64,000 nucleotides of DNA. It comes from Klebsiella phage KP182. Made by a program: the position numbers and the translations under genes. The DNA lies in sequence record OM337876.1; one strand, written 5' to 3'. Numbering within the stretch: position 1 is the first letter of the stretch; each line of letters begins with the position of its first letter. Below, one piece after another: positions 1-64,000 of the stretch. The notes beneath the pieces were generated by a model, which was not told where the DNA came from, did not search any database, and worked only from the letters and a program-made list of their open reading frames with translations.

Positions 1-2
1 AT

Positions 3-2171
3 TTATTCACCTTTATTTTCAGAATTTTGAGTAGAAGCTCCATCAAGGAGCTCCATGATTTTTACGATATCATCGACGAGTTTGCTGTCAGTCCGCCAAG
101 TATCCAAGACACTTGCGATGACAGGATAATCATCTTTAAACTGTTCAATCTTTTTATAGAAGATTGTCTCAGCATCACCAGACAGTTTATTATAAATTTT
201 ATTACATAAAGCTAAATCATCGTTTTCATCTTTGATTTTACTTGTACGACAAACCTTAGCGATTTTGTTTAATTTTGTCAGGAACGGATTTTTCATTCCA
301 GACGCAGTAAACTTACTCGACAAGAAATTCAATTTATCGTAATGCGCAATATTTCCACAGATACGGTTTCCAGTAGCATTTGACGGCATGTACTGGTCGT
401 AGTCTACCTTATCAATACACTTGATGTATTGGTCAATAATAAGTCGGTCAAATGAAAGCAATCCATCAGCTTTTGCCGCGGCTTTCATAGCACTCGGACG
501 AATTGCATAGAATTTCTTAATTCCACATGCTTCTGCCAAAGAACGCATATCTGTGATGCTCATATTCCACCACCAAACATTATCTGGGAAAGTGTGGATT
601 TCATCACGATTGCGACCGATAGCATAGCCTTCAAGCTCAGTAATTTCAGATGATACTAAAGTCTGACGGTCTTCTTCCCAGTACCCGCCTTTATCAATCC
701 AATGCAGAGAAACATTTGGTGATTTAGGACGTTTCTCTTTTGGACCAGTGTCGTAATCAGGAAGAGCTTTTCTCTGGGCTTCAAGTTCAGACACACGGAA
801 TACTACAACTTCATCAGTATCCATGATTTTCTTCAGCTCATCAATGACATGTAATTCATCTTCATTGTCTTTGATTACAGTAATGTGTGCCCAGATTGGA
901 ACTAACCCAGATTTACACAGAGCACGAACCGTAGCAATACGCTTACCCGCTTTATCGTCAATAAGAACAAACGCTTTAGTTCTATCAACCCCACAAATAT
1001 CAGAAATGTTTACTTGGTTATGACGATGCCAAGAACTGCTTGACACTTTACGACGAGCAGGTTCATCGCATGAAACATAAACTGATACTTCGTTATCTAC
1101 ATAGTATGAACGAATTTTATCAAGATTATACTTCGCAACTACTTGTTTAATATCGCGGTTCCCAATGGTAATACCGCGGCTCTGAAGAATAGAACGTTCC
1201 TTAGAACTCAGCTTATTGAACTCACGCAGGAATTCACGGTCAGATTCGTACGCTTCAAACGCTTTAATATCTGCGGTAATTACCTCTTCTTCAAGAGCAT
1301 TCACACGCTTCTGGATGTTGGCAATAGTTTCTTCATCAAGAGAAAGCTCTTCACGAGATGGAGTAATGTCTAATTCGCCAAGAGGGAAATGAACATAAAC
1401 CTTGCCATAACGATTAAGCAGCCAATCTGCCTTAACATCTACACCGCTAATCGGATATACGATTTTTCCATAAACTGCATACAGACCATAACTTTCGTAA
1501 GAGCTATTAACGCTGAACCAGTCGGTCTTATCTACTGGGAAATATTCAATTTCACGGCGAAGAGAATCTACCTTTGGAGGTACAGCACCAAATGTACGCA
1601 AAATATATGCGATTTCATAATGCCAAGTATCAATATCTTCTACTTTAACCGGAACTGTAATTTCAAGACCAGTTTCTTCGTCTTCTTTCATATCATCGAC
1701 AAACATCGGACGAATAGTAGGTTCACCGCGGTTTTTCATGACAGTATAACCGGTGGCTTTACCATTATGATATGATACTACGTTAAATGTACTTGTATAG
1801 CTTAAAGGCGATTTAGAACCAAGACCAAGAGCACCGATGAAATCATTACTATTATTCTTTGTAGATTCAAAGAACGTTTTGTACATCGTCATCATGTCAT
1901 TATGATTAAGACCCGGGCCATAATCACGAATTACAAAGCGCGGGTCAAGACGAGTTGGTGCTTTGATGTAAAATGGACGATTTTCATTACCGTTCAGTTT
2001 ATGAGCATCATCACAGTTAGTAGAAAGTTCACGAACAACCGCACGGACTTTATACTTATAAAGTTTATTTGACAAAATGTCAAAAGCTTTACCTGAAGCT
2101 TTAATGGTAAACGTTGAATCGTCAGCGTCAGAAGAACCAATAATTACTTCATCATCACATTTAATTTTCAT
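3..2171 (-). CDS. rIIA: rIIA membrane-associated protein (GHKL ATPase-like N-terminus); looks complete, with the stop near position 3-5
   Basis: 722 aa; N-terminus and length match T4 rIIA (725 aa); 'DYGPGL' ATPase-lid motif; leftmost gene as in the T4 map. Confidence 0.93.
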   Translation of the reverse strand: MKIKCDDEVIIGSSDADDSTFTIKASGKAFDILSNKLYKYKVRAVVRELSTNCDDAHKLNGNENRPFYIKAPTRLDPRFVIRDYGPGLNHNDMMTMYKTFFESTKNNSNDFIGALGLGSKSPLSYTSTFNVVSYHNGKATGYTVMKNRGEPTIRPMFVDDMKEDEETGLEITVPVKVEDIDTWHYEIAYILRTFGAVPPKVDSLRREIEYFPVDKTDWFSVNSSYESYGLYAVYGKIVYPISGVDVKADWLLNRYGKVYVHFPLGELDITPSREELSLDEETIANIQKRVNALEEEVITADIKAFEAYESDREFLREFNKLSSKERSILQSRGITIGNRDIKQVVAKYNLDKIRSYYVDNEVSVYVSCDEPARRKVSSSSWHRHNQVNISDICGVDRTKAFVLIDDKAGKRIATVRALCKSGLVPIWAHITVIKDNEDELHVIDELKKIMDTDEVVVFRVSELEAQRKALPDYDTGPKEKRPKSPNVSLHWIDKGGYWEEDRQTLVSSEITELEGYAIGRNRDEIHTFPDNVWWWNMSITDMRSLAEACGIKKFYAIRPSAMKAAAKADGLLSFDRLIIDQYIKCIDKVDYDQYMPSNATGNRICGNIAHYDKLNFLSSKFTASGMKNPFLTKLNKIAKVCRTSKIKDENDDLALCNKIYNKLSGDAETIFYKKIEQFKDDYPVIASVLDTWRTDSKLVDDIVKIMELLDGASTQNSENKGE

Positions 2172-2181
2172 TTTATTCCTA

Positions 2182-2388
2182 TCAATTGTGTCGTTTAATG
2201 ATTTCTGCTACTTCAAGTAACTCTTCAGCAGTAGCGGTGTTAGTTGTAAAAATTTTATTATGGATTTCTTTGAAGCGTTCTTTGAATTCCTCAGCTGCTT
2301 GGATGTCAAAGAACCGCTGGATGATACGATATTCACGATATATAGCATCGTTGAATAATTCTTCTGATGGGATGTAACTACGTTTCAT
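2182..2388 (-). CDS. rIIA.1-like small protein
   Basis: 68-aa ORF immediately upstream of rIIA with a 10-nt gap; synteny with T4 rIIA.1. Confidence 0.6.
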   Translation of the reverse strand: MKRSYIPSEELFNDAIYREYRIIQRFFDIQAAEEFKERFKEIHNKIFTTNTATAEELLEVAEIIKRHN

Positions 2389-2498
2389 AATATTTTCCTC
2401 AGTGATTTAGGGAAATTATATCACTATAACTTTAAGCAAGAATCCTAGAATCATCTCCAAGCACTTCTTGATTAAAGCCATATAAATCCATTCTTATA

Positions 2499-2522
2499 AA
2501 GAAAAAGGGACCCGGAGGTCCC
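2499..2522 (-). terminator. intrinsic terminator hairpin GGGACC-CGGA-GGTCCC followed by a U-tract on the minus transcript
   Basis: perfect 6-bp GC stem plus tetraloop; minus-strand RNA continues UUUUUCUUUAUAAG. Confidence 0.6.
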
Positions 2523-2527
2523 TTAGA

Positions 2528-2680
2528 TTACCACACCCTACTAACTCGACCATAAACCTCATGTTTAGAACCATCAATGTTTTCAACCCAGATGGTTACC
2601 CAAGTTCCGGGCAGAGGTTTCTTTTCAGCGAACAGATATCCATAGTCGCCTGAGATCAAAGTAATCCAATAACGTTGCAT
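2528..2680 (-). CDS. 50-aa hypothetical protein (MQRYWITLISGDYGYLFAEKKPLPGTWVTIWVENIDGSKHEVYGRVSRVW), 60.1-like position
   Basis: hand-translated ORF below the 60-aa cutoff of the track; ends just before the terminator hairpin; fills the gap between gene 39 and rIIA.1. Confidence 0.35.
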   Translation of the reverse strand: MQRYWITLISGDYGYLFAEKKPLPGTWVTIWVENIDGSKHEVYGRVSRVW

Positions 2681-2727
2681 GTTAATTCCTTCTAAGTAAG
2701 GGCAATAGTACCCTTACTATTTATTCT

Positions 2728-4566
2728 TTATTCACTCATCCATGTCTTACGTGGTGCAGCATCATTACCCATAATTAATTCAAACAGTTCTTTCCAGTTT
2801 TCAGGAAGAGATACTACATCATAAACCGGGTCTTGAATAACACGTTCGTATTCATCTTCTTCAAGAGAACCAAGACCTTTAATATAACGAAGTTTCCAAC
2901 CTTTGAAATCATCTTTATGGTCTTCATATTCACCAAGAGAATAGAACCAACGTTGTTCTTTACCTTTGGTGAGAATAATAACCGGAGTTTTCACAAAGCG
3001 GATTCTACCCTGTTCAAACAGCTCAGGCCAATTACTGAAAAACGCTAAAAGACTTGGGAAAATTGAACCAACACCATCAACGTCTGCATCGGTCATGATA
3101 GCAATATTTCGGTAGTTAGTATTTTCAGCAGGCTCACCAATCGTCAAACCGGTGATTGCACAAATGTCAAATACTTCCTTGTTCTTCATAGCATCTGCAG
3201 CAGACATTCCCCATGTATTCATGAACTTACCGCGTAGAGGATATCCGCCATGAAGTTCACGGTCACGGGTTGTGAGCAGATAACCAATCGCAGAATCACC
3301 CTCGGTTAAGAATAAAGTGGTGTCAGCATCTTTGCCATATTTGTTTGCCTTGATGTGCTTAGCTACTTTAGCTTTCTGCGCTTTCTTGGCGGCTTTAGTT
3401 TCTGCAGCTTTCTCTGCAGCAAGTTTACGAGCTAACATTGCCTCGATAATAGGCATATGAATATCTTCAGATTTCATAATAGCGTTAGCAAGTTTCTTGT
3501 AATCAATATCAATATGGCTACGAATTTCTCCCCAAGGAGAAGTCAGACGCTCTTTAGTCTGAGAATCAAATCGCATGTTAGACATATCACGAATAAACAT
3601 GATGACAGTCAGACATTCTTTAATTCGTGCTTTATTAACTTCTAACTTGTACTTACGTTTTAATGCTGGAATGAGTTCATTGCTCAGTTCATCGAGAACT
3701 AGGTCAACGTGAGTGCCACCATTTTTGGTGTGAATGTTATTAACATATGAAAGTTGACGGAACCCATCATCTGAGCGACCAATAGCAATAGCACAAGTAT
3801 CAGAATCCTGCACTACTGCATTTTCATCATACATCTGGGCGTAAGCTTTAAACTTACCTTGAACACGTTTACCCATGAATTTGAATTCAATATCAGGATA
3901 AACTACTGCTAATGTCATCAGACGATCGTGAATGATTGATTGGTCAACATCAGTTAGTCCTGTGCTTTCAAAGTGACTGAAATCTGGAATGAATGATACT
4001 ACAGTACCAGTCTTATCTTTGATGAATTCTTTATCTTTTGCTGGGCGTTCTTCCCAAGAGATATTCTCGGCACCATTAGAGCAACGAACTACAATTTCAT
4101 TTTTACCATCGCACGTTGCACCAGTGAAAGATACTGAAAAGATGTTAGTTAACGCAGAACCAACACCATTCATACCACCTGTTTTACGTTCAGCATCATC
4201 ACCAAAGTTACCACCCGCACGAGGACGAGTCCATGCGGCGACTGGGCCTGGAATAGTTTCTCCTTCAGGAGTTACTACCGGAGCCTGTGGAAGACCACGA
4301 CCATTATCAGTTACGATAATCTTATTTCCCTTGATATCAACGGAAATTTTATTGGCATGTTTAAAATTTGTACGAATAGCTTCATCAACAGAGTTATCAA
4401 TGATTTCATCAATAAGCTTAATAATACCAGGAACATACTTTACTGATTGGAATTTACCAAAAAGAAAACGGTCATGTGCCTCACACGCAGAACTACCGAT
4501 GTACATTCCGCTGCGCTTAATGATATGTTCTCGGTCACTCAGAATTTTAATTTCGTTCTTAATCAT
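2728..4566 (-). CDS. 39: DNA topoisomerase II large subunit, fused gp39+gp60 (complete GyrB-like subunit)
   Basis: 612 aa; N-terminus MIKNEIKILSD...SGMYIGS matches T4 gp39; C-terminal ~100 aa corresponds to gp60; continuous ORF as in T2/T6-type phages. Confidence 0.93.
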   Translation of the reverse strand: MIKNEIKILSDREHIIKRSGMYIGSSACEAHDRFLFGKFQSVKYVPGIIKLIDEIIDNSVDEAIRTNFKHANKISVDIKGNKIIVTDNGRGLPQAPVVTPEGETIPGPVAAWTRPRAGGNFGDDAERKTGGMNGVGSALTNIFSVSFTGATCDGKNEIVVRCSNGAENISWEERPAKDKEFIKDKTGTVVSFIPDFSHFESTGLTDVDQSIIHDRLMTLAVVYPDIEFKFMGKRVQGKFKAYAQMYDENAVVQDSDTCAIAIGRSDDGFRQLSYVNNIHTKNGGTHVDLVLDELSNELIPALKRKYKLEVNKARIKECLTVIMFIRDMSNMRFDSQTKERLTSPWGEIRSHIDIDYKKLANAIMKSEDIHMPIIEAMLARKLAAEKAAETKAAKKAQKAKVAKHIKANKYGKDADTTLFLTEGDSAIGYLLTTRDRELHGGYPLRGKFMNTWGMSAADAMKNKEVFDICAITGLTIGEPAENTNYRNIAIMTDADVDGVGSIFPSLLAFFSNWPELFEQGRIRFVKTPVIILTKGKEQRWFYSLGEYEDHKDDFKGWKLRYIKGLGSLEEDEYERVIQDPVYDVVSLPENWKELFELIMGNDAAPRKTWMSE

Positions 4567-4606
4567 TACATTTCCTCAGTTAGTGGAGGCATTATATCAA
4601 TACATT

Positions 4607-4804
4607 TTAAAAGCATACTTCAGCAGCACCAGTAGAAGGATTAACACAAAGATTATCTGAAATCTTAACACCAACTTTACCATTCACACCAATACCAATT
4701 GAGCTTTTCTGAACTTCATTAGAAGATTCCGTAGAATCTGCTAAGGAAACCAGAACTCCAATTGAGATAACTAATGCGATTAAAGTTAAGATGATGTATT
4801 TCAT
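4607..4804 (-). CDS. small secreted/membrane protein (signal-peptide-like N-terminus)
   Basis: 65 aa; hydrophobic N-terminus MKYIILTLIALVISIGVLVSLA; 39.1/39.2 position. Confidence 0.45.
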   Translation of the reverse strand: MKYIILTLIALVISIGVLVSLADSTESSNEVQKSSIGIGVNGKVGVKISDNLCVNPSTGAAEVCF

Positions 4805-4867
4805 GTTTTATTCTCCAGTAGTTTATAAGTCTATAATACCACAGAAGACCATTCGTGTAAACAACTA

Positions 4868-4893
4868 AAGGACCCGAAGGTCCTTTTTATTCA
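4868..4893 (-). terminator. hairpin GGACC-CGAA-GGTCC with T-runs on both sides (possibly bidirectional)
   Basis: stem-loop directly after the stop of the 4887..5135 ORF; AAA...TTTTTATT flank. Confidence 0.5.
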
Positions 4894-5135
4894 AAACGAA
4901 TGGTACTATTTTTAAGGAACAACCCAGAACAGACTGTACCATTCACCTGTTTCCCTGTTGGCCCAATAGCCGTAAAGCCTGTGTGTTGAAAATCATCCTC
5001 TGAGCAAGAAAAGAACTTATACCCAGTGATTTGGATATTAGTAAATCCTGCGTTGTCTAACACGCGAGTTGCGTTATCAGCGTCAGTGCATCCAATCATC
5101 ATGAAGGCAAGCGCTGTAATTAAAATCTTTTTCAT
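4887..5135 (-). CDS. predicted lipoprotein (lipobox MIGC)
   Basis: 82 aa; MKKILITALAFMMIGC signal peptide with lipobox cysteine. Confidence 0.55.
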   Translation of the reverse strand: MKKILITALAFMMIGCTDADNATRVLDNAGFTNIQITGYKFFSCSEDDFQHTGFTAIGPTGKQVNGTVCSGLFLKNSTIRFE

Positions 5136-5220
5136 TTTAATTTAACCCTATAAGTTATATTACCTACTTTAATAACCCGGATTTCTCCGGGTTTCATGGT
5201 AATGCGTGCTTTAGTTCCCA

Positions 5221-5397
5221 TCAATAATCACCACTTTTTAATCCATCATAGTGAACTGCCGGAGCAGAAACCACTCGCTTCATTTGGCCTTCACATTCAG
5301 TATTGAAGCACTTGATGGTGTAATCGCGTTGAGAAATTTTACGCATAATTTCTATCTTTTTTCCACAGACTTCACACTTGTAATCATACGTTGGCAT
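5221..5397 (-). CDS. zinc-ribbon protein (FmdB/CxxC_CxxC-like); start likely at MPTYDYKCEVCG
   Basis: YxYxCxxCG ... CxxC pattern typical of the FmdB family; 5' end trimmed to avoid overlap with the upstream gene. Confidence 0.5.
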   Translation of the reverse strand: MPTYDYKCEVCGKKIEIMRKISQRDYTIKCFNTECEGQMKRVVSAPAVHYDGLKSGDY

Positions 5398-5719
5398 TAA
5401 CAGCATCCTTCCATTTTTGTGTTTTGACCATGATTTGCTCATTCAGTGCACGAGTAACCATCATGGAGATTTCATCATCTGATACATGGGTATCATTTTT
5501 ATGGCGATTTCTGAAATGCAGCCAAAGTGCATCCACTACACAGTTAATAACATCTGCGCACTCGCCTTCAAACTCTTCTTTCTGCCGCCATGGACGATTA
5601 ATCCAATCACACATTTCTCCAGTTTCTGAAGAAAGTTGCAGCATGACATTCCCAATGCTACGGTTAGGAATAGGATAAGACAGTTTTGATGCTTCAAAAA
5701 TAGGAGCTAAATTTAACAT
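5384..5719 (-). CDS. MazG-like nucleoside triphosphate pyrophosphohydrolase domain protein
   Basis: 111 aa; 'SSETGEMCDW' (EXXE) and 'ECADVINCVVDAL' motifs resembling the all-alpha MazG/dUTPase-like fold. Confidence 0.45.
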   Translation of the reverse strand: MLNLAPIFEASKLSYPIPNRSIGNVMLQLSSETGEMCDWINRPWRQKEEFEGECADVINCVVDALWLHFRNRHKNDTHVSDDEISMMVTRALNEQIMVKTQKWKDAVNANV

Positions 5720-6078
5720 TGATATGCACTCTGCAGTGCTGCAATAGCAGCGATTGCTTGACCCCGGTTATGAATAGAAAGATTCATAACCAAATCGGTT
5801 GGAATTACATTCGCGGAAGTTCCAACTTCAGTAAAGTATTTGAATTCGCTATCAAAAATTACAAGGTCTTCACCACCAACTTCATCACATTCTGTGCCAT
5901 TAGCCCACGTAATTCCGGATACTCTATTATTTTGGCGGTCAACTTTAGTAACAGTAAAACTCCCGCCATTTTCATAGAGTTCATACACAAAGTCTTCATT
6001 AAACTCGTAACGTGATGAAAATTCTTCTTCAGCTTCGCGATTGACGAATTTGTACTGTACGCCTTCTTTAAAATTCAT
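5713..6078 (-). CDS. hypothetical protein
   Basis: 121-aa ORF in the operon-like minus-strand array. Confidence 0.4.
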   Translation of the reverse strand: MNFKEGVQYKFVNREAEEEFSSRYEFNEDFVYELYENGGSFTVTKVDRQNNRVSGITWANGTECDEVGGEDLVIFDSEFKYFTEVGTSANVIPTDLVMNLSIHNRGQAIAAIAALQSAYQC

Positions 6079-6290
6079 TACACAATCTCCATGTATTCTG
6101 GGCCATCAACTGTGATTACACGAGCAAAGGTACGAACTGGGACGATATCACCATGATTCGCGAATACATACAACCAAGTCCAATGCTCTTCTTTACCGAA
6201 GGTTTTCTCTTTCTGAACGACGATTAAGTCCGGGTTGAACAGAACATCTTCAAAAACTTCAGCAGTAATTTTTACGGTATTTTCAGTTTT
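6078..6290 (-). CDS. hypothetical protein; start moved to MKTENTVKI (GAGGAG RBS) because the annotated 5' end overlaps an early promoter
   Basis: RBS CTGAGGAGAATAACATG at 6288-6306; promoter at 6321-6350. Confidence 0.45.
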   Translation of the reverse strand, partial: KTENTVKITAEVFEDVLFNPDLIVVQKEKTFGKEEHWTWLYVFANHGDIVPVRTFARVITVDGPEYMEIV

Positions 6291-6320
6291 CATGTTATTC
6301 TCCTCAGTAGTTGATAAGAT

Positions 6321-6350
6321 AATAGTACCACATCCTTGTGGTAAAGTAAA
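6321..6350 (-). promoter_or_regulatory. T4-type early promoter GTTTAC-N18-TACTAT with spacer stem-loop CCACA/TGTGG (PeSL-like); copy 1 of an identical 33-nt element
   Basis: minus-strand read AAAAAGTTGTTTACTTTACCACAAGGATGTGGTACTAT; identical to 20919-20949. Confidence 0.7.
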
Positions 6351-6357
6351 CAACTTT

Positions 6358-6765
6358 TTATACTAAACCTTGACGCTGTGATTCCGTCGGCTCTACATCA
6401 GCTTTAGGCAGAACTGCATAGTTGCCTTGAAACACTACGTTTACTAAGGTTTTACCGTCTTCTTCCCACTCATCAGTGACAAGAACATTTTTGTGCAGCG
6501 ACAGATTAGTGGCTGAATTAGTAGAACTCACCGATTGGGTAATAACATTGTCCAGTGAATTTACATGTACCCACTTGCGCAGATAGCTTTCACTAGATTC
6601 AACGAATTTTTTCAAGCAGTGGATGTAATCGCCAAAATCTTCACGGTAAATCTTATACCCAGATTTACCGTCATTACGATTAACTACTTTAACGATTACG
6701 CCACTGTGACCAACCCACTTACCACCAATTACTTTAACGTTTTCACCTACAACTAAATCTTTCAT
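6358..6765 (-). CDS. KOW-domain-like hypothetical protein
   Basis: N-terminus GENVKVIGGKWVGHSGVIVKV resembles the KOW motif (NusG/L24 type). Confidence 0.4.
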   Translation of the reverse strand: MKDLVVGENVKVIGGKWVGHSGVIVKVVNRNDGKSGYKIYREDFGDYIHCLKKFVESSESYLRKWVHVNSLDNVITQSVSSTNSATNLSLHKNVLVTDEWEEDGKTLVNVVFQGNYAVLPKADVEPTESQRQGLV

Positions 6766-6995
6766 CGTGTTTCTCTCAGTTTGTTAATGTAGAGCCATTA
6801 TATAATGGCTCTTTCATAAAGTAAATAGTTATCGGTGAGAAATTTCGCATCCAACGTCTACGCCGAACAGATACCCAGCTTCCCACCCTTTAGCCATCAT
6901 AGCCTTGGCCACCAGAACCATCGTTGGAGAGATTTCCGGGAGGATTTCCCGGTTGAACCACTCTTCGAAGTTTTCATCGAACTCAAACTCTTCCA

Positions 6996-7685
6996 TTAGC
7001 CACGCCCCTTAGGTAAACTCAGTGGATCGGTATCTTCTGGACTTGGTGCTTCGCTTAGGCCTAGAGCATAGCGTTGAGCATATTTAAGCATTAGAATATC
7101 TTTGGCACAGTCATGGATACTATCATGCGCGATAAATCCATCGAGCGTACCCTTTGGAAGAGGGGTAGTTGTCAGCCCACGAGTCAGAAGCAGCGATTCA
7201 ATTGCAGTACGAATGTCACGCTGATTCCAGAACTTGCATGGTTCTTCTTTAAATGTATCAATTTCTTCTTCGGAAATTCCTTGGGCTCGTTGAACATCGC
7301 GAAGACAATCAACAAAAATCGGAAAGTCAAAGCTCTGCCCACGACACCAGCCAAAGGAATCCCATGGGTGAATTCCATTATCAATCAGATATTGCTGGGC
7401 TTCTTTAATTCCAGCAATTACTGATAAATCGTCTGGCGTTGAGGCCAGGTTAGCCCGGGCTTCAGCTGATTGTTTCTTCCACCACTCAAGAGTAGACTTA
7501 CCAAACAACCGATGACCTTTCTGGGATTTAAGGTCAAACTTAATACGATGACCACGATTAACCAGCTCATCAAAACTCTCGATAATTTCTGGGTCAGAAT
7601 CAAAGGTGATTAGCGCAAGGTCAATCACAGAAGAGCTTGACACATTTCCGAATGTTTCAAAATCAATAATAAAGTCTTTAGCCAT
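6996..7685 (-). CDS. dexA: exonuclease A (DEDDh 3'-5' exonuclease)
   Basis: 229 aa; N-terminus DFIIDFETFG matches the T4 DexA Exo I motif; size and position match. Confidence 0.85.
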   Translation of the reverse strand: MAKDFIIDFETFGNVSSSSVIDLALITFDSDPEIIESFDELVNRGHRIKFDLKSQKGHRLFGKSTLEWWKKQSAEARANLASTPDDLSVIAGIKEAQQYLIDNGIHPWDSFGWCRGQSFDFPIFVDCLRDVQRAQGISEEEIDTFKEEPCKFWNQRDIRTAIESLLLTRGLTTTPLPKGTLDGFIAHDSIHDCAKDILMLKYAQRYALGLSEAPSPEDTDPLSLPKGRG

Positions 7686-7932
7686 TTTGAGCCTCTAGCA
7701 TAAATTTAATTTCGCGTAACTGGCAACCAATATATTCGCTCAGATACACCTTTGGGTCATATCCTGTAAACCAAGTGATAGCATTAGCGTTATCCGCTAT
7801 ATCACGAAGCTCATTCAGAACTGTATCAATTTTAATGTTAATAGCACGCTTAACATTATCCGGTGCTTCAAACTTAGATTCTTGTAAGCCAACAATCATT
7901 GTTTGAAGGTCTTCTAATTTCAATTCAAACAT
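7678..7932 (-). CDS. hypothetical protein
   Basis: 84-aa ORF between dexA and dda. Confidence 0.4.
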   Translation of the reverse strand: MFELKLEDLQTMIVGLQESKFEAPDNVKRAINIKIDTVLNELRDIADNANAITWFTGYDPKVYLSEYIGCQLREIKFMLEAQNG

Positions 7933-7938
7933 ATTACC

Positions 7939-9270
7939 TCACACATAAAATACATCATATCGACCTCGGGTAGTACCAACATATAATAACTGCTGTGCGA
8001 GAGAAGCATCTGCCATGTGAATGCATGGAGTATAAATGAAGCTTCTGTCAATTGAGATACCCTGGGCCTTATGGAAAGTTGAAGCCGGCAATGCTTTCAC
8101 TTTATGAAACTTACGCTTAGCATCCCAGAACTCAGACCAAGGAGCTTTACCTCCTTTATTCCAATTCTTATATGTATCTGCAGTTTTTGCCAGGAAGAAT
8201 TGAAACTTATTCATTTCTTCTTCGGATGAGATGACACAGATTTTCTCTCTAGCGTACTCTTCATCATCGCCATAGGTTTCAATATCTAATACCCAATGAC
8301 GAACCAGATATTCACCTGGAACACCTCTGGCACCCAAAAACGTGGTGGTTTCAACTGCATCTAATATGCGAACAAACTGACCATTATTGAAAAGAATTTC
8401 GCTGAATTTCTTCCCCTCAAATTTAAGTTCCTTGGTAAGAGGTTCTTGCATAACAACAATCTCACCTACTACGAATGGTCGGTCAGTTTCGTATATTCTT
8501 CGTCTGATTATTTCGTTCAGTTTATCAACAGATTTATTCGTGAACGCAAGCATTCTGTTTTCAAATAAATCTTCTGGGGTTTTAACTAAATTAAAATAAT
8601 TTAGCATAAAATCTTTAAGGGCAGTTCCTTTCGTAAACCCACGGACACCATGACCATCAACTACACAGTCACGAATCCATCCACCATTTCTGATTTCGGT
8701 AGCGACTTCAATGATTGGGGCATTACTCCGCATCACCTCGGTCAAATGAAGTTGTAAGAAATCTTTATGAGTGAAGAATGGACTCAACGCAGGTTCATTA
8801 CTTCCAGGTTCTACTGGACGAATTTGAGCCTTATCACCAATGGCAATGACAATACACCAAGCAGGAATAGTTGCCATCAAAATCTTAAACAGCTTACGGT
8901 CATACATTGAAGCTTCATCACAGATGAGAACTCGAATAGACGCCATATCTGGAGCTTTCTTTTGTTCAAACAGAACGTTTTCTTCATATGTCGTCGGGTT
9001 AATTTTCAGAAGACTATGAATAGTACTGGCCTGCATTCCGCTGAGCTTAGATAAAACCTTTTTGGCCCCATGCGTAGGTGCTGCCAACGCAATACCAGAG
9101 ATACCCTGAGAAATCAAAGCATCAATGATAAATTTGGTTAAAGTTGTTTTACCTGTACCGGCAGGTCCATTAATCGTAATGTGTTGTCCTTTAGCTCCTT
9201 GTTTGACCATTTCAATGACTTTATTAAAAATCGCTTTTTGACTTTCTTTTAACTGGTCAAACGTAATCAT
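7939..9270 (-). CDS. dda: Dda DNA helicase (SF1B)
   Basis: 443 aa; INGPAGTGKTTLTKFIIDALIS Walker A and ~70% identity to the remembered T4 Dda along its length. Confidence 0.93.
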   Translation of the reverse strand: MITFDQLKESQKAIFNKVIEMVKQGAKGQHITINGPAGTGKTTLTKFIIDALISQGISGIALAAPTHGAKKVLSKLSGMQASTIHSLLKINPTTYEENVLFEQKKAPDMASIRVLICDEASMYDRKLFKILMATIPAWCIVIAIGDKAQIRPVEPGSNEPALSPFFTHKDFLQLHLTEVMRSNAPIIEVATEIRNGGWIRDCVVDGHGVRGFTKGTALKDFMLNYFNLVKTPEDLFENRMLAFTNKSVDKLNEIIRRRIYETDRPFVVGEIVVMQEPLTKELKFEGKKFSEILFNNGQFVRILDAVETTTFLGARGVPGEYLVRHWVLDIETYGDDEEYAREKICVISSEEEMNKFQFFLAKTADTYKNWNKGGKAPWSEFWDAKRKFHKVKALPASTFHKAQGISIDRSFIYTPCIHMADASLAQQLLYVGTTRGRYDVFYV

Positions 9271-9581
9271 GCCACTTTTACCCTCACTACATGTAGATTT
9301 TTAATTTTTGCTTCGAGTTTTTCGCGCTCAACATCGCTAAGTGGTTCATACACCAGCTCAGATGTTTTCCACCAAAGCATCCCTTTGGTTTTGCTTTTCC
9401 CAGTAAAATTCCCTTTTGCTAATTTGTCTGTTAAAACCGACATTGTACGAATCCGTGCTTTATTAGCCGATTCTTCATTAGTGAAGACTACACATCGTTC
9501 TCCATCATACATATCAGTTGTGACTGGATGGTCAAATCCGTCTTTATCCTTATACGCTACTACATATCCATAGTGTTGCAT
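9267..9581 (-). CDS. dda.1-like hypothetical protein
   Basis: 104 aa; translationally coupled upstream of dda, as T4 dda.1. Confidence 0.5.
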   Translation of the reverse strand: MQHYGYVVAYKDKDGFDHPVTTDMYDGERCVVFTNEESANKARIRTMSVLTDKLAKGNFTGKSKTKGMLWWKTSELVYEPLSDVEREKLEAKIKNLHVVRVKVA

Positions 9582-10339
9582 TACATTTTACCTCTCAAAA
9601 GTTGGAAGAAGGACGCAGTCAATGGAAGACCTTTTTTCAATTTTAACTTATCTAACATTGAGCATTTTTCTAACCGACGAAGTGAGCTAACAATTAACCG
9701 TATTGATTGTACACGGATTTCAGCATCTGACGGACGATTCGGAACTGACGCTAAAATAGCAGATAACTTACGCTCAACTTTAGCTAATTCAGATTTACCA
9801 CCGCTGATACGAGTTCTCAATGCATTAATAAGTTCTAAATCAGCCGAGGTTGCAGTTCCATTCTTTTCTTTTTGCACAAATTGAGAAAGATGATTTTCAC
9901 GATTGTGTAAGTTAGTTTTAATTGATGCGATAGTTTTTTCATACTCACGAATCTTTTCCCAACGAGACGCTTCTTTATCACTTGTAGGTTTAACAGAATC
10001 AGAAGAGCGAACTATGCGTGCCGCAATTTCATTCGCTTTTCGTTCAAGGTCTTCAATCGTGTTATTTCCACGCAATGCATTATACTTTTGTTTAACAGGA
10101 ATAACATTACCCATCACATATCCCAAGTCATTGTTCCAACGCTCGAGCGTCATGCTGTCAGGATGATTTCCTTTAGCAGTTCCAAACTTTTCGCCTGAGT
10201 ATGCACAGTGTGTCTGCTGCATGATGTTAAACAGATATTCTGGGGTGAGATTGAACTCCTTGTGCCGACGTTGAGCAGAACCTAAAGTTGTAATTAAACG
10301 AGTATAAACTTTAGCGGTTTCAGCAGTAAATTTCATCAT
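9581..10339 (-). CDS. srd: Srd-like protein (similarity-with-rpoD; host sigma/RNase E modulator)
   Basis: 252 aa; size and position (between dda.1 and mod) match T4 srd (~250 aa). Confidence 0.55.
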   Translation of the reverse strand: MMKFTAETAKVYTRLITTLGSAQRRHKEFNLTPEYLFNIMQQTHCAYSGEKFGTAKGNHPDSMTLERWNNDLGYVMGNVIPVKQKYNALRGNNTIEDLERKANEIAARIVRSSDSVKPTSDKEASRWEKIREYEKTIASIKTNLHNRENHLSQFVQKEKNGTATSADLELINALRTRISGGKSELAKVERKLSAILASVPNRPSDAEIRVQSIRLIVSSLRRLEKCSMLDKLKLKKGLPLTASFFQLLRGKM

Positions 10340-10416
10340 GTTTTCCTCAAAAATGCTTTCGTCTTACGGACGGTATAATGGGTCTAGGTCCCTAGTTCTA
10401 GATAATCACTAGTTGA

Positions 10417-11094
10417 CTAAGCTATAGTAACACTAAAGTAGTCCATAAGTAAACCAGATTTTTCAACTTTGTTATGATCCACCACTTTGAACTTAGTTCC
10501 CATCGGTAACATCCTTTCTTGTTCTTTATCAATCATCTCGATGTTAGCGCTTCTGCGCTGAGCAACGTTATCAATCAAATCATTTGGGCGAATGAATTCA
10601 GAATCCGGAGCAGTAATTAAAAGCGATTTCATGTTGGTATGATAATCAAATGATTGATGGCAATCATTGACTTCAATGACTACAAAGGTCGAGTAATGCC
10701 ATTTGCCTGCAAATTCTCGGGCAATTGTTTCATCTGTTGTGAATGATGCTACCTTTCCAAAGTCAAATTTCTCGCCTTTAATAAGGGCGTCATAAAATGC
10801 TTTAGCCTCACGACACGATAGACCTCTATAGAGAATGTCACTGTTATCAATTTGATGACGTCTAACGATAGAGTCAAGTTTCTTATGAAATTCTTCGCCA
10901 ATCTTATCGTTCATGCATTGCCACAGAATTGACTGTTCTTTGCAGTCAAAACGATTGGCTAACGCTTCCCATGCGCTTAAATCATACACAGGTAATCCTC
11001 TGTGCCGGCGCGCGGAATTCAGAATATCAATAGAATGAATGCTTTCTGCTAGCATAGCTTGTGGGTTTAATGAAATAGCCATGATATTCTCCAT
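10417..11094 (-). CDS. ModA/ModB-family mono-ADP-ribosyltransferase (single copy)
   Basis: 225 aa; R (YRGL), STT (SFTTDE) and EQE (ExE) motifs of R-S-E ARTs; position of T4 modA/modB. Confidence 0.65.
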   Translation of the reverse strand: MENIMAISLNPQAMLAESIHSIDILNSARRHRGLPVYDLSAWEALANRFDCKEQSILWQCMNDKIGEEFHKKLDSIVRRHQIDNSDILYRGLSCREAKAFYDALIKGEKFDFGKVASFTTDETIAREFAGKWHYSTFVVIEVNDCHQSFDYHTNMKSLLITAPDSEFIRPNDLIDNVAQRRSANIEMIDKEQERMLPMGTKFKVVDHNKVEKSGLLMDYFSVTIA

Positions 11095-11111
11095 TTTTGG
11101 TTACGAGAGGT

Positions 11112-11141
11112 ATCTTATCATGGCTTTTTGGAAGAGTAAAC
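11112..11141 (-). promoter_or_regulatory. T4-type early promoter GTTTAC-N18-TAAGAT upstream of the mod gene
   Basis: minus read AAAGTAGTTTACTCTTCCAAAAAGCCATGATAAGAT. Confidence 0.6.
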
Positions 11142-11341
11142 TACTTTGTGAAATTATTTTGCCCACGGAGACCAGGGCGGCGGGTCAGACCAGATTGAAG
11201 CTAGTTCATCTAGAAGAGCTTCTGGGGCTTTAATACCATACTTCTGTATAATTATACGGTATTCGTCTTTGATGTCCTTAGAAATCACTGGATGAACCTG
11301 AACCTCTTCCTGAGGCTCTTCCATCATTTCAAACAAATCCA

Positions 11342-11851
11342 TCACATGAACCACTCAGTATTGCGATACAGACAACCACTGTTGTTATATCCATCAGCCG
11401 CTTTTTGCAACAGCGGGCTTGGAGAAAGTTTGATAAAATCTGCGCCCATATATAACCAAACTAACTTAGTGAATTCTATTAGAGAATCTGCGCTATCAAT
11501 GATAATCTTTTTGCCTCTTGAAATTATGTCATTTTCGTATTCATATAAGCTAGTTTCATGACATACATTGGTGTATCCTTTCAAGTGGAGAGCATGCAGT
11601 ATAGAAACAGGACTTCCTGGAACTGTATCTACGTCAAAGACATGGGCAGTCTTAATAATGCCATAATCTTCAGAAGGACACCAACCAAACGCCTCGAATT
11701 TATTAACTAAGTCTTTGAAATCTTTATCGAATGTACTGTATAGAGCAACAGTAAAAATTCTATCTTGGTCTAGACGCAAAGCTCCTTTTGCGTCATTTCT
11801 TGATTGAACATTACGTTGTAAGCTTACTTTATAGATTTTTGCGTTTGCCAC
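11342..11851 (-). CDS. hypothetical protein
   Basis: 169-aa ORF, modA.x/soc.x region. Confidence 0.4.
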   Translation of the reverse strand: MANAKIYKVSLQRNVQSRNDAKGALRLDQDRIFTVALYSTFDKDFKDLVNKFEAFGWCPSEDYGIIKTAHVFDVDTVPGSPVSILHALHLKGYTNVCHETSLYEYENDIISRGKKIIIDSADSLIEFTKLVWLYMGADFIKLSPSPLLQKAADGYNNSGCLYRNTEWFM

Positions 11852-12065
11852 ACATAGCTCCTTCAGTCATGTTGTTGTCTTCAAACCACTTATCATTTGC
11901 TTTAATTAAAGCAGGCGCAGCTTTTAGTAATAACGCTGCAGCTCTTACACCTCTGTACCAACAATCAAAATGAGACTTCTTTAATGGTGATTGATACCAG
12001 GGCTTAGTATAACATATCATTTTGTTCTCCTCAGTTAGTAGGAATAATATACTATTCCCAATATA

Positions 12066-12091
12066 GCATAAAAGGACTCCCGAAGGAGTCC
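12066..12091 (-). terminator. intrinsic terminator GGACTCC-CGAA-GGAGTCC followed by a U-tract, downstream of soc
   Basis: 7-bp stem with UUCG-type loop; minus RNA continues UUUUAUGCUAUAUU. Confidence 0.7.
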
Positions 12092-12097
12092 TTAATT

Positions 12098-12334
12098 TTA
12101 TACTTCGCTGTCAGCCGGAACAGCTTCAAACATTTTCGCGTTGGTGGTTGCCCAAGTTGCAGCATCATCAACTACTGTTGAATAAGCGGCTTTTTCGGAT
12201 GGGAAAATCTGATACTGTGCATTAGCAATGCGATGTGAGTCAGAATATACCTTAAAAGCTACAGATACTTCAGTACCTTTAACCTCGCCATCAGCAGTTG
12301 TATGGTCAAAAGTTTTGATGTTTACGTAAGCCAT
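12098..12334 (-). CDS. soc: small outer capsid protein Soc
   Basis: 78 aa; YVNIKTF...VAF.VYSD.H.I..AQYQIFPSEKAAYSTV matches T4 Soc. Confidence 0.9.
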   Translation of the reverse strand: MAYVNIKTFDHTTADGEVKGTEVSVAFKVYSDSHRIANAQYQIFPSEKAAYSTVVDDAATWATTNAKMFEAVPADSEV

Positions 12335-12362
12335 TTTAATCTCCTATTTAGTTTACAGGAGT

Positions 12363-12370
12363 ATTTATAT
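12363..12370 (-). promoter_or_regulatory. late promoter TATAAATA for soc
   Basis: plus tatttata = minus TATAAATA, ~30 nt upstream of the soc ATG. Confidence 0.75.
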
Positions 12371-12427
12371 AGCTGCTGTAAGCGCCTTTAATATTTCTTT
12401 ATCAATTTCTCGAGTGATTTCTTCTCG

Positions 12428-12460
12428 AAGGGCCAATACTAAGGCCCTTTCTTTTTGCTT
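12428..12460 (+). terminator. terminator-like hairpin AAGGGCC-N8-GGCCCTT with the T-tract on the plus strand only
   Basis: 7-bp stem followed by TCTTTTTGCTTTCTG on the plus strand; not U-rich on the minus transcript. Confidence 0.4.
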
Positions 12461-12501
12461 TCTGATAATTTTTAAACGACGCTTAGATATTCTTTTAGCC
12501 A

Positions 12502-13023
12502 TCAGTAACCACTGTCTTGACGAGCAAAGTTCTCTGCGTTTTTCAGATAATACAGCTTAAAGATTTCTTCAGAATCCAGACCAAGCGCCATAAACATATT
12601 CAGAACAAAGTGCAGGATATCAATCATTTCAAATTTGATTTCAAGCTGGTCTTTATCAGACAGGTCTTTGATATAAGTTTCCTGCATCTTGACGTGGTCA
12701 GCTTTCCATGGTTTCCATACGGCAGATGCTGCCTTTTCACCGTTACTCATACCGCCAAGAGACGTCAGCAATTCGCGGAATTCGTCATCAATGTAATCTT
12801 TTTGGTTACGCAGCCACTGCACGATATCACCGGCTTGGGCCAATTCATCAGGATGCATGTTAGTACCAGGCTTGTCATTTGCAAGACGAACCTGAAGAGA
12901 TTTTTGCATATCAAGCATTACTTGCAGAGGGTCACCACCAACTTTGCGTACGATACCTGCGTATCGAGCTTCAGCTTTATCTGCACCAGCGATCAGTTGA
13001 CTACATTCGTTGAAATGTGGCAT
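12502..13023 (-). CDS. 56: dCTP pyrophosphatase (dCTPase/dUTPase, MazG-family)
   Basis: 173 aa; DPLQVMLDMQ...IDDEFRELLTSLG...AVWK.WKA...DQLEIKFE..D..HFVLNMF..LG...EEIFKLYYLKN.ENFARQD.GY nearly collinear with T4 gp56. Confidence 0.9.
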   Translation of the reverse strand: MPHFNECSQLIAGADKAEARYAGIVRKVGGDPLQVMLDMQKSLQVRLANDKPGTNMHPDELAQAGDIVQWLRNQKDYIDDEFRELLTSLGGMSNGEKAASAVWKPWKADHVKMQETYIKDLSDKDQLEIKFEMIDILHFVLNMFMALGLDSEEIFKLYYLKNAENFARQDSGY

Positions 13024-13069
13024 ATTATTTTTCCTTTCAATTAAATTAGATAAATATTATATCACTTAA

Positions 13070-13085
13070 CATAAATAGCAGGAGG
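13070..13085 (+). promoter_or_regulatory. near-consensus late promoter CATAAATA plus strong SD AGGAGG for the plus-strand ORF
   Basis: ttaaCATAAATAgcAGGAGGattcATG. Confidence 0.35.
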
Positions 13086-13089
13086 ATTC

Positions 13090-13281
13090 ATGTCTGAAGT
13101 GAAACGAGAATGTAAAGACAAAGGAGGATTTGGAAGATATCTTTACGTCGGAATCGCCACTGCTGCTTTAGCTGCATGGAATTATGTGGTAGTTCCATTA
13201 GCTAGCACACACGGGCTAGTTCTTCCTCCAATGCCGTTAGAAAAAGTTGTGTCGTTTATTATGACTGGAGGATTGCTTTAA
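13090..13281 (+). CDS. 63-aa single-pass membrane protein on the opposite strand, at the position where T4 carries dam
   Basis: strong AGGAGG SD 4 nt before the ATG; one hydrophobic helix LYVGIATAALAAWNYVVVPLA; followed by hairpin 13287-13300. Confidence 0.45.
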   Translation: MSEVKRECKDKGGFGRYLYVGIATAALAAWNYVVVPLASTHGLVLPPMPLEKVVSFIMTGGLL

Positions 13282-13285
13282 TTTA

Positions 13286-13301
13286 AGGGGCTTTGGCCCC
13301 T
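13286..13301. terminator. short GC hairpin AGGGGC-TTTG-GCCCCT between the convergent plus ORF and gene 61 (weak, possibly bidirectional)
   Basis: 6-bp stem; AT-rich flanks on both sides. Confidence 0.35.
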
Positions 13302-14322
13302 ATATCTTCGCATATTTGTCAAGACGCAATTTAGCCATTAAACCCTGCGATATATTTTGATTAATATAATCCGTTATTTCAGAAGCAGTTGCCCCCTCTT
13401 TCATAATCATATCATTTATATCTTTGCTTTTCCAAGGCGACTTATCCCAGAAAACTACCTTTTCGCCAGCATCTACTAAGCGTTTCATACGCTTAATTGT
13501 ATCAGGATGACGAGGTTCATGGTCCATAATCCATGCTCGGTTATCATGACATGGAACTTGAGCTAAATCTAAAGACCCGCCAGTGATTGCAATAGCGTTA
13601 TCAATGAACAACGAATCTATTGGTCCTTCCATGACGAATACGAGTTTTGACTCATCAATAGTGTCGAGACCATAAATTTTGGTCGCGTGTTCATGGGCTT
13701 TGATTGTGATGTATTTTTGTGGAGCATTCTTTCGTAGTGCTCGTCCTTGAAACGACTCAATCTCTCCTTTCTTGTTGAAGATAGGAATAACCAAACGTGG
13801 TTCGTTCGTCTCATTCTTATAGGTTCCTGGATTAACGGAGTTAACAAGAGAAGGCCATTGGTTAGTAAACCATAACCTTTTCCAAGAAGTGCTTGGAATA
13901 CATCTGGCAGTCACGTATTTAACTATCGGATGTTCCTTAGGAAGTCTATCTAATCGCTCACAGAAATTAAGTTTTTCTATTACTGGGAGTTTTGCATTAA
14001 TTTTCTCAGACGGTTCTACAGCCTTTGGCTTATCAAAGACTTGCTCCTTTCTTTTCTCAAGAAGATACTCTCGATAGAGATCGGGTTCATTATCTTTAAG
14101 ATATTGTGATAGCCACTTGTTATACTCACAGTTGAAGCAATGGCAGCGTAATCCTTGACCTGCATCAAAAATCCAGAATCGGGCTTTATTGATATCTTTC
14201 TGTGAGTCACCACAAATTGGGCAACGGCAGTTTAACTTGAATGTTGAAGATGTAGTAACGTGTCTAAATTTAGGTAGGTGAGATATTGCGCGGATAGCGA
14301 ATTCGTTATCAACCCATGACAT
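13300..14322 (-). CDS. 61: DNA primase (zinc-ribbon + TOPRIM)
   Basis: 340 aa; CRCPICGD...CHCFNC zinc ribbon; size and position match T4 gp61. Confidence 0.9.
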   Translation of the reverse strand: MSWVDNEFAIRAISHLPKFRHVTTSSTFKLNCRCPICGDSQKDINKARFWIFDAGQGLRCHCFNCEYNKWLSQYLKDNEPDLYREYLLEKRKEQVFDKPKAVEPSEKINAKLPVIEKLNFCERLDRLPKEHPIVKYVTARCIPSTSWKRLWFTNQWPSLVNSVNPGTYKNETNEPRLVIPIFNKKGEIESFQGRALRKNAPQKYITIKAHEHATKIYGLDTIDESKLVFVMEGPIDSLFIDNAIAITGGSLDLAQVPCHDNRAWIMDHEPRHPDTIKRMKRLVDAGEKVVFWDKSPWKSKDINDMIMKEGATASEITDYINQNISQGLMAKLRLDKYAKI

Positions 14323-14361
14323 ATTATATTCCTCTGGCCTTAAACTAATAAGGCCATTGTA

Positions 14362-14529
14362 TCACGTTTCAGGTTTTGATTTATCTCGCTTTTTCTTTGG
14401 GAGAGTTTCTGGGCCTTTATTTACTACTGCGCCCGAAGTAGTGCCTGATGCAATGTTCTGAGGATTACCGCCGGCATCGCCAGCAACCATTTCCTCATTA
14501 AGTTTAACAAACTCTTTAAATGTTTTCAT
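14362..14529 (-). CDS. 55-aa protein with a capsid-targeting-sequence-like N-terminus (MKTFKEFVKLNEE...), Gly/Ser-rich then Lys-rich tail
   Basis: hand-translated, GGAGG RBS; N-terminus resembles the MKTY(Q/K)EF(I/L) start of the internal-protein genes at 57890-59020. Confidence 0.4.
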   Translation of the reverse strand: MKTFKEFVKLNEEMVAGDAGGNPQNIASGTTSGAVVNKGPETLPKKKRDKSKPET

Positions 14530-14541
14530 AGAGCCTCCAAA

Positions 14542-14760
14542 CTATTTATTATTTCCACCATCAATACGAATACACTTGTACGTAGTGTAGACTGATGGTG
14601 AACCGAACCCGGAATCGGCTTTGATGCCAGTAAATTGTTTTCCCGCATCTTCACATTTCTGAGCCAGCGAAGACTCGTTCATTCCTGTGAATGATAACTT
14701 TTCAGTAGAAACACCGCCGGCACCAGTCATTATAGCCATTACTAATACGTATGTAATCAT
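14542..14760 (-). CDS. hypothetical small protein with hydrophobic N-terminus
   Basis: 72-aa ORF, 61.x region. Confidence 0.4.
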   Translation of the reverse strand: MITYVLVMAIMTGAGGVSTEKLSFTGMNESSLAQKCEDAGKQFTGIKADSGFGSPSVYTTYKCIRIDGGNNK

Positions 14761-15050
14761 CCGAGAATCCAGCTTGCAATTGTGAAGTTATCAAAATTAG
14801 CATCGCAGTACAGAGCATAGTTCAGTTTAATTGCTGCGCCATCATTGGAGATTTCTGCCTGAACTTCTTTCATCTTGCTTGGGTCAGTGTTATCAATGAT
14901 ATGACCTACATCAGCACGAATCTGCTCAGCAACATCTTTTTCATCTGCAGTCATTGACCATTCGCAGAGGTCTTTGTCATAGTTCGCCAGAGCGGGAACA
15001 GCAGAGCAACTTGATACTGCGAAGATTAAAGCAAGTACAATCTTTTTCAT
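14757..15050 (-). CDS. sp: Spackle periplasmic protein (superinfection exclusion / lysozyme-domain inhibitor)
   Basis: 97 aa from MKKIVLALIF...; ANYDKDLCEWSMTAD...LNYALYCDANF matches T4 Sp; signal peptide; start moved to the internal MKK with GAGGAAA RBS. Confidence 0.88.
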   Translation of the reverse strand: MKKIVLALIFAVSSCSAVPALANYDKDLCEWSMTADEKDVAEQIRADVGHIIDNTDPSKMKEVQAEISNDGAAIKLNYALYCDANFDNFTIASWILG

Positions 15051-15081
15051 TTTGTTTTCCTCAGTTTGTTTCAGTAAGGCC

Positions 15082-15111
15082 ATAGTAACATGGCCAAACT
15101 TAAAAGTAAAC
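15082..15111 (-). promoter_or_regulatory. early promoter GTTTAC-N18-TACTAT with spacer stem-loop GGCCATG...CATGGCC
   Basis: minus read AAAGATAGTTTACTTTTAAGTTTGGCCATGTTACTATGGCC. Confidence 0.65.
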
Positions 15112-15344
15112 TATCTTTTGAATAATTTTTCGAGGACTTCGTCGGATGTCAAATTCTTGGTTGGAAGGTATATCGCAGAGTTAACCCAGATACCTTCGTC
15201 ATTATATGCCTTAACTTCACCATAGTCATATGAAGATAAATCTGCTTTGTTGTAAGCTATGACTCCACGATGGACGCTATCAGACGCCGTCACCACAAAG
15301 GAGCGACCTGATTGGTCGCGAATTACGCTAAACACAAAAATCAT
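15111..15344 (-). CDS. Dmd-position protein (candidate antitoxin against RnlA/LsoA-type toxins)
   Basis: 77 aa; located between sp and gene 41 exactly as T4 dmd (61.5); sequence similarity not verified. Confidence 0.4.
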   Translation of the reverse strand: MIFVFSVIRDQSGRSFVVTASDSVHRGVIAYNKADLSSYDYGEVKAYNDEGIWVNSAIYLPTKNLTSDEVLEKLFKR

Positions 15345-15354
15345 AAAATTTACC

Positions 15355-16794
15355 CTAGAATTTTAATTCTTCTGCTAGAGCATCAAGCTTAGAACGTGAT
15401 ACTCGTTCTTGACGATTAGCTTCGGCTACACGGTTCTGTGCACCGGCACCTTCTCGGACGGTATTGCTTGGATTAGGCTTAGTTGGGTCGTTTTGCTGCT
15501 CAATTTCTACCCAACGCTGATTAGCCTTATGTACACCCATAGAGAACTTATTGTTGATGTTCTTATCACCGTAACGTGATTTAATCTGCTTAATTAATTG
15601 TTGCTTCATCTGAGCAAGTTCAGGGGTTTCAATCACAGCCAGCATAAAGTCTGCCGTAGCAGGTAGACCCGCAGATTCTGCAATATCACTCATGTCCATA
15701 TCAGAAGCATCCCACGCTGAACGACCTACCTGAGCTGCGGTCCAAAGAACAGTTTCAGATTCTACAGCCAATGCACGAAGTTCTTCTGCAATAGCTTTAA
15801 CTAACGTGTAACTGTTTTCAGTATATTGACGAATACGGCAAGAAGCACAAATACCAAGATAGTCAATGATGATAACAGTCGGTTTAAAGTTCTTCTTGAG
15901 TTTCAACTCATTCAGAAGAGCTCGGAATGTATTAGCGTTAGCACCGCCAGTCGGATACTGTTTAATGATTAAACGACCAAGAGTACTAGAACTACGCCAT
16001 TTTTCCATTTTGCCTTTATATTCGGCGTATGATACACAGCCATCATCAATATCGTCAAGTGATACATCAAGCAAATTAGCATCAATACGTTTAGCACAGA
16101 CTTCTTCTGCCATTTCCATACTGATGTAAAGAACGTTATGCCCCATCTGAAGATAATCTGCTGCTAAAGAACACAATCCTAACGATTTACCAACGTTTAC
16201 GCCTGCCATCAATACGTTCAGTGTACCAGTCTCGGCACCACCTTTAGTAATTTTGTTCAGAATGCTAAGTTTAAACGGAACTTTACGAGCTTTATTCTGG
16301 TATGATAACCAACGAGCTTCATAATCTTCCATCCAATCATGACCAATATAGCTATCAAACGATACTGATAACGCTTCACGCATGATATCAGGAATAGCCC
16401 CAATATCGGGAAGACGCTTATCGCGTTTATTTGGCTCAAGCTGGGCATTAGTCTGAATTTCAATAATTCGAGACGTTGCGTTATACATAGCCTTTTCTTG
16501 AACGTACTTCTCTGTTTCCTTAACTAACCAATTCAAATCTTCAGGAGCATCAGATAACTTATCAATAAGTTTCTTTGCACCTTCATGTTCCGTTTCAGTT
16601 ATAGACGAATTATCCAGTGCTACACATAACGCAGTCTTTGAAGGAATTGCTGTGTATTCATTAACGTGTTTCTTAATTATGTTAAACACCGTCTGAGCAG
16701 GTCCTTGCTCGAAGTACTCTTTGTCCATATATGGCCAAACCTTCGTAAAGAAAGCCTGGTTGTAAATCAGATTAGCTAAGATTGTTTCTACCAC
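15355..16794 (-). CDS. 41: replicative DNA helicase (DnaB family)
   Basis: 479 aa; GVNVGKS Walker A, RecA-like C-terminus; size and synteny match T4 gp41. Confidence 0.93.
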   Translation of the reverse strand: MVETILANLIYNQAFFTKVWPYMDKEYFEQGPAQTVFNIIKKHVNEYTAIPSKTALCVALDNSSITETEHEGAKKLIDKLSDAPEDLNWLVKETEKYVQEKAMYNATSRIIEIQTNAQLEPNKRDKRLPDIGAIPDIMREALSVSFDSYIGHDWMEDYEARWLSYQNKARKVPFKLSILNKITKGGAETGTLNVLMAGVNVGKSLGLCSLAADYLQMGHNVLYISMEMAEEVCAKRIDANLLDVSLDDIDDGCVSYAEYKGKMEKWRSSSTLGRLIIKQYPTGGANANTFRALLNELKLKKNFKPTVIIIDYLGICASCRIRQYTENSYTLVKAIAEELRALAVESETVLWTAAQVGRSAWDASDMDMSDIAESAGLPATADFMLAVIETPELAQMKQQLIKQIKSRYGDKNINNKFSMGVHKANQRWVEIEQQNDPTKPNPSNTVREGAGAQNRVAEANRQERVSRSKLDALAEELKF

Positions 16795-16803
16795 TTTAAC
16801 CTC

Positions 16804-17154
16804 TTAAAAGATTTTCCATAATGATTTTTTCTTGGTCTTTAATGCACTCTGGATTTGTTGTTTAACACAAGCTTCCACATGAGGATAAAGTTCATCCTTA
16901 TGAGCTTCAGATGGAGTACTAAACTCAATAGTTACTTCCCCCGAAGGAGAAATATTTAATTTATGAACATAAACCAAGTGTGATTGACCATTTAATTTTA
17001 TCACAATTTCTTGGATAACGGTCTTCATAGCTTCTTGGATTATTTCATGACTTTTCTTGAACACTCGTTCTTGACGCTCGAAGTCTCCCTCTTCCGAGGG
17101 AGATTCTTGTTCAAATTTCTCGAGTTCAGATTCTAAATCAAACTCAGTCTTCAT
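16804..17154 (-). CDS. 40: gp40-like head vertex assembly chaperone
   Basis: 116 aa between 41 and uvsX (T4 gp40 ~119 aa). Confidence 0.55.
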   Translation of the reverse strand: MKTEFDLESELEKFEQESPSEEGDFERQERVFKKSHEIIQEAMKTVIQEIVIKLNGQSHLVYVHKLNISPSGEVTIEFSTPSEAHKDELYPHVEACVKQQIQSALKTKKKSLWKIF

Positions 17155-18319
17155 TCATGAAGTTCTCTAATTCATCTTCAACTTCAGCAGCTGATACTGA
17201 ACCACTCTCGGGAAGTTTAACACCATCAACCTTAGTTGAAACTTTTGAGTTAATCATTTCTGCTACCGCTTCATCAACCGCAGCGTTTGAATCAATAGCA
17301 CCCAACTGATACCGAGCTTTGATAGCGTCACGGAATGGCTCATGCTTAAACAGAGGACCCCAAAATTCCGTACTGCTCGTATCTTTTGCCCGCCAGGATT
17401 TTTCTTCACGAATCATCTCACCGGTTTCAACATCCAGGAATTCTCGTGCATACCATCCGTTTTTCGGTTTAACCACAAATCCAATATCCAGAGCCATATC
17501 AAGCAGACCACTGTATGGATCGATACCGCCATCGAATTTAACATCGATGAAGAACTTACTTTTCTCTTTGACAGTACGTGATTTCTCAGCGTTCAGGACA
17601 AACTGATATCCCTCAAGCTCAGTACCATCTTTAATTTGACGTTTACCAATGATGAACACAGTATCCGCAGAATACATAGGACCTGTACCACCAGTCATTA
17701 CCGTCTTACTGAACATCTCGATAGTCTCGATTGTATGGTTAACCGCGACACAAGGAATGTTCTTAATAGAGAAGTAAGGAGTTACGATACGGAAGAGAGA
17801 CTTCAGACTTTTCGCACGAGTCATATCTGCGACAGATTTCTCGTTCAGAGCATCTTCGGTTTCCTTTTTAGACGCCATGTTACCAATAGAGTCGATAAAC
17901 ACGATGACTTTTTCACCACGCTCAATAGCTTCAAGCTGGTTAACCATATCGATTTTTAATTGTTCAACCGACTGAACCGGTGTATGAATTACACGGTCAG
18001 GGTCAACACCCATAGATTTCAGATAAGCTGGAGTGATACCAAATTCTGAATCATAGAACAAACAGACTGCATCAGGATACTTATTAAGATAAGCACTAAC
18101 CATTGTCAGAGACATGTTAGATTTGAAGTGTTTAGATGGACCTGCGAAGATAGTCAACCCGGACTGCATACCACCATCCAACGCTCCACTGATTGCGATA
18201 TTAAGCATCGGAATTTTAGTTCTAACTACATCTTTCTCGTTAAAGAATTTTGATTTAGTCAGTTCTGCTGTCATTTTAGAAGTGGATGCTTTAATCAGGC
18301 GAGATTTTAAGTCAGACAT
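17144..18319 (-). CDS. uvsX: UvsX recombinase (RecA homolog)
   Basis: 391 aa; >85% identity to the remembered T4 UvsX (MSDLKSRLIKASTSK...GPSK.FKSN...). Confidence 0.97.
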   Translation of the reverse strand: MSDLKSRLIKASTSKMTAELTKSKFFNEKDVVRTKIPMLNIAISGALDGGMQSGLTIFAGPSKHFKSNMSLTMVSAYLNKYPDAVCLFYDSEFGITPAYLKSMGVDPDRVIHTPVQSVEQLKIDMVNQLEAIERGEKVIVFIDSIGNMASKKETEDALNEKSVADMTRAKSLKSLFRIVTPYFSIKNIPCVAVNHTIETIEMFSKTVMTGGTGPMYSADTVFIIGKRQIKDGTELEGYQFVLNAEKSRTVKEKSKFFIDVKFDGGIDPYSGLLDMALDIGFVVKPKNGWYAREFLDVETGEMIREEKSWRAKDTSSTEFWGPLFKHEPFRDAIKARYQLGAIDSNAAVDEAVAEMINSKVSTKVDGVKLPESGSVSAAEVEDELENFMNED

Positions 18320-18401
18320 TCATTATATTCCATAAGTCTCCATTATATTTTTCTCACAGGTTAAAGGATAGAGTAATTATATTACTTTGTTCTTGAAGCT
18401 A

Positions 18402-18623
18402 TTAACAGAAGTTCCATTTCTTCTTGGTGTTATAAACCACTGTTTCCATATCTATTTCGTAGTGTATTTTACATCCAACACACATGCCGTGCCACCAACA
18501 ATGCATTCCATCTGAGCTAGTAGTTCCTTCGTGAACAAACTCGTCAGATTTACACACGAAGCATCTGAATTCTTCAGCTTTGAAAATGTTACCAGCTACG
18601 TCAGATTTATCATAGATGTTCAT
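18402..18623 (-). CDS. small Cys/His-rich (zinc-ribbon-like) hypothetical protein
   Basis: CFVCK...HCWWHGMCVGCKIH; start likely at MNIYDKSDV. Confidence 0.4.
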   Translation of the reverse strand: MNIYDKSDVAGNIFKAEEFRCFVCKSDEFVHEGTTSSDGMHCWWHGMCVGCKIHYEIDMETVVYNTKKKWNFC

Positions 18624-18649
18624 AAGAGGTCCTTGGAGGGCTTTCGCCC

Positions 18650-19492
18650 TCAAAGATATGGTTCTACCTTACCAAACTCATGGAAGGCCTGAGATTTCAC
18701 TCGAGTGTTAATACACATACGAATTGATTTTAGAGGTTCATTATCACCGAATAACCCACGTCTTTCACCGTCTTTAGATTTCCAGCGAGCTTGATTTGGG
18801 AAAGCAGCATGCAGCTGTTCAAGGGCTCTATTCTGGCGAGCAGTATCACGCTGTGTAGAACAACCACCAGGAGACTGTACCTTACCAGATTTAACGAGAT
18901 ACTTGAACAGAGCCAGATGAGGATGACCCATGTTAATTAATTTTAGAAAAGCATAAGCATCTTCGTTAAGGTCAATAATTCCGTAGCCAATGTCTTCTGC
19001 TGTAAGTTTAGTCAAATCATAGAAAGTATTGGTGAACCCAAAGCTATTCTCACGATAATGACCCCAGCTTGATGTGATTTTGAAAATCGGTAAGCGAGCA
19101 TGACCGTGATAATAACCACAATCCATGGCAGTCTCGACGTATTTGACCATATCATCAAATACCTCTTGACTCATTGCCTCGCCGACACCAAGTGGAACCC
19201 GGCGATCGTCGCGTTCACGAATTTCAGTCAGATGAATGGTCGTATCATCATCAAGCATCCAAATTCGTTGCCCTGCATACATTTCAGTAATCAGACGGCG
19301 AGTTCCCGCAATTCCATCGACATCATCGGGGACAGTAACGATTTTAGCAGCATGACCGTGCCAAGTTTCGTATGCTTCTTTTTCTGATTCACGTACTACA
19401 AGATGTGGAACATAACCTTCAGGAAACATAGTCAGGGCAGTAACTGCCCCGGCGCGCTTATAACTTGGAATTACAAACTGAATCATTTCCAC
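18650..19492 (-). CDS. putative hmC-DNA glycosyltransferase at the b-gt locus (DxD, GT-A-like); candidate beta-glucosyl-HMC-alpha-glucosyltransferase (ba-gt) as in T2/T6
   Basis: 280 aa; not similar to T4 b-gt (351 aa, GT-B); 'IWMLDDDT' DxD motif; lies between uvsX and gene 42. Confidence 0.5.
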   Translation of the reverse strand: MEMIQFVIPSYKRAGAVTALTMFPEGYVPHLVVRESEKEAYETWHGHAAKIVTVPDDVDGIAGTRRLITEMYAGQRIWMLDDDTTIHLTEIRERDDRRVPLGVGEAMSQEVFDDMVKYVETAMDCGYYHGHARLPIFKITSSWGHYRENSFGFTNTFYDLTKLTAEDIGYGIIDLNEDAYAFLKLINMGHPHLALFKYLVKSGKVQSPGGCSTQRDTARQNRALEQLHAAFPNQARWKSKDGERRGLFGDNEPLKSIRMCINTRVKSQAFHEFGKVEPYL

Positions 19493-20217
19493 TCACCTTT
19501 ATAGTCTTTCTTTGCAATGTGAGTTTCACCCGTGTGAGCATAATTATCTACGAGATAGAAATGTCGAGAATATACGTGCAAAGACCCGACGTTCCAAATA
19601 ATGTCACCAACTGAATAATTTTTACCTGATGCATTCAGAAGTTTGGTTAACTGTTCCAAAACATAGAGCTGCCATGCATAGTCATTACGATATCCAAAGA
19701 CGACATCATTCGAACGCATGTTTACCACAGCGTGAACTTTATTATCGCGAATAAGATACTGAACATTGTTAGTACACATGAAATCGCTCATACCATCACG
19801 CTCAAAATCATACTGCATTTGAGGTCGTGTATAAATCATAATTCCGCGGCGAGAATCAGGATTATTGATAAGTTCTTTCGCACAGTTAGCAAACTGTGAA
19901 TAGTTTTGTGTTGACCAAACTGCCCAGCCATAGTTAGAATTAATCTCGCCGTGTTTGGATGCAATTGCTTTCCAAATAGCTGGGGTTTCACCCGGAATAT
20001 CTTTAACGAATAAACTTTGAGATTTATACCACTCAAGTTCACGAGCAATGTATCCATCATTAACTGCACCAAAAATTAGGTTTTCATCTGCAATAAATGA
20101 TGCACCTACGATTTCAATAGTCTTCACACCCGTCTTATCAATCACAAATTCTTTGTTGAGCAAAGCATCAGCGAATTCTTGACGGATATCTTGTACTGTC
20201 ATTGGAGTTACAATCAT
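19483..20217 (-). CDS. 42: dCMP hydroxymethylase
   Basis: 244 aa; ~75% identity to the remembered T4 gp42 (VDKTGVKTIEI.GASF...MIYTRP.MQ.D...DGMSDFMCTN.VQYLIRD). Confidence 0.96.
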   Translation of the reverse strand: MIVTPMTVQDIRQEFADALLNKEFVIDKTGVKTIEIVGASFIADENLIFGAVNDGYIARELEWYKSQSLFVKDIPGETPAIWKAIASKHGEINSNYGWAVWSTQNYSQFANCAKELINNPDSRRGIMIYTRPQMQYDFERDGMSDFMCTNNVQYLIRDNKVHAVVNMRSNDVVFGYRNDYAWQLYVLEQLTKLLNASGKNYSVGDIIWNVGSLHVYSRHFYLVDNYAHTGETHIAKKDYKGEWK

Positions 20218-20225
20218 GAGACCTC

Positions 20226-20432
20226 TTATTTAACTTGCTGGATAATAATTGTATTCTGCTGTGCATTAGAAGCAGACCAAATCAGAGCAATTAACCAACC
20301 GATAATGGACCAACCGAATACTAGATTTGTGATAAAGATTCCACCCCGTGATTTATGCTTACGACTGCAAGCTACAAAGGTCGGCAAAAAATAGATGAAG
20401 AAAAGAATGATTAAACCAAATACTGCTTCCAT
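20226..20432 (-). CDS. imm: superinfection immunity protein Imm (membrane)
   Basis: 68 aa, two TM helices; 'YFLPTFVACSRKHK...GWSIIGWLIALIWS' fits the Imm_superinfect family; position after gene 42 as in T4. Confidence 0.8.
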   Translation of the reverse strand: MEAVFGLIILFFIYFLPTFVACSRKHKSRGGIFITNLVFGWSIIGWLIALIWSASNAQQNTIIIQQVK

Positions 20433-20442
20433 GTTAATCTCC

Positions 20443-20886
20443 TCAGTTAGACATGCATTTGTTGTAGATGTGATTTTGGAGAGATTTTAACTGCTCCATA
20501 CGTTGTTTATGCTCATTATAACTCAATCCGCCGTTAGCAAAATCAGTTAAACGAATCTGGTCATTCACTGCTGCCGCTTGGGCAGTGCACGTACGTTCTT
20601 TTTGAGTTTTACGCAGACGCTTAATTTCTTCCAGTTCATGCTTATTCTGCTCAATCATGTCAAGTTCCATCGCAGATAGCTGGCGATTAGGATTAGCTTT
20701 TTCTTTCGCCAACCGACGCTCAACCGCGAGCGATTCAGCAGAGACCTGGTTGCTAGCACGATAGTATCCTACAGTACCGCCAATTGCTCGCACCTGTCCA
20801 ACAGAAGAAGCCGGGACGATATCACCTTGTGGCATTTGACAACCAGTCAGCGTGAGAGCAACAATAACAGCAAGTAACGATTTCAT
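20443..20886 (-). CDS. lipoprotein with coiled-coil (imm.1 position)
   Basis: 147 aa; MKSLLAVIVALTLTGC lipobox. Confidence 0.5.
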   Translation of the reverse strand: MKSLLAVIVALTLTGCQMPQGDIVPASSVGQVRAIGGTVGYYRASNQVSAESLAVERRLAKEKANPNRQLSAMELDMIEQNKHELEEIKRLRKTQKERTCTAQAAAVNDQIRLTDFANGGLSYNEHKQRMEQLKSLQNHIYNKCMSN

Positions 20887-20918
20887 TGTAATCTCCTCAG
20901 TATGTTATTTCGAGAGCT

Positions 20919-20949
20919 ATAGTACCACATCCTTGTGGTAAAGTAAACA
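20919..20949 (-). promoter_or_regulatory. early promoter (PeSL-like), copy 2 of the identical 33-nt element seen at 6321-6350
   Basis: identical sequence tagtaccacatccttgtggtaaagtaaacaactttt. Confidence 0.7.
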
Positions 20950-20955
20950 ACTTTT

Positions 20956-23664
20956 TTAAAAATCGAACATGTCAAGAAGAGACGATTTCTCTTCATAGTC
21001 TAACCCTGCCGCTTCAGACATACCCGTCAGAGGTTTAACGAACGATTTTTGGAACAGAACACTGTGGTCAAGCCACACTAGAACTTCCTGTCGGATTTCT
21101 TGTGGCAGCTCAGTGCCCGATGGCCATGCCATACATTTCTCGCCGTACGGGTTACCTTCACGCAGCGGGATGACCATCACCTTCTCGCCTTCCATGATTG
21201 GTGTTATACCTTCAAATCCTGCGGTAGCTCGGTTATACGCTAAAGCACCTTTAACGTGATACGGAGTACCTTTATCTGGATATCCTGCGCCATCATCATA
21301 CTTACCGATGTTGTTGGCGGTCTTAACTTCTGCGATTACTTTATAGTCAAGCTCACGATACTCAGACTCAAACTGCTTATAATATTGCTGTAAAGATTCT
21401 TCACCTTCCTGCAGCATACGCCGAATAGATTCTTCCAATGCATTCTGAACAGCAGTTGGTGTAGAACTTTGCTGTGTTTCCATACCCATGATTTTCAGGT
21501 GTGGTTCTGCATATCGAGTACCTTCCATATCATACACATTCAGAGCATATCGTTTCTTCGCTTTCCAGAATCCGCCAATGCCGTTTGACCCCAACGGAGG
21601 ACAAGAAATAGCTTCACGGTCCATGAACATTAAATGTTCTTTGTTGTTCATGTATTCACACATCTCACGATATGATTGGTCAATCCAAGGTTCCATTTTC
21701 TTCTTGCCGAATTGGTTCAGGAATTCGACCAAATCGTTAGTTTCTTTGAAACGCTCAAGACCTACCTTCTCGATAACCTTATCAACACAAACGTAAATTG
21801 AGTCAGTATCACCAGCTACTACAAATGAATGACCTTCGGTGCCACATACCTTGTTGAGATATTCATTAACTTTACGTTCAATCCATTGAATTGCCATTTG
21901 ACCAAACAACGTGATTGCTGATGCGTTACGCAAATCATAATAACGGAAGTAAATGTTACCCAATGCGCCATAAAGTGAGTTGATCAGAATCTTACGGTTT
22001 AACTGGTTAGTGTTACCCAAGATTTCAGCGTGTTTACATTCAAACATCAGTTTGTCAAGACACTCTTCGGTATATGTCAGCAGTTCTGCTTTCATATCAT
22101 CAGAGAAATCTTCATAGACATTAACTTCTGTGAATTTATCGATAGTTCCAAACTTCTTATCATTCAGAACCTTTTTAATCAGTTCTTGATTTCGTTTGGC
22201 ACCCATCATTTTATTTTTCCACTCTTTACGCTGATAAAAAACCTTCGCGATTTCAACTGGAATGACACCATCTACATCTTTACGATACATCCAACCATTT
22301 GGTGAACATGAATATTCGTCAGACGGACGAGGTGCAGTCTTGTTAATGTACTCACCCAACGGATGAAGTTTAAACTGTCCAACGATGGTTTCTGGTGAAA
22401 TATTGACCTGTCGAATGATTGACGGATACAGAGATGTCAAGTCAAACGACATGATATAACGATATGCAGCAGGAACTGGTTCCTTAACATACGCACCAGG
22501 ATATGACTGTTTAACATGAGAACGACTTTGCGGAATAACTTTGTCCTGTTCTTTCAGACTGTTAAAGATGATTGCGTCCCATGTTTTAATTGGACTCATT
22601 ACACCTTGGTATGGCATCTTCGCATAATAAGACATCGAGATAGCCAGGTCAATAAATCCGCGAACAGCATCAATCGCTTGTACTGATTCAACGTCGATGA
22701 TGTTATACGAAATATACCGTTGGTGATTAGTTTCACGCAACTTATTGATCGGACCGTCATATGCTAATTTACCTTTCTTGGTTTCATAATAAGCAATGAA
22801 ATCCAACTTATACGTCGGTTGGTTCGTGAAACTAAATTTCTTATACAAATCCATGTAATCAAGAATAGTCACACCCATGATAGAATAAATTTCTTTATCA
22901 CCATACATGTTTGTGATAATCTTAGATGAAACTTTGTTCAGAGGAGAGAACCGTTTCATCGTACGCTCACCAAGAATCTGTTTCACACGATTCATGATGT
23001 ACGGAATATCAAATCCTTCAATGTTCCAGCCAGTAAAAATTGCTGGGCATTTCTGTTCCCAAAGATTGATGTACTCAAGCATCATTTCTTTTTCTGAATT
23101 GAACGGCATATATACTACGCGGTCAAGAATATGTTGTGGAACTTCATCACCGCCTTCGGAATCTAAACGAGCAGCGAGTTTCTTGTCCCACTCGGAAACA
23201 GAACCATAAAGAGAATGCAGTAAATCAAATACGTAGAACTTGTCATCAACCGAATCATAATGAGTGATAGCGTCAATTTCATATTCTGCTTTCATTGGGT
23301 CTGGGAATTGAGATGCAGTAACCTCAATGTCACAGTTTGCGATTCGGATGAATTTTTTATTATAAACGATTTCTGAACCGTAAGTATCACTGATATACGC
23401 GAGTTTGAAATCATCCATACCCATTGCTTCCATTCCCATATCTTCCATACGACGCATCCAATCGCGTGCATCTTTCATAGTTGGGAATGTATTCTTCTTG
23501 CAATACTTGCCATAGATGTCTTTGTACTTTGTTTCTTCCATGCAATGACTAAACATAACAGGAGAATACGGAACACGACGCATGCGTTCCTCACCAGTAG
23601 AATCGATATAACGTTCTACGATGTCATTGCCTAGAGTTTCAACGCTAATATAAAATTCTTTCAT
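20956..23664 (-). CDS. 43: DNA polymerase (family B)
   Basis: 902 aa; size and synteny match T4 gp43 (898 aa); exonuclease and polymerase motifs (e.g. YGDTDS-like 'AGDTDSIYV'). Confidence 0.96.
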   Translation of the reverse strand: MKEFYISVETLGNDIVERYIDSTGEERMRRVPYSPVMFSHCMEETKYKDIYGKYCKKNTFPTMKDARDWMRRMEDMGMEAMGMDDFKLAYISDTYGSEIVYNKKFIRIANCDIEVTASQFPDPMKAEYEIDAITHYDSVDDKFYVFDLLHSLYGSVSEWDKKLAARLDSEGGDEVPQHILDRVVYMPFNSEKEMMLEYINLWEQKCPAIFTGWNIEGFDIPYIMNRVKQILGERTMKRFSPLNKVSSKIITNMYGDKEIYSIMGVTILDYMDLYKKFSFTNQPTYKLDFIAYYETKKGKLAYDGPINKLRETNHQRYISYNIIDVESVQAIDAVRGFIDLAISMSYYAKMPYQGVMSPIKTWDAIIFNSLKEQDKVIPQSRSHVKQSYPGAYVKEPVPAAYRYIMSFDLTSLYPSIIRQVNISPETIVGQFKLHPLGEYINKTAPRPSDEYSCSPNGWMYRKDVDGVIPVEIAKVFYQRKEWKNKMMGAKRNQELIKKVLNDKKFGTIDKFTEVNVYEDFSDDMKAELLTYTEECLDKLMFECKHAEILGNTNQLNRKILINSLYGALGNIYFRYYDLRNASAITLFGQMAIQWIERKVNEYLNKVCGTEGHSFVVAGDTDSIYVCVDKVIEKVGLERFKETNDLVEFLNQFGKKKMEPWIDQSYREMCEYMNNKEHLMFMDREAISCPPLGSNGIGGFWKAKKRYALNVYDMEGTRYAEPHLKIMGMETQQSSTPTAVQNALEESIRRMLQEGEESLQQYYKQFESEYRELDYKVIAEVKTANNIGKYDDGAGYPDKGTPYHVKGALAYNRATAGFEGITPIMEGEKVMVIPLREGNPYGEKCMAWPSGTELPQEIRQEVLVWLDHSVLFQKSFVKPLTGMSEAAGLDYEEKSSLLDMFDF

Positions 23665-23711
23665 GGGTTTCCTTTGTTTATAGACCGAGTTATTAGTCTT
23701 TAGGTGGGATA

Positions 23712-23738
23712 ATTATACTCCGATTTTTATAAAGTAAA
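23712..23738 (-). promoter_or_regulatory. candidate middle promoter (MotA-box-like TTTACTTTA, 12 nt, TATAAT) upstream of gene 43
   Basis: minus read TTTTACTTTATAAAAATCGGAGTATAAT; one mismatch to the a/tTGCTTtA box. Confidence 0.35.
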
Positions 23739-23755
23739 AGGGCCGAAGCCCTTTT
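23736..23755 (-). terminator. terminator AAAAGGGC-CGAA-GCCCTTTT after regA
   Basis: hairpin directly after the regA stop. Confidence 0.6.
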
Positions 23756-23756
23756 C

Positions 23757-24128
23757 TTACGCGCCGATTGTGTACTTAGATTTTAAAGTCCATTCATGCT
23801 TCTGTTTGAATGTAATTACCCGGAAGTTATTCTGCATCTGGGCAAGAGTTTGACCACGATTAATACTCAGTAGACCCCAGTCAGCGAGCAGTTGTGCGAT
23901 TGAGTCTCGACGAATTTCATCTTCCAAATCAATAGTAACAGGACGACCATCAAGCTTCAACATTTCTTTAAAATGAACGATATAGTAACGACCTTGTTTC
24001 TGAAGAATGTGGCAGCTTTGATAAAGAATTTTATCTTTATTATTAGCAATTCCCATACGGGTCAGAGTTTCTTTAACTTTCAGGAAGTCTTCAGGCTGTT
24101 TCAGTGTAATTTCAATCATCTTTACCAT
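23757..24128 (-). CDS. regA: RegA translational repressor
   Basis: 123 aa; >80% identity to the remembered T4 RegA (MIEITLK.PEDFLKVKETLTRMGIANNKDK.LYQSCHILQK). Confidence 0.96.
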   Translation of the reverse strand: MVKMIEITLKQPEDFLKVKETLTRMGIANNKDKILYQSCHILQKQGRYYIVHFKEMLKLDGRPVTIDLEDEIRRDSIAQLLADWGLLSINRGQTLAQMQNNFRVITFKQKHEWTLKSKYTIGA

Positions 24129-24697
24129 TCCAATGCTGTTTTCTTAAGAGTTTTCTGTTCTTTCACGTTTTTCGTGATTGTCTTGACCAATTCATCAGTC
24201 ACAAGACCTTTCATTTTCTTGAGAGCAGGTTTAAGCTTGTTTTTAGCTTCCAGGGTCTCTCTATACATCCTAGCATCAATCGCATTGACCTTGTAATATG
24301 TCATTATAACTTGAAGAATCAATGCATCCTGGATGTTTTCTGTTAACTTAGCCCATTTCCCATACCGACGACCTCTAGGAACAGAGGCCATCATATAGTT
24401 ATAGTGTGCTTGGTCAGATAACCCTTGACCAACAAGGTTCATAACATAAACTGAAGGCATACAGTCAGGGTGTTGAGAAAGAGCGTTTTCAACCATGAAT
24501 TTTGAATAATCCATCGTCGAGATATTCAAATGCTCTTGCTTTTCGTTAATAGACCCAATAATTGTGAAGAATTGATTTTCTGCTTTTTCTTTATATGAAT
24601 CAGATAATTCCTGGACTTTCGTCCAGTCTTTACCTAACCACGCTATTTGGTGCTCGTTATACTGATCATCATCTTCAAATAAACTCATCATTTCCAC
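24122..24697 (-). CDS. 62: clamp loader small subunit
   Basis: 191 aa; synteny regA-62-44-45; size matches T4 gp62 (187 aa). Confidence 0.85.
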   Translation of the reverse strand: MEMMSLFEDDDQYNEHQIAWLGKDWTKVQELSDSYKEKAENQFFTIIGSINEKQEHLNISTMDYSKFMVENALSQHPDCMPSVYVMNLVGQGLSDQAHYNYMMASVPRGRRYGKWAKLTENIQDALILQVIMTYYKVNAIDARMYRETLEAKNKLKPALKKMKGLVTDELVKTITKNVKEQKTLKKTALEW

Positions 24698-25650
24698 TGC
24701 ATCTCTACAACAAGTTGAATAAGCATATAAACCAAGTGTAGTTCAATCGAAGCTGCTATGCCATGATACTGGTTATTTTCACCGATGATTTCATACATTC
24801 GGATAATGCTTGGACCAGTAACCATTGTATACAGCTCAGAAGAAAGTTTATCTACAAACCAAGTATAGTCTGCTGCATATTTCGGAGCAAGAGCACGGAG
24901 TTCTTTGATGTTCTTAGTTTTAATAGCTTCGATGACATCTTCAATTGAACCACGGTCATTCAGAACGATAGACAAGATACCTGCATCAATCACACCCTTA
25001 GAAGAATAATGGTCAAGCATGTTAATGGTCTTACGGAATTCTGGAAAATTCTTTTTGACCAAAGCAGCTACAACTTTCTTATCTTCAACTACCACGCCTT
25101 CGTTTTCACAAATTGCGAGACAACGCTTGAGCATCTCGATTTGCATTGGCTTAACATCAGATGGAGATGGTTTACCAAAATTAATTACACGGCAACGAGA
25201 CTGAAGAGGTTTAATGATACCATCAAGATTGTTTGCAGTAATGATAATAGTACAGTTTGTGCTATACGCTTCCATGAATGAACGCAGATGTCGTTGAGAT
25301 TCTGCAAGACCTGCACGGTCAAATTCGTCAATCACGATAATTTTCTGCTTGCCTGCAATAGAAGCAGAACTTGCAAATGCAGTTAACGGCCCACGAACGA
25401 AATCAATCTTACAGTCAGAACCATTCACGAACATCATTTCAGCATTAATGTCATTACACAATGCTTTAGCTACTGTGGTCTTACCAGTACCAGGAGAAGT
25501 GCTATGGAGAATTAAATGAGGAATTTTTCCTTTAGCTACTAAAGCTGAAAAAATTTCTTTATCTTCAGCAGGAAGTACACATTCAGAAATAGTACCTGGA
25601 CGATATTTCTGTTCCCACATGAAGTCTGCTTCGTTTACTGTCAATTTCAT
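24688..25650 (-). CDS. 44: clamp loader large subunit (AAA+)
   Basis: 320 aa; 'SPGTGKTT' Walker A, 'VIDEFD' Walker B; matches T4 gp44 (319 aa). Confidence 0.93.
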   Translation of the reverse strand: MKLTVNEADFMWEQKYRPGTISECVLPAEDKEIFSALVAKGKIPHLILHSTSPGTGKTTVAKALCNDINAEMMFVNGSDCKIDFVRGPLTAFASSASIAGKQKIIVIDEFDRAGLAESQRHLRSFMEAYSTNCTIIITANNLDGIIKPLQSRCRVINFGKPSPSDVKPMQIEMLKRCLAICENEGVVVEDKKVVAALVKKNFPEFRKTINMLDHYSSKGVIDAGILSIVLNDRGSIEDVIEAIKTKNIKELRALAPKYAADYTWFVDKLSSELYTMVTGPSIIRMYEIIGENNQYHGIAASIELHLVYMLIQLVVEMQWK

Positions 25651-25677
25651 TTATATTTCCTCATTCAGATTAAAGAT

Positions 25678-25691
25678 GGGGCCGAAGCCCC
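25678..25691 (-). terminator. hairpin GGGGC-CGAA-GCCCC after gene 45 (weak U-tract)
   Basis: GC stem with CGAA loop; trailing AUCUUUAAUCU. Confidence 0.45.
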
Positions 25692-25698
25692 GAAGTTA

Positions 25699-26400
25699 TT
25701 ACTCAAAATCAAAGGTACTGTCTGCTTCCATTGCTACTACATAAGAGGCTGATGCACCTTCAAATTTCGCTGCAGTCTGTTTCTTGGAACCGTTCATTTT
25801 TGCCCACAGCATCAGTTTATAATCACCGATGGTCATCTTCATATTGCTCATGTTGATGATAAAGTTAAAATTACCGTCACCCTCATAATCACCGAGTGTC
25901 AGAGAATACTTCGGACGGGTCAGTGCAGCGTCTTCTACTTTATTATAACCACGCAGAACAATTTTACCATCAACATTGGTGATAGCAATTGTGTCAATCT
26001 GCATGCCACGAGATACTCGCATCAGCTGTTGCAGGTCTTCACCTTTAAAATCAATAATCACATTAGCTACTGGGAACGGAATTGGTTTAGTCGGGAACAC
26101 GATAGTGCTCGGGTCTGCTGCTGGCCAGAAAATTGTTGAGCGGGCATCTTTAATCGCAAGGTTACCGTCTTCCTGCATGATAATATCTGCATCATCACCA
26201 ACTAGAGACAGAATACTCAGGAAACTGTTCAGATCGTAAATCGCTACATCAGTATCGATGGTATCAGAAATTGTTGCTTCAGCATAAGTCGTACCATTAA
26301 CAGCACGAGTCATGATAAAATTACCAGGTTTCAGCATGATACCAGAGTTGATGGTGGAGAAGTTTTTCAGAATGTTCAGAGTTTCTTTAGAGAATTTCAT
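25699..26400 (-). CDS. 45: sliding clamp
   Basis: 233 aa; ~80% identity to the remembered T4 gp45 (TINSGIML.PG.FIMTRAVNGTTYAEA.ISD). Confidence 0.96.
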   Translation of the reverse strand: MKFSKETLNILKNFSTINSGIMLKPGNFIMTRAVNGTTYAEATISDTIDTDVAIYDLNSFLSILSLVGDDADIIMQEDGNLAIKDARSTIFWPAADPSTIVFPTKPIPFPVANVIIDFKGEDLQQLMRVSRGMQIDTIAITNVDGKIVLRGYNKVEDAALTRPKYSLTLGDYEGDGNFNFIINMSNMKMTIGDYKLMLWAKMNGSKKQTAAKFEGASASYVVAMEADSTFDFE

Positions 26401-26435
26401 TTCAATACCTTTTAATTAAGTTCAGGATAATTATA

Positions 26436-26813
26436 TCAAGCTGCGAATGTAGCAGTTAATTCTTCTGCAACAATCTGACCTGCCGCAACGAGTTGCTCAT
26501 CAGCGTCTACACAGTAATCGTTTTCTAGACGTTCGCCACCGTGACGATCAGTAACAATTTTAGCACCAGCCTTGATTGATTCATTGTAATGCTTACGCAT
26601 CAGTTCAATCCATTTTTCTGCGACTTCATCATCGATAGATTTATAGAAAGCAAAGCGAGCTTCGGAATCTTTAATCTTATCCTTGATAGCCTGTTTAGTT
26701 TCTTCGGTCAGAGCCAGAACCCAAGACTTACGAATACGATTTTGGTTATTCGGGTTGGAATCTGCACGTACGTTTTTAACCTGGATATCTTTCACATCAA
26801 CAAAATTAATCAT
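26436..26813 (-). CDS. rpbA: RNA polymerase binding protein RpbA (start at MINFVDV)
   Basis: 126 aa from the internal start; position after gene 45; T4 RpbA is 129 aa. Confidence 0.6.
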   Translation of the reverse strand: MINFVDVKDIQVKNVRADSNPNNQNRIRKSWVLALTEETKQAIKDKIKDSEARFAFYKSIDDEVAEKWIELMRKHYNESIKAGAKIVTDRHGGERLENDYCVDADEQLVAAGQIVAEELTATFAA

Positions 26814-26823
26814 TATATTTACC

Positions 26824-27018
26824 TTAATCGTAATAATCTTCAACCATCCAACCGGGATTCCTGTTGGACATGACTCTATTATATTCATTTCCCGTAAAAG
26901 CATCTCGTAACATTGCTTCAGTTACAAGATGGCGTTCATCAGAAAATAAATTAACTAACACATAACGCTTTAATTCGGGAAAGGCCAACAGATGTTGGCC
27001 CGTAGTAAAATCATTCAT
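26824..27018 (-). CDS. 45.2-like small protein
   Basis: 64 aa between rpbA and 46 (T4 45.2 is 62 aa). Confidence 0.5.
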   Translation of the reverse strand: MNDFTTGQHLLAFPELKRYVLVNLFSDERHLVTEAMLRDAFTGNEYNRVMSNRNPGWMVEDYYD

Positions 27019-28697
27019 TCCATCACCGTGAATCGTCCGACCTTCTTCATTTGAAGGTGTTGGCCATATGCCTGCGGGTCATGGTCACGGTGAGAAATAA
27101 TAAACACATTAGCATCTACCATCTTATCCAGAATAGCAGTTATTGCTTTAACACCTTCTGCGTCGGTGGCCGAATCGTAGACCTCATCAAGGAACAGACA
27201 GTTTATTTTAACACCAGAAACTTTTTCAGCAATATCACGCCATGTGAATAGTAATGCTATATCAATTCGAGCTTTTTCACCTTGACTAAACGAGGCATAA
27301 CTAAACTCTTCTCGTCCGCGAGATTTAATCGTTTCAGAGAACTCTTCGTTCAGCGTGAACGAATAATCAGCTTCCATGATTTTAAGATAGTTGTTAATTT
27401 GCTTATTGAACATCGGGATGTACTTCTTGATGATAGCTCCTTTAATACCGGAGTCTTTCAGCATTTCAGTTAAAATACCACGACGATATTTTTCCATAAC
27501 CAAATTAGTTTTGACGAGGATAATTTTATCTAATTCTTCTTGTAGCAGTTTAATCTTGTCTGAGTTATCAATAAACTCCTGGGATGCTTTATCAATAGCT
27601 GCTTTAATGCGACGCGCCTTTTCCACAGCAGTGATAGTCATTTGCTTTAAACTGGACATTTGAGTTTTGATATCTCTGGCACGTGACCGGACAGTGTTAT
27701 ACTCGCGAGCTAGTTCATCCAGTTCACTCTGGCGCGTCTTTAACTCACCAAGAATGGTATTACATTCTTCAACATGATGATTAATCTTAGTGATTAGAGT
27801 GTCATTAGAATGCAAATCCTGCAAGCACGTTGGGCAATGACCACCTTTATCATACAGTCCAAGAACCTTTGAGTATGATTCAATTTTAGACCGAATTTTA
27901 AATGTTTTACCTTGAACTTCTTGGATTGACTCTGCTGGGTCGTCTCCAATTACTAACTCAAGCAGTTCTCTCTGGAGAGTTTCTAATTCTGCTTTATATC
28001 CACGGGCTTCATTGACTTGTTCATCATACATCGTTTGTAAACGAGCAACGTTATCACCAGAAAGTTTCTTCTGCTTTTCTGCATACTCATGATGAGTTTT
28101 AATTTCATTAGTCAATGCTTCACGCTGAACATCATTAACCTGAATTTGCTGGTTGATTTCTCTTATCTGTGTCTTGTTCAGTTTGTCCATATCAGCCAAA
28201 AGAGACACTTCAAGCAAATCTTCAACGAGCTTTCGTCTATTAGCAGTTGATAACCCCATGAACGGAGTATATCCTGCCGTTCCTAATACGACAATCTGCT
28301 TAAACGATGTGTATGACATGCCGATGAGGCTTTCAAAGTAGGATTGAAAGTCCTTTGAACTTGCGGCTTCATCAAGCTTATTGCCATCTCGTAAAATCTC
28401 AAAGACATTCGGCTTTTGTCCACGTTTAATGTAGAAACTATGACCATCATACTCCATCCACAGTTCTACTACAGAGTCCTTCTTATTGAATGAGTTAATT
28501 AATTGGCCTTTCTTAATATCACGGAATGGTTTACCAAATAAGGCAAAAGTAATAGCTTCGAGCATAGTACTTTTGCCACCGCCATTCTTACCTGTGATTA
28601 AGGTCTTTTGGCATTTATCAAGTTGAATGTCAATGGCCGCTTGGCCAACTGACATTATATTCTTATACTTGACACGATTTAGTTTAAAAGTCTTCAC
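27015..28697 (-). CDS. 46: recombination endonuclease subunit (Rad50/SbcC-like ATPase)
   Basis: 560 aa; GKNGGGKSTMLEAITFALFG Walker A; >80% identity to T4 gp46. Confidence 0.97.
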   Translation of the reverse strand: MKTFKLNRVKYKNIMSVGQAAIDIQLDKCQKTLITGKNGGGKSTMLEAITFALFGKPFRDIKKGQLINSFNKKDSVVELWMEYDGHSFYIKRGQKPNVFEILRDGNKLDEAASSKDFQSYFESLIGMSYTSFKQIVVLGTAGYTPFMGLSTANRRKLVEDLLEVSLLADMDKLNKTQIREINQQIQVNDVQREALTNEIKTHHEYAEKQKKLSGDNVARLQTMYDEQVNEARGYKAELETLQRELLELVIGDDPAESIQEVQGKTFKIRSKIESYSKVLGLYDKGGHCPTCLQDLHSNDTLITKINHHVEECNTILGELKTRQSELDELAREYNTVRSRARDIKTQMSSLKQMTITAVEKARRIKAAIDKASQEFIDNSDKIKLLQEELDKIILVKTNLVMEKYRRGILTEMLKDSGIKGAIIKKYIPMFNKQINNYLKIMEADYSFTLNEEFSETIKSRGREEFSYASFSQGEKARIDIALLFTWRDIAEKVSGVKINCLFLDEVYDSATDAEGVKAITAILDKMVDANVFIISHRDHDPQAYGQHLQMKKVGRFTVME

Positions 28698-29716
28698 TGA
28701 TTTTGTGCCTCAATGTATAACTGTTTAGACATAACCTTTAAGGCTTTGATATCATCTGCGGACAGGTCTTCAAGTGCTTGGATATATTCTTCCATTAAAT
28801 CCAATAAGCTTTTAACTTCTACTTCTTCGCCATCTTCAGACTCAACCGAGTTGTCAACTTTAGAAACAGTTCTTAATTCATGTACTACCTTTTCAAGTTC
28901 TGATTCAAACTTAGGAAGGTCTTCATCGACCGCAGTGATAATAATTCGCACTGCAAGATTTCTGAACTCTTCAAAATCAACTTGCCCTGTGACAGGATAA
29001 ATCAGTTTTCTGTGCCAAGTGATTTCATTAGGGACGAAATCAAAGGTTGATAATTCAGTGTCTTGAACCCAGAAGCCACGTGGGTCGTTCTCGTCACCCG
29101 CTGTAAGCGTCCAAGGCGTTCCGATGTACTTAACGTTTGCTGCGCTTGATATGGTGTGGAAGTGCCCAGACCATACCTGTTTGTACTTTTTGAGGAAATC
29201 TGGTTCCAGCCCATGAGATTTCATTCCTTTATAAAAATAAAAGCCATTAAGCTCCCAATGACCAATGCAGTATTCAGCAGACGATTCTTTGATATGCTTC
29301 ATGATTTCTGATGTGTTCTCTTCACACATCCATGGACACAAGTCAATCAAAGTCCCATCAAAATCCATAGTCACGGGCTTTTCAATAACAGTAATATGCT
29401 TATACTTACCAAGAACTTCGGTTGATGCATTAGGCGTCAACGTATTCTTGTAGTGCATGTCATGATTTCCGACGATCGTAATTAAGTTAATTCCTTCTTT
29501 CTCAAGAGACTCTGCAATTTCACGAGCAAATTCCATTGTCTTATGAGTGATAGCTTTACGAACGTCAAAAATATCACCGTATTGAATGATAGTTTTAATT
29601 CCATGCTTTTTGGCATAATCAATATGCTGCTTAATTCCGTGTCGTTGTACATCCTGTACCCACGGGTCATCTGCGCGGACACCTAAATGCCAATCGCCTG
29701 AGTGAATAATTTTCAT
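28694..29716 (-). CDS. 47: recombination endonuclease subunit (Mre11/SbcD-like phosphoesterase)
   Basis: 340 aa; GDWHLG, GDIFD, GNHD metallophosphatase motifs; high identity to T4 gp47. Confidence 0.97.
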   Translation of the reverse strand: MKIIHSGDWHLGVRADDPWVQDVQRHGIKQHIDYAKKHGIKTIIQYGDIFDVRKAITHKTMEFAREIAESLEKEGINLITIVGNHDMHYKNTLTPNASTEVLGKYKHITVIEKPVTMDFDGTLIDLCPWMCEENTSEIMKHIKESSAEYCIGHWELNGFYFYKGMKSHGLEPDFLKKYKQVWSGHFHTISSAANVKYIGTPWTLTAGDENDPRGFWVQDTELSTFDFVPNEITWHRKLIYPVTGQVDFEEFRNLAVRIIITAVDEDLPKFESELEKVVHELRTVSKVDNSVESEDGEEVEVKSLLDLMEEYIQALEDLSADDIKALKVMSKQLYIEAQNQ

Positions 29717-29756
29717 ATAACCTCTCTAGTAGAGTTTAATTTTATATTATTCCATG

Positions 29757-29782
29757 AATAGCAAAAAGGGCCCGAAGGCCCA
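29757..29782 (-). terminator. intrinsic terminator GGGCC-CGAA-GGCCC followed by a U-tract after a-gt
   Basis: minus RNA GGGCCUUCGGGCCCUUUUUGCUAUUC. Confidence 0.75.
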
Positions 29783-29786
29783 TTAC

Positions 29787-30983
29787 TTATTTTGTCATTA
29801 ACTCAAATTGTTCTTTAAAGCAATGCTCAGAATCTTGGTGTTCTACCAGGAATTCAAATGCTTTATTTCGCTCTTTATCATAGAGCTTCCGGTCAGATGA
29901 CAGATGTTTCATTCGTTCAAAGACTTCATTTTTATTTTCATCATTCAACCACAGAATGCCAGAATCATGAGAAGTCAACGGCTTTCCATCAACCCGGAAT
30001 TTCAAAGCATCACCAGTAGCTTTATGGAACACAGGAATAGTTCCACAAGCGCCTAGTTCTAAATGCGTGTATTCCAGCGAACGCTCAAGGAATTTATCCG
30101 GAAGACGTGACAGCTGATAGCCAAATCCAGACTGAGACATACGCTCAAGCATCTCAGAGTTAACATATCGGTCAAGAACTTGAGGATTCAGACCTGGTCC
30201 AGTTTTAACCTGATGATAATGACGGCAATAATCGATTTCATAGCGTTCTTTGATGTTAATAAACGCAGGACTGCGTTCTAACCCTTCCAAGATAGTCGTT
30301 TTGCCTGCGGGACGCAGATGACTTTCATGGAAATCAAACATCAAGAAATAGCCTTTCCACGTAGTAGTACGACCAATCCAACGATGGATATCAAAATCAA
30401 TGGCAGAGAAGTCTTTCCAATACTTATCACGAATTGCTTTGATGTTCATAGCAGGTTGAAAGTTATAAACCGGAGGAGCTGAGTCAGAATCATCAAAGAA
30501 ACTCAACCCGCCGCTTGGAAAATATTCTTCCATTAGCACGGTATTAAAATCGCCGTTTGAGCTATGACTAAACAGTACATCAGCACGCTTAACGGTTTCT
30601 TCAAGACCAGCATTTCTACGAAGTGACAATGCTCTATGGTCATGTTGATATACGACTACCCGAACTTCAGGTTTAATGTTCTCTATGAGCTTCTTATAGT
30701 TATCAATCGCTGCTTCTGGAGCGTTGACAGCAGGTACTGAGTTGATGATAAGAATGTCACATGCGTTAAGCAGAGATAAAGTCTTATCGTAGTCATCTGC
30801 CAGAGACACAGGAATAGTTACATCTTTATAGCTATGTGCTCTATTACGAGTAAACGCTTTATCTTTAGCGTAAATGATATTTACTTCATGGTCATGTTTT
30901 ACTAACCACTCACGGTGCTCGAGACTGAACTTAGTTACACCACATCCCTCAAGTCCGCGAGCCATTAAAATATTAATCTTCAT
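29787..30983 (-). CDS. agt: alpha-glucosyltransferase for hmC DNA
   Basis: 399 aa from MKINILMARGLEGCGVTKFSLE; ~75% identity to the remembered T4 AGT. Confidence 0.95.
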   Translation of the reverse strand: MKINILMARGLEGCGVTKFSLEHREWLVKHDHEVNIIYAKDKAFTRNRAHSYKDVTIPVSLADDYDKTLSLLNACDILIINSVPAVNAPEAAIDNYKKLIENIKPEVRVVVYQHDHRALSLRRNAGLEETVKRADVLFSHSSNGDFNTVLMEEYFPSGGLSFFDDSDSAPPVYNFQPAMNIKAIRDKYWKDFSAIDFDIHRWIGRTTTWKGYFLMFDFHESHLRPAGKTTILEGLERSPAFINIKERYEIDYCRHYHQVKTGPGLNPQVLDRYVNSEMLERMSQSGFGYQLSRLPDKFLERSLEYTHLELGACGTIPVFHKATGDALKFRVDGKPLTSHDSGILWLNDENKNEVFERMKHLSSDRKLYDKERNKAFEFLVEHQDSEHCFKEQFELMTK

Positions 30984-31011
30984 ATATTGACCTTTGTCGT
31001 TAATTTTAAAT

Positions 31012-31038
31012 ATTTTACCATTCCCATAATAAAGCAAA
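31012..31038 (-). promoter_or_regulatory. candidate middle promoter (MotA box TTTGCTTTA, 12 nt, TAAAAT) upstream of a-gt
   Basis: minus read TTTTGCTTTATTATGGGAATGGTAAAAT. Confidence 0.4.
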
Positions 31039-31054
31039 AGGGCCGAAGCCCTTT
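31037..31054 (-). terminator. terminator AAAGGGC-CGAA-GCCCTTT after the 31053..31310 gene
   Basis: GC stem, CGAA loop, U-rich trailer. Confidence 0.6.
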
Positions 31055-31310
31055 AAATTTTCTTATAAACAACATAACCCGCAGCTTCGCATATACGCTT
31101 AGCTTCTTCAAAGCGCTTGAGCATATCTATCTTAGCATTACGAATTGCTTCATAATCGGGAGCAGGTGCTTCTCTCCTGGCGGTATCACATTTATAGCAG
31201 AAGTAACTACGTTTTGGTCCTGTATAGCGTTCTGAACAATTACTACACCGGCACGTGTAATTTCCTTCAGGCCAATCATGCCCAGGATTAGAACCCATCA
31301 AATTCGTCAT
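31053..31310 (-). CDS. Cys-rich (CxxC x3) hypothetical protein
   Basis: 85 aa; CRCSNCSERYTGPKRSYFCYKCD zinc-finger-like; 47.2/a-gt.x region. Confidence 0.4.
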   Translation of the reverse strand: MTNLMGSNPGHDWPEGNYTCRCSNCSERYTGPKRSYFCYKCDTARREAPAPDYEAIRNAKIDMLKRFEEAKRICEAAGYVVYKKI

Positions 31311-32076
31311 ACATCCCAGTTCTCTTCACTAGTAATAAAATCAGGGTGTTCATCTAAATCAATGAATCCCCAGTTCTCTTCATTTACCATTCATACCACC
31401 GTTTAAGTTGGAAGGTGTCAACCCAGACAAGAGAGTTCTTATCTATTAGCTTACATCCTTCGGTAGAGCCTAACACGCGATATTGATTATCTGCTACTTT
31501 TACTGCCATTGTTCCAGTAGCAGTGTTCAAAGTAAATCCTGCGTCTTTACGAACACGTTTAAATTTTACTTGTACCAGCATTTAGAATGTCCCAAACAGA
31601 TTTACGAGAGGTATTCCAACAGGTGAGAATAATCTCATCGGTAAAAGGTTGTTTTAAAATAGTACGCAGTTTTTCAATAGCATACTTGTAAGCAGGGAAA
31701 TTGTTGTCTAATACCGCGTCTCCAGCATGAGCTTTTAATCGCTCAATTTCACGACGGTTTTTACGAACAATTTTGTTGGCTCGAGCAATAGCTTGTTCTT
31801 CTGCCGCTTCCATTAGTTTCTGCTGCAGTTCGTCGCGCTCTTCCTGGGTAATATTGTTCATGTTATTCCTTTGGATGGTAATTTATTTCAAATGTGAATT
31901 CAGTATCAGTCCAATTATAACTGTGTTCAATTATAGCAGAATCTGACCTGAAATCAGCGTCGTGTGGATTTTTCGGGTCAATGTGAATATCAAGGTCAAG
32001 CACCTCCCTTAAATACATCTTTAGCAAATAAGGGATAGCGTCTAGGTCTTGCACATCTTCTAAAAACCCGTCGAGG

Positions 32077-32643
32077 TTAATCTTCAGCCTCATATAAAAA
32101 TTCCAGATTAGGTCCATCGCTTGTAGGTTCGCTCTTTTTAGCAGACCCTGGCGCCTTATAAGCAGTGGATTCATACTGCGTCATTTTATCGTAGATGTCC
32201 TGAATAAAGGTTTCATCTGCTAACGCAACCATATCATCGTCCCGTGAATCATACACGTTGTGGACAAAATAGCTGTATTTCTTTGCCATTTCTTTGCGTT
32301 CTTTTTTGATACGCTGAACGAATGCATTGAAACAAGCTTGGGTTATATACGCATGCGGGTTATCATACTTAGTTTCATCGAAGTTGATTAAGCCTTTAAT
32401 TGCGGCTTCAATCCCGTCTGAAATCATTTCTTGCTTCCAAGATTGGGTGTATCCTGAAAAGTTGAAACGCTTACTCAGACCTTCTGCGATCAGCATAATA
32501 GCAAGGCCGATCGTATCGTTCTGTTTTACTACTCGAGGACCGCCAGCAGCTTCAGACTCCCGACACTTCTCTTTCCATGAACAGATTGATTTATACAACT
32601 CCTTGTTATTTACATAATTACTCATATTGCCTCTTCGCTTCAA
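32077..32643 (-). CDS. 55: late-transcription sigma factor gp55
   Basis: 188 aa; >80% identity to the remembered T4 gp55 (NYVNNKEL...[36 protein letters not shown]). Confidence 0.97.
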
Positions 32644-32691
32644 TTAATAATATCTATTATAACAAATTTGGGAAGCGAGAGGATTAAAGCA

Positions 32692-34559
32692 TTACTTAAT
32701 CAATTCAGCGCATGCAATTAATTTCATCATGATACGATAAAAATCGTTATATGTGAAATCTGATGGAACTTCAATTACGCATTCAAAATCTTCAAATACA
32801 CGTTCCATTCCATAGTCAGCGATACTGTCGGTTTCAGCATACCAGTACGTTCCGTCTTGCGCAAATGTAATTTGGCTATTTTCAAGGCAGAACACACCTT
32901 TAATATTTTCATGTGTAAGAGTCAACTGAATTTTCATAGTTCACCCTTCATAATACGATAGCATTGGAACAGCTGTTCCATGATACGTTTGAACTCAACC
33001 AAACTAAGTTCAAACCAATCAGATTCGTCTTCTTCACGCATCATTTCCATGAATGAAGAGTATAAACTTTCATAATGAGTTTCATTTAACATAGAGGCAT
33101 GCGTTTCCCAATACATACCCTCTTCATTGTCAAACCAAACACCCATATAAGAATCTATAGTAAATCCGCCAATGCCTTCTACTACAATCATAATTTGGTT
33201 TACTTTAGCCATGCCTTCACCATGTTAATAGCATCTTCAAATTTAGAGAAAGCATCCACGGATGTGTATTCATTCTCTCCAGAGCGTTCATAAATCCAAA
33301 ACGCATCAAAATCTTCTTCAATGATGAATTCCCCGTTAGGAGTTTCAATCGTGTTTCTGCCATCAGGCGTTTTAGATATGAACCATCCAAGAAAACCAAC
33401 TTCTGCAATCTGTTCTTCAGTCATTTAAAATTTCCACCAATTGATTATAGTTTAATGCTTTTCCAGAAGAAATCATAACCTTACGCATCAAGGTATTCTC
33501 GCAGTTCTTGCTCATTTAAACCTTCTTGCCACATCTCTGACGGAGACGGAAGTTGGCTGTCTAGAGTGGATGAATCAATTGGAAATACTCTGATAATTAC
33601 GCTAGTATCTTCATCCCATTGATTTGCGAGTATCCGTTTAGCCTGACTAATATCAGGCTCAGAATGAGCCCGGATATACTTAATCCTTCTATGCCATACA
33701 CCGGTAGGAATAGATGCGCATACGATATATGAAATCATTTCGCCGCCTTAACCGCTTTAACATCGCGGAAGCCTTTCTTACGTTGATTCTTCATCTTACG
33801 AATAGTGCTTTCAGAAATTTCACCGATACCCGGCGTGATTGGTTCTACACCAAAGGCTTTAATACCAAATTCAGACAGAAGATAAGCAACCACTAATTCA
33901 CGGATGCGGGCTTTACCAATTTTTTGGCCTTCTTCCTTCATAGTTCCATGAAGTTCAACTTCCCACTGGTCAAGCAAAGACGGAGTTACACAACGTCCTT
34001 CTTCCAGCATTGCAGATACTTTATCATAAGCAAAAGAGTTCAGTACGTTTTTGATTGCTTGGGACATATTAATTTCCTCAGTAACGATTGTTTTGACAGA
34101 GGAGATTTTAAATCAAATCTCCTGTAGCAAATCAATCTTTGAGAGATTTTAACTCTTCGAGCATATCGTAGTATTCTTTACTAGCAACCGGAGCTACAGT
34201 ACAGTGGTAGCTATTGAATTCATGATATTTCACGAAGCGTTCAAGATGCCACTTAATCAGATTGTTAATTCTGTGAAGCAGAACCCCATCTGAACCGACG
34301 TAGACAACTACTTCAAATTGAAGCCCATCCCAAATTCTGGTACGGACGATATCACCTACAGCAAAAGTTTTCATGCGATGTACCAATGTTCGTTTTGCCA
34401 AGACTCACCCTTGTACCAGCGAGTCATATCATATCCATTTTCGTCACAGATGACTTTGTTCTTCATCAAGAAGTATTCATCATCAGTAAAATGCACATGC
34501 TTTACTTTACAGCCTTTACTCATAGCTTCTAGAGCTTCTTGCCAATTTAACCAGTTCAT
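32692..34559 (-). other. array of seven small 55.x-like ORFs (81, 92, 74, 85, 110, 89, 62 aa), all hypothetical
   Basis: tightly packed minus-strand ORFs 32692..32937, 32934..33212, 33200..33424, 33481..33738, 33735..34067, 34132..34401, 34371..34559. Confidence 0.4.
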
Positions 34560-34606
34560 ATTTTCCTCTCGAGTTAAACGGTATGCTGTTATCCGTTGAT
34601 AGGACT

Positions 34607-34636
34607 ATGGTATCACTCATCAACTAGCTTGTAAAC
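34607..34636 (-). promoter_or_regulatory. early promoter GTTTAC-N18-TACCAT
   Basis: minus read CAAAGTTGTTTACAAGCTAGTTGATGAGTGATACCAT. Confidence 0.55.
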
Positions 34637-34744
34637 AACTTTGTGAAATGAATTTAAAATAAAAGAGAGGTCCCATAGGAACCTCTAAATGAAGGGTATA
34701 GAAATATACAGAAGGTGGTCAAGATGACCTTAGAAAGGAACCGG

Positions 34745-35047
34745 TTAATCTTCTATGATATCTGGGTCATGCCCAGCAGCAATAAGATTGGTTTTGAATG
34801 TTGGAATGTCATACTGCTTAACGTTATCCATAAAAATGACAGGATACCGAATAGCAAGCGATGGATAGCACCCGATGCGTTTAGCAAGTGACTCAATCAA
34901 CGGACGGTCATAAACTGGTTGACCGTCTACCTCATTGATTACGTTATAGAACTCATACGGAAGCTGCAGCTTATCGAGCAAGTCACGAACTGCTTTACAT
35001 CCAGGGCATCTCCAAACTTCTTCAGGGATGCCATAGATTTCTATCAT
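34745..35047 (-). CDS. nrdH: NrdH glutaredoxin-like protein
   Basis: 100 aa; CPGC active site; position before nrdG/nrdD. Confidence 0.8.
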   Translation of the reverse strand: MIEIYGIPEEVWRCPGCKAVRDLLDKLQLPYEFYNVINEVDGQPVYDRPLIESLAKRIGCYPSLAIRYPVIFMDNVKQYDIPTFKTNLIAAGHDPDIIED

Positions 35048-35256
35048 TTCATGACCTGTTGGAGTTTAGCAGTCAGAGTGTTAACTCGTTTCTGAAATTC
35101 TTCATTAGATAACTTTTCATCTTTCTTGGTAGGATTAATCCAATCTGCGATGATAATAAGTACAATGAACGGAATTGCTACGAAAGCACCTGCCGTTAAT
35201 GCAACCAAAGCGATAACGTTAGAAATAAATTTACGAATAGCATTAATAAATTTCAT
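35044..35256 (-). CDS. small membrane protein
   Basis: 70 aa with one long hydrophobic helix. Confidence 0.45.
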   Translation of the reverse strand: MKFINAIRKFISNVIALVALTAGAFVAIPFIVLIIIADWINPTKKDEKLSNEEFQKRVNTLTAKLQQVMK

Positions 35257-35373
35257 AATTTTCCTTAAATAGTAAAGATGAACGCTGTCATAGCCAGAAA
35301 TTCCGGTCCAAACAGTTCAGTAGCCATGTGGTTCAGGGTAAACATAATTTTGTAAGTCAGCATATCTATTTCC

Positions 35374-35844
35374 TCAATCGTGTGTCCAGGTAGAACCATT
35401 TCTTACCCAGAGTCTTTGGTTGTCAGAACCACGCCAGTTTTTAGTAGTTGGCAGTGATTTCTCATATTTCCCATCAATTATAACATCGATGTGTTGTAGC
35501 AAATCTAAATCTTTGATATCTTCAAACTTATATCCTGTCCACATCCAGATATCTTTCTCCGGAAATCTTGCTTTAACCCAAGAAACTAAATTTGAAATCT
35601 CTTCCCGGTTCTGTGGATAAAGTGGGTCACCACCGGTTAAGGTAAGGCCTTGGATATACGATTTGCTTAAGTGAGATGCAATTTCTTTAACGGTATTCAT
35701 AGTGAATAGCTGTCCGTTACGAGCATTCCACGTACTACGATTATAACACCCTTCACATTTATGCAAACACCCTGTGACAAAAAGAACAGTCCTGCATCCT
35801 GGCCCATTAACAAAATCAGAAGGGTAGATTCTGTCGAAATTCAT
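35374..35844 (-). CDS. nrdG: anaerobic ribonucleotide reductase activating protein (radical SAM)
   Basis: 156 aa; CLHKCEGC (CxxxCxxC) cluster motif; matches T4 NrdG size. Confidence 0.92.
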   Translation of the reverse strand: MNFDRIYPSDFVNGPGCRTVLFVTGCLHKCEGCYNRSTWNARNGQLFTMNTVKEIASHLSKSYIQGLTLTGGDPLYPQNREEISNLVSWVKARFPEKDIWMWTGYKFEDIKDLDLLQHIDVIIDGKYEKSLPTTKNWRGSDNQRLWVRNGSTWTHD

Positions 35845-36020
35845 TAAACCTTACCTCATTACGTGCTTCTACTTCTGCATCATATTTCCAGGGCTCATCA
35901 GTTTGAATAGCCCCAGCCGATAATCCACTTTCGGGGTCACGGGTTATAGCAATTCCAAGCGGGTGCAGAACCTCTTTGTTGATTTTCCAAATCAATCCCC
36001 ATTCGCTAAGTTGGTTCCAA

Positions 36021-37859
36021 TCAACTTGCTTCATTGGTTTCTCTAACATGTTTTACCCTATGCATAATTTCTTTGTTCTTACCAAGATTGAACCCACGCT
36101 CAGAAGGATTACCAAGATAGCCGCAAGTCCTACGAATTGTATTCATTTTCTTTGGATCAGTTTCACCGCAAATTGAGCATGTGAATCCGTTTTCAGTAGG
36201 TGTCATCTCATGGGTAGAACCACAAGAAAGGCATTTATCTACTGGCATATTAACACCAAAATAATCCAACTTCTCGATAGCATAGTCCCATACCGCTTCA
36301 AGACCTTCAAGGTTGCGCTTCATGTCAGGAAGTTCAACATAAGAAATATGACCACCTTTAGCAATGGAATGATATGGTGCTTCACGGTCAATCTTTTCAA
36401 AAGGTGACAGGTTTTCTTCTACTGACACATGGAAACTATTAGTGTACCAGCCTTTATCAGTTACGCCCTTTACATCTCCAAATTTGGCTTGGTCAATCTT
36501 ACAAAAACGATAGCACAGACTTTCAGCCGGAGTAGAATACAAACTAAAGGCATACCCGGTTTCTTCCGTCCATTTATTAAGTTTAGTGTTGATATACTTC
36601 AGGACGAGTTTACCACTTCCTTTAAAAGTAAGCATATCAAATTCGTGGATGCCAATATATCCTAATGAAATTGAACTACGTCCATTTTTGAATAGCTCAA
36701 GAATTTCATCATCGGGTTTCATACGCACACCAAAAGCACCTTCCTGATAAAGAATAGGAGCAACCGATGCAGTAACACCTTCAAGTGATTTAATTCTAGT
36801 TAAAAGAGCTTCTTTACAAATATCAAGACGTTCATCCAGTAATTTGAATAGTTTATTACTATCATCTGAACATTTATAATTGGCATCTAAAGCTATCCTA
36901 GGGAGGTTCAGTGTTACTACCCCTAGATTATTACGGCCATCAAGAACGGGTTTGCCAGAAGAGTCTCTCCAAGCACCAAGGAAACTTCTACAGCCCATTG
37001 GAGATACAGGAGTTTCTGAACCTGTAATTGCTCTATTATTTCTAGCACTGATGATATCAGGATACATACGCTTAGCTGCGCATTCTAATGCAAGCTGCTT
37101 AATATCATAGTTCGGGTCTTCTTTGCGTAGATTAATGCCTTCTTCTACAAACATCACAAGCTTTGGAAAGATTGGAGTAATTCCATCGCGTCCTAATCCA
37201 CGAATACGATTATCAAGAATAGCTCGTTGAATTAATTTTTCTTCCCATGACGTGCCCATACCAAATGTGATAGTCACAAACGGAGTTTGGCCATTTGAAC
37301 TGAACAAAGTATTCACTTCATATTCATACGCCTGGAAAGCATCAAATACATCTTTTTCTGTTTTTGAAATAGCATAATCTTTTACTAATGCTACCTGATA
37401 TTTGCGAGCATCACGTACGTGTTTAGCGAATGTCTTCTCTACATAAGGAGCCAGAACTAAATCAACATTAGCAAAGGTAGTTCCACCATATTGGTGAGAT
37501 GCTACCTGTGCAGTGATTTGCGCCATAATAGCAGTAGCTACTCCAATACTCTTAGGAGTTTCAATTTGAGCGTTACCAAGTTTAAAGCCATTCTGCAACA
37601 TACCTTTCAAATCTACCAAACAGCAGTTGGTGAAAGGCAAAGCTGGACTGTAGTCCATATCATGAAAATGGATAACACCTTCTTTGTGCGCTTCCATTAC
37701 AGAGAAAGGAATGACCTGATTGGCGATATGTTTAGATACGATACCAGCCATCAGGTCACGTTGGGTAGGAAAAACACGAGAATCTTTGTTAGCATTCTCG
37801 TTTAAGAGGTCCTTGTTGGTTTTATTAATAAGTCCCTGGATTTCTAATTCGATATTCAT
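36021..37859 (-). CDS. nrdD: anaerobic ribonucleoside-triphosphate reductase (glycyl radical), intron-less
   Basis: 612 aa; C-terminal RTCGY glycyl-radical motif and CLSCG zinc site; continuous ORF. Confidence 0.95.
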   Translation of the reverse strand: MNIELEIQGLINKTNKDLLNENANKDSRVFPTQRDLMAGIVSKHIANQVIPFSVMEAHKEGVIHFHDMDYSPALPFTNCCLVDLKGMLQNGFKLGNAQIETPKSIGVATAIMAQITAQVASHQYGGTTFANVDLVLAPYVEKTFAKHVRDARKYQVALVKDYAISKTEKDVFDAFQAYEYEVNTLFSSNGQTPFVTITFGMGTSWEEKLIQRAILDNRIRGLGRDGITPIFPKLVMFVEEGINLRKEDPNYDIKQLALECAAKRMYPDIISARNNRAITGSETPVSPMGCRSFLGAWRDSSGKPVLDGRNNLGVVTLNLPRIALDANYKCSDDSNKLFKLLDERLDICKEALLTRIKSLEGVTASVAPILYQEGAFGVRMKPDDEILELFKNGRSSISLGYIGIHEFDMLTFKGSGKLVLKYINTKLNKWTEETGYAFSLYSTPAESLCYRFCKIDQAKFGDVKGVTDKGWYTNSFHVSVEENLSPFEKIDREAPYHSIAKGGHISYVELPDMKRNLEGLEAVWDYAIEKLDYFGVNMPVDKCLSCGSTHEMTPTENGFTCSICGETDPKKMNTIRRTCGYLGNPSERGFNLGKNKEIMHRVKHVRETNEAS

Positions 37860-38329
37860 TTTAAACTCTTACGAAGCTGCTTCTTGTATTTTGAAGCAAG
37901 TTGTGATTTTCCATCACTTTCCTCGTATGTAAACCCATGCAATTCCATTTCAGCAATCATCTCAGGCTTACCAAGACGTGAAAAGCGTTTAGCCATATCG
38001 GCAACATATTGCGGGTGAATATTATTGTCTTTACGATTCTGGCGGAGATAGACCAGCAAATTCTCTAACCATTCGAGGTAGTCAATATCTTGACCTTTTA
38101 AACCAGAGCGGTTGAACTTATGCTTCATTTGGCCTTCTGCCGCATTACACAGGTTACAGAGCAAGCCTCTGACCTTTCCTGCATTGTCACCTTCTAACGC
38201 ATGGTCATGGTCGAGGTGGTTCTTTTGAATATCCTCATCTAAAGGACGTTTGCAGCAAGGACATAATCCGTTCTGTGCCTGATATAGTTTTTCTTTTTCT
38301 TCTTTATATAACTTACCGGTTAATAACAT
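37856..38329 (-). CDS. 49: endonuclease VII (Holliday junction resolvase)
   Basis: 157 aa; >75% identity to T4 gp49 (MLLTGKLYKEEK.K.Y.AQNG.C..C.R.L...Q.NHLDHDH.L.G..AGKVRGLLCNLCNAAEGQMKHKFNRSGLKGQ). Confidence 0.96.
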   Translation of the reverse strand: MLLTGKLYKEEKEKLYQAQNGLCPCCKRPLDEDIQKNHLDHDHALEGDNAGKVRGLLCNLCNAAEGQMKHKFNRSGLKGQDIDYLEWLENLLVYLRQNRKDNNIHPQYVADMAKRFSRLGKPEMIAEMELHGFTYEESDGKSQLASKYKKQLRKSLK

Positions 38330-38356
38330 ACTCTTACCTCAGCGATTAGATAAGAG

Positions 38357-38365
38357 TATTTATAG
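38357..38365 (-). promoter_or_regulatory. late promoter CTATAAATA upstream of gene 49
   Basis: plus tatttatag = minus CTATAAATA, ~28 nt upstream of the ATG; T4 gene 49 is known to have a late promoter. Confidence 0.65.
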
Positions 38366-39653
38366 CTAAATTAACGAGTAACTACTATACATATTTTTAG
38401 ATGATTCTTTAATACAGTATGAGGTGCAGAACGCAAAAATTCCAGTGATATTATCTGCATGATAACTGTAGACTTCGTTGCTATTCGCATCTACAAGTTT
38501 GACGCTTTTCCATGCCATGGCATCGATATCATCTTCATAATAGCCATCTGAAAATTCAATGATATCTCCAACTTTAATTCCATGGTCTTTAAAGACGCTT
38601 TTAATCTGGCGATGCAGCTCAGACAGGTCTAGGAGTTTAACCTTAATTGATTTAGAAATGCAAGTATTAGACATGATGAACTCCAAGACGCTGTTCAAGG
38701 GCGACGATGTAATCCGCGGCTTTTTGCATTAAAGCATACTCTTCTGAATCACAATTTTCCTGTCCAGCAAAGGCATAAAGAGCTCTGGTAATTGGAACGA
38801 TTGCACCTTGGAAATGGTTAAGTTTAATTTCAGAAATCAGAGGAACATCTTCACCTTGACCAATTTCTTTAATTTGGTGCATCGTATCTTCGCTGTAGAA
38901 ACACCAGAACCAAGATTCGCCGTGTGGAGTTGGGTCGTTAATAGTAATGATTTTGTTTGTCAGCAAATCAATTACAGCAGTAATTCCACACATTTCAAGG
39001 TCATCTTCGTTGGCCACAGAAATGACTTGGAACTTAAATCCCGGAATGAACATAGGAAATTGTTCGCTCAGTTCATCATCATTCTCAATAACTTCAAACT
39101 GCTTACCAATAAGTCCCATTCACTTTGTCCTCATAATCAAGCAATTCATTTATAGTGGGTTCAGAGGTATTATAATCCTCTTCAGGAATAGCATCTTCCT
39201 CTGGCTCGACAGTTTCCCAGCGAGCCGCATACCAGGGTTTTAGACCTTTGCTACTTTGCATGGTGTTGGTTCAGAATCATGTTCAATACGCCATTCAACT
39301 TCAGTGCGAGTAACCACTTTTTCATGGCGAGAAACGATATCTACTTCAGGAGGACTATAATACCAATCAGTATGATATGAACCTGAACGAGATTCTGATA
39401 CCATGAAATGAACGCCGCGTGCTGGATAATACCAAATTTGAGTGCGGTCTTGATACTTGTGCTCTTGTGTCCAATCTCCATCTTCTACTAAAACAAAGAT
39501 TTCTTCTGCATCATCGTCTGGTGCATTAGGCGGATATTCGAAATCGTAGTTGTCGTCCCAACCACCAGTGACGCCAGCGATATGCTTGATTTCTTTTACT
39601 AATTCAGCGTTAGTCATTTTAGCCTCGCAGTTTTTGTAGGTCTTCATCATCAA
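38366..39653 (-). other. three hypothetical ORFs (110, 150, 137 aa) in the pin/49.x region
   Basis: ORFs 38366..38698, 38667..39119, 39240..39653; no recognisable motifs. Confidence 0.35.
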
Positions 39654-39988
39654 TCCAGCTTTCTAAACCGGATGGAAGCGCACATTCAATTTCCCATAAC
39701 AGTTCTTCAATTGCTTGCAAGCGTTCAAGCTCTTCTGCTGAAATAGTTACCATGCGTGGAGCTTTTAAATCGCCAATATCATAACTCATAGTTCTTCCTC
39801 ATGTTAATCATAATTTAACCATGCACTCGCCGTATTTCCATTTAGACATAACTTTAACTCCATTAGAGTAAGTTACCTCTACCTTTGCTCGATGATTTTT
39901 GATTTGTTTAATCTCACCGGTTTCTAATCCACCATAGCCATAATAAAGGGCTACAATATCACCCTCCCGAAGGAGGGTTCCACGATAA

Positions 39989-40258
39989 TCATGCATTGAA
40001 TTTGAATTTACGGAGTTCATCAAAACCGCCGATATGTGTACCGTCAGGAGCAAAAATCTGAGGCATAGTTAATCCAACCTGTGATTCACGACCTAAACGG
40101 CGAAGCAAATCACTGATAACCACTTCATCAAATACGCCTTTTTCTGGCATTACATTGATGAATGCATATTCTTGCTTCTTAACGTCGAGCAGGCGTTTTG
40201 CGTTATCGCAAAATACACACTTATGGATGTTGCTGTCGTAACCAAAAACCGTGAACAT
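39989..40258 (-). CDS. nrdC: NrdC thioredoxin (glutaredoxin-like)
   Basis: 89 aa; ~75% identity to T4 NrdC (MF.V.GYDSNIHKCV.CDNAKRLL.VKKQ...FIN.MPEKGVFD); VFCDN (CxxC) active site. Confidence 0.93.
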   Translation of the reverse strand: MFTVFGYDSNIHKCVFCDNAKRLLDVKKQEYAFINVMPEKGVFDEVVISDLLRRLGRESQVGLTMPQIFAPDGTHIGGFDELRKFKFNA

Positions 40259-43043
40259 CTTCTTCTATTTCCTTAAATACTTGTGCTTGAACTGTTTTCC
40301 AATCTGGGTGGAGTACTGCTTTAACATAGTTTGTCATACCAAGACGCTTCATTACTTCGCCATCAATAGCTGCTTGAGCAAAATTTCTTCCGCGGGTCAT
40401 AGCTCCTTTTAGATTAGAGTTATCCGCGATTTGTCCAGTCTCATTATAATAAACCGAATACATGAGTAGCATTACTCGTTCAGCTTCTTCCATATAACGT
40501 TTGCGTGCCATTATTCCGCCTTAGATTTAGATTCTTCACGTAATGCTGCCAGTGCATCTTTAATAATATCGCCTGGTATAGGTTGAACACTAATTAGTTC
40601 TTTAGAGATGTGCTCAGAAATTGCTTGCCGTGGCACTTTTAGTTTGCTGAAATCAATTTTATTCATTTTGCTTTTACCGGAAAGTGTTCTTCTAGTTTAG
40701 CTGCGATGGCAGCATTGATTTGGTCAGCAAAGTTTTTATTCATTGCTTGGACGATGATTTCCTGAATTCTGTGATTAGCGCTTTCGATTGTCATTTTAAT
40801 ACGGTCTTCTGCTGCTTTAGCTGCATCTTCAATAGTCTGACGAACCATTTCATCAATAGCTTCTTTAGCACTGGCTTGAGCAGCGTTTCGCATCTTCTGA
40901 GACATTTCAGGTTTAGCAGATGTATCATTCCAACCACGCGTATGGAATAATTCATTGAGTTGCTTACGGACTTCTGCTCGTACATCAGGAACATCAATAG
41001 CAGCAATAGCAATTTCGGATTGTACTGCTTGCTTCAGCTTATTCTGGGAATCTTTTAACACCATTTCTTTAACGATGTTATTGATTACTGACTGCTGCAG
41101 TTGAGCACGGGCTGCTGTACCTTCTGGGAATAGCTGGCGTACTGCATAAGTATCTAATTTAATGTCAATCATTTTACCTTTTTCACTCCAGGAATATTAG
41201 AGATAGTTTCAAATACTTTGGCGAAGTCATCTTTATCAACAGTGACTACCATAGTGCGAGTGGTCTGTTTCTTTTTCCAACGTTTAAAGAAAGTTTCAAG
41301 ACTCAAATCATGGGAAGTGAAGGAATCATCATCGGTTTTGTAAACATATCCGCTTTCAATTTTTACTACCGCATCAGGCGAAGGGTCTTCATATTCTTCT
41401 ACTTCAACATCATCAAAGAGTATTAAAGTGTCATCATGATAATAGCCTTCCCAGAAGGCTTCATCGTTATAAAATTCTTTCCAAAGCGCGCCAGTTGTTT
41501 TCATTTAATCACCTTCTTCCAAGCTTCGTGAGCAGCGCATGCTAATACTTCATCATCAGTCAAATTGAACTTGCCTTCATTACGCAGAGCAATCATTTCA
41601 TTGAATTCAGTATCAGTTCTAAGCATCATGTTAAGAACTGTAAAATCCATTGTCGCTCGAAGATATTCTTTAAGCTGCATAGGGTCGATGCCACTTTCGT
41701 ATGCGTCAAGAATCATATCTGCAATGATGTTATCAAAGTTTTTGTCTTTTATGAGGTTATTAGCATACTCGACAAAAAACTTAGTATTAGCACCAGTAAT
41801 AGTTTTAGTAATCATTTTAATTTTCTCTCAAATTTATGCTTACAAGTCCGACATTTCATTTTCAGAATATCGGTTGTCCAATCGACAAGCTGTACTTGAA
41901 TACTACCACATTTTTCACAAGGCACAACTTGTTTAGCTGCAGCTTCTCGGCGGTCTACCATTTCAAGACAGGCATCCCAGTCAATTTTAAATTCAGGTAC
42001 AGGTGGATACTCAAACTCAATTTCAAGGTCGTTATCATCAACGACCATGTCTTCTTTTAATTGATTTTTCACAGTAAGCTCCGGGCATACTCGAGAGATT
42101 CATAACGCTCTTTGTATTCGTTAAGCGATTTAACTAAATCTGCCATCATCAATTCATGCTTAGCCAATTCAGCTTCTTTTGTGTCAATAAATCGCTTAAC
42201 CGATTCCATTTCGGCAGTAATACTATTCTTAGCGATTTCAATATGATTTACTGGTGTTAACGGAAGAGGCTTAACAACATTGAGATACATATGTGCTACA
42301 TCTTCATCAATAACTGAGGTGGTGCTCAATGTTTTAGGAAAAATCTTAAATGGGTCCAAATGTACTTCAAGAACAGATGAGTTTTCACCTTGCTGTTTAC
42401 AGCATGATTTTTTAACTACATCCATATGTTCTAATGCAGTACGAACTTGCGCTAAAAGCGCCCGAGCCGGATACTTTCCGCTGGACAAATGGCTATTAAT
42501 ATGAATTCGTACAGTTACATTGTCAAGCTCTTCGGCACGAATAAATGAAACACCCTTAGGATTTCTAGAACTAGTAGAAGATGCCTGGTATTTCACGCGG
42601 TCATCGCCTTTAAGCAAGCAAATTGAACGATTAAGAATACGGCGCAGGTTTGCATTAAATTCAGAACAGAAGATTTGAGCAGCGCTACGGTCATGTCTTT
42701 CTTCAGTTTTAAACACCCCTGCCGCAAAGCTATAACGCTGACCGTAAATTTTAGCATTGCCGATAGCAAACTTTTTGAGCTGTTTCTCTGCTGACATTGC
42801 ACCTAACCAGCGAGAACGACGAATGTTTTCTACAACAAAACTAACATAGTTGGCTTCATGTGCTGCCATGCTATTTAGAACACGACAAGCTACATTACCA
42901 GCAATTGCTACATTATAAGCAGCTGGATTTAAATCATGTAAAGCTGCCAAAACCTTTACGTGCTTCTCACGCTTTGACAGTCCTTTTCTGCTATGTTTAT
43001 CAAATTCACCGGCTACAAACATCTTTAATTCATTCTTATTCAT
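40221..43043 (-). other. nrdC.x-like block of six hypothetical genes (96, 169, 111, 104, 86 aa zinc ribbon, 324 aa)
   Basis: ORFs 40221..40511, 40663..41172, 41169..41504, 41501..41815, 41812..42072 (CEKCGS...CRTCKHKF), 42069..43043. Confidence 0.4.
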
Positions 43044-43113
43044 TATCTTTTCCTCTATTTTGGACTGGGCTCAAAGAGTATCTCAAAATCTCCCTGAACC
43101 CATTATACAACAA

Positions 43114-43902
43114 TTATTCCTCAAGCATTATAACTTTGCTTGGGCGCTTATAGAAAGCATGAGTTTTATCATCTTTCGCTAATTCAAATGTAGCAGTAAA
43201 CTGTACTTTGCCTCTGTATTCAAACGGAATACTTTTTGGAAGGGAGCCGTAAACCGTAGCTCCATTCTCAAGCACAACCATCATCTTACATTGTACGCCG
43301 TAATAGTCTTCATAAACTTTTACTGACGTTACGGTACCAGAGACAGTCACTCGTCCTTCCGGTGCATCCCCTTTATTCTTATTCAGCTCATTGAATATAT
43401 TATCAAAGACCTCTTTTGAATGTTCCTGGATAGCCTCTAAGATGCTCTTATGAGCTCTAACTTCTGCTATAACAACATCTGTGCCATCTTGCAATTTCCA
43501 CTCTTTATATGGAATGCGTACTTCAAGAGGATAACCATACTCCCGAAGTTCTTTGTACTCTTCTTGAGTTAAGCGGATTTTCCACCAGCCGTGGTCACTG
43601 GTATACTCAGGCTTATCCAGTGAATCCAATTCTGTAACATATGGCAAGTAACTACCTGCGTGATAAGCTTCAACTTCACCTAATTCATTTTCCCAAAGAT
43701 AACCATCAAAGGGAGCATGAGGACGATCGTCTTTGCCCCAAGTAGGAGCTACCACTTTATCAAAGTATTCACGACCGAAGCGGGTCTTCGCCCATCCAGC
43801 ATTCAACTCCTCGGCGCGTTTTTCAACTTTCGCTCGGTGTGCTTGGCGGGCTACACGATTTTCTTCAACAAGTGCAGAGATAATCTCGGTTAAAGTTTTC
43901 AT
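43114..43902 (-). CDS. hypothetical protein (start at MKTLTEIIS)
   Basis: 262 aa; GGAGAA RBS; early promoter just upstream. Confidence 0.45.
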   Translation of the reverse strand: MKTLTEIISALVEENRVARQAHRAKVEKRAEELNAGWAKTRFGREYFDKVVAPTWGKDDRPHAPFDGYLWENELGEVEAYHAGSYLPYVTELDSLDKPEYTSDHGWWKIRLTQEEYKELREYGYPLEVRIPYKEWKLQDGTDVVIAEVRAHKSILEAIQEHSKEVFDNIFNELNKNKGDAPEGRVTVSGTVTSVKVYEDYYGVQCKMMVVLENGATVYGSLPKSIPFEYRGKVQFTATFELAKDDKTHAFYKRPSKVIMLEE

Positions 43903-43930
43903 TTTATTCTCCAGTTTGGTTGACGAGACC

Positions 43931-43960
43931 ATCTTATCAACAGCCTCGCCGAAAGTAAAC
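43931..43960 (-). promoter_or_regulatory. early promoter GTTTAC-N18-TAAGAT
   Basis: minus read CAAAGTAGTTTACTTTCGGCGAGGCTGTTGATAAGAT. Confidence 0.55.
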
Positions 43961-44226
43961 TACTTTGTGAAAAATTTTCTCCACAGCAGAACCGCCTCTC
44001 TACGAGATACTTCTACCGCTCCTAGAGATACTGCATCTTTACGACGGCAATCACGCAAATCATAGTGTGGAACTCGCTTATCCTGGAACCAAGAACGTTT
44101 CATTCCGATGGCTTCTGCCATAGCGTGTAACTCATCAAGGTTGTCGCTAAACATATGACAGTTCTTTACTTGATGACCTCTCATTTTCCAACCATGATTC
44201 ATCAAGACATCTACGTATACTGTCAT
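43960..44226 (-). CDS. DUF4031-family protein
   Basis: 88 aa; MTVYVD...HMFSD.LDELHA.A..IG.KR.WFQ....PHYDL pattern typical of DUF4031. Confidence 0.55.
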   Translation of the reverse strand: MTVYVDVLMNHGWKMRGHQVKNCHMFSDNLDELHAMAEAIGMKRSWFQDKRVPHYDLRDCRRKDAVSLGAVEVSRREAVLLWRKFFTK

Positions 44227-44388
44227 TTCTGATTATCGATGTAGGTTTCAATGATGAACTGTGCTAAACACAGAAGATTATCTTCTGAAGGAGAATCTAC
44301 TAAATTCTCAACCATTTCAGAAATAGTTCCAAAAGCTTCTTCAGTATTGAACATTTCTTGAAGTTCGTTCCAAGTAGGTGCTTTCATT
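44227..44388 (-). CDS. 54-aa acidic protein, translationally coupled (ATGA) to the DUF4031 gene
   Basis: hand-translated MKAPTWNELQEMFNTEEAFGTISEMVENLVDSPSEDNLLCLAQFIIETYIDNQK; GAGGAG RBS. Confidence 0.4.
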
Positions 44389-44416
44389 TCAATCTCCTCA
44401 TTAGTTAACGGAAGCT

Positions 44417-44446
44417 ATCTTATCATGGCTTTTCTAAGATGTAAAC
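44417..44446 (-). promoter_or_regulatory. early promoter GTTTAC-N18-TAAGAT (shares the 'atcttatcatggcttttt' core with the promoter at 11112)
   Basis: minus read TTGTTGTTTACATCTTAGAAAAGCCATGATAAGAT. Confidence 0.55.
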
Positions 44447-44451
44447 AACAA

Positions 44452-44469
44452 AAGGGCCCGAAGGCCCTT
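44452..44469 (-). terminator. terminator AAGGGCC-CGAA-GGCCCTT
   Basis: after the stop of 44468..44755; U-rich trailer UUUUGUUGUUUAC. Confidence 0.65.
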
Positions 44470-45585
44470 AAAAAGATCGGAAATCACTGTTAAACCACGG
44501 AGACTGGTGCTCTCGCTGCTTAAGCAATTTCAGTTGGTGTTTCCTATTGTCTTCTATAATCATCTTAGAGGCTTTTAGCTCTTCAGCCAATGAGACCTGT
44601 TTACGGTCCATCAAGATGAGGTTCTGGGTCTTCTGGGCAAACGTCTGAATACCTTTGAGACACACAGTAGACTGTATCATCTTTCGCTCGTACTTATTCC
44701 GAGCTTGCGCCAACTGTTCGTTAAAGTAAGCGTGCATCTCAATCAGAGTATTCATACCTTAACTACCTCACGGATAATGTCTTCAACGTTTTGCTCTGGA
44801 AACGCTACGCCATTCGTCTGCCCATGATGAAAAACCGCTTGGTATTCATTTGGAGCGCTTATCAACGTGTAATGAAGTGCATCACCTGGACGGCATTCGC
44901 CATCAATAAAGCGAGAAAAAATAATTTTGTATGTGTTCATATTAGGTCTTTGCATATTTTACAATTTCTTCACGGTCAGGTTTCCAACTTAAGTCGGACG
45001 CTTTCTTACGAGACCATGCGATATTTTGTTCAGCCCAATGAAGTTTATATGATACATCCTTTTGAGCTTCACGAACGATATTCATAAGATGAAGTCCTAA
45101 ATCCCGTGGATTAGTACAATCATTACGAAATGCTTCATACAATATCATTGTCGCGACGTCTTTGAATCGCTGCTCTACTTCTGGAGAAATATGCTCAGCA
45201 TAATCTTCAAAAGGATATCCAAATTTATCTACTGGTTTCATAGTGAAAGCGCCTTCTTCTCATCAGGAGTTAATTTTGACAAAGCACTTTCACGCAGACG
45301 TACCATACGTGCTTTATATTGTTCAGGACTTTCGGTTTTAATTTCAACCGCAGCAGTCTTAGGAAAAGTCCAGCTTTCACCGTTTTCATTAGTGAAAGTA
45401 ATTAACTCCACAGGATTACGGTTTACTGTGCCGTTAGAGCCATACCAGGACTTCCCAGCGACCGATTCCATAGCAAGGCTGTGGGAATTATAATACCCAA
45501 AAAGAACGCTCTTACGATCGTCTGGAGAGACATAAGCAGCGTACGCAGATTGTTCAGTCATTACATAAGTTTTCATTGTACCCAC
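44468..45585 (-). other. four hypothetical ORFs (95, 67, 99, 115 aa)
   Basis: 44468..44755, 44752..44955, 44942..45241, 45238..45585; overlapping stop/start (coupled). Confidence 0.35.
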
Positions 45586-45761
45586 GCTCCGTTTTCATCA
45601 ATGTAATTAATCCACTCGTTAATAGTCCAGGAAGAGGTATCACCTTTAGGAGTATCAACGATATACATTCCGCCTTTAAACAAAACACGTTTTACATCAT
45701 TAGAAATTAAAGTAGCCATTATATTTTCCTCAGTTAGGGAGGATTTCTCCTCCCGTTTAAA

Positions 45762-46739
45762 TTATTTCAGCATTGTTACTTCAGCAATTGTCCGCCAATT
45801 TTTACGGTCAGTCGCGACGAAATCACCAATATAAAGAGCAGTACGGAGAGATACATTACGCAGACGATTTACGTTATCTTTCATAAATTCCAAAACTTCA
45901 ATAACTTCAGAATTTCTTAACCCACGGTTCTGTAACATAGAAGTGGTCATTATTACATCTTGAACACGAACCATAATCTCTTCATTAGTGTGAACACCAA
46001 GGTCAAGATAAACCGAACGTGATACCAGAGCTTGAAGATGCGGAGCAAGTTTAGAACCGCGCTCTAATTCACGGTCAATATCAACGTTAGTGATAAAGAC
46101 CACAGTACCTTCAAACTCAAACTCATTAGGAATTCCTTTATCTTCCAAGAAAGAAGATGCAGTGCTCCAACATACTTTACGTTTCTCCCCTGAATCCAAA
46201 GCAGCTTTCAGAAGGTTAAGAATGTCCATATCAGAGAATACATCCACATCATCAATAAGCAGAACTGAATTTGCTTCACGTGATTCCCAGAGACGGCAGT
46301 ATAAACCAATTCCTGAGATTTTACCGTTCACTGATTTGTAATCAATAGCGTTAGTATCATGAGCATGTTGTAATGCTTTATCCAAAGAGTAAGTCTTACC
46401 GATACCTGCTGCTCCGGAGATAATCAGAGAACGAATGTTCCCGTGGATTAAACCGTTAGTCATTAATCCCATAACGTTAAAGCGTTTCTTGATACGCTCT
46501 TTCATTTCATCAACGGATTCAACAACTTCAATTTTAGACGCTACACCGTCAACTGTAATATCATCTTTGAATACCCAAACACCACGCTTTTTACCATTAA
46601 GTTCAACAAAGACTTTACCATCACCCTGGCGAGAATCTTCAGCACTTAAGCTATCCGGGAACCACTCACCGAGTAACTCATAAGTACCTGAAATCTCTTT
46701 GCCGAAGTAAATCCCTTTCTTGATGGTGATAGTTGACAT
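45762..46739 (-). CDS. P-loop (AAA-like) ATPase, hypothetical
   Basis: 325 aa from MSTITIKKG; Walker A 'GAAGIGKT', Walker B 'VLLIDDVD'. Confidence 0.5.
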   Translation of the reverse strand: MSTITIKKGIYFGKEISGTYELLGEWFPDSLSAEDSRQGDGKVFVELNGKKRGVWVFKDDITVDGVASKIEVVESVDEMKERIKKRFNVMGLMTNGLIHGNIRSLIISGAAGIGKTYSLDKALQHAHDTNAIDYKSVNGKISGIGLYCRLWESREANSVLLIDDVDVFSDMDILNLLKAALDSGEKRKVCWSTASSFLEDKGIPNEFEFEGTVVFITNVDIDRELERGSKLAPHLQALVSRSVYLDLGVHTNEEIMVRVQDVIMTTSMLQNRGLRNSEVIEVLEFMKDNVNRLRNVSLRTALYIGDFVATDRKNWRTIAEVTMLK

Positions 46740-46776
46740 TTTATTCTCCGTTACTCTGTTTTGTTTTGATGGAGCT

Positions 46777-46806
46777 ATAGTATCATTATACAGCTCCAAA
46801 GTAAAC
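46777..46806 (-). promoter_or_regulatory. early promoter GTTTAC-N18-TACTAT with spacer stem GGAGCT...AGCTCC; part of a 45-nt promoter-leader cassette duplicated at 63062-63105
   Basis: minus read GTTTACTTTGGAGCTGTATAATGATACTATAGCTCC. Confidence 0.65.
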
Positions 46807-46816
46807 TACTTTTTAA

Positions 46817-47032
46817 TTATTTTTCTAAAATTTCATTGATGTAGTAAGGACGAACCTTTGAACCGAGATAGAAGTCATCCACAAAATCAATCAAGTTGTC
46901 AGTTTCACCACGGATGATAGCAAGCTTAGAGAATGCTTCTCCTACCATCATTGGTTCAAATTCTACACCGTGAGCTTCAGCAGCTTTAAAGGCTTTATCA
47001 ATGTTGTTTACGACGATTTCTAAAGTTTTCAT
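46817..47032 (-). CDS. hypothetical protein (start MKTLEIV)
   Basis: 71 aa; GGAGAA RBS. Confidence 0.4.
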   Translation of the reverse strand: MKTLEIVVNNIDKAFKAAEAHGVEFEPMMVGEAFSKLAIIRGETDNLIDFVDDFYLGSKVRPYYINEILEK

Positions 47033-47070
47033 TTTATTCTCCATTGTATCTGTTTGGGTGGTACATGTCT

Positions 47071-47100
47071 ATAGTATCATCAGCTAACGAGCTTGTATAC
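47071..47100 (-). promoter_or_regulatory. early promoter GTATAC-N18-TACTAT
   Basis: minus read AAGTAGTATACAAGCTCGTTAGCTGATGATACTAT. Confidence 0.5.
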
Positions 47101-47128
47101 TACTTTATGCATTCTTTTGAAACAAAAA

Positions 47129-47148
47129 GAGGAGCCCGAAGGCTCCTC
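47129..47148 (-). terminator. terminator GAGGAGCC-CGAA-GGCTCCTC
   Basis: 8-bp stem; trailer UCUUUUUGUUUC. Confidence 0.7.
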
Positions 47149-47150
47149 AG

Positions 47151-47390
47151 TTATGCGTGCTTGTTGATAGCGTTTTCTGCGATACGCTTTGGAAGTTTAC
47201 CTGCCCAGAGGAAGAACATGATAATCGCTCCAACAATAAAAGCAGGGAACCAAAAGATGAGATAGAACCAATACTCTCCTACCTTCTCAATAGTTCCGTT
47301 TTTGATTAGATGCTTACAGACAGACCAACCCACGACAAAGTAAATTATTGCAACAACGATTGGCACTACTACGCTCCAAAGTAAAATCAT
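47151..47390 (-). CDS. two-helix small membrane protein
   Basis: 79 aa; two long hydrophobic segments. Confidence 0.45.
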   Translation of the reverse strand: MILLWSVVVPIVVAIIYFVVGWSVCKHLIKNGTIEKVGEYWFYLIFWFPAFIVGAIIMFFLWAGKLPKRIAENAINKHA

Positions 47391-47608
47391 ATTTCAGCCC
47401 AATAAAGTGAGAACCGGAGCTCTTCTCCGGCCCATGACATAAATTGGTGGATTTGTTTTCGAGTTGGTCGAGCAGAGAATTTAGCATTTTCTCTACGACC
47501 AGTCTCTCTGCAAACTGCTTCCAAATACCACCGTCTACCTTTATGAGGTCTTCCATAATTCAAGAAGACCTTCATTGTATCATTTGTAGTAAGAATTGTG
47601 GTTTTCAA
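47387..47608 (-). CDS. hypothetical basic protein
   Basis: 73 aa; coupled to the downstream membrane protein. Confidence 0.35.
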   Translation of the reverse strand: MKTTILTTNDTMKVFLNYGRPHKGRRWYLEAVCRETGRRENAKFSARPTRKQIHQFMSWAGEELRFSLYWAEI

Positions 47609-48590
47609 GATAAACCTTCTCGACGAAATCGTCCCAGAACTTCATGTCTACTTTCTTAGGCATTCCGTTCTTTTCAGCAGTATGAGCTAGAATTTCTACT
47701 TCATCTACTACAGACTCGAGAAGCTCCTGTACTTCTTTGAACGGTAACTCACCTGCTTTGACCATCTTGACCATTTTAGCATGGGTCAGAGGGAATTGAA
47801 GGTCACCAGTCATATAGATTTCCTGAAGCTGCAGACCTGCACGAAGAGCATGACTCAGTGCTTTCCAGTCAACGCCTTCGTTAGCTTCTGCCTTACGAGC
47901 ACGTTCACCATATTCAGCATCAAGTTTCTCAAGAGAATACTTCATCTCTTTGATAGTGATAGTCGTCTGGAATTTACGACCCAGAACGTTATAAAACTTC
48001 TGCTCGCCTGATTTGTGGTCAACGAAGGTGGTCCATTCGAGGAATTCACCGAGAGGAAGTTTCTCTGCGATATCCTGTACTTTCCAACGCTCATTGATAC
48101 CCTTCTGCTGAGGACGATCGTCATATTTCCATTCAGGAACATCTCTGATAACATCCAGGACTTTATGCAGGTCAGCTAAACGAGAACCCTTAACACCATA
48201 CTTACCTGCTTGCTTACGGACATATCCAAGATAAGCCTTCATGTCAGTAGTATAAAAACGAGCTCGGTTGTCTTGAATGAATTTCCATACTTCAGGAAGG
48301 TCAGATGCAACTACCAATTCCGGTGGAGTATGCAGCATATCCAACGCGACAGTTTCACCGTCAGCAGCGAGCTTGAAGAAATACTTTAAGCTGAACAGCT
48401 CATGATCAATGTCGTCTTTGGTATTTTTGGTTGCACTGTTATTCGTATTACGGTTAGTATGATTCATCGCTTGACACATCAGAATATCACGCGGATGAGG
48501 AACAAAGATTTCTTTGAAATCCACATCTGATTCAGGAGTTGAAGTACCGTATAGATGCGAACCAAAATAAGATTTTACGATTGTTTTCAT
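47580..48590 (-). CDS. Pol-beta-superfamily nucleotidyltransferase-fold protein
   Basis: 336 aa; N-terminal 'YFGSHLYGTSTPESDVDF' = hG[GS]x10DhDh signature; candidate third carboxylate in 'VALDMLH'. Confidence 0.5.
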   Translation of the reverse strand: MKTIVKSYFGSHLYGTSTPESDVDFKEIFVPHPRDILMCQAMNHTNRNTNNSATKNTKDDIDHELFSLKYFFKLAADGETVALDMLHTPPELVVASDLPEVWKFIQDNRARFYTTDMKAYLGYVRKQAGKYGVKGSRLADLHKVLDVIRDVPEWKYDDRPQQKGINERWKVQDIAEKLPLGEFLEWTTFVDHKSGEQKFYNVLGRKFQTTITIKEMKYSLEKLDAEYGERARKAEANEGVDWKALSHALRAGLQLQEIYMTGDLQFPLTHAKMVKMVKAGELPFKEVQELLESVVDEVEILAHTAEKNGMPKKVDMKFWDDFVEKVYLENHNSYYK

Positions 48591-50113
48591 AAGTAAATAT
48601 GATTCCCTTTAGCGAATTTAACTAATGCATTAGAACGCTTGACGGCTTCTTCTGCTCGAGTTTTATCTGTAGTTCTTTTTGATGTACGGTAAACATTACC
48701 AATTTTTTGACTGGTGTAATAATACACTACCTCATGAGTATGATACTCTTGTCCATCAGGATGCTGCTCACGACAAGTTTCTTCACGTAATGTGGTTTCA
48801 TACATAGGAACTAATGCCCAATCAATTCCTGTGCTAATGATTGCCACCTGGATGTCAAGTCTGTTCCAGCGAAACGCATTGATATATCCTAGGACCCGTG
48901 ATTCCGGGTCCATCATTGCGAATTTAATGTTTTCGGCTGAAGCTAATGGCATCTGTTTCACAATGCTCATACTAAGTTTTTTCTTAGTAGTTACGATTTC
49001 AATTTCCATGACCCGCCCTCATAATGTATGTCTAAATCAATGTTATCTTTGCCGCTGTACTTGCCAGTCAAAGGAATAAATTTAACCGTAACCTTTTCGC
49101 CGTCATCAAAAGTAAATTCGGCAATAGGGTATGTAGAAATTATACCACGTTCGGTTTTAGCACGAAATACGGCCCGAAGGCCGTTCACAATATAAACTTG
49201 ATCATTCTTCACTAGTTTTACCTTCTACATAATCAATCATTGGGCAGACTTTCCGCTTACGGGCTTTTAAATACTGGACAAATACCGATGGTTCGGCTTC
49301 TGCAGGAAGACCCGCTTTTACTCGAGCAAGTTTTTTGGTATACTGTTTCTGATTGCGGTAGTGTTTAAATTTTTCTAAACCAAAAATAAATCCAAACGCT
49401 ATAGCTGCAAATAAAAGCACAAATGCTGCTATAACCACTGCGCCAACTGGTACTGCTATAACATTTAACCAAAGCGCAGATAAACTAATACCCATCCAAG
49501 CGAGAATTCCTGTCTCTGCCACAATCGGCCAACCGAACATCCATGCAACAGAACCGATGAATGTGATAATCGCTGAAGAGAATAGAACATGAAGTACTGT
49601 TGTCCAGAAGTATCCACATAGAGTTTTTGGCATTTTCCACATGTTGTCAGATTTAAACCACAGGTTCATTTTGAAATGCCAAGAGTTTTTATTAATATTC
49701 ATTAGTTATCCTGTTTCATAGTTGGAATCATTGCGGTAAGATATTTGACCAGTTCAATAGCGTCGCTTTTATCAATAGCTACACAATCTCCGTCACGTTC
49801 AATTTCGATGATAGTATTATGTTCATACGTGTGGAATACCGTAAGATACAAATCAATAACATGCGGGCTTTCATCTTCAATTACTGCATCGCCTTTACGG
49901 GATTTTCCGTCCCATACTAATTTACTCGCCATCTTTTGCCTCTATCAAGAATTGAATTAATGAATCAATTTGTTTAGTATCAAGATGAATTATATCATTG
50001 CCTTGTTTTAGCACGATACGACTCAACTTTTTAGTGAAATACGAATTCACAACCTTTACATGCACATCGCTGTACGGATTATCTAAATTGGTACTATCAA
50101 GAATACTTTCCAT
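48587..50113 (-). other. five hypothetical ORFs (140, 73, 166 aa multi-TM membrane protein, 76, 63 aa)
   Basis: 48587..49009, 48991..49212, 49202..49702 (3-4 TM), 49702..49932, 49922..50113. Confidence 0.35.
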
Positions 50114-50115
50114 AA

Positions 50116-50382
50116 TTACCTCAATTGTGAATCTTTTGAACCGCGACGATTATAGGCAGAAGTCATTACTGTATCCCACTTTCCTTGACATTCTACACAC
50201 CGTTGACAGCCTTTAACCAACAGACGACGAGCTACTGGGATTTCCTCATCACAATCAACACAGAACTCTTCGGATTCCCGCTGTTCTTGGAGTTGTTTCT
50301 GAAGACGGGCCCATTCAATCCCGTCTGCTATTGTAGCTTCGCGAGTTGCAAATCCGTCATCTGATGGGCCCCATCCATTCAT
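50116..50382 (-). CDS. TraR/DksA-family C4 zinc-finger protein
   Basis: 88 aa; 'CVDCDEEIPVARRLLVKGCQRCVECQ' = Cx2C-x17-Cx2C TraR signature. Confidence 0.55.
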   Translation of the reverse strand: MNGWGPSDDGFATREATIADGIEWARLQKQLQEQRESEEFCVDCDEEIPVARRLLVKGCQRCVECQGKWDTVMTSAYNRRGSKDSQLR

Positions 50383-50473
50383 TTCAAACTCTCCAGAATC
50401 ATTTGCACCAAATTATATGTAAACATCGGATGCTGGTATTGTACCACAATATAGATGATAAGTAAAACGTTTC

Positions 50474-50962
50474 TCATTCTTCGCCATCATCAAAGTCGTA
50501 GTAATCATAATCACAACTGTCAAGATAAGAATCCATAAATTCTTGTTGACGGCGGAAATCTTCAGAAGGCGTCAGTCTGTCTGCATATGCTTGATCATCT
50601 GGATCGCTGAACTTATTTTCTTGGAGCTCTTTGATGAACTGTTCAGCTTCTTCACGAGTCCAAAAACCACGATTAAGATTATGAACAGAACGCTTTTCAC
50701 CTGGCTTGAATACACCCATATCATGGGCAGACCGTTCAGTTGAATAACTTTCAGTTTTTCCATGATAATTTTCATATTCACAAATCACTTGGAAGAAAGG
50801 AGATTTACGTGAATATACACCACGAAGACCAAGTTCTACATCATATGTGCCTGAAGCAACAATGTAACGCGTTATTTCGCCGGTTTTAGTTTCTGTGCGA
50901 TTAACACCACACACGTGATAAAAGATTTTTCCGGGTTGAAGCTCAGTGGTTAACTTAATCAT
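50474..50962 (-). CDS. hypothetical protein with a highly acidic C-terminus
   Basis: 162 aa; DYDYYDFDDGEE tail. Confidence 0.4.
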   Translation of the reverse strand: MIKLTTELQPGKIFYHVCGVNRTETKTGEITRYIVASGTYDVELGLRGVYSRKSPFFQVICEYENYHGKTESYSTERSAHDMGVFKPGEKRSVHNLNRGFWTREEAEQFIKELQENKFSDPDDQAYADRLTPSEDFRRQQEFMDSYLDSCDYDYYDFDDGEE

Positions 50963-50994
50963 AATGTTTTTCTCGTTTGGTTGTTGATATGTCT

Positions 50995-51023
50995 ATAGTA
51001 TCATGTAATGAAGGGAAGTAAAC
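50995..51023 (-). promoter_or_regulatory. early promoter GTTTAC-N17-TACTAT
   Basis: minus read AAAAGTTGTTTACTTCCCTTCATTACATGATACTAT. Confidence 0.55.
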
Positions 51024-51042
51024 AACTTTTTGAAAAGAAAAT

Positions 51043-51058
51043 GCCTCCCGAAGGAGGC
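51043..51058 (-). terminator. terminator GCCTCC-CGAA-GGAGGC after rI.-1
   Basis: trailer CAUUUUCUUUUC. Confidence 0.65.
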
Positions 51059-51066
51059 GGAGGGTA

Positions 51067-51453
51067 TTACTGCAATGATAACAAATACTTAGTCTTGTAG
51101 CATAGACCTGTAATGTCATCCAGAACACTTTGGAGGGCGGCAGGAACGGACTTGTAGATACCATCGGCCTTAGCCAGAATGAAGTCTAGCATTTCAATGG
51201 TGTCCTTTGGCAGCTCTTTCTGCGATGGTAAAGCCGGTGTATAACTCTTACCTGAGAATCCTAACCACTGCTCACCAAAAGCATCTATCAAATCTGGAAT
51301 CTCGTTAAAGAAAACTTCATACGCTTTATGTCTGGCATACGATTTGGTATCAAAATGCGCTGAATGAAAATACGCTTGAGACACCATAAGTAAACCGATG
51401 AATTCATCTTGCGGAGTAAGTTTACCGTCCTTTACAAAATCATTGAACTTCAT
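51067..51453 (-). CDS. rI.-1-like hypothetical protein
   Basis: 128 aa immediately downstream of rI, as T4 rI.-1. Confidence 0.5.
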   Translation of the reverse strand: MKFNDFVKDGKLTPQDEFIGLLMVSQAYFHSAHFDTKSYARHKAYEVFFNEIPDLIDAFGEQWLGFSGKSYTPALPSQKELPKDTIEMLDFILAKADGIYKSVPAALQSVLDDITGLCYKTKYLLSLQ

Positions 51454-51727
51454 TATCGAGTTGTATCCTCATACGGTTAGCGTATTCTTCACCTGCTGAA
51501 CGTCCTAAAGAATCGCAATCTTTAGAACAAGACTCGCTCTTCCATTTACTTTGTATGAAAGAATAGAACTGTTCAGACTCTTGCTTACTAGGCTCCTTAA
51601 ATTTAGCATAAACTTGTAGAGCTCCCTCAACATACGAATTATAATCTGAAATGTCGTCGTGTGATGCAGCTGGGAATGAAATCCCGCAGCCCAACACCAG
51701 GGCTAAGCAAATGTGATTAAAGGCCAT
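51440..51727 (-). CDS. rI: lysis inhibition regulator RI (antiholin), periplasmic with signal-anchor
   Basis: 95 aa; 'ESEQFYSFIQSKWKSESCSKDCDSLGRSAGEEYANRMRIQL' matches T4 RI 'SSEQFYSFMRTTYKNDPCSSDFECIERGAEMAQSYARIM'. Confidence 0.8.
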   Translation of the reverse strand: MAFNHICLALVLGCGISFPAASHDDISDYNSYVEGALQVYAKFKEPSKQESEQFYSFIQSKWKSESCSKDCDSLGRSAGEEYANRMRIQLDNEVQ

Positions 51728-51738
51728 ACAGCCTCCTA

Positions 51739-51957
51739 TTATTTTTGTCCAGTATTACGTTTGTGCTGAAGTACAGCCTTAACTTCTTTGAGGTATTTTT
51801 CCAGCTTACGTTTACGGGTATAATCTGCTTTTGAACTATGTTGACGAATTTCTTCCTGAAGGTGCGAAATACCATGCCCAATCTCACGACGAAGTTCGTC
51901 CAGCTGCTCTACAGTAAGATTACGAAGTTGCTTTTCACTTAAATGCTGCATATACAC
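51739..51957 (-). CDS. rI.1-like small protein
   Basis: 72 aa; late promoter upstream. Confidence 0.45.
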
Positions 51958-51975
51958 CTCATCAGTTAGTAATAG

Positions 51976-51983
51976 TATTTATA
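51976..51983 (-). promoter_or_regulatory. late promoter TATAAATA
   Basis: plus tatttata; ~20 nt upstream of the 51739..51957 gene. Confidence 0.6.
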
Positions 51984-51997
51984 TAAGTATGTGTTAC

Positions 51998-52869
51998 TTA
52001 ATCCCAAAGCCATTCGCAGATGCCTTGCTCAATGGTTCTAGCACCAGCTTCGTCCCAGTTATATTCTTCATCATACTTCAATGCACGCTTAATTTCGGCT
52101 TTATGAAATAAACGCGGAACTGGCATTGCATAGCGCGTCCAGCGCAGAGTTTTCCAGAATCCATCACGCTTTGATTTAGCGGTCAGTTTCTTGGCCTCTA
52201 ACGGTCTTTCCCTGTTTTCAGAAATACGCAATTCTACATATTTCTGTTGAGTTTCTTTATCTTTCTGAGTTTTAACGTATTCGTTATAGCTTTTAATATA
52301 AGCAAATTCGTTATTATTCTGATCGTTCCATTTGGAAGATTTTACTACATGCCAGCCTTTACGGCGAATTGTTCTAGACATTATTACCTCGTTAAGTTAA
52401 ATTACCTCAACGATAGTAAAATCCTGATTTGAAAAATTTAATATTCATGAATAGATGACCTTGCATTTACATTTTGGACATTCAGGTTCTTTGGTTTTAA
52501 GACGCTTGGTAGCAGTCTTTGGAGCAGTGTTGTAATCATATACATGAAGACAACGATAGCACATCACATATTTTTTCATATTAAACCAATAACGAAAGCA
52601 ATATTACGTATAGTAAAAACCCAATCACGAGTACTAGTACTATACCACCCGCTATAGCAAATAGGCTACTCATGTTTAATATAACACCCATTCGTATTAG
52701 CAATAAAGTCTTTACCCTGTGCCAATACTTTACATTCGGAATTAAGACGATTTTGAAGTTCTTCTCGTCTATCGCTTTGAATAGATGCTGCTACACCCAT
52801 CCAAATGAATAACATACTTAAAACTAGCATCAGGAGAGTATTATACGTTCTTGGCTTCATCATAAGCAC
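51998..52869 (-). other. two hypothetical ORFs (127 aa basic; 67 aa membrane)
   Basis: 51998..52381, 52666..52869. Confidence 0.35.
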
Positions 52870-53440
52870 CTACCAGTTCGCACCAGTGTTTACGACAAAG
52901 AGAAACGTATTTGTCTTCACCACCAAGTTCTACTACTTCACCATCGGTAATAGCATTTCCGTTTTCGTCAATACGAGCTACCATTGTAGCCTTACGTCCA
53001 CAGTGGCAAACGCCCTTGAGCTCAACAAGTTTATCGGCTACAGAAAGAAGAGCTTTAGAACCTTCGAATAACTCGCCGCGAAAATCAGTGCGAAGCCCAT
53101 ATGCCATTACTGGAACATCATACAAGTCAACGATTTTACATAGCTGAAGAACATGTTCAGCAGTCAAGAATTGTGCTTCATCTACAAATACACAATGAAT
53201 ATCACGTTGTGTTTGTGCCCACTTGAAAAATTCAAGTATGTCAATAGATTCGTCTACTGTATTAGCTTCATGACGTAGACCAATACGAGAAGTAACTTCC
53301 GTTGCCGAATCCCGAGTATCAATAGCAGGTTTCAGAATGAGAGTTCCCATTCCTCGTTCTTTATAGTTATGAGCTGCTGTAAGAAGGTTAGCTGATTTGC
53401 CTGCATTCATACTCGCGTAGTTGAAATAAAGCTGAGCCAT
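52841..53440 (-). CDS. tk: thymidine kinase
   Basis: 199 aa; 'MNAGKS' P-loop, 'VFVDEAQF' Walker B, C-terminal CHCG...C zinc site; matches T4 Tk. Confidence 0.93.
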   Translation of the reverse strand: MAQLYFNYASMNAGKSANLLTAAHNYKERGMGTLILKPAIDTRDSATEVTSRIGLRHEANTVDESIDILEFFKWAQTQRDIHCVFVDEAQFLTAEHVLQLCKIVDLYDVPVMAYGLRTDFRGELFEGSKALLSVADKLVELKGVCHCGRKATMVARIDENGNAITDGEVVELGGEDKYVSLCRKHWCELVGAYDEAKNV

Positions 53441-53631
53441 TAAAGAGTCTCCATAAAATCAGAAATAGCTTTCTTAGAACGGATGAGTTCATCGTATTCT
53501 TCTGGTAGTCCATTTCCGTAAATGGAACTAATAGCTACTACTTGCTCAGCACCTGCATAATCATCAATCAACTGCCACAGTTTAGTTTTTTGCTCTTTAG
53601 TAATCATCTATTTACCTCTAACAAAACAGAT

Positions 53632-54099
53632 TTAGCATTTAGCCTCTTCATATTCTACCACCGTAATGTCAATATCAGGGGTTGCTAAATTAATAAGTTT
53701 CTCAATTAGTTCCCAATCACCGCCAGCAATACCAGCTCCAATTTTTGGAATGTATAGAGGACGATTATAAACAACACGACCAGAATTTAGCTCATGGAAT
53801 GCATTAAAAATTGCGCCGTAATCAACATTTGGACCTGGCGCATACTGGGTGTATAGATTATAGCAATATGCAGTGCCGTTCTTGTGGGTAGCTCGTGTAT
53901 GAGTTCCAAGCTTAGCTAAATTGTTGTCATAATAACGGTCTTCATCGATGTCAATATTTAAAATCGGCGGATATGCTTTAGCAAGCTGTCCAGCTACACC
54001 GGCACCCATTGTAGTAAAGCAATTACATCCATGAGCAATATCACATTCATTCTTCATGAATAGTTCTACAATATTACCCTTGATATATCCAGTAATCAT
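53632..54099 (-). CDS. stand-alone macro-domain (ADP-ribose binding/hydrolase-like) protein
   Basis: 155 aa; 'DIAHGCNCFTTMGAGVAGQL' and 'IPKIGAGIAGGDW' resemble the two glycine-rich ADP-ribose-binding loops of macro domains (Macro_2-like). Confidence 0.5.
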   Translation of the reverse strand: MITGYIKGNIVELFMKNECDIAHGCNCFTTMGAGVAGQLAKAYPPILNIDIDEDRYYDNNLAKLGTHTRATHKNGTAYCYNLYTQYAPGPNVDYGAIFNAFHELNSGRVVYNRPLYIPKIGAGIAGGDWELIEKLINLATPDIDITVVEYEEAKC

Positions 54100-54107
54100 T
54101 TATTCAC

Positions 54108-54817
54108 CTACGGAATTTTATAAGTTGCATATTCATTAAGATTATTGTATACTCTTAAAAATATAGCATTGTTACAGTTAAGGATAGGGTTTAACACGCC
54201 TTGTTCTTTAGGGTGCATTACTCCGTCAATAGAAACGCCATCGCTCTGCATTCCACATCCACGAGCATTATATTCGACAAGTGGAACTATCACCTGGTCA
54301 TCTTTATCTTGATAATTATAAAATGACATTAGCAATTTTCTGCTGCTAGGAACAAATGCTATTTCAATGTTGTTCTTGAATGGGCCATTGCTTTCTATTT
54401 TAGTACCCTGTGCTGCAAGTACAGTTTCAGGATAGCCTGGGAGCTTTTCCCAGGCATTAACTGAAAATGCGCAGCATAATAAAATAGCCGCTTTTTTCAT
54501 TTTGACGATAGTCCTGACATATAACGAGCCATTAATTGGTCACGATACATTAAACATATATTTTCGTTAGGAGCATTGACACATAAATCTTTCATGCTCT
54601 TAGCCTTACGATTTATTAGTGTTGTCCACTGGGCCGGGCTACGTGAATCTTTTACTCCATCGCTGAATGCTGAATCTAATTCAAGCGCTAATATATCAAC
54701 GCATTCAGAGTTCGTATTGCAAAATGTTTTAGCGATACGAAGTGAATCTGTCATTGAATTTTCAGCATTAGCAGAGAATGCCAATACCAATCCAAGAAGC
54801 GCGGCGTACTTTACCAT
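54108..54817 (-). other. two secreted (signal peptide) hypothetical proteins (130, 106 aa)
   Basis: 54108..54500 (MKKAAILLCCAFSVNA), 54497..54817 (MVKYAALLGLVLAFSANA). Confidence 0.45.
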
Positions 54818-55362
54818 TATTCCACCTTTATATGTAGCATTTTATGTTTTTTTAAGAAATTAGCTTTCTCTAGGACATCTGATGCATAAGAGTTTCCTCT
54901 TTTGACATTCCATCCTGCGTTATAACTAGCAAGAGCTTTTCGCATATTGCCGTTATGTATATTTAACCAATATGAAAGCTCAATATATGCCCATTCCGCG
55001 GAATTCTGTCTAGATTTAAGCATTTTTCTTATTTCAGAATCACTAAGGTTTTTGCCCTCTAATTTAGCTCTGGCTTTAACCGTAGGCAAGTAATTTTGAA
55101 ATACCCCATAAGAATGATGCCCCTTTCCTGCTTTTAAATTGGCTCCTGCCGAAGATTCTTTCCATGATATAGCAGCCATTATATATCCTAAGCCGTTATT
55201 ATCATATCGGTTATGCGGAGATTTTTCCTTTCCGGATTTTTGATATTGCTCACCAAAATTATATGCGTAATGCAAGTTGTCAAGTTGAACATTACTGAAA
55301 GTTGGCTCAGACCCAAAGGCCGTTGAACACAAGGCCATTAGACCGATAAGCGCTTTTTTCAT
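54817..55362 (-). CDS. periplasmic lytic-transglycosylase-like (SLT domain) protein
   Basis: 181 aa; signal peptide; 'AISWKESSAG...GHHSYGVFQ' resembles the SLT catalytic E-S ... GLMQ motif (vs.1 position). Confidence 0.45.
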   Translation of the reverse strand: MKKALIGLMALCSTAFGSEPTFSNVQLDNLHYAYNFGEQYQKSGKEKSPHNRYDNNGLGYIMAAISWKESSAGANLKAGKGHHSYGVFQNYLPTVKARAKLEGKNLSDSEIRKMLKSRQNSAEWAYIELSYWLNIHNGNMRKALASYNAGWNVKRGNSYASDVLEKANFLKKHKMLHIKVE

Positions 55363-55369
55363 GTTTACC

Positions 55370-55828
55370 TCAATTAATGTGTATAACTTTTGTGCTGATT
55401 TTACCTTTCAAACGTTTATCATTAACGAATGCCATACGACACTTTATACTAGGTCCTTTTCCCGGTCTTGGAACATCCATAGTAAACCCTAGCCACAGAT
55501 TTCCATCCGTAATTTCTAACCGCATTGGCTTATACTCGATGTTTTCATCAATGTCTTTTGGGTCAATTGGAAGCCAAGGCATTGCTAAGAATTCATTAAT
55601 TTCTTTAAGATGATTAGGAATTTTGGAAAGAACAGAGAATACATACTCTTCATCAATTTCACGTTGGATAGCACGGTCCAACAAATGATCAGAGTACTTA
55701 GTGAAGAAAGGCTCTTTGCCCTCAGCCTTAGCTCGGGCACGAACTGATAAATTCAAAGAGCGAAAAGCTTCCTCAAACTTACGGCGCAGTTTAGTTCTGC
55801 GAATGAATACTTCTGGGTTAGTTGACAT
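55370..55828 (-). CDS. regB: RegB endoribonuclease
   Basis: 152 aa; EVFIRR.KLRR.FE..FR......KYS.HLLDRAIQREIDE.YVF......EITDGNLWLGFT matches T4 RegB. Confidence 0.9.
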   Translation of the reverse strand: MSTNPEVFIRRTKLRRKFEEAFRSLNLSVRARAKAEGKEPFFTKYSDHLLDRAIQREIDEEYVFSVLSKIPNHLKEINEFLAMPWLPIDPKDIDENIEYKPMRLEITDGNLWLGFTMDVPRPGKGPSIKCRMAFVNDKRLKGKISTKVIHIN

Positions 55829-55855
55829 AGTTCATTCTCCTTTGTTTGTAGGGCC

Positions 55856-55885
55856 ATAGTATCATGGCCCGTAAGGAAAGTAAAC
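55856..55885 (-). promoter_or_regulatory. early promoter GTTTAC-N18-TACTAT with spacer stem GGGCCATG...CATGGCCC
   Basis: minus read AAAAGTAGTTTACTTTCCTTACGGGCCATGATACTATGGCCC. Confidence 0.65.
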
Positions 55886-55891
55886 TACTTT

Positions 55892-56173
55892 TTAATATTT
55901 TTCTTCTGGCTGAAACACTGAACGACACGCCCACATAGAAGCTTCCTTCAAGTGTTGAATCGCGTTGCGAATTTGAGTAATACGCTCATGTGCTAAATCA
56001 AATTCTTTGTCGCTCATTGTGCTAACATCTAAATTCATGTATTTTTCAACATGCTCTTCTTCCAATGCTTTAAAAATTAATCCAAGACGAATTTCCGCGT
56101 CTTTGATAGCATTTACTTTACCAATCTTTTCATCGGTATGTGGCTTATATCCTTTGATATCTTCAATTGCCAT
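55892..56173 (-). CDS. vs.x-position small protein (93 aa); low-confidence candidate for a Vs.4/Acb2-like cyclic-nucleotide sponge
   Basis: size (93 vs 94 aa) and location next to regB only; no sequence confirmation. Confidence 0.2.
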   Translation of the reverse strand: MAIEDIKGYKPHTDEKIGKVNAIKDAEIRLGLIFKALEEEHVEKYMNLDVSTMSDKEFDLAHERITQIRNAIQHLKEASMWACRSVFQPEEKY

Positions 56174-56535
56174 TATAGTGCCTCTGTGAAAGTACGGGCG
56201 ATAACGTCGCGCTGCTGTTCTGGTGTCAGGGAGTTAAAGCGCACCGCGTAGCCGGAAACACGAATGGTAAGCTGCGGGTATTTTTCCGGATGCTCAACCG
56301 CGTCCAGCAGAGTTTCGCGACGCAGCACGTTAACGTTCAGGTGCTGACCGCCTTCAATTTTTACCGTTGGCTGGTATTCAATTTCTACTTCACGAGCCTT
56401 GTAGCCATAAAAAGTTTCAGCATCCGTAATAGTATCTTCTTTAAGAACTTTTGAAACGATTACTCGTGCGTCATCACCATCTTCGATGTAAATGGTGCCT
56501 TTAAGTTCACCTTCAAGAATTTGATATGCTTTCAT
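56173..56535 (-). CDS. autonomous glycyl radical cofactor (GrcA/YfiD-like; T4 Y06I-type)
   Basis: 120 aa; C-terminal ~60 aa '[57 protein letters not shown]' virtually identical to E. coli GrcA; the 3' half of the gene is GC-rich. Confidence 0.85.
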
Positions 56536-56543
56536 ATTTCCTC

Positions 56544-57181
56544 TTAATTAGATTCTTTATTCCAACCGTGCATATATGCAGTAACTACACTCATTTTATT
56601 CCATTCGTCTGAATGAAACTTCGCAGCTGCTTCTAGATAAGTTATTTTATCTTCGTGATAAGTAACTTCTTCATCAGTTTCTTTATCGTATTCCACAATT
56701 TCAATAGGCTCGTCAACTCCATATCCGCGAGTGCCTATATACGTTGTGGCTTCTTCCCACTGTTTGGTTGTTTCATTCCAAGTTCCATTCTGGTGAGCTT
56801 CATAAAAATCTTGCTCACCAGAATTACTGAACCATTCACAGAAGCTCTCGACTAGGTGTGGAGGACACCTTATAACAATTTCAGCCATTGCATTGTTTTC
56901 TCTTGAATGCGTTGGTCATATGTGATTAAGCTTGAACTAATCACGCCTTTGAGCTTGCCAGATATAAACTCAATTCTAAAATTAGGATAGCGATTCATCC
57001 ACTTCGTGTTAGGAGCATTAGAAATGAATTCTGCGCCTTTGAACGGACCAGACAGAAACTTGTAGCGCTTGTACTCAAGCAGGTTGCCAGCCGTAACCAT
57101 TGTTATTAATTGCTTCATATCGGCAAATCCTGTATTTTCCATTACTGTAATCATATCAACAATTTCTGTCTGTGTCATCAT
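56544..57181 (-). other. two hypothetical ORFs (114, 103 aa)
   Basis: 56544..56888, 56870..57181. Confidence 0.35.
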
Positions 57182-57711
57182 TGCATTCCTATCACGAAAA
57201 ATAAAGGTAAGGTATCATTAGGCATAGACCATCTGATAGCTTCCTGGTACATATCATAGAACTTCATCATATCGGGAACTTTCATTGGTTCTTCAATGAT
57301 AATTAATGCTCTTCCAAACTTTCTTCCTCTAAACTTATAAGAGGAATCATTGGATAGAAATTCCCTGATTGTCATCGGAACAATTGATTTAGCTATCTCG
57401 TTAGCCGGTAATTTATTAATTAAATGCGATGAATTATATTCTCGTAGAATACCTTCCATCAGTTCAGATGATTGTGTGTATCGAGTAGATAAGATTATAA
57501 CCGAACCATCTTCAAGCAACCAATCTGTAGCAAATTGGCATAAGGCTGTGGTCTTTCCGGTTTGTCTTCCACCGTCTAGACGAAGGGTACCGTACTCTCG
57601 CATAAGGCAAGACGGTTCATAAAAACTGTAGTTGGGATTATTCAATCGTCTGTCTGCAGCGTCTCTGAAAGCATGCATCAGGGTCAAATAAATGGGAGTT
57701 AAGTGTTTCAT
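57178..57711 (-). CDS. P-loop NTPase-like hypothetical protein
   Basis: 177 aa; 'GGRQTGKTT' Walker A-like. Confidence 0.4.
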   Translation of the reverse strand: MKHLTPIYLTLMHAFRDAADRRLNNPNYSFYEPSCLMREYGTLRLDGGRQTGKTTALCQFATDWLLEDGSVIILSTRYTQSSELMEGILREYNSSHLINKLPANEIAKSIVPMTIREFLSNDSSYKFRGRKFGRALIIIEEPMKVPDMMKFYDMYQEAIRWSMPNDTLPLFFVIGMQ

Positions 57712-57889
57712 TTTAGATTCCAGTTAAAGGGGCCATTCCTTGGCACATGTTTAATCCATCGACACACTATGTAAACCCCTTACCGCACTTGGGCTCGACC
57801 TTATTACAGGTAGGAAAAGCTACTTCACTCAGAGGACTCGACGTTCATGAGGAGAGGTCGTGTTCAGCTTTATTAGGAATTAGTTTGAA

Positions 57890-58459
57890 TTAACGGGCTG
57901 CATTAGCAACGGCGTAAGCGTACTGAACATTAGCGTCTTTAAACGTACCTTTAGAGGTATCTAAATCTGCCTTAAATCCGCCTTTAGTCATAATCTCGGC
58001 GAATTCTTTACGGAAGGCCATGGCGTCAAGATTTTTCCATGTTGATTTGTGCTTGGCAAATTCACGACCAGCGAAGTTGACAGCCTTAGCCAATTTATTA
58101 TCAATAACCCATTTACCAGCTTTAGGCACAAACACCGGGCCTTTCTGCTTAGAGAATAGTTTTAAATTCCAGCGCCGAAGGTCTCCATCAGCTTTAACAA
58201 AATCTGGGTCCAAGTTACTAGCAACAACATCTTGAATATGGCCAAATTTAAGTCCATCAACTTCAATATTTAGGTCGTTACGCCAGCGAAGTCCTTCCCA
58301 GGCGAAGGCTTTAAAGTCTGAAGCCTTTGTAGCTAAATACCGCTCAATAGGAGCTGTTTTAGGGTCAAAGCCGTTTCCTCGGTAGGTCCACTCATCTTTA
58401 TTAATGCCATTGACCTTTCCTGCATAAGCTTCAGTAATAAATTCTTTATATGTTTTCAT
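57890..58459 (-). CDS. internal head protein (IPIII-like) with capsid targeting sequence
   Basis: 189 aa; N-terminus MKTYKEFITEAYAG matches the T4 IP CTS (MKTYQEFIAE); upstream of e as T4 ipIII/ipII. Confidence 0.6.
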   Translation of the reverse strand: MKTYKEFITEAYAGKVNGINKDEWTYRGNGFDPKTAPIERYLATKASDFKAFAWEGLRWRNDLNIEVDGLKFGHIQDVVASNLDPDFVKADGDLRRWNLKLFSKQKGPVFVPKAGKWVIDNKLAKAVNFAGREFAKHKSTWKNLDAMAFRKEFAEIMTKGGFKADLDTSKGTFKDANVQYAYAVANAAR

Positions 58460-58511
58460 TTTATATCCTTTAAGTTAATACGTGTCATAGTAGCCTCCAT
58501 TTAATAAGGCT

Positions 58512-58541
58512 ACTATACCACATTACCGTCTCAATGTAAAC
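58512..58541 (-). promoter_or_regulatory. early promoter GTTTAC-N18-TATAGT
   Basis: minus read AAGTAGTTTACATTGAGACGGTAATGTGGTATAGT. Confidence 0.5.
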
Positions 58542-59020
58542 TACTTAATTGATTTAGCGTAACGAATAGCGCCGCGATCGTTTACGAACGCAATTTTACC
58601 ATTACGCATGTACATTGTAACAGTACGCTGGTAACCGTTAGAAGTTTTGCCAGACTGATAACCTACTAATGCAAAGTTATCTTCACCAGGTTTGTTCTGC
58701 TTAGACTTAATACGCTCATGACCATGCGCCATTAAGGTGCGTGCATCGCCAGATGCTACTGCTTTGCGAGAAGACTCATCTTCAATAGAAGAGGTGAAAT
58801 CATCAAATGAATCAAACTTGGCATGGCTCTTATTGTATAACTTGCCGTCTACTACGTAGTTATATCCAACAACGTCCATTTCAATTTCTGTACCATCTTC
58901 TAGCGTGGCGGTCATCTTCTGACCTTTTTTAAATTTCAGAAGATTGCTTCCAACAGATTCAGTCATTACGCCAACTGTTGCTAAACGGGATTCATTTAAA
59001 AATTCTTGATAGGTTTTCAT
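58541..59020 (-). CDS. internal head protein (IP-like) with capsid targeting sequence
   Basis: 159 aa; N-terminus MKTYQEFLNE = CTS. Confidence 0.6.
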   Translation of the reverse strand: MKTYQEFLNESRLATVGVMTESVGSNLLKFKKGQKMTATLEDGTEIEMDVVGYNYVVDGKLYNKSHAKFDSFDDFTSSIEDESSRKAVASGDARTLMAHGHERIKSKQNKPGEDNFALVGYQSGKTSNGYQRTVTMYMRNGKIAFVNDRGAIRYAKSIK

Positions 59021-59515
59021 TTATTTTCCTTGATAAGCAGACCAAGTTCCGGTCCGCATTGTTTCAATTACACGACGAGCACGATTAGGCGTCTGACGAT
59101 ACCAACGTGAATTTGCCAGTTCTTTGGCAGCAGCATCCCATTTTTTAGCAGCTAAGAGCTTCATGGAAGCAGGGAATCCAGCGACACCACCTACACCCAT
59201 TTGGAATACCATGTTAATTAGAGCTGCTCTACGAACATCATCTAATATATTATATACCGGGCTTAATGTAGCATTAGCTACAATGCCCTTAATTGCTTTT
59301 TCAACATCCTTTGCAAAAATTACTTCTGCCTCGGCCTGAGTAATTTGACCACCAGTAGAACGACCTACCAGTTTGTCCAGATTAGAAATAGCCAAAGATT
59401 TTGACGGGTCTTTAGTCAGTAAGTGACCAATACCGATAGTCCAATACCCTTCGCTATCTTTATAAATTTTGCTGTCGTATCCTTCATCAATACGCAACAT
59501 GCCAAAAATATCCAT
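59021..59515 (-). CDS. e: lysozyme (endolysin, T4 e)
   Basis: 164 aa; EML(R)IDEG...[19 protein letters not shown]...NMVFQMG..GVAGF matches T4 lysozyme, catalytic E11/D20/T26 context conserved. Confidence 0.96.
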
Positions 59516-59529
59516 AAGGACCTCCTATT

Positions 59530-59538
59530 AATTTATAG
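59530..59538 (-). promoter_or_regulatory. candidate late promoter CTATAAATT (one mismatch) upstream of e
   Basis: minus read CCTATAAATTAATAGGAGGTCCTTATG. Confidence 0.4.
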
Positions 59539-59544
59539 GAGTAT

Positions 59545-59853
59545 TTATTTGGCCCTGCACTTGGCTATGAATAATTCAAGGCTGCACTTCTCGTATGGTG
59601 TCCATTTATCTTTCCACCACACATAATCTCTTCTATCGTCCTCTGGAATTTCATTAAATCCGGGATACAGCTTTTCTGCTATGTAATATGTTGATTTTGT
59701 ATACTCGCCGTCACCGAAGACGTATCGTGATTTCAATAGTATACGCGACATTTTATCTCTAGGATGAAATATGCTAACCCATTTTCCATCGTGAATAAAT
59801 CGTAGCTCATGCTTATAAATGTGTGGAATGCCTAATTCAACGGCTTCTTCCAT
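59545..59853 (-). CDS. hypothetical protein
   Basis: 102-aa ORF between e and nudE. Confidence 0.35.
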   Translation of the reverse strand: MEEAVELGIPHIYKHELRFIHDGKWVSIFHPRDKMSRILLKSRYVFGDGEYTKSTYYIAEKLYPGFNEIPEDDRRDYVWWKDKWTPYEKCSLELFIAKCRAK

Positions 59854-59860
59854 AATAACC

Positions 59861-60322
59861 TCACTGAGCTGTGCTATACATTTGTGTCATGATTTTGTAT
59901 AAACTTGGACCCATTACATATTTCCACTGGCTTGGTTTAATTAAAGCAAATGCATCGATTTCAGGAAAATTAATTCCATTTTCATCTTTATGGTAAGCTG
60001 TACAACGGCAATTTCTAAACATTTCTGGGCTCACAGGGAGCATATATCCAAACAGATGGATATCCTTATTGCTGGCATAATCATGTCGTCCAAGGTCATA
60101 TAAGAGGTCTTGGTCAAACTCGGTAAATCCAGTCTCTTCCTTGCATTCGCGAATAGCAGCTTCTTTTGGTGTTTCACCAGTCTCAACATGTCCTTTTGGA
60201 ATATCCCATCTAGAGCCTCTACCTTGGACATAGGTATTTGTCATACGACCCATGAAAAGCCGTTTGTCATCGGTAAAGAATAAAATTCCTGCACTGAGCT
60301 CTTTCATTGGCATTCGTTCCAA
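59861..60322 (-). CDS. nudE: Nudix hydrolase (NudE)
   Basis: 153 aa; Nudix box 'GHVETGETPKEAAIRECKEETGF'; e.1 position. Confidence 0.85.
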   Translation of the reverse strand: MERMPMKELSAGILFFTDDKRLFMGRMTNTYVQGRGSRWDIPKGHVETGETPKEAAIRECKEETGFTEFDQDLLYDLGRHDYASNKDIHLFGYMLPVSPEMFRNCRCTAYHKDENGINFPEIDAFALIKPSQWKYVMGPSLYKIMTQMYSTAQ

Positions 60323-60540
60323 CTTTCTTCAAGAATATCTTCCATGGCAGTATAGACCATAGACTCTAGTACACCATCACAGTTATATGAACCTTCTACC
60401 GAGAAATCACAGATAGGTCCATTAATTCCCAGTAGTTCTTCTTTAAGGTCAATCTCAATAACACTTAGTGATTCATTATCACTATAACACAGAAGGCGTG
60501 TATCACCATTTTCAAATTTTACATGCACTGCAACAGCCAT
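60304..60540 (-). CDS. e.2-like small protein
   Basis: 78-aa ORF. Confidence 0.35.
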   Translation of the reverse strand: MAVAVHVKFENGDTRLLCYSDNESLSVIEIDLKEELLGINGPICDFSVEGSYNCDGVLESMVYTAMEDILEESWNECQ

Positions 60541-60866
60541 TATTTCATCTCCTTAATCCAGGATAAAGTTTCACTACGAGAGTCATCTTTAGATTTTTCT
60601 TTCTTTACTTTGGGCTTATCGAATACACCCCTCTGCCGCTGGGAAACGAATTGCAACCACCGGGCAAGTATTGCAAACCAAGTTCCAACACCTGACATCC
60701 AGCCTATGTAATATAACGCATCGCCAAATACTGGAGAAAAGAAGTAGAACCCCCAGAATGTTCCAAATCCAACAAAGGCTGATAATGAAAACCAAATAAG
60801 CAGAAATAGGAAAAAATACCCAGGCTCATCACATTTAATCATTCCACGGTAACAAGTCTTAATCAT
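60540..60866 (-). CDS. small membrane protein (3 TM), first of a tandem triplet
   Basis: 108 aa; hydrophobic segments; basic C-terminal tail. Confidence 0.45.
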   Translation of the reverse strand: MIKTCYRGMIKCDEPGYFFLFLLIWFSLSAFVGFGTFWGFYFFSPVFGDALYYIGWMSGVGTWFAILARWLQFVSQRQRGVFDKPKVKKEKSKDDSRSETLSWIKEMK

Positions 60867-61159
60867 TTGCGGCAGCTCCTAATCCAGGCATTGAAGTCTT
60901 CTTTTTCTTTCCACTTCTTGTATTTCATTCGGTAAACTAAAAATGTGCAGCAATTAATCAACGCGATAATCAGCGTCCACATAAGACTAAATATGAATAC
61001 GCCTAAAAATAAAAGCATAATCATAAACTCTGAGACGTTCAATCCAAAGAATGTCCCTCCAACAATTACGAAAGCACAATATAAAAGCCATGTCACAATT
61101 CCAAAACCTGGCGCGAGCCCGTCTTGGTTCCAAAATCCATCAGGTTTGCATTCATTCAT
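60863..61159 (-). CDS. small membrane protein, second of triplet
   Basis: 98 aa; overlapping stop/start with neighbours. Confidence 0.45.
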   Translation of the reverse strand: MNECKPDGFWNQDGLAPGFGIVTWLLYCAFVIVGGTFFGLNVSEFMIMLLFLGVFIFSLMWTLIIALINCCTFLVYRMKYKKWKEKEDFNAWIRSCRK

Positions 61160-61515
61160 TTTCTTCTCACCTCTTTAACAAACTCAAGCGACTTTTTGCG
61201 ATTCCATTCAAGGGTTAAATTCTTGCATTGCTCTTTCCATTCGGCCTTTCGTTCATAATTATGCTTAACATACTTTACCCAACGAAATAGCTCAATTAAT
61301 CCCATGATGAGCAAACTAGTTCCCCACCATGCAAGCAGAATTCCGAATAACACTGCCGGTGTAATATCAGTTAACTGCATGATACCAATCGCGGTAAAGG
61401 TACACATTGCGCCGACAGTTGCACCAATACCAGGAACAAGGGCATAATCAATCTGATCAAATTTATAGACATAATTATAAACGGGAGGTTCACTTGGCAG
61501 ATATAAGTTACTCAT
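61156..61515 (-). CDS. small membrane protein, third of triplet
   Basis: 119 aa; two TM segments, basic tail. Confidence 0.45.
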   Translation of the reverse strand: MSNLYLPSEPPVYNYVYKFDQIDYALVPGIGATVGAMCTFTAIGIMQLTDITPAVLFGILLAWWGTSLLIMGLIELFRWVKYVKHNYERKAEWKEQCKNLTLEWNRKKSLEFVKEVRRK

Positions 61516-62114
61516 TTCTGCACCCTCTCACGGCAGTATTTGATAAATTCATCAATGATTAATTGTTTGCCTACCATGTTGTTAGAGTCAAACATACTCA
61601 TAACCTTTGATGGCAATTCATTAATGCAGTAATTTAAATAATTGCTATAATCATCCTGAGATGTCACATATTTAACTAGGTTAATGCCAAGACGATAGCT
61701 ATTTTTATTATGAATAATCTCAATAACTACTGTGTACGTTGTTGAACTAGAGGTAGAATATTCATCGGCATTAGTACGGGCTGATTTTAAATTTGATGGA
61801 GAATCGTTAAAAGAGTAGATTCCGTACCGAAGTGCAAAAATATCCACAAGCTTAACTCCGTCGGAAATAGACGAAATGCTAGAAATTAAGTTTTTCAGCT
61901 TGGAATAATCTTTAAGAACGATAGCCCGCGGCAAAACTGTAGTGTTATACCCATTATAACGAGTTTTCCAATTCTCAGGCCGAGTATCAATATAAGCAAA
62001 TTTCTCAAGAATATCAGTGATTTCTTTTGGAAATCCTGCTGCAATTAATTCTTTAATTTGAGGTGTTGCCATTGGAATATCTCCAGCACATTCGTATAAC
62101 ATTTTATTATCCAA
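61512..62114 (-). CDS. hypothetical protein
   Basis: 200-aa ORF. Confidence 0.4.
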   Translation of the reverse strand: MDNKMLYECAGDIPMATPQIKELIAAGFPKEITDILEKFAYIDTRPENWKTRYNGYNTTVLPRAIVLKDYSKLKNLISSISSISDGVKLVDIFALRYGIYSFNDSPSNLKSARTNADEYSTSSSTTYTVVIEIIHNKNSYRLGINLVKYVTSQDDYSNYLNYCINELPSKVMSMFDSNNMVGKQLIIDEFIKYCRERVQK

Positions 62115-62117
62115 ATA

Positions 62118-62133
62118 GGGGCCCGAAGGCCCC
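62118..62133 (-). terminator. terminator GGGGCC-CGAA-GGCCCC
   Basis: after the stop of the PspA-like gene; trailer UAUUUGGAUAAUAA (weak U-tract). Confidence 0.55.
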
Positions 62134-62139
62134 GGTAGA

Positions 62140-62733
62140 TTATTTCAGAGAGTTCAGATATTCCTGAACATCAGCAGAAGTGGTTTCGATACCAGGCTGA
62201 CTGCCATTGAAGGTTTCAACTTTCATCATGATATCTTGGACATCAACCTTAGCGAGTTCAGCGATTTCAATCACGTCATCAGCAGAGGTAATACCCAGAG
62301 CAGAAGCATTGCGAGTTTCACGGATGTATTCAAGTTTAACTGCAAGGTCCAAGCGCTGCTCGTCAAGCTTAACTACCGTCTGCTCAATTTGGGCACGCAT
62401 TTCTTTATATTCACCAGCTTTCTCACGCAGAGCAGTTGCGGTACGGCGATACAGAAGACCAAGCTTAGCCAGAGTTTCAACCGGAGCACCTTCTGCAAGA
62501 AGACGACGAATTTCACGCTCTTTGGAGGCACCAGCCTGGTCTTTTTCGTCAGCGAGTTTCAACAGACGTTTTTCTTCATTTACTGATTTAACATGCGTTG
62601 TACGCAGTTTAGTGATTTCATCAATAATACGGTTTGCTGCCATCGTATACTGGTCTTCAATAGAGGTATTCTGTGCAACAAAGGTACCAAATTTAGAACG
62701 GATGAATTCAACAAGTTTTTTCAGAATAGACAT
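62140..62733 (-). CDS. PspA/IM30-like coiled-coil protein (phage shock protein A family)
   Basis: 197 aa; long amphipathic heptad-repeat helices, length and charge pattern like PspA; relatively GC-rich coding sequence. Confidence 0.4.
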
Positions 62734-62779
62734 TTTATTTCCTCAGTAGGTGGGAGTTCATTATAACTCCCCAAAATTA

Positions 62780-63070
62780 TTAGCAGTTAATTACTGCTTC
62801 AATTCGTTTGGTTAAAGCACTAGCAGTTTTTGCGAATTTAATTTGAACAGTTTCGGTAGGAGCTTCTTCATGGTAAACTCGAACGTAGTACTCTTCAACA
62901 GCAGGCCAATCTTTACGAACATGCTTAATCAAATCTTTAAGTTCACGAGTTTCTGCTACATTGAACACTGCGTGTTCATGTTCACCTTTAATCCAAATCG
63001 CGCGATAACGATCAGGAGTACCATATTGATTATAACCACGTTCAATTTGGATAAAGTTGAATTTAGACAT
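62780..63070 (-). CDS. hypothetical protein (start MSKFNFIQIERG)
   Basis: 96 aa; shares an identical promoter-leader-RBS cassette with the ATPase gene at 45762. Confidence 0.45.
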   Translation of the reverse strand: MSKFNFIQIERGYNQYGTPDRYRAIWIKGEHEHAVFNVAETRELKDLIKHVRKDWPAVEEYYVRVYHEEAPTETVQIKFAKTASALTKRIEAVINC

Positions 63071-63099
63071 TTTATTCTCCGTTACTCTGTTTTGTTTTG

Positions 63100-63129
63100 A
63101 TGGAGCTATAGTAACCGAGTTGACTGGCG
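63100..63129 (-). promoter_or_regulatory. early promoter GTTTAC-N18-TACTAT (cassette copy 2)
   Basis: minus read CAAAGTTGTTTACAACGCCAGTCAACTCGGTTACTAT. Confidence 0.6.
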
Positions 63130-63284
63130 TTGTAAACAACTTTGTGCACAAATTTTCAAATAATTTTAGGGAATTTGGAAGGACTTTCTGGAGGGTAGAA
63201 TGGATTTATACAGCTTGGGATATAGAAATGCCCAGACGACCTCTAGAAGGTATCTGGGCTATAATTGCGGTATTATCGTATACT

Positions 63285-63310
63285 AAAAAGCCCCGTCCGA
63301 AGACAGGGCT
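63285..63310 (-). terminator. terminator AGCCCCGTC-CGAA-GACAGGGCT (one mismatch) followed by a U-tract
   Basis: minus RNA ...AGCCCUGUCUUCGGACGGGGCUUUUUAGUAUAC. Confidence 0.55.
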
Positions 63311-63544
63311 CTGAGAATCGACAGCATCACCTACTGGCAGATGACCTGCGAAATTCATTTCTTTGGACTCGGAGGCATCAGTCTCATCCAAAGAAATATA
63401 GCGTCAGGAGGTTATGCTTGCGACAGTGAACAACCGACTAGCGGCAATGGACGAACCATTCTCTTCTATCTGACGACTCAACGAGGGCATACGCAAGTTT
63501 CCCTTCGAATTTGGTGCCGATTGGACACAGATACGTTAGTGTTA
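63311..63544 (-). ncRNA. candidate non-coding RNA region (GC-rich, no convincing ORF) between the HNH gene and a terminator
   Basis: ~235 nt, ~50% GC versus ~35% around it; corresponds to the place where T4 carries the tRNA / RNA C / RNA D cluster; no cloverleaf could be folded by eye. Confidence 0.2.
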
Positions 63545-64000
63545 TTAATTATTAACATGCTTGTTAATAAATCTTCTAGCTTGAGTGTGGCTAACGTTTA
63601 AAGCTTCTGCAAATTTTCCAAGTGCTCCATTCCTTGAAAAATCTATAGAGTTGTATATTTTTATTCTTTCTTCAATCGTATCAGGTTTTAGTTTGTTCGC
63701 ATTGTTTTTTGATATTAATTTAATAGATTCGGCAGAATGATGTTTTCCTAAAAATCCCGTATGACATTTACCAAATTTTGGGTTTTTACCATTTAACCTA
63801 GCATCACGTGTATTTTGATTGTTAGTAGCACAATAGATATTATCTAGTGAATAAGGACCTATATCTCCTTTGCGGCACATGCAATATTCAGTGCCTTTAC
63901 GCCCACGCAAATGATATTTACCAGTAGCTTTCCACCATTCAATCCACTGTTCAAATGTTAACTCCCAGCTTATGCCACGACGAATAGCAGCATGCCTTTG
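63545..64000 (-). CDS. HNH homing endonuclease (mob-like), truncated by the window edge (N-terminus beyond 64000)
   Basis: reading frame open to the window end; 'GISWELTFEQW..W..TGKYHLRGRKGTEYCMCRKGDIGPYSLDNIYCATNNQN' HNH_3-type core plus C-terminal HTH 'ALGKFAEALNVSHTQARRFIN'. Confidence 0.6.
   Translation of the reverse strand, partial: QRHAAIRRGISWELTFEQWIEWWKATGKYHLRGRKGTEYCMCRKGDIGPYSLDNIYCATNNQNTRDARLNGKNPKFGKCHTGFLGKHHSAESIKLISKNNANKLKPDTIEERIKIYNSIDFSRNGALGKFAEALNVSHTQARRFINKHVNN

Follow-up and report, generated by a model that had tools for sequence, protein, structure and literature searches.

Hairpin-associated early promoter cassettes in a T4-like Klebsiella phage of the genus Jiaodavirus: probable PeSL-type modules and occasional crossover points

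Klebsiella phage KP182 carries on the minus strand of a 64,000-nucleotide stretch (OM337876.1; hereafter the window) a series of promoter-like elements, several with inverted repeats, which an initial annotation had likened to the promoter early stem-loop (PeSL) modules of T4-type phages. This raises the question whether the elements are promoters of this kind, and whether the two pairs of exact copies among them record recent recombination. The window corresponds to the early/middle genes of a Jiaodavirus and is ~99% identical to Klebsiella phage KpV477; with a single exception, its genes are encoded on the minus strand.

The motif GTTTAC-N17/18-TA(C/A)(T/G)AT has 10 exact matches in the window, on the minus strand only, compared with 0.08 expected from shuffles. 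A position-weight matrix (PWM) trained on these 10 matches returned 15 sites, all minus, so that the original count of 13 was about right (Table 1; promoters are named by the first nucleotide of the -35 hexamer). Sites found by the PWM alone have TATAGT, TATTAT or TACCAT as -10, GTATAC as -35 or a 19-nt spacer. Across six related genomes the PWM detects 90 sense and no antisense sites, and across 27 distant T4-like loci 122 sense versus 1 antisense. The core promoters are 92.4% conserved compared with 90.3% for flanking coding DNA, a difference that is not significant (Wilcoxon P = 0.2), and the 43960 promoter and leader show no variation among the five relatives compared. Classic early genes are found downstream of the promoters, namely regB, cef, ADP-ribosyltransferase, srd, spackle and imm.1-like; the gene behind the 6351 promoter, previously listed as unknown, was identified as cef (Pfam T4_Cef, E = 1.5e-26). 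We infer that the sites are the strong early promoters of this T4-like phage, their activity being predicted.

The proposed cassette would span ~90-110 nt and comprise an A/T-rich UP-like tract, GTTTAC, a spacer of 17-18 nt (often with TGn), TAYWAT, an A/C-rich leader beginning near (Y)ATCAA, a GGAG-type SD and the ATG, and each would be fired by host RNA polymerase immediately after infection. Together with the stem-loop this is the PeSL-type anatomy, as had been recognised at the outset; PeSL architecture and role have been described before (PMC2839356, PMC4122927). The sites fit the T4/PST consensus TTTACW-N17-TAYWAT (Comeau 2014, PMC4122927), although unlike T4/PST PeSLs some of them use TAAGAT as -10. 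T4 early promoters are UP/-35/TGn/-10 promoters (Hinton 2010 review, PMC2988021); here, too, these elements are combined with further conserved positions, and a tandem array on one strand would drive immediate-early genes, while embedded hairpins and recombination are not covered in that review. As in RB49/phi1 (Arbiol 2010, PMC2839356), an intergenic cassette of ~100 bp holds an AT-rich tract, sigma-70-type -35/-10, stem-loop, SD and ATG, and cassettes border variable small genes. In contrast, RB49/phi1 have near-perfect TTGACA/TATAAT and G-run/C-run stems; the cassettes of this phage use GTTTAC as -35 and TAYWAT or TAAGAT as -10, and their stems are of mixed sequence.

Hairpins accompany 11 of the 15 promoters and are lacking at 4. 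Six cassettes follow the arrangement most frequent in RB49/phi1 (PMC2839356), with the stem-loop placed in the -35/-10 interval or overlapping the -10. Five cassettes instead have a UUCG-type terminator hairpin with a U-run directly upstream, comparable to the stem-loops just upstream in T4/PST and KVP40/nt-1 PeSLs (PMC4122927). While PST stem-loops are described as lying just upstream of the promoter, the present phage mixes both placements. The inverted repeats are confirmed, and their folds exceed those of shuffled sequences in stability (RNA z-scores in Table 1), but their reported location inside the spacer applies only to the CCACA/TGTGG stem. The remaining stems have their 5' arm in the spacer and a 3' arm that begins at the last two bases of the -10 or directly after it, so that the -10 is placed in the loop; the arms given as GGCCATG/CATGGCC are GGCCAT/ATGGCC and GGGCCAT/ATGGCCC. 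In a set of 114 unique promoters from the 27 T4-like loci, the share with a fold better than that of 99% of shuffles is 31%, versus 6% for random genomic segments, and the folding promoters position the -10 in the loop. Homologues of nrdC.10 carry hairpins of unrelated sequence at the same upstream position.

Table 1. Predicted early promoter cassettes and exact repeats in the window (z, RNA folding z-score)
Feature	Position	Strand	-35	-10	Detail
Early promoter cassette	4804-4886	minus	4862-4857	TATTAT 4838-4833	upstream terminator hairpin AGGACC-UUCG-GGUCCU
cef early promoter cassette	6293-6376	minus	6351-6346	6327-6322	spacer hairpin identical to that of 20948 cassette; z = -2.19
srd promoter, 19-nt spacer	10424-10479	minus	10454-10449	10429-10424	no significant hairpin by folding
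ADP-ribosyltransferase gene promoter cassette	11082-11166	minus	11141-11136	TAAGAT 11117-11112	no hairpin by folding
spackle early promoter cassette	15050-15136	minus	15111-15106	15087-15082	hairpin GGCCAU/AUGGCC astride -10; z = -4.30
Promoter cassette, gene 43 / imm.1-like lipoprotein gene interval	20886-20973	minus	20948-20943	20924-20919	spacer hairpin UACCACA-AGGA-UGUGGUA; z = -2.19
Early promoter cassette	34559-34681	minus	34636-34631	TACCAT 34612-34607	upstream terminator-like hairpin AGAGGUUCC/GGGACCUCU + U-run
Early promoter cassette	43902-43985	minus	43960-43955	TAAGAT 43936-43931	-10 enclosed by 12-pair hairpin; z = -3.53
Early promoter cassette	44387-44469	minus	44446-44441	TAAGAT 44422-44417	upstream terminator hairpin AAGGGCC-UUCG-GGCCCUU (44469-44452)
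nrdC.10-like P-loop protein promoter cassette	46739-46831	minus	46806-46801	46782-46777	-10 enclosed by hairpin UGGAGCU/AGCUCCA; z = -4.85
Early promoter cassette	47044-47148	minus	GTATAC 47100-47095	47076-47071	upstream terminator hairpin GAGGAGCC-UUCG-GGCUCCUC + U-run (47148-47129)
Early promoter cassette, 17-nt spacer	50962-51058	minus	51023-51018	51000-50995	upstream terminator hairpin GCCUCC-UUCG-GGAGGC + U-run (51058-51043)
regB early promoter cassette	55828-55910	minus	55885-55880	55861-55856	hairpin GGGCCAT/ATGGCCC astride -10; z = -4.97
ipIII-like internal protein gene promoter	58459-58566	minus	58541-58536	58517-58512	gene ATG 58459
e.x-like gene (PHROG 3720) promoter cassette	63070-63162	minus	63137-63132	63113-63108	ATG 63070; hairpin absent, z = -0.03
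38-nt exact repeat (pair 1), copy 1	6322-6359	minus			ahead of cef
38-nt exact repeat (pair 1), copy 2	20919-20956	minus			end of UP tract, -35, spacer hairpin, -10
48-nt exact repeat (pair 2), copy 1	46735-46782	minus			nrdC.10-like cassette
48-nt exact repeat (pair 2), copy 2	63066-63113	minus			TACTAT, leader, GGAG SD, ATGTC

Variation within the stems bears on the level at which they act. Among relatives the 46806 stem shows the compensatory series C-G to U·G to U-A, the 4862 stem changes from G·U to A-U, and an A/G (R) polymorphism in pair 1 keeps the pairing as A-U or G·U. Of the independent clusters with a mismatch inside the stem, 10 have G·T and 1 has A·C, a tally of 11 clusters of which some lie within low-complexity AT-rich sequence. 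The compensatory changes and the far greater frequency of G·U than of A·C suggest that the hairpins may act in read-through RNA. Alternatively, the inverted repeats could work as DNA, either as palindromic operators bound by a phage or host protein that controls the shut-off of early promoters, or as cruciforms whose cleavage by endonuclease VII seeds recombination. In favour of this, the phage has a gene for endonuclease VII, and because the stems overlap the -10, protein binding or cruciform extrusion there would act directly on open-complex formation; the promoter ahead of the motB-like gene also has a perfect 22-nt palindrome across its -10 (6812-6791). We nevertheless regard a role at the DNA level as improbable. 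The stem sequences are unrelated between loci and phages while their geometry is kept, which argues against a sequence-specific binding protein; the 10:1 excess of sense-strand G·T over A·C, and compensation by way of U·G, are expected for sense RNA and not for duplex DNA or cruciforms; and five cassettes carry canonical terminator hairpins instead. In the favoured RNA reading, the hairpin would form in read-through transcripts from upstream promoters; the cassette's own transcript lacks the 5' arm, which lies upstream of +1, and so cannot fold in this way. In read-through RNA it might attenuate or terminate transcription, or shield the 3' end of the upstream message. Most hairpins straddling the -10 lack a downstream U-run and are thus not canonical intrinsic terminators.

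Both pairs are exact copies, with lengths of 38 nt rather than 33 nt for pair 1 and 48 nt rather than 45 nt for pair 2, whose second copy had been placed at 63062-63105, off by 4-8 nt. The identical N-termini ascribed to the two proteins behind pair 2 are the untranslated leader read in frame (TIAPSKQNRVTENKMS), and the real proteins have Met-Ser alone in common. The e.x-like cassette is a hybrid: it has its own -35 and spacer, followed by the same -10, leader and SD as the nrdC.10 cassette, and contains an orphan 3' stem arm AGCTCC (63107-63102), comparable with the degraded or half PeSLs found near indels (PMC4122927). Since this arm has its partner in the nrdC.10 cassette, the 46735-46782 copy is the likely source; at the site orthologous to this copy, L033 retains agctccatcaa. 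The nrdC.10 cassette would have been the donor, in a crossover located in the -10 hexamer. The 63066-63113 copy is kept in PKO111 and W14-2 and has 2 substitutions in KpV477.

The 100% identity across 38 and 48 nt within one genome had been taken to mean that the cassettes recently moved, or recently templated recombination, in the lineage of this phage. This is very hard to reconcile with their distribution and almost certainly incorrect: both pairs occupy the same two loci each in KpV477, PKO111, W14-2 and W1W2-10, and partly in Metamorpho, although the flanks are only 88-95% identical, and the pair-1 core also precedes other genes in E. coli T4-like phages. Moreover, all four two-locus combinations of the pair-1 A/G polymorphism occur among genomes and therefore give no clean sign of ongoing concerted evolution. 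Because both pairs are genus-wide and the pair-1 core extends to E. coli phages, the duplicates are, as judged from these comparisons, ancient and conserved and not recent moves. They are probably old products of cassette crossovers that were later kept constant by selection.

The comparison covered six relatives and 27 more distant loci. Approximately 8 of ~30 distinct indel sites touch a cassette and ~22 do not, against a background of 13% (binomial P = 0.03, a fragile value that hinges on the definition of 'touching'). Indel junctions do lie within cassettes at five sites (63071-63113, 58542, 34631, 15063 and 4809), but most gene shuffling in this region is at plain gene boundaries. No junction was found at either pair-1 copy among the six compared genomes.

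Several of these junctions coincide with cassette motifs. Metamorpho has an extra gene between two cassettes with AACGGAGAATAAA in common, and a crossover at these repeats would yield the arrangement of the window. In the same phage, homology at the 34636 promoter ends directly after the -35 hexamer and is followed by an extra gene. PKO111 and W1W2-10 have an additional 295-bp gene in the spackle leader, between GAGGAAAMCA repeats (SD repeats). W14-2 and W1W2-10 carry a replacement of the first gene downstream of the 4862 promoter (4607-4804), joined at the SD (4809), and an extra 2.79-kb module of KpV477 opens with its own cassette, the -35 hexamer of which starts 23 nt from the junction. A 663-bp segment missing in five relatives has its junction exactly at the 5' edge of the -35 hexamer of the 58541 promoter. 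Between this promoter and the ipIII-like gene lies a 10-codon mini-ORF (MTRINLKDIK*, ATG 58488), and phage 17-11 contains two tandem promoter/mini-ORF/IP modules, of which the window would be the deletion product. This resembles the IP-locus shuffling for which PMC4122927 cites Repoila et al. (1994) in T-even phages: the ipIII-like gene of the window lies in a tandem array of modules that share promoter/leader and conserved 5' coding sequence (MKTYKEFITEA...) and vary in presence among close relatives. A difference is that here the conserved mini-ORF is also part of the repeated unit.

We infer recombination as the cause of the cassette junctions, and four to five indels, at the e.x, IP, spackle and 34.6-kb loci, can be cleanly explained by crossovers within cassettes. 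Since the same short sequences recur ahead of many unrelated genes, the -35, -10, leader, SD and first codons may act as occasional homology patches, and crossovers between them would lead to loss, gain or exchange of the gene that directly follows the promoter. Differences between close relatives of RB49/phi1 are likewise explained by deletions between neighbouring cassettes (PMC2839356); in those phages experiments demonstrated the activity of promoters and terminators as well as mini-circles, while the corresponding activities here are predicted from sequence.

An alternative explanation would be that the sites are ordinary strong early promoters without a special role in recombination, their likeness, duplicates included, reflecting selection for an optimal sequence. 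The predominance of plain gene boundaries among the indel sites, an enrichment of only ~2-fold at cassettes, the orthologous promoter positions that are stable across the genus and the location of both pair-1 copies away from indels in the six compared genomes are all consistent with this. However, selection for strength leaves unexplained why an 18-nt spacer or a 37-nt untranslated leader is identical at two unrelated loci, and equally why a 74-nt stretch with 98.6% identity to the cef cassette precedes an unrelated gene at a third locus, in KPV15. The orphan arm is a remnant left by copying of the nrdC.10 cassette, and for several indels the junctions on either side fall in repeated cassette motifs. 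We therefore consider selection alone unlikely.

Overall, it is probable that the region contains ~15 sigma-70 early promoters, most of them fused to a hairpin in the manner of PeSLs, which serve as occasional crossover points and whose exact duplicates are old. In the searchable literature we found no earlier description of PeSL architecture in Jiaodavirus. The cassette type is thus already known (Arbiol 2010; Comeau 2014), and its occurrence in this genus is new to that literature.

A 10-kb piece of the window matches Klebsiella phage vB_KpnM_KpV477 (Straboviridae, Tevenvirinae, Jiaodavirus) at 99.3% identity; genomes of related Klebsiella phages number over 160. Following the KpV477 annotation, the window covers the early/middle region with topoisomerase gene 39, dda, srd, modA-like, primase, gene 41, uvsX, gene 42, imm, genes 43, 45 and 46/47, nrdD/G, nrdC, tk, regB, e and nudE; all of its genes except one lie on the minus strand. 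The block 58542-62743 (lysozyme e, nudE and small genes) shows ~91% identity to KpV477 as compared to ~99% for the remainder, and is evidently a mosaic segment, the boundary of which coincides with the promoter at 58541.

The pattern GTTTAC-N17/18-TA(C/A)(T/G)AT, proposed for early promoters in the initial annotation, occurs ten times in the window and on the minus strand only, while 0.08 matches are expected. Using a two-block position-weight matrix (PWM) built from the sites we located 15 predicted promoters in the window, here named by their -35 start. The matrix fully separates the strands in six genomes (90 sense vs 0 antisense) and gives 122 sense vs 1 antisense sites in 27 more distant T4-like loci. 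A generic sigma-70 scan of the window (TTGACA/TATAAT) returned 53 sites with 58.8 expected and missed the GTTTAC-type promoters; terminator predictions were its sole useful output. The core promoters are not significantly more conserved than their flanks. Below the PWM threshold, a promoter-like ATTTAC-N18-TATAAT is found upstream of a motB-like gene (6791-6826, minus), with a perfect 22-nt palindrome, AGAGCCATTATATAATGGCTCT, centred on its -10.

Predicted early promoter cassettes and exact repeats in the window
Feature	Position	Strand	Stem-loop	Gene downstream
Promoter (-35 start)	63137	minus	none	e.x-like
Promoter (-35 start)	58541	minus	none	ipIII-like
Promoter (-35 start)	55885	minus	overlaps spacer/-10
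Promoter (-35 start)	51023	minus	immediately upstream
Promoter (-35 start)	47100	minus	immediately upstream
Promoter (-35 start)	46806	minus	overlaps spacer/-10	nrdC.10-like
Promoter (-35 start)	44446	minus	immediately upstream
Promoter (-35 start)	43960	minus	overlaps spacer/-10
Promoter (-35 start)	34636	minus	immediately upstream
Promoter (-35 start)	20948	minus	overlaps spacer/-10 (identical to 6351)	imm.1-like
Promoter (-35 start)	15111	minus	overlaps spacer/-10
Promoter (-35 start)	11141	minus	none
Promoter (-35 start)	10454	minus	none	srd
Promoter (-35 start)	6351	minus	overlaps spacer/-10 (identical to 20948)	cef
Promoter (-35 start)	4862	minus	immediately upstream
Pair 1, 38-nt repeat	6322-6359 = 20919-20956
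Pair 2, 48-nt repeat	46735-46782 = 63066-63113

Each cassette runs from an A/T-rich tract ending in AAAGT(A/T) (68-92% A+T in the 25 nt upstream at the 11 sites scored) through GTTTAC, the spacer and the -10 hexamer to the leader. The spacer measures 18 nt with the exception of one of 17 and one of 19 nt and often ends in TGn, the -10 is TACTAT, TAAGAT, TATTAT, TATAGT or TACCAT, and the leader usually includes ATCAA and A/C-rich sequence. Eight cassettes fall between 43 and 63 kb, where the genes are small and variable, and none inside the replication block from gene 43 to gene 46/47 (21-31 kb). Among the genes behind them are regB, cef, spackle, srd and those for the ipIII-like internal protein, the nrdC.10-like P-loop protein and an ADP-ribosyltransferase. 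Unrelated genes have SD-ATG strings in common, and since this extends to the first codons, the conserved unit reaches a few codons into the coding sequence. One such SD with first codons, ACTACTGAGGAGAATAnnATGAAAACTGAAAA, is shared by unrelated genes behind different cassettes at window 6263-6300 and in an extra module of KpV477 (locus L001, ~12,890). The srd leader (~10360-10424, minus) contains several short CTAG-based palindromes (ctagtgattatctag, tagaactag, ctagggacctag) and is kept across the genus, with a single substitution in Metamorpho.

In phages RB49 and phi1, PeSLs consist of an AT-rich tract, a sigma-70-type promoter, a stem-loop usually between -35 and -10 or overlapping the -10, an SD and an ATG, and their promoter activity, terminator activity and mini-circle formation have been demonstrated (Arbiol et al. 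2010, PMC2839356). PeSLs are also described in T4/PST (TTTACW-N17-TAYWAT with the stem-loop just upstream) and KVP40/nt-1 (Comeau et al. 2014, PMC4122927), and T4 early promoters are of the UP/-35/TGn/-10 type with further conserved positions (Hinton 2010, PMC2988021). The window cassettes fit both the RB49/phi1 and the T4/PST descriptions and combine the two stem-loop placements in one phage. The PeSL label given to the sites is apt: all 15 have the -35/-10 spacing and AT-rich upstream tract of PeSL promoters, 11 of the 15 have a stem-loop in or beside the promoter, and 13 of the 15 are followed 27-48 nt downstream of the -10 by an SD (GGAG or GAGG) and ATG, the exceptions being 51023 (GGAG/GAGG absent) and 10454 (srd start ~85 nt downstream). 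Their location is intergenic and concentrated in variable (hyperplastic) regions, not in core gene blocks. In the searchable literature we found no paper connecting PeSLs with Klebsiella phages or with Jiaodavirus.

Six of the hairpins overlap the spacer/-10 region, with RNA z-scores of -2.2 to -5.0. The stems had been placed inside the spacer, which is correct for CCACA/TGTGG; of the other stems only the 5' arm is located there, the 3' arm beginning with the final two bases of the -10 or immediately downstream, so that the loop contains the -10. Stem position and length vary too strongly from locus to locus to fit a single alignment. These -10-straddling hairpins are followed by A/C-rich leaders instead of directly by a U-run, and thus do not qualify as rho-independent terminators. 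The remaining five have intrinsic-terminator shape, being GC-rich, immediately upstream of the cassette and directly followed by a U-run, with a UUCG loop in four of the five. A search of the whole window against Rfam gave no family at gathering score. Two near-identical (96%) terminator-like hairpins, AAAGGGCTTCGGCCCTTTT, were also noted at 23729-23754 and 31029-31054; at the regA/gene 43 boundary, the site of one of them, relatives have an extra small gene (~180-200 bp), the junction of which coincides with the hairpin.

In 27 T4-like loci, whose nrdC.10 homologues show 57-99% protein identity, an early promoter with a hairpin precedes the nrdC.10 homologue in almost all phages. The hairpin sequences are unrelated between phages, some enclosing the -10, others enclosing the -35 and followed by a U-run. 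When 114 unique promoters from these loci were compared with shuffled sequences, 36% surpassed 95% of the shuffles in folding and 31% surpassed 99%, as compared to 14% and 6% of random genomic segments; pairing in the T4-like promoters is maximal within the 3' spacer half and directly after the -10. Within the genus, the 46806 stem forms the series ggagCt/aGctcc, ggagTt/aGctcc, ggagTt/aActcc, the 4862 stem has G·U or A-U, with a quite different 7-bp stem in Metamorpho, and an A/G polymorphism in pair 1 preserves A-U or G·U pairing. For isolated internal stem mismatches, read on the sense strand, 10 independent clusters are of the G·T type and one is A·C. This asymmetry suggests pairing in the sense RNA.

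As the cassette's own transcript does not include the 5' arm, only read-through transcripts initiated at upstream promoters could form the hairpin, which may attenuate or stabilise them. It might serve as a cistron insulator, blocking 3' exonucleases once the downstream GGAG leader has been cut by RegB or RNase E; alternatively, it might attenuate read-through without a U-run. The PeSL papers regard the stem-loop solely as a generic terminator (PMC2839356, PMC4122927). We put forward, tentatively and with considerable doubt, that the hairpin with the -10 in its loop could be a conserved, geometry-defined element across T4-like phages that acts as RNA in early read-through transcripts; promoter and RNA element would then be deliberately superimposed.

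The cassettes had also been viewed as sites of gene shuffling. We aligned the window with KpV477, PKO111, Metamorpho, W1W2-10 and W14-2 and inspected the indel junctions. Clear junctions in or at cassettes were found at 63071-63113, 58542, 34631, 15063, 4809 and 13061-13080. About 8 of ~30 distinct indel sites touch a cassette, compared to a background of ~13% of gene boundaries (binomial P = 0.034); the remaining sites are ordinary gene boundaries, one of them with a homing-endonuclease insertion. The comparison supports probable cassette recombination at a handful of loci, but gene shuffling in this region mainly takes other routes. At 19482-19485 (gene 42/beta-glucosyl-HMC-alpha-glucosyltransferase) Metamorpho carries a 517-bp HNH homing-endonuclease gene that the window lacks.

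Individual loci illustrate these events at the nucleotide level. In Metamorpho the e.x locus contains two cassettes sharing AACGGAGAATAAA and separated by an additional gene, and a crossover in AACGGAGAATAAA would give the arrangement of the window. A 663-bp segment (57879-58542, minus; locus L057) is absent from all five aligned relatives and starts exactly with the -35 hexamer at 58541. It encodes an ipIII-like internal head protein (PHROG 5341), the gene of which is 88-91% identical in DNA to E. coli Tequatrovirus ipIII, whereas the adjacent nrdC.10 region reaches only ~76% with coliphages. A conserved 10-codon mini-ORF, MTRINLKDIK, precedes the gene, its stop overlapping the ipIII ATG; the peptide presumably resembles the T4 DenV N-terminus. 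In the relatives Marfa and kv_tblp5, denV adjoins this internal protein (IP) gene. The IP locus of phage 17-11 holds two tandem modules, each with a promoter, the MTRINLKDIK mini-ORF with its stop and an IP gene starting MKTYKEFITEA, and the window locus is apparently the product of a deletion between such modules. The spackle leader has an extra 295-bp gene between GAGGAAAMCA repeats in PKO111 and W1W2-10. At 34636, homology to Metamorpho stops directly after GTTTAC, and Metamorpho carries an extra gene before the homology restarts at the next ATG. At 4862 a different gene takes the first downstream position, the junction being located in the SD. At 13061-13080 KpV477 and PKO111 have a 2.79-kb module missing from the window, with five genes in KpV477, among them a DNA methyltransferase, and its own cassette at its start; one junction is at TATAAT, the other ~22 nt from the module's own promoter cassette. 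A 91-nt non-coding segment containing cctacctgtaataaggtcgagcccaagtgcggtaa (57724-57814), without an Rfam match, is single copy in the window and occurs twice in PKO111 (locus L003, 7176-7266 and 7698-7788), flanking an extra internal-protein gene.

Both exact repeats reported in the initial annotation are real, although their lengths and one coordinate pair were slightly off. The N-terminus said to be shared behind pair 2 turned out to be an in-frame reading of untranslated leader, the true starts being the ATGs at 46739 and 63070. Nor is a recent move of the copies supported: both pairs are common to the genus, and recent transfer was therefore rejected. The 48-nt unit lies upstream of both the nrdC.10-like and e.x-like genes in PKO111 and W14-2, identical or with one change; its e.x copy has two changes in KpV477 and a 1-nt deletion in W1W2-10. 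At nrdC.10 the AGCTCC arm pairs with GGAGCT in the spacer, while at e.x it has no partner, and a distant phage (locus L033) retains agctccatcaa at the nrdC.10 site. This argues that the leader was copied from the nrdC.10 to the e.x cassette, most likely by one crossover in the common TACTAT before PKO111, W14-2, KpV477 and W1W2-10 diverged.

For the 38-nt unit both loci are occupied across the genus, and its core GTTTACTTTRCCACAAGGATGTGGTA is also present in E. coli T4-like phages upstream of a 39.1-like gene and a 183-aa gene. Phage KPV15 has a third copy, a 74-nt match to the cef cassette (98.6% identity) upstream of an unrelated membrane protein gene; it lies outside the region covered by the window and the match is confined to the cassette. 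We considered concerted evolution of the pair 1 copies, as the A/G polymorphism first seemed to co-vary, but IMG/VR genomes show all four two-locus combinations. The polymorphism is thus no evidence for ongoing conversion and is better read as neutrality between A-U and G·U in the stem. Together, the sequence comparisons support a putative common origin of the duplicates through cassette exchange, and the exact duplicates are old conserved copies, not fresh footprints. The site orthologous to window 20919-20956 in Metamorpho, at the gene 43/imm.1 junction (locus L005, 47340-47375), has kept the hairpin (CCACA-GGGA-TGTGG) and a -10 (TATAGT), and the MotA box-like GCTTAC takes the position of the GTTTAC -35; this points to an early promoter having become a middle promoter that retained the hairpin.

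Exact promoter duplicates can thus be ancient. The junctions provide nucleotide-level cases in which small early genes may have been gained or lost through crossovers at the -35, the -10, the SD and the first codons; most shuffling in the region needs no cassettes, which tempers the idea of PeSL recombination. The sense-strand wobble bias is a testable hint that the embedded hairpins act in RNA. For annotation, the 15 predicted sites delimit early transcription units, with the caveat that generic TTGACA/TATAAT scans overlook such promoters. Jiaodavirus phages are common in phage-therapy collections, and the cassettes would extend the PeSL concept to this Klebsiella-infecting genus as a fourth T4-like branch.

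Follow-up and report, generated by a model that had tools for sequence, protein, structure and literature searches.

A stand-alone macro-domain protein of Klebsiella phage KP182 is the ortholog of T4 Tk.4 and a likely counter to DarTG2

Introduction

What does a small macro-domain protein do for a T4-like phage of Klebsiella, and which mark, if any, does it erase? The question is raised by a 155-residue open reading frame (ORF) near the thymidine kinase gene (tk) of Klebsiella phage KP182 (OM337876.1), of which a stretch of 64,000 nucleotides was analysed; we refer to the whole of this stretch as the window. A first-pass annotation had seen in the ORF a macro domain that T4 itself would lack, and had named three possible roles for it: erasing the marks of the phage's own ADP-ribosylating enzymes, reversing DarT-type ADP-ribosylation of single-stranded DNA, and binding or degrading ADP-ribose-derived defence signals. 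Macro domains are found in about 41% of myoviruses (PMC9503650), the A1pp domain of tk.4 orthologs has been on record since 2006 (PMC1524935), and the macrodomain of the Klebsiella T4-like phages VAC13 and VAC66 was earlier flagged as 'toxin-antitoxin' related.

Results

The ORF lies on the minus strand at 53632-54099, and its two glycine-rich stretches, GCNCFTTMGAGVAGQ (residues 24-38) and IPKIGAGIAGGDW (residues 117-129), are present exactly as they had been quoted. The gene and its neighbours are as follows.

52841..53440, minus strand: thymidine kinase (tk), synteny anchor; PHROG 592, E=8e-85, and the KpV477 annotation
53440..53607, minus strand: tk.1-like ORF of 55 aa, DUF7438, separating tk from the macro gene; Pfam DUF7438, E=2.4e-15, and PHROG 653
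53632..54099, minus strand: CDS of the stand-alone macro-domain protein, ortholog of T4 Tk.4/AdfM; ATG start, 155 aa, stop codon included; ORF list, Pfam, PHROG, AlphaFold2 and Foldseek
54104..54109, minus strand: Shine-Dalgarno-like AGGTGA, identified by inspection of the sequence; it sits 4 nt 5' of the macro-gene ATG and shares nucleotides with the stop codon of the ORF upstream
54108-54500, minus strand: phrog_4957 ORF of 130 aa, between the macro gene and vs
54497..54817, minus strand: homolog of Vs (valyl-tRNA synthetase modifier), synteny anchor on the other side; PHROG 1256, E=4e-37, 31% identity to T4 Vs
54817-55362, minus strand: Vs.1, with a weak SLT transglycosylase match

The overlap of AGGTGA with the upstream stop codon is an operon-type arrangement, and this overlap, together with the position of the motif, places the macro gene in a tightly packed minus-strand block. 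A scan for sigma-70 promoters and terminators around the macro gene returned fewer sites than were found in shuffled sequence, and the gene, as part of the vs-tk block, appears to be transcribed by read-through from upstream. The tk-vs-regB block of T4 is an early-gene region. The gene had been described as lying beside tk, which is nearly the case, the 55-aa tk.1-like ORF intervening between the two. We note that upstream of the macro gene three ORFs in a row (54108-55362, minus strand) have signal-peptide-like N-termini, and that an exported 'valyl-tRNA synthetase modifier', as the Vs homolog with such an N-terminus would be, is odd. The region shares 99.8% nucleotide identity with Klebsiella phage vB_KpnM_KpV477 (KpV477; Jiaodavirus, Tevenvirinae), in whose annotation the macro gene is labelled 'phosphatase'; a protein of phage KpnM6E1 is 100% identical to the 155-aa protein, and homologs turn up by tblastn in 2,781 phage records.

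The evidence that the protein is a macro domain comes from several directions. Pfam Macro (PF01661) matches it across profile positions 2-115 of 118 at 22.2 bits (gathering cut-off 22.0; E=1.4e-4), a match that is marginal on its own, and PHROG 335, labelled 'phosphatase', matches it with E=1e-57. Searched against the PDB as a single sequence, the protein matches Poa1p best, and BT1257, SCO6735, DarG, coronavirus Mac1 and TARG1 are also among its matches. Homologs with E≤1e-5 numbered 669, and 51-52 of these were aligned for the analysis of conservation and for a family profile, which matches the macro domains BT1257 (E=1.5e-20), TARG1 (7.5e-17), SCO6735 (1.5e-15), Poa1p (6.9e-15) and DarG (1.2e-13) in the PDB. 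The AlphaFold2 model (pLDDT 89.8, pTM 0.86) is a three-layer alpha/beta/alpha macro fold, and the best Foldseek match of this model in the PDB is again Poa1p (6lfr, E=1.7e-10, TM 0.78), followed by BT1257, TARG1, DarG and SCO6735; of the best 50 matches, which reach a TM of 0.79, every one is a macro domain but for a single designed protein (4etj). Taken over Pfam, PHROG, the family profile and Foldseek, the macro-domain signal is far above chance. The first-pass annotation had named the lack of a macro fold in a predicted structure as the finding that would count against it, and a macro fold is what the prediction gives.

The two glycine-rich stretches had been thought to be arranged like the ADP-ribose-binding loops of macro domains, and the model agrees. 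The stretch GCNCFTTMGAGVAGQ runs from a strand (residues 20-25) into a helix (34-42) and IPKIGAGIAGGDW from a strand (115-117) into a helix (129-139), so that both have strand-loop-helix form; the model places them as the substrate-binding and the phosphate-binding loop of a macro domain. The conserved Asn, the G-x-G of loop 1 and the Gly-rich loop 2 that characterize the macro superfamily are all found, with N26, G32, G34, G121 and G123 invariant in 52 homologs. The description of the protein as stand-alone is correct since the macro fold occupies all 155 aa.

The supposition that the tk.x block of T4 lacks a macro domain, however, does not hold, because T4 tk.4 (NP_049723, 155 aa), annotated 'phosphatase; contains A1pp phosphatase motif', sits there between tk.3 and vs. 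The window protein aligns with T4 Tk.4 over 155/155 aa at 47% identity and 67% positives (E=6e-47), and both are stand-alone macro domains of 155 aa that are encoded between tk and vs and carry the invariant motifs, including Q85. The order of genes in the window is tk, the tk.1-like DUF7438 ORF, the macro gene, the 130-aa phrog_4957 ORF, vs, vs.1 and regB, and that in T4 is tk, tk.1, tk.2, tk.3, tk.4, vs, vs.1 and regB. By full-length similarity and synteny the window gene is the Jiaodavirus ortholog of T4 tk.4. The two phages differ in that T4 carries tk.2 and tk.3 between tk.1 and tk.4, both of which are missing from the window phage, whereas the phrog_4957 ORF between the macro gene and vs is extra to the window phage and is without an equivalent in the T4 tk-vs block; the proteins have diverged at 53% of their sequence, and one host is E. 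coli, the other Klebsiella. As the ortholog of the already annotated tk.4/adfM, the gene is therefore not novel: it is a known, conserved gene of T4-like phages, and the premise of novelty was wrong.

To place the protein among macro domains we compared its active site with those of enzymes of known structure. Invariant in the 51-52 aligned homologs are H23, G24, N26, C27, G32, G34, A36, L64, G65, N81, Y83, T84, Q85, P118, G121, G123 and W129, and three segments hold most of these residues.

53986..54030, minus strand: predicted substrate-binding loop 1, GCNCFTTMGAGVAGQ, residues 24-38; it carries G32 and G34 and, together with H23, makes up the H-G-C-N motif, in which H23 and N26 are invariant
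53845..53859, minus strand: NLYTQ, residues 81-85; N81, Y83, T84 and Q85 are invariant, with Q85 at the catalytic-Lys position
53713..53751, minus strand: predicted phosphate-binding loop 2, IPKIGAGIAGGDW, residues 117-129; P118, G121, G123 and W129 are invariant, and the segment matches PRIGCGLAGGxW of SCO6735/BT1257

In a profile-TARG1 alignment and in MAFFT, Q85 falls in the column that holds the catalytic Lys in TARG1 (K84) and DarG (K80). The pattern of the window protein is H23-x-C-N26 … N81-x-x-T-Q85 … P-K-I-G-A-G-I-A-G-G-D-W, and the one common to the window family, SCO6735 and BT1257 is H-x-C-N … N-x-x-x-Q … P-[KR]-I-G-x-G-[IL]-A-G-G-x-W: the loop 1 motif aligns with H24-V25-C26-N27 of SCO6735 and with H-I-C-N of BT1257, and NMIGQ85 of SCO6735 aligns column for column with NLYTQ. 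SCO6735 (Streptomyces coelicolor, 5E3B) and BT1257 (Bacteroides, 2FG1/2AFC), the latter the best PDB match of the phage family profile, thus resemble the window protein in having Gln at the Lys position, with N81…Q85 in the same numbering, though they are cellular and not phage proteins and are only about 24-25% identical to it.

SCO6735 is a proven thymidine-ADPr DNA hydrolase, which removes the DarT-made mark in vitro and rescues cells from DarT toxicity; its Q85A variant is inactive, N27S, a change in the loop-1 Asn that holds Q85, nearly abolishes activity, His24 is also functionally important, and catalysis has been proposed to be water-mediated (PMC9411070). Its high activity on DNA has been credited to a long, Lys-bearing mobile loop (PMC9411070), and here the phage family differs: the mobile loop of SCO6735 and BT1257 has an insertion of 5-6 residues, which in SCO6735 contains Lys89, whereas that of the phage family is short (PG-PNVDY), as in TARG1 and DarG. 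We have therefore rejected membership of the SCO6735 subclass, whose defining long mobile loop is missing, even though the active-site motifs match. Human TARG1/OARD1 (4J5Q-S), for its part, has Lys at the position of Q85, and its Asp125 is Ala or Gly in the phage family. Within the ALC1/TARG1-like macro class, the description that suits the protein best is that of a Gln-type member with a short loop.

Yeast Poa1p (6LFQ-6LFU) and TARG1, both eukaryotic housekeeping enzymes, are among the closest solved folds. Could the window protein then be a Poa1p-like ADP-ribose-1''-phosphate phosphatase, or an O-acetyl-ADP-ribose deacetylase, that clears NAD-derived metabolites during infection? We consider this improbable. 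It is true that Poa1p heads both the Foldseek and the single-sequence PDB rankings and that the N-terminal motif IAHGCNC of the window protein resembles LIHSCNC of Poa1p, H-x-C-N-C being common to the two; His23 of Poa1p, moreover, was judged worth mutating, according to PDB titles. Poa1p nevertheless has Ser where the phage family has the invariant Gln85, and it ranks below BT1257, TARG1 and SCO6735 once the family profile is used. Database labels of the type 'A1pp phosphatase motif', 'phosphatase' and 'O-acetyl-ADP-ribose deacetylase' point in the same direction as the Poa1p matches, although these labels, the 'phosphatase' of RefSeq and PHROGs among them, are homology transfers. Many macro domains have Appr-1''-p phosphatase activity as a side reaction. 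The phenotype of a T4 tk.4 knockout, finally, is DarTG2-specific (bioRxiv 10.1101/2025.11.20.689424), which also argues against a metabolite-clearing enzyme.

DarG, the antitoxin to which a phage enzyme acting on DarT-modified DNA invites comparison, shares the macro fold with the window protein (Thermus aquaticus DarG, 5M31/5M3E; M. tuberculosis DarG, 5M3I; TM about 0.75-0.77), and the two probably have a reaction in common, the removal of ADPr from thymidine in single-stranded DNA, the phage protein following, by analogy, the logic of an orphan antitoxin. Identity, however, is about 20%, and the catalytic Lys80 of T. aquaticus DarG, in a P-T-K motif, is Gln in the window family. DarG is about 330 aa long with a C-terminal DarT-binding domain, which the window protein, at 155 aa, does not have. 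No darT or other ART gene adjoins the macro gene, whose neighbours are the tk.1-like ORF and the phrog_4957 ORF, and the NCBIfam DarG model NF048014 gives the window protein 18.7 bits with a cut-off of 250. The invariant Q85 in the column of the catalytic Lys means that the window family fails a defining DarG feature, and since the protein has neither this Lys nor the C-terminal domain, and its gene has no darT beside it, we rejected membership of DarG.

DarG models do match these phage proteins weakly but specifically, the PADLOC DarG model scoring the window protein at 21 bits (E=3.8e-5) and T4 Tk.4 at 36 bits (E=1.3e-9). The same model gives 133 bits to gp104 of phage PhiKZ, another stand-alone phage macrodomain that counters DarTG2 and that bears the name AdfM in common with the T4 protein (PMC13309987). 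PhiKZ gp104 removes DarT2-made ADPr in vitro (PMC13309987, Cell Rep 2026); it is of the DarG-like Lys type, with a P-T-K motif, whereas the window/Tk.4 type is a Gln type, and BLASTP of gp104 with the window protein returns a match of only 23 residues (E=0.003). Given the PADLOC DarG scores and the BLASTP result, we rejected the grouping of the window protein and gp104 as one family by name. Judged by sequence, AdfM is two separate macrodomain clades under one name. The name was given independently by two groups (PMC13309987; bioRxiv 10.1101/2025.11.20.689424), and the collision could mislead annotation transfer.

The Gln motif extends to distant phage homologs, in which it is kept as N-L-[YF]-[TS]-Q (an rV5-like phage, a Kuttervirus and Bacillus phage PBS1). 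Their loci are listed here.

L003, 1447-2046: 'Tk.4 protein' of phage LHE287, with a C-terminal extension of about 45 residues; beside dexA
L004, 1486-2013: gp287 homolog of Bacillus phage PBS1, annotated 'putative DNA repair protein'
L005, 1429-2034: homolog of Kuttervirus SenASZ3, with a C-terminal extension of about 45 residues; beside dexA

The DNA of PBS1 contains uracil instead of thymine. PBS1 gp287 may be a natural case of a macro domain acting on dU-DNA, a possibility we raise because SCO6735-type enzymes also cleave uracil-ADPr.

Three further ORFs of the window deserve mention, two of them with a potential bearing on ADP-ribose.

10417-11094, minus strand: Mod-like ORF of 225 aa; PHROG 832 'RNA polymerase ADP-ribosylase', E=2e-39; no Pfam family matched
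57178-57711, minus strand: ORF of 177 aa with a weak match to Pfam Terminase_6N, E=3.3e-6 (the ATPase part at the N-terminus of T4-type large terminases)
59861-60322, minus strand: NUDIX protein of 153 aa; Pfam, E=5.9e-16; adjoins phage lysozyme (59021-59515)

The Mod-family gene that had been noticed at 10417 is borne out by the PHROG match; by coordinates it lies just downstream of a dda-like helicase (7939-9270) and two further ORFs. The Terminase_6N-like ORF lies far from any packaging genes.

Discussion

We think it likely that the window gene encodes an orphan antitoxin-like ADP-ribosyl glycohydrolase of the Gln type that protects the phage from DarTG2. Of the three roles first suggested for it, reversal of DarT-type ADP-ribosylation of single-stranded DNA is the one that orthology supports, through the genetics of T4 tk.4/adfM under DarTG2. 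T4 lacking adfA and adfN is still resistant to DarTG2, from which another factor was predicted (PMC11825919). When a T4 transposon library was grown on a DarTG2 host (HIDEN-SEQ), tk.4 was the single significant hit, and a clean T4 tk.4 knockout is DarTG2-sensitive, as reported in a November 2025 preprint whose authors renamed the gene adfM (anti-DarT factor, macrodomain) (bioRxiv 10.1101/2025.11.20.689424). Removal of ADP-ribose from DNA by T4 AdfM was put forward by these authors by analogy, M. tuberculosis DarG being their only comparison (bioRxiv 10.1101/2025.11.20.689424). That the Klebsiella-phage protein would share the activity and the role of T4 AdfM we infer, in turn, from its being a 47%-identical ortholog. 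As for the system to be countered, none of the 25 records listed of 118 PLSDB plasmid records found by tblastn with the M. tuberculosis DarG macrodomain is from Klebsiella; E. coli and Citrobacter are present among them.

In the mechanism that we propose, the macro protein would bind the ADP-ribose that host DarT2 places on thymidines of single-stranded phage DNA and would cleave the N-glycosidic link, releasing free ADP-ribose and restoring replicable DNA, which would in turn permit phage growth on DarTG2-carrying hosts. Because the active site is of the Gln type, unlike the Lys-type sites of DarG and TARG1, catalysis would depend on Gln85 instead of a lysine nucleophile; Gln85, kept in place by Asn26, would orient the distal ribose so that an activated water could attack it. 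The free ADP-ribose so released could be cleared by the NUDIX protein of the window, which is probably the ortholog of NudE.1 (e.1). NudE.1 of T4 has been reported to hydrolyse ADP-ribose.

It is possible that the substrate is not so narrowly defined. SCO6735 also takes proteins and uracil-ADPr in RNA as substrates (PMC9411070, PMC13036486), and DNA thymidine is therefore perhaps not the only or the main substrate of the window protein. This breadth bears on a different role, in which the protein would counter some other ADPr-based defence, whether by acting on uracil-ADPr in RNA (CmdT-like), by binding or degrading Thoeris gcADPR or NADase products, or by blocking DarT2 stoichiometrically and without hydrolysis; we give these possibilities, taken together, a slim chance. 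Cleavage of uracil-ADPr on single-stranded RNA by both SCO6735 and TARG1 (PMC13036486) is in keeping with the first, although the adenine modification made by CmdT has been described as irreversible (PMC13036486), and the CmdTAC paper makes no mention of Tk.4. It has been proposed that macro domains of phages act on soluble ADPr derivatives (PMC9503650). Inhibition without hydrolysis has a precedent in catalytically dead SCO6735, which still inhibits DarT by interaction (PMC9411070); the strict invariance of N26, Q85 and the Gly loops, however, argues for catalysis and against mere binding.

The protein might also serve the phage's own chemistry, erasing the marks of Alt/ModA/ModB-type ARTs and so tuning or recycling ADP-ribose or RNAylation on host proteins, an explanation that we regard as highly improbable. 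A Mod-like ART is encoded in the same window, myoviruses show an enrichment of ARTs as well as of macro domains (PMC9503650), and SCO6735 and TARG1 hydrolyse protein-linked ADPr as well (PMC9411070). The Mod-like gene, however, is about 43 kb away from the macro gene and unlinked to it. The T4 Alt/Mod enzymes, furthermore, make Arg-ADPr, and to our knowledge no macro domain of the ALC1/TARG1 class cleaves the arginine linkage; the only Arg-specific macro domain that turned up in the literature search is MavL. The only condition-specific phenotype of T4 tk.4 in the preprint is, again, that under DarTG2 (bioRxiv 10.1101/2025.11.20.689424).

Returning to a protein that acts against DarTG2, a point that is possibly new is the active site of the Tk.4 family, which is of the Gln type found in SCO6735 and BT1257 and does not have the Lys of DarG. 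For Klebsiella phage therapy, phages of this type probably carry built-in resistance to DarTG2. We also put forward, with considerable doubt, the idea that two macrodomain clades with different mechanisms were recruited against DarTG2, one by T4-like phages and the other by nucleus-forming jumbo phages, with Tk.4 being Gln-type, short-looped and water-mediated like SCO6735, and gp104 being Lys-type like DarG, and that the Tk.4 type perhaps has the broader range of substrates, such as uracil-ADPr on RNA or dU-DNA and Glu/Asp-linked protein ADPr. If this is true, the broader range would make the Tk.4 type a general eraser of host ADP-ribosylation defences and not a DarT2-specific antidote.
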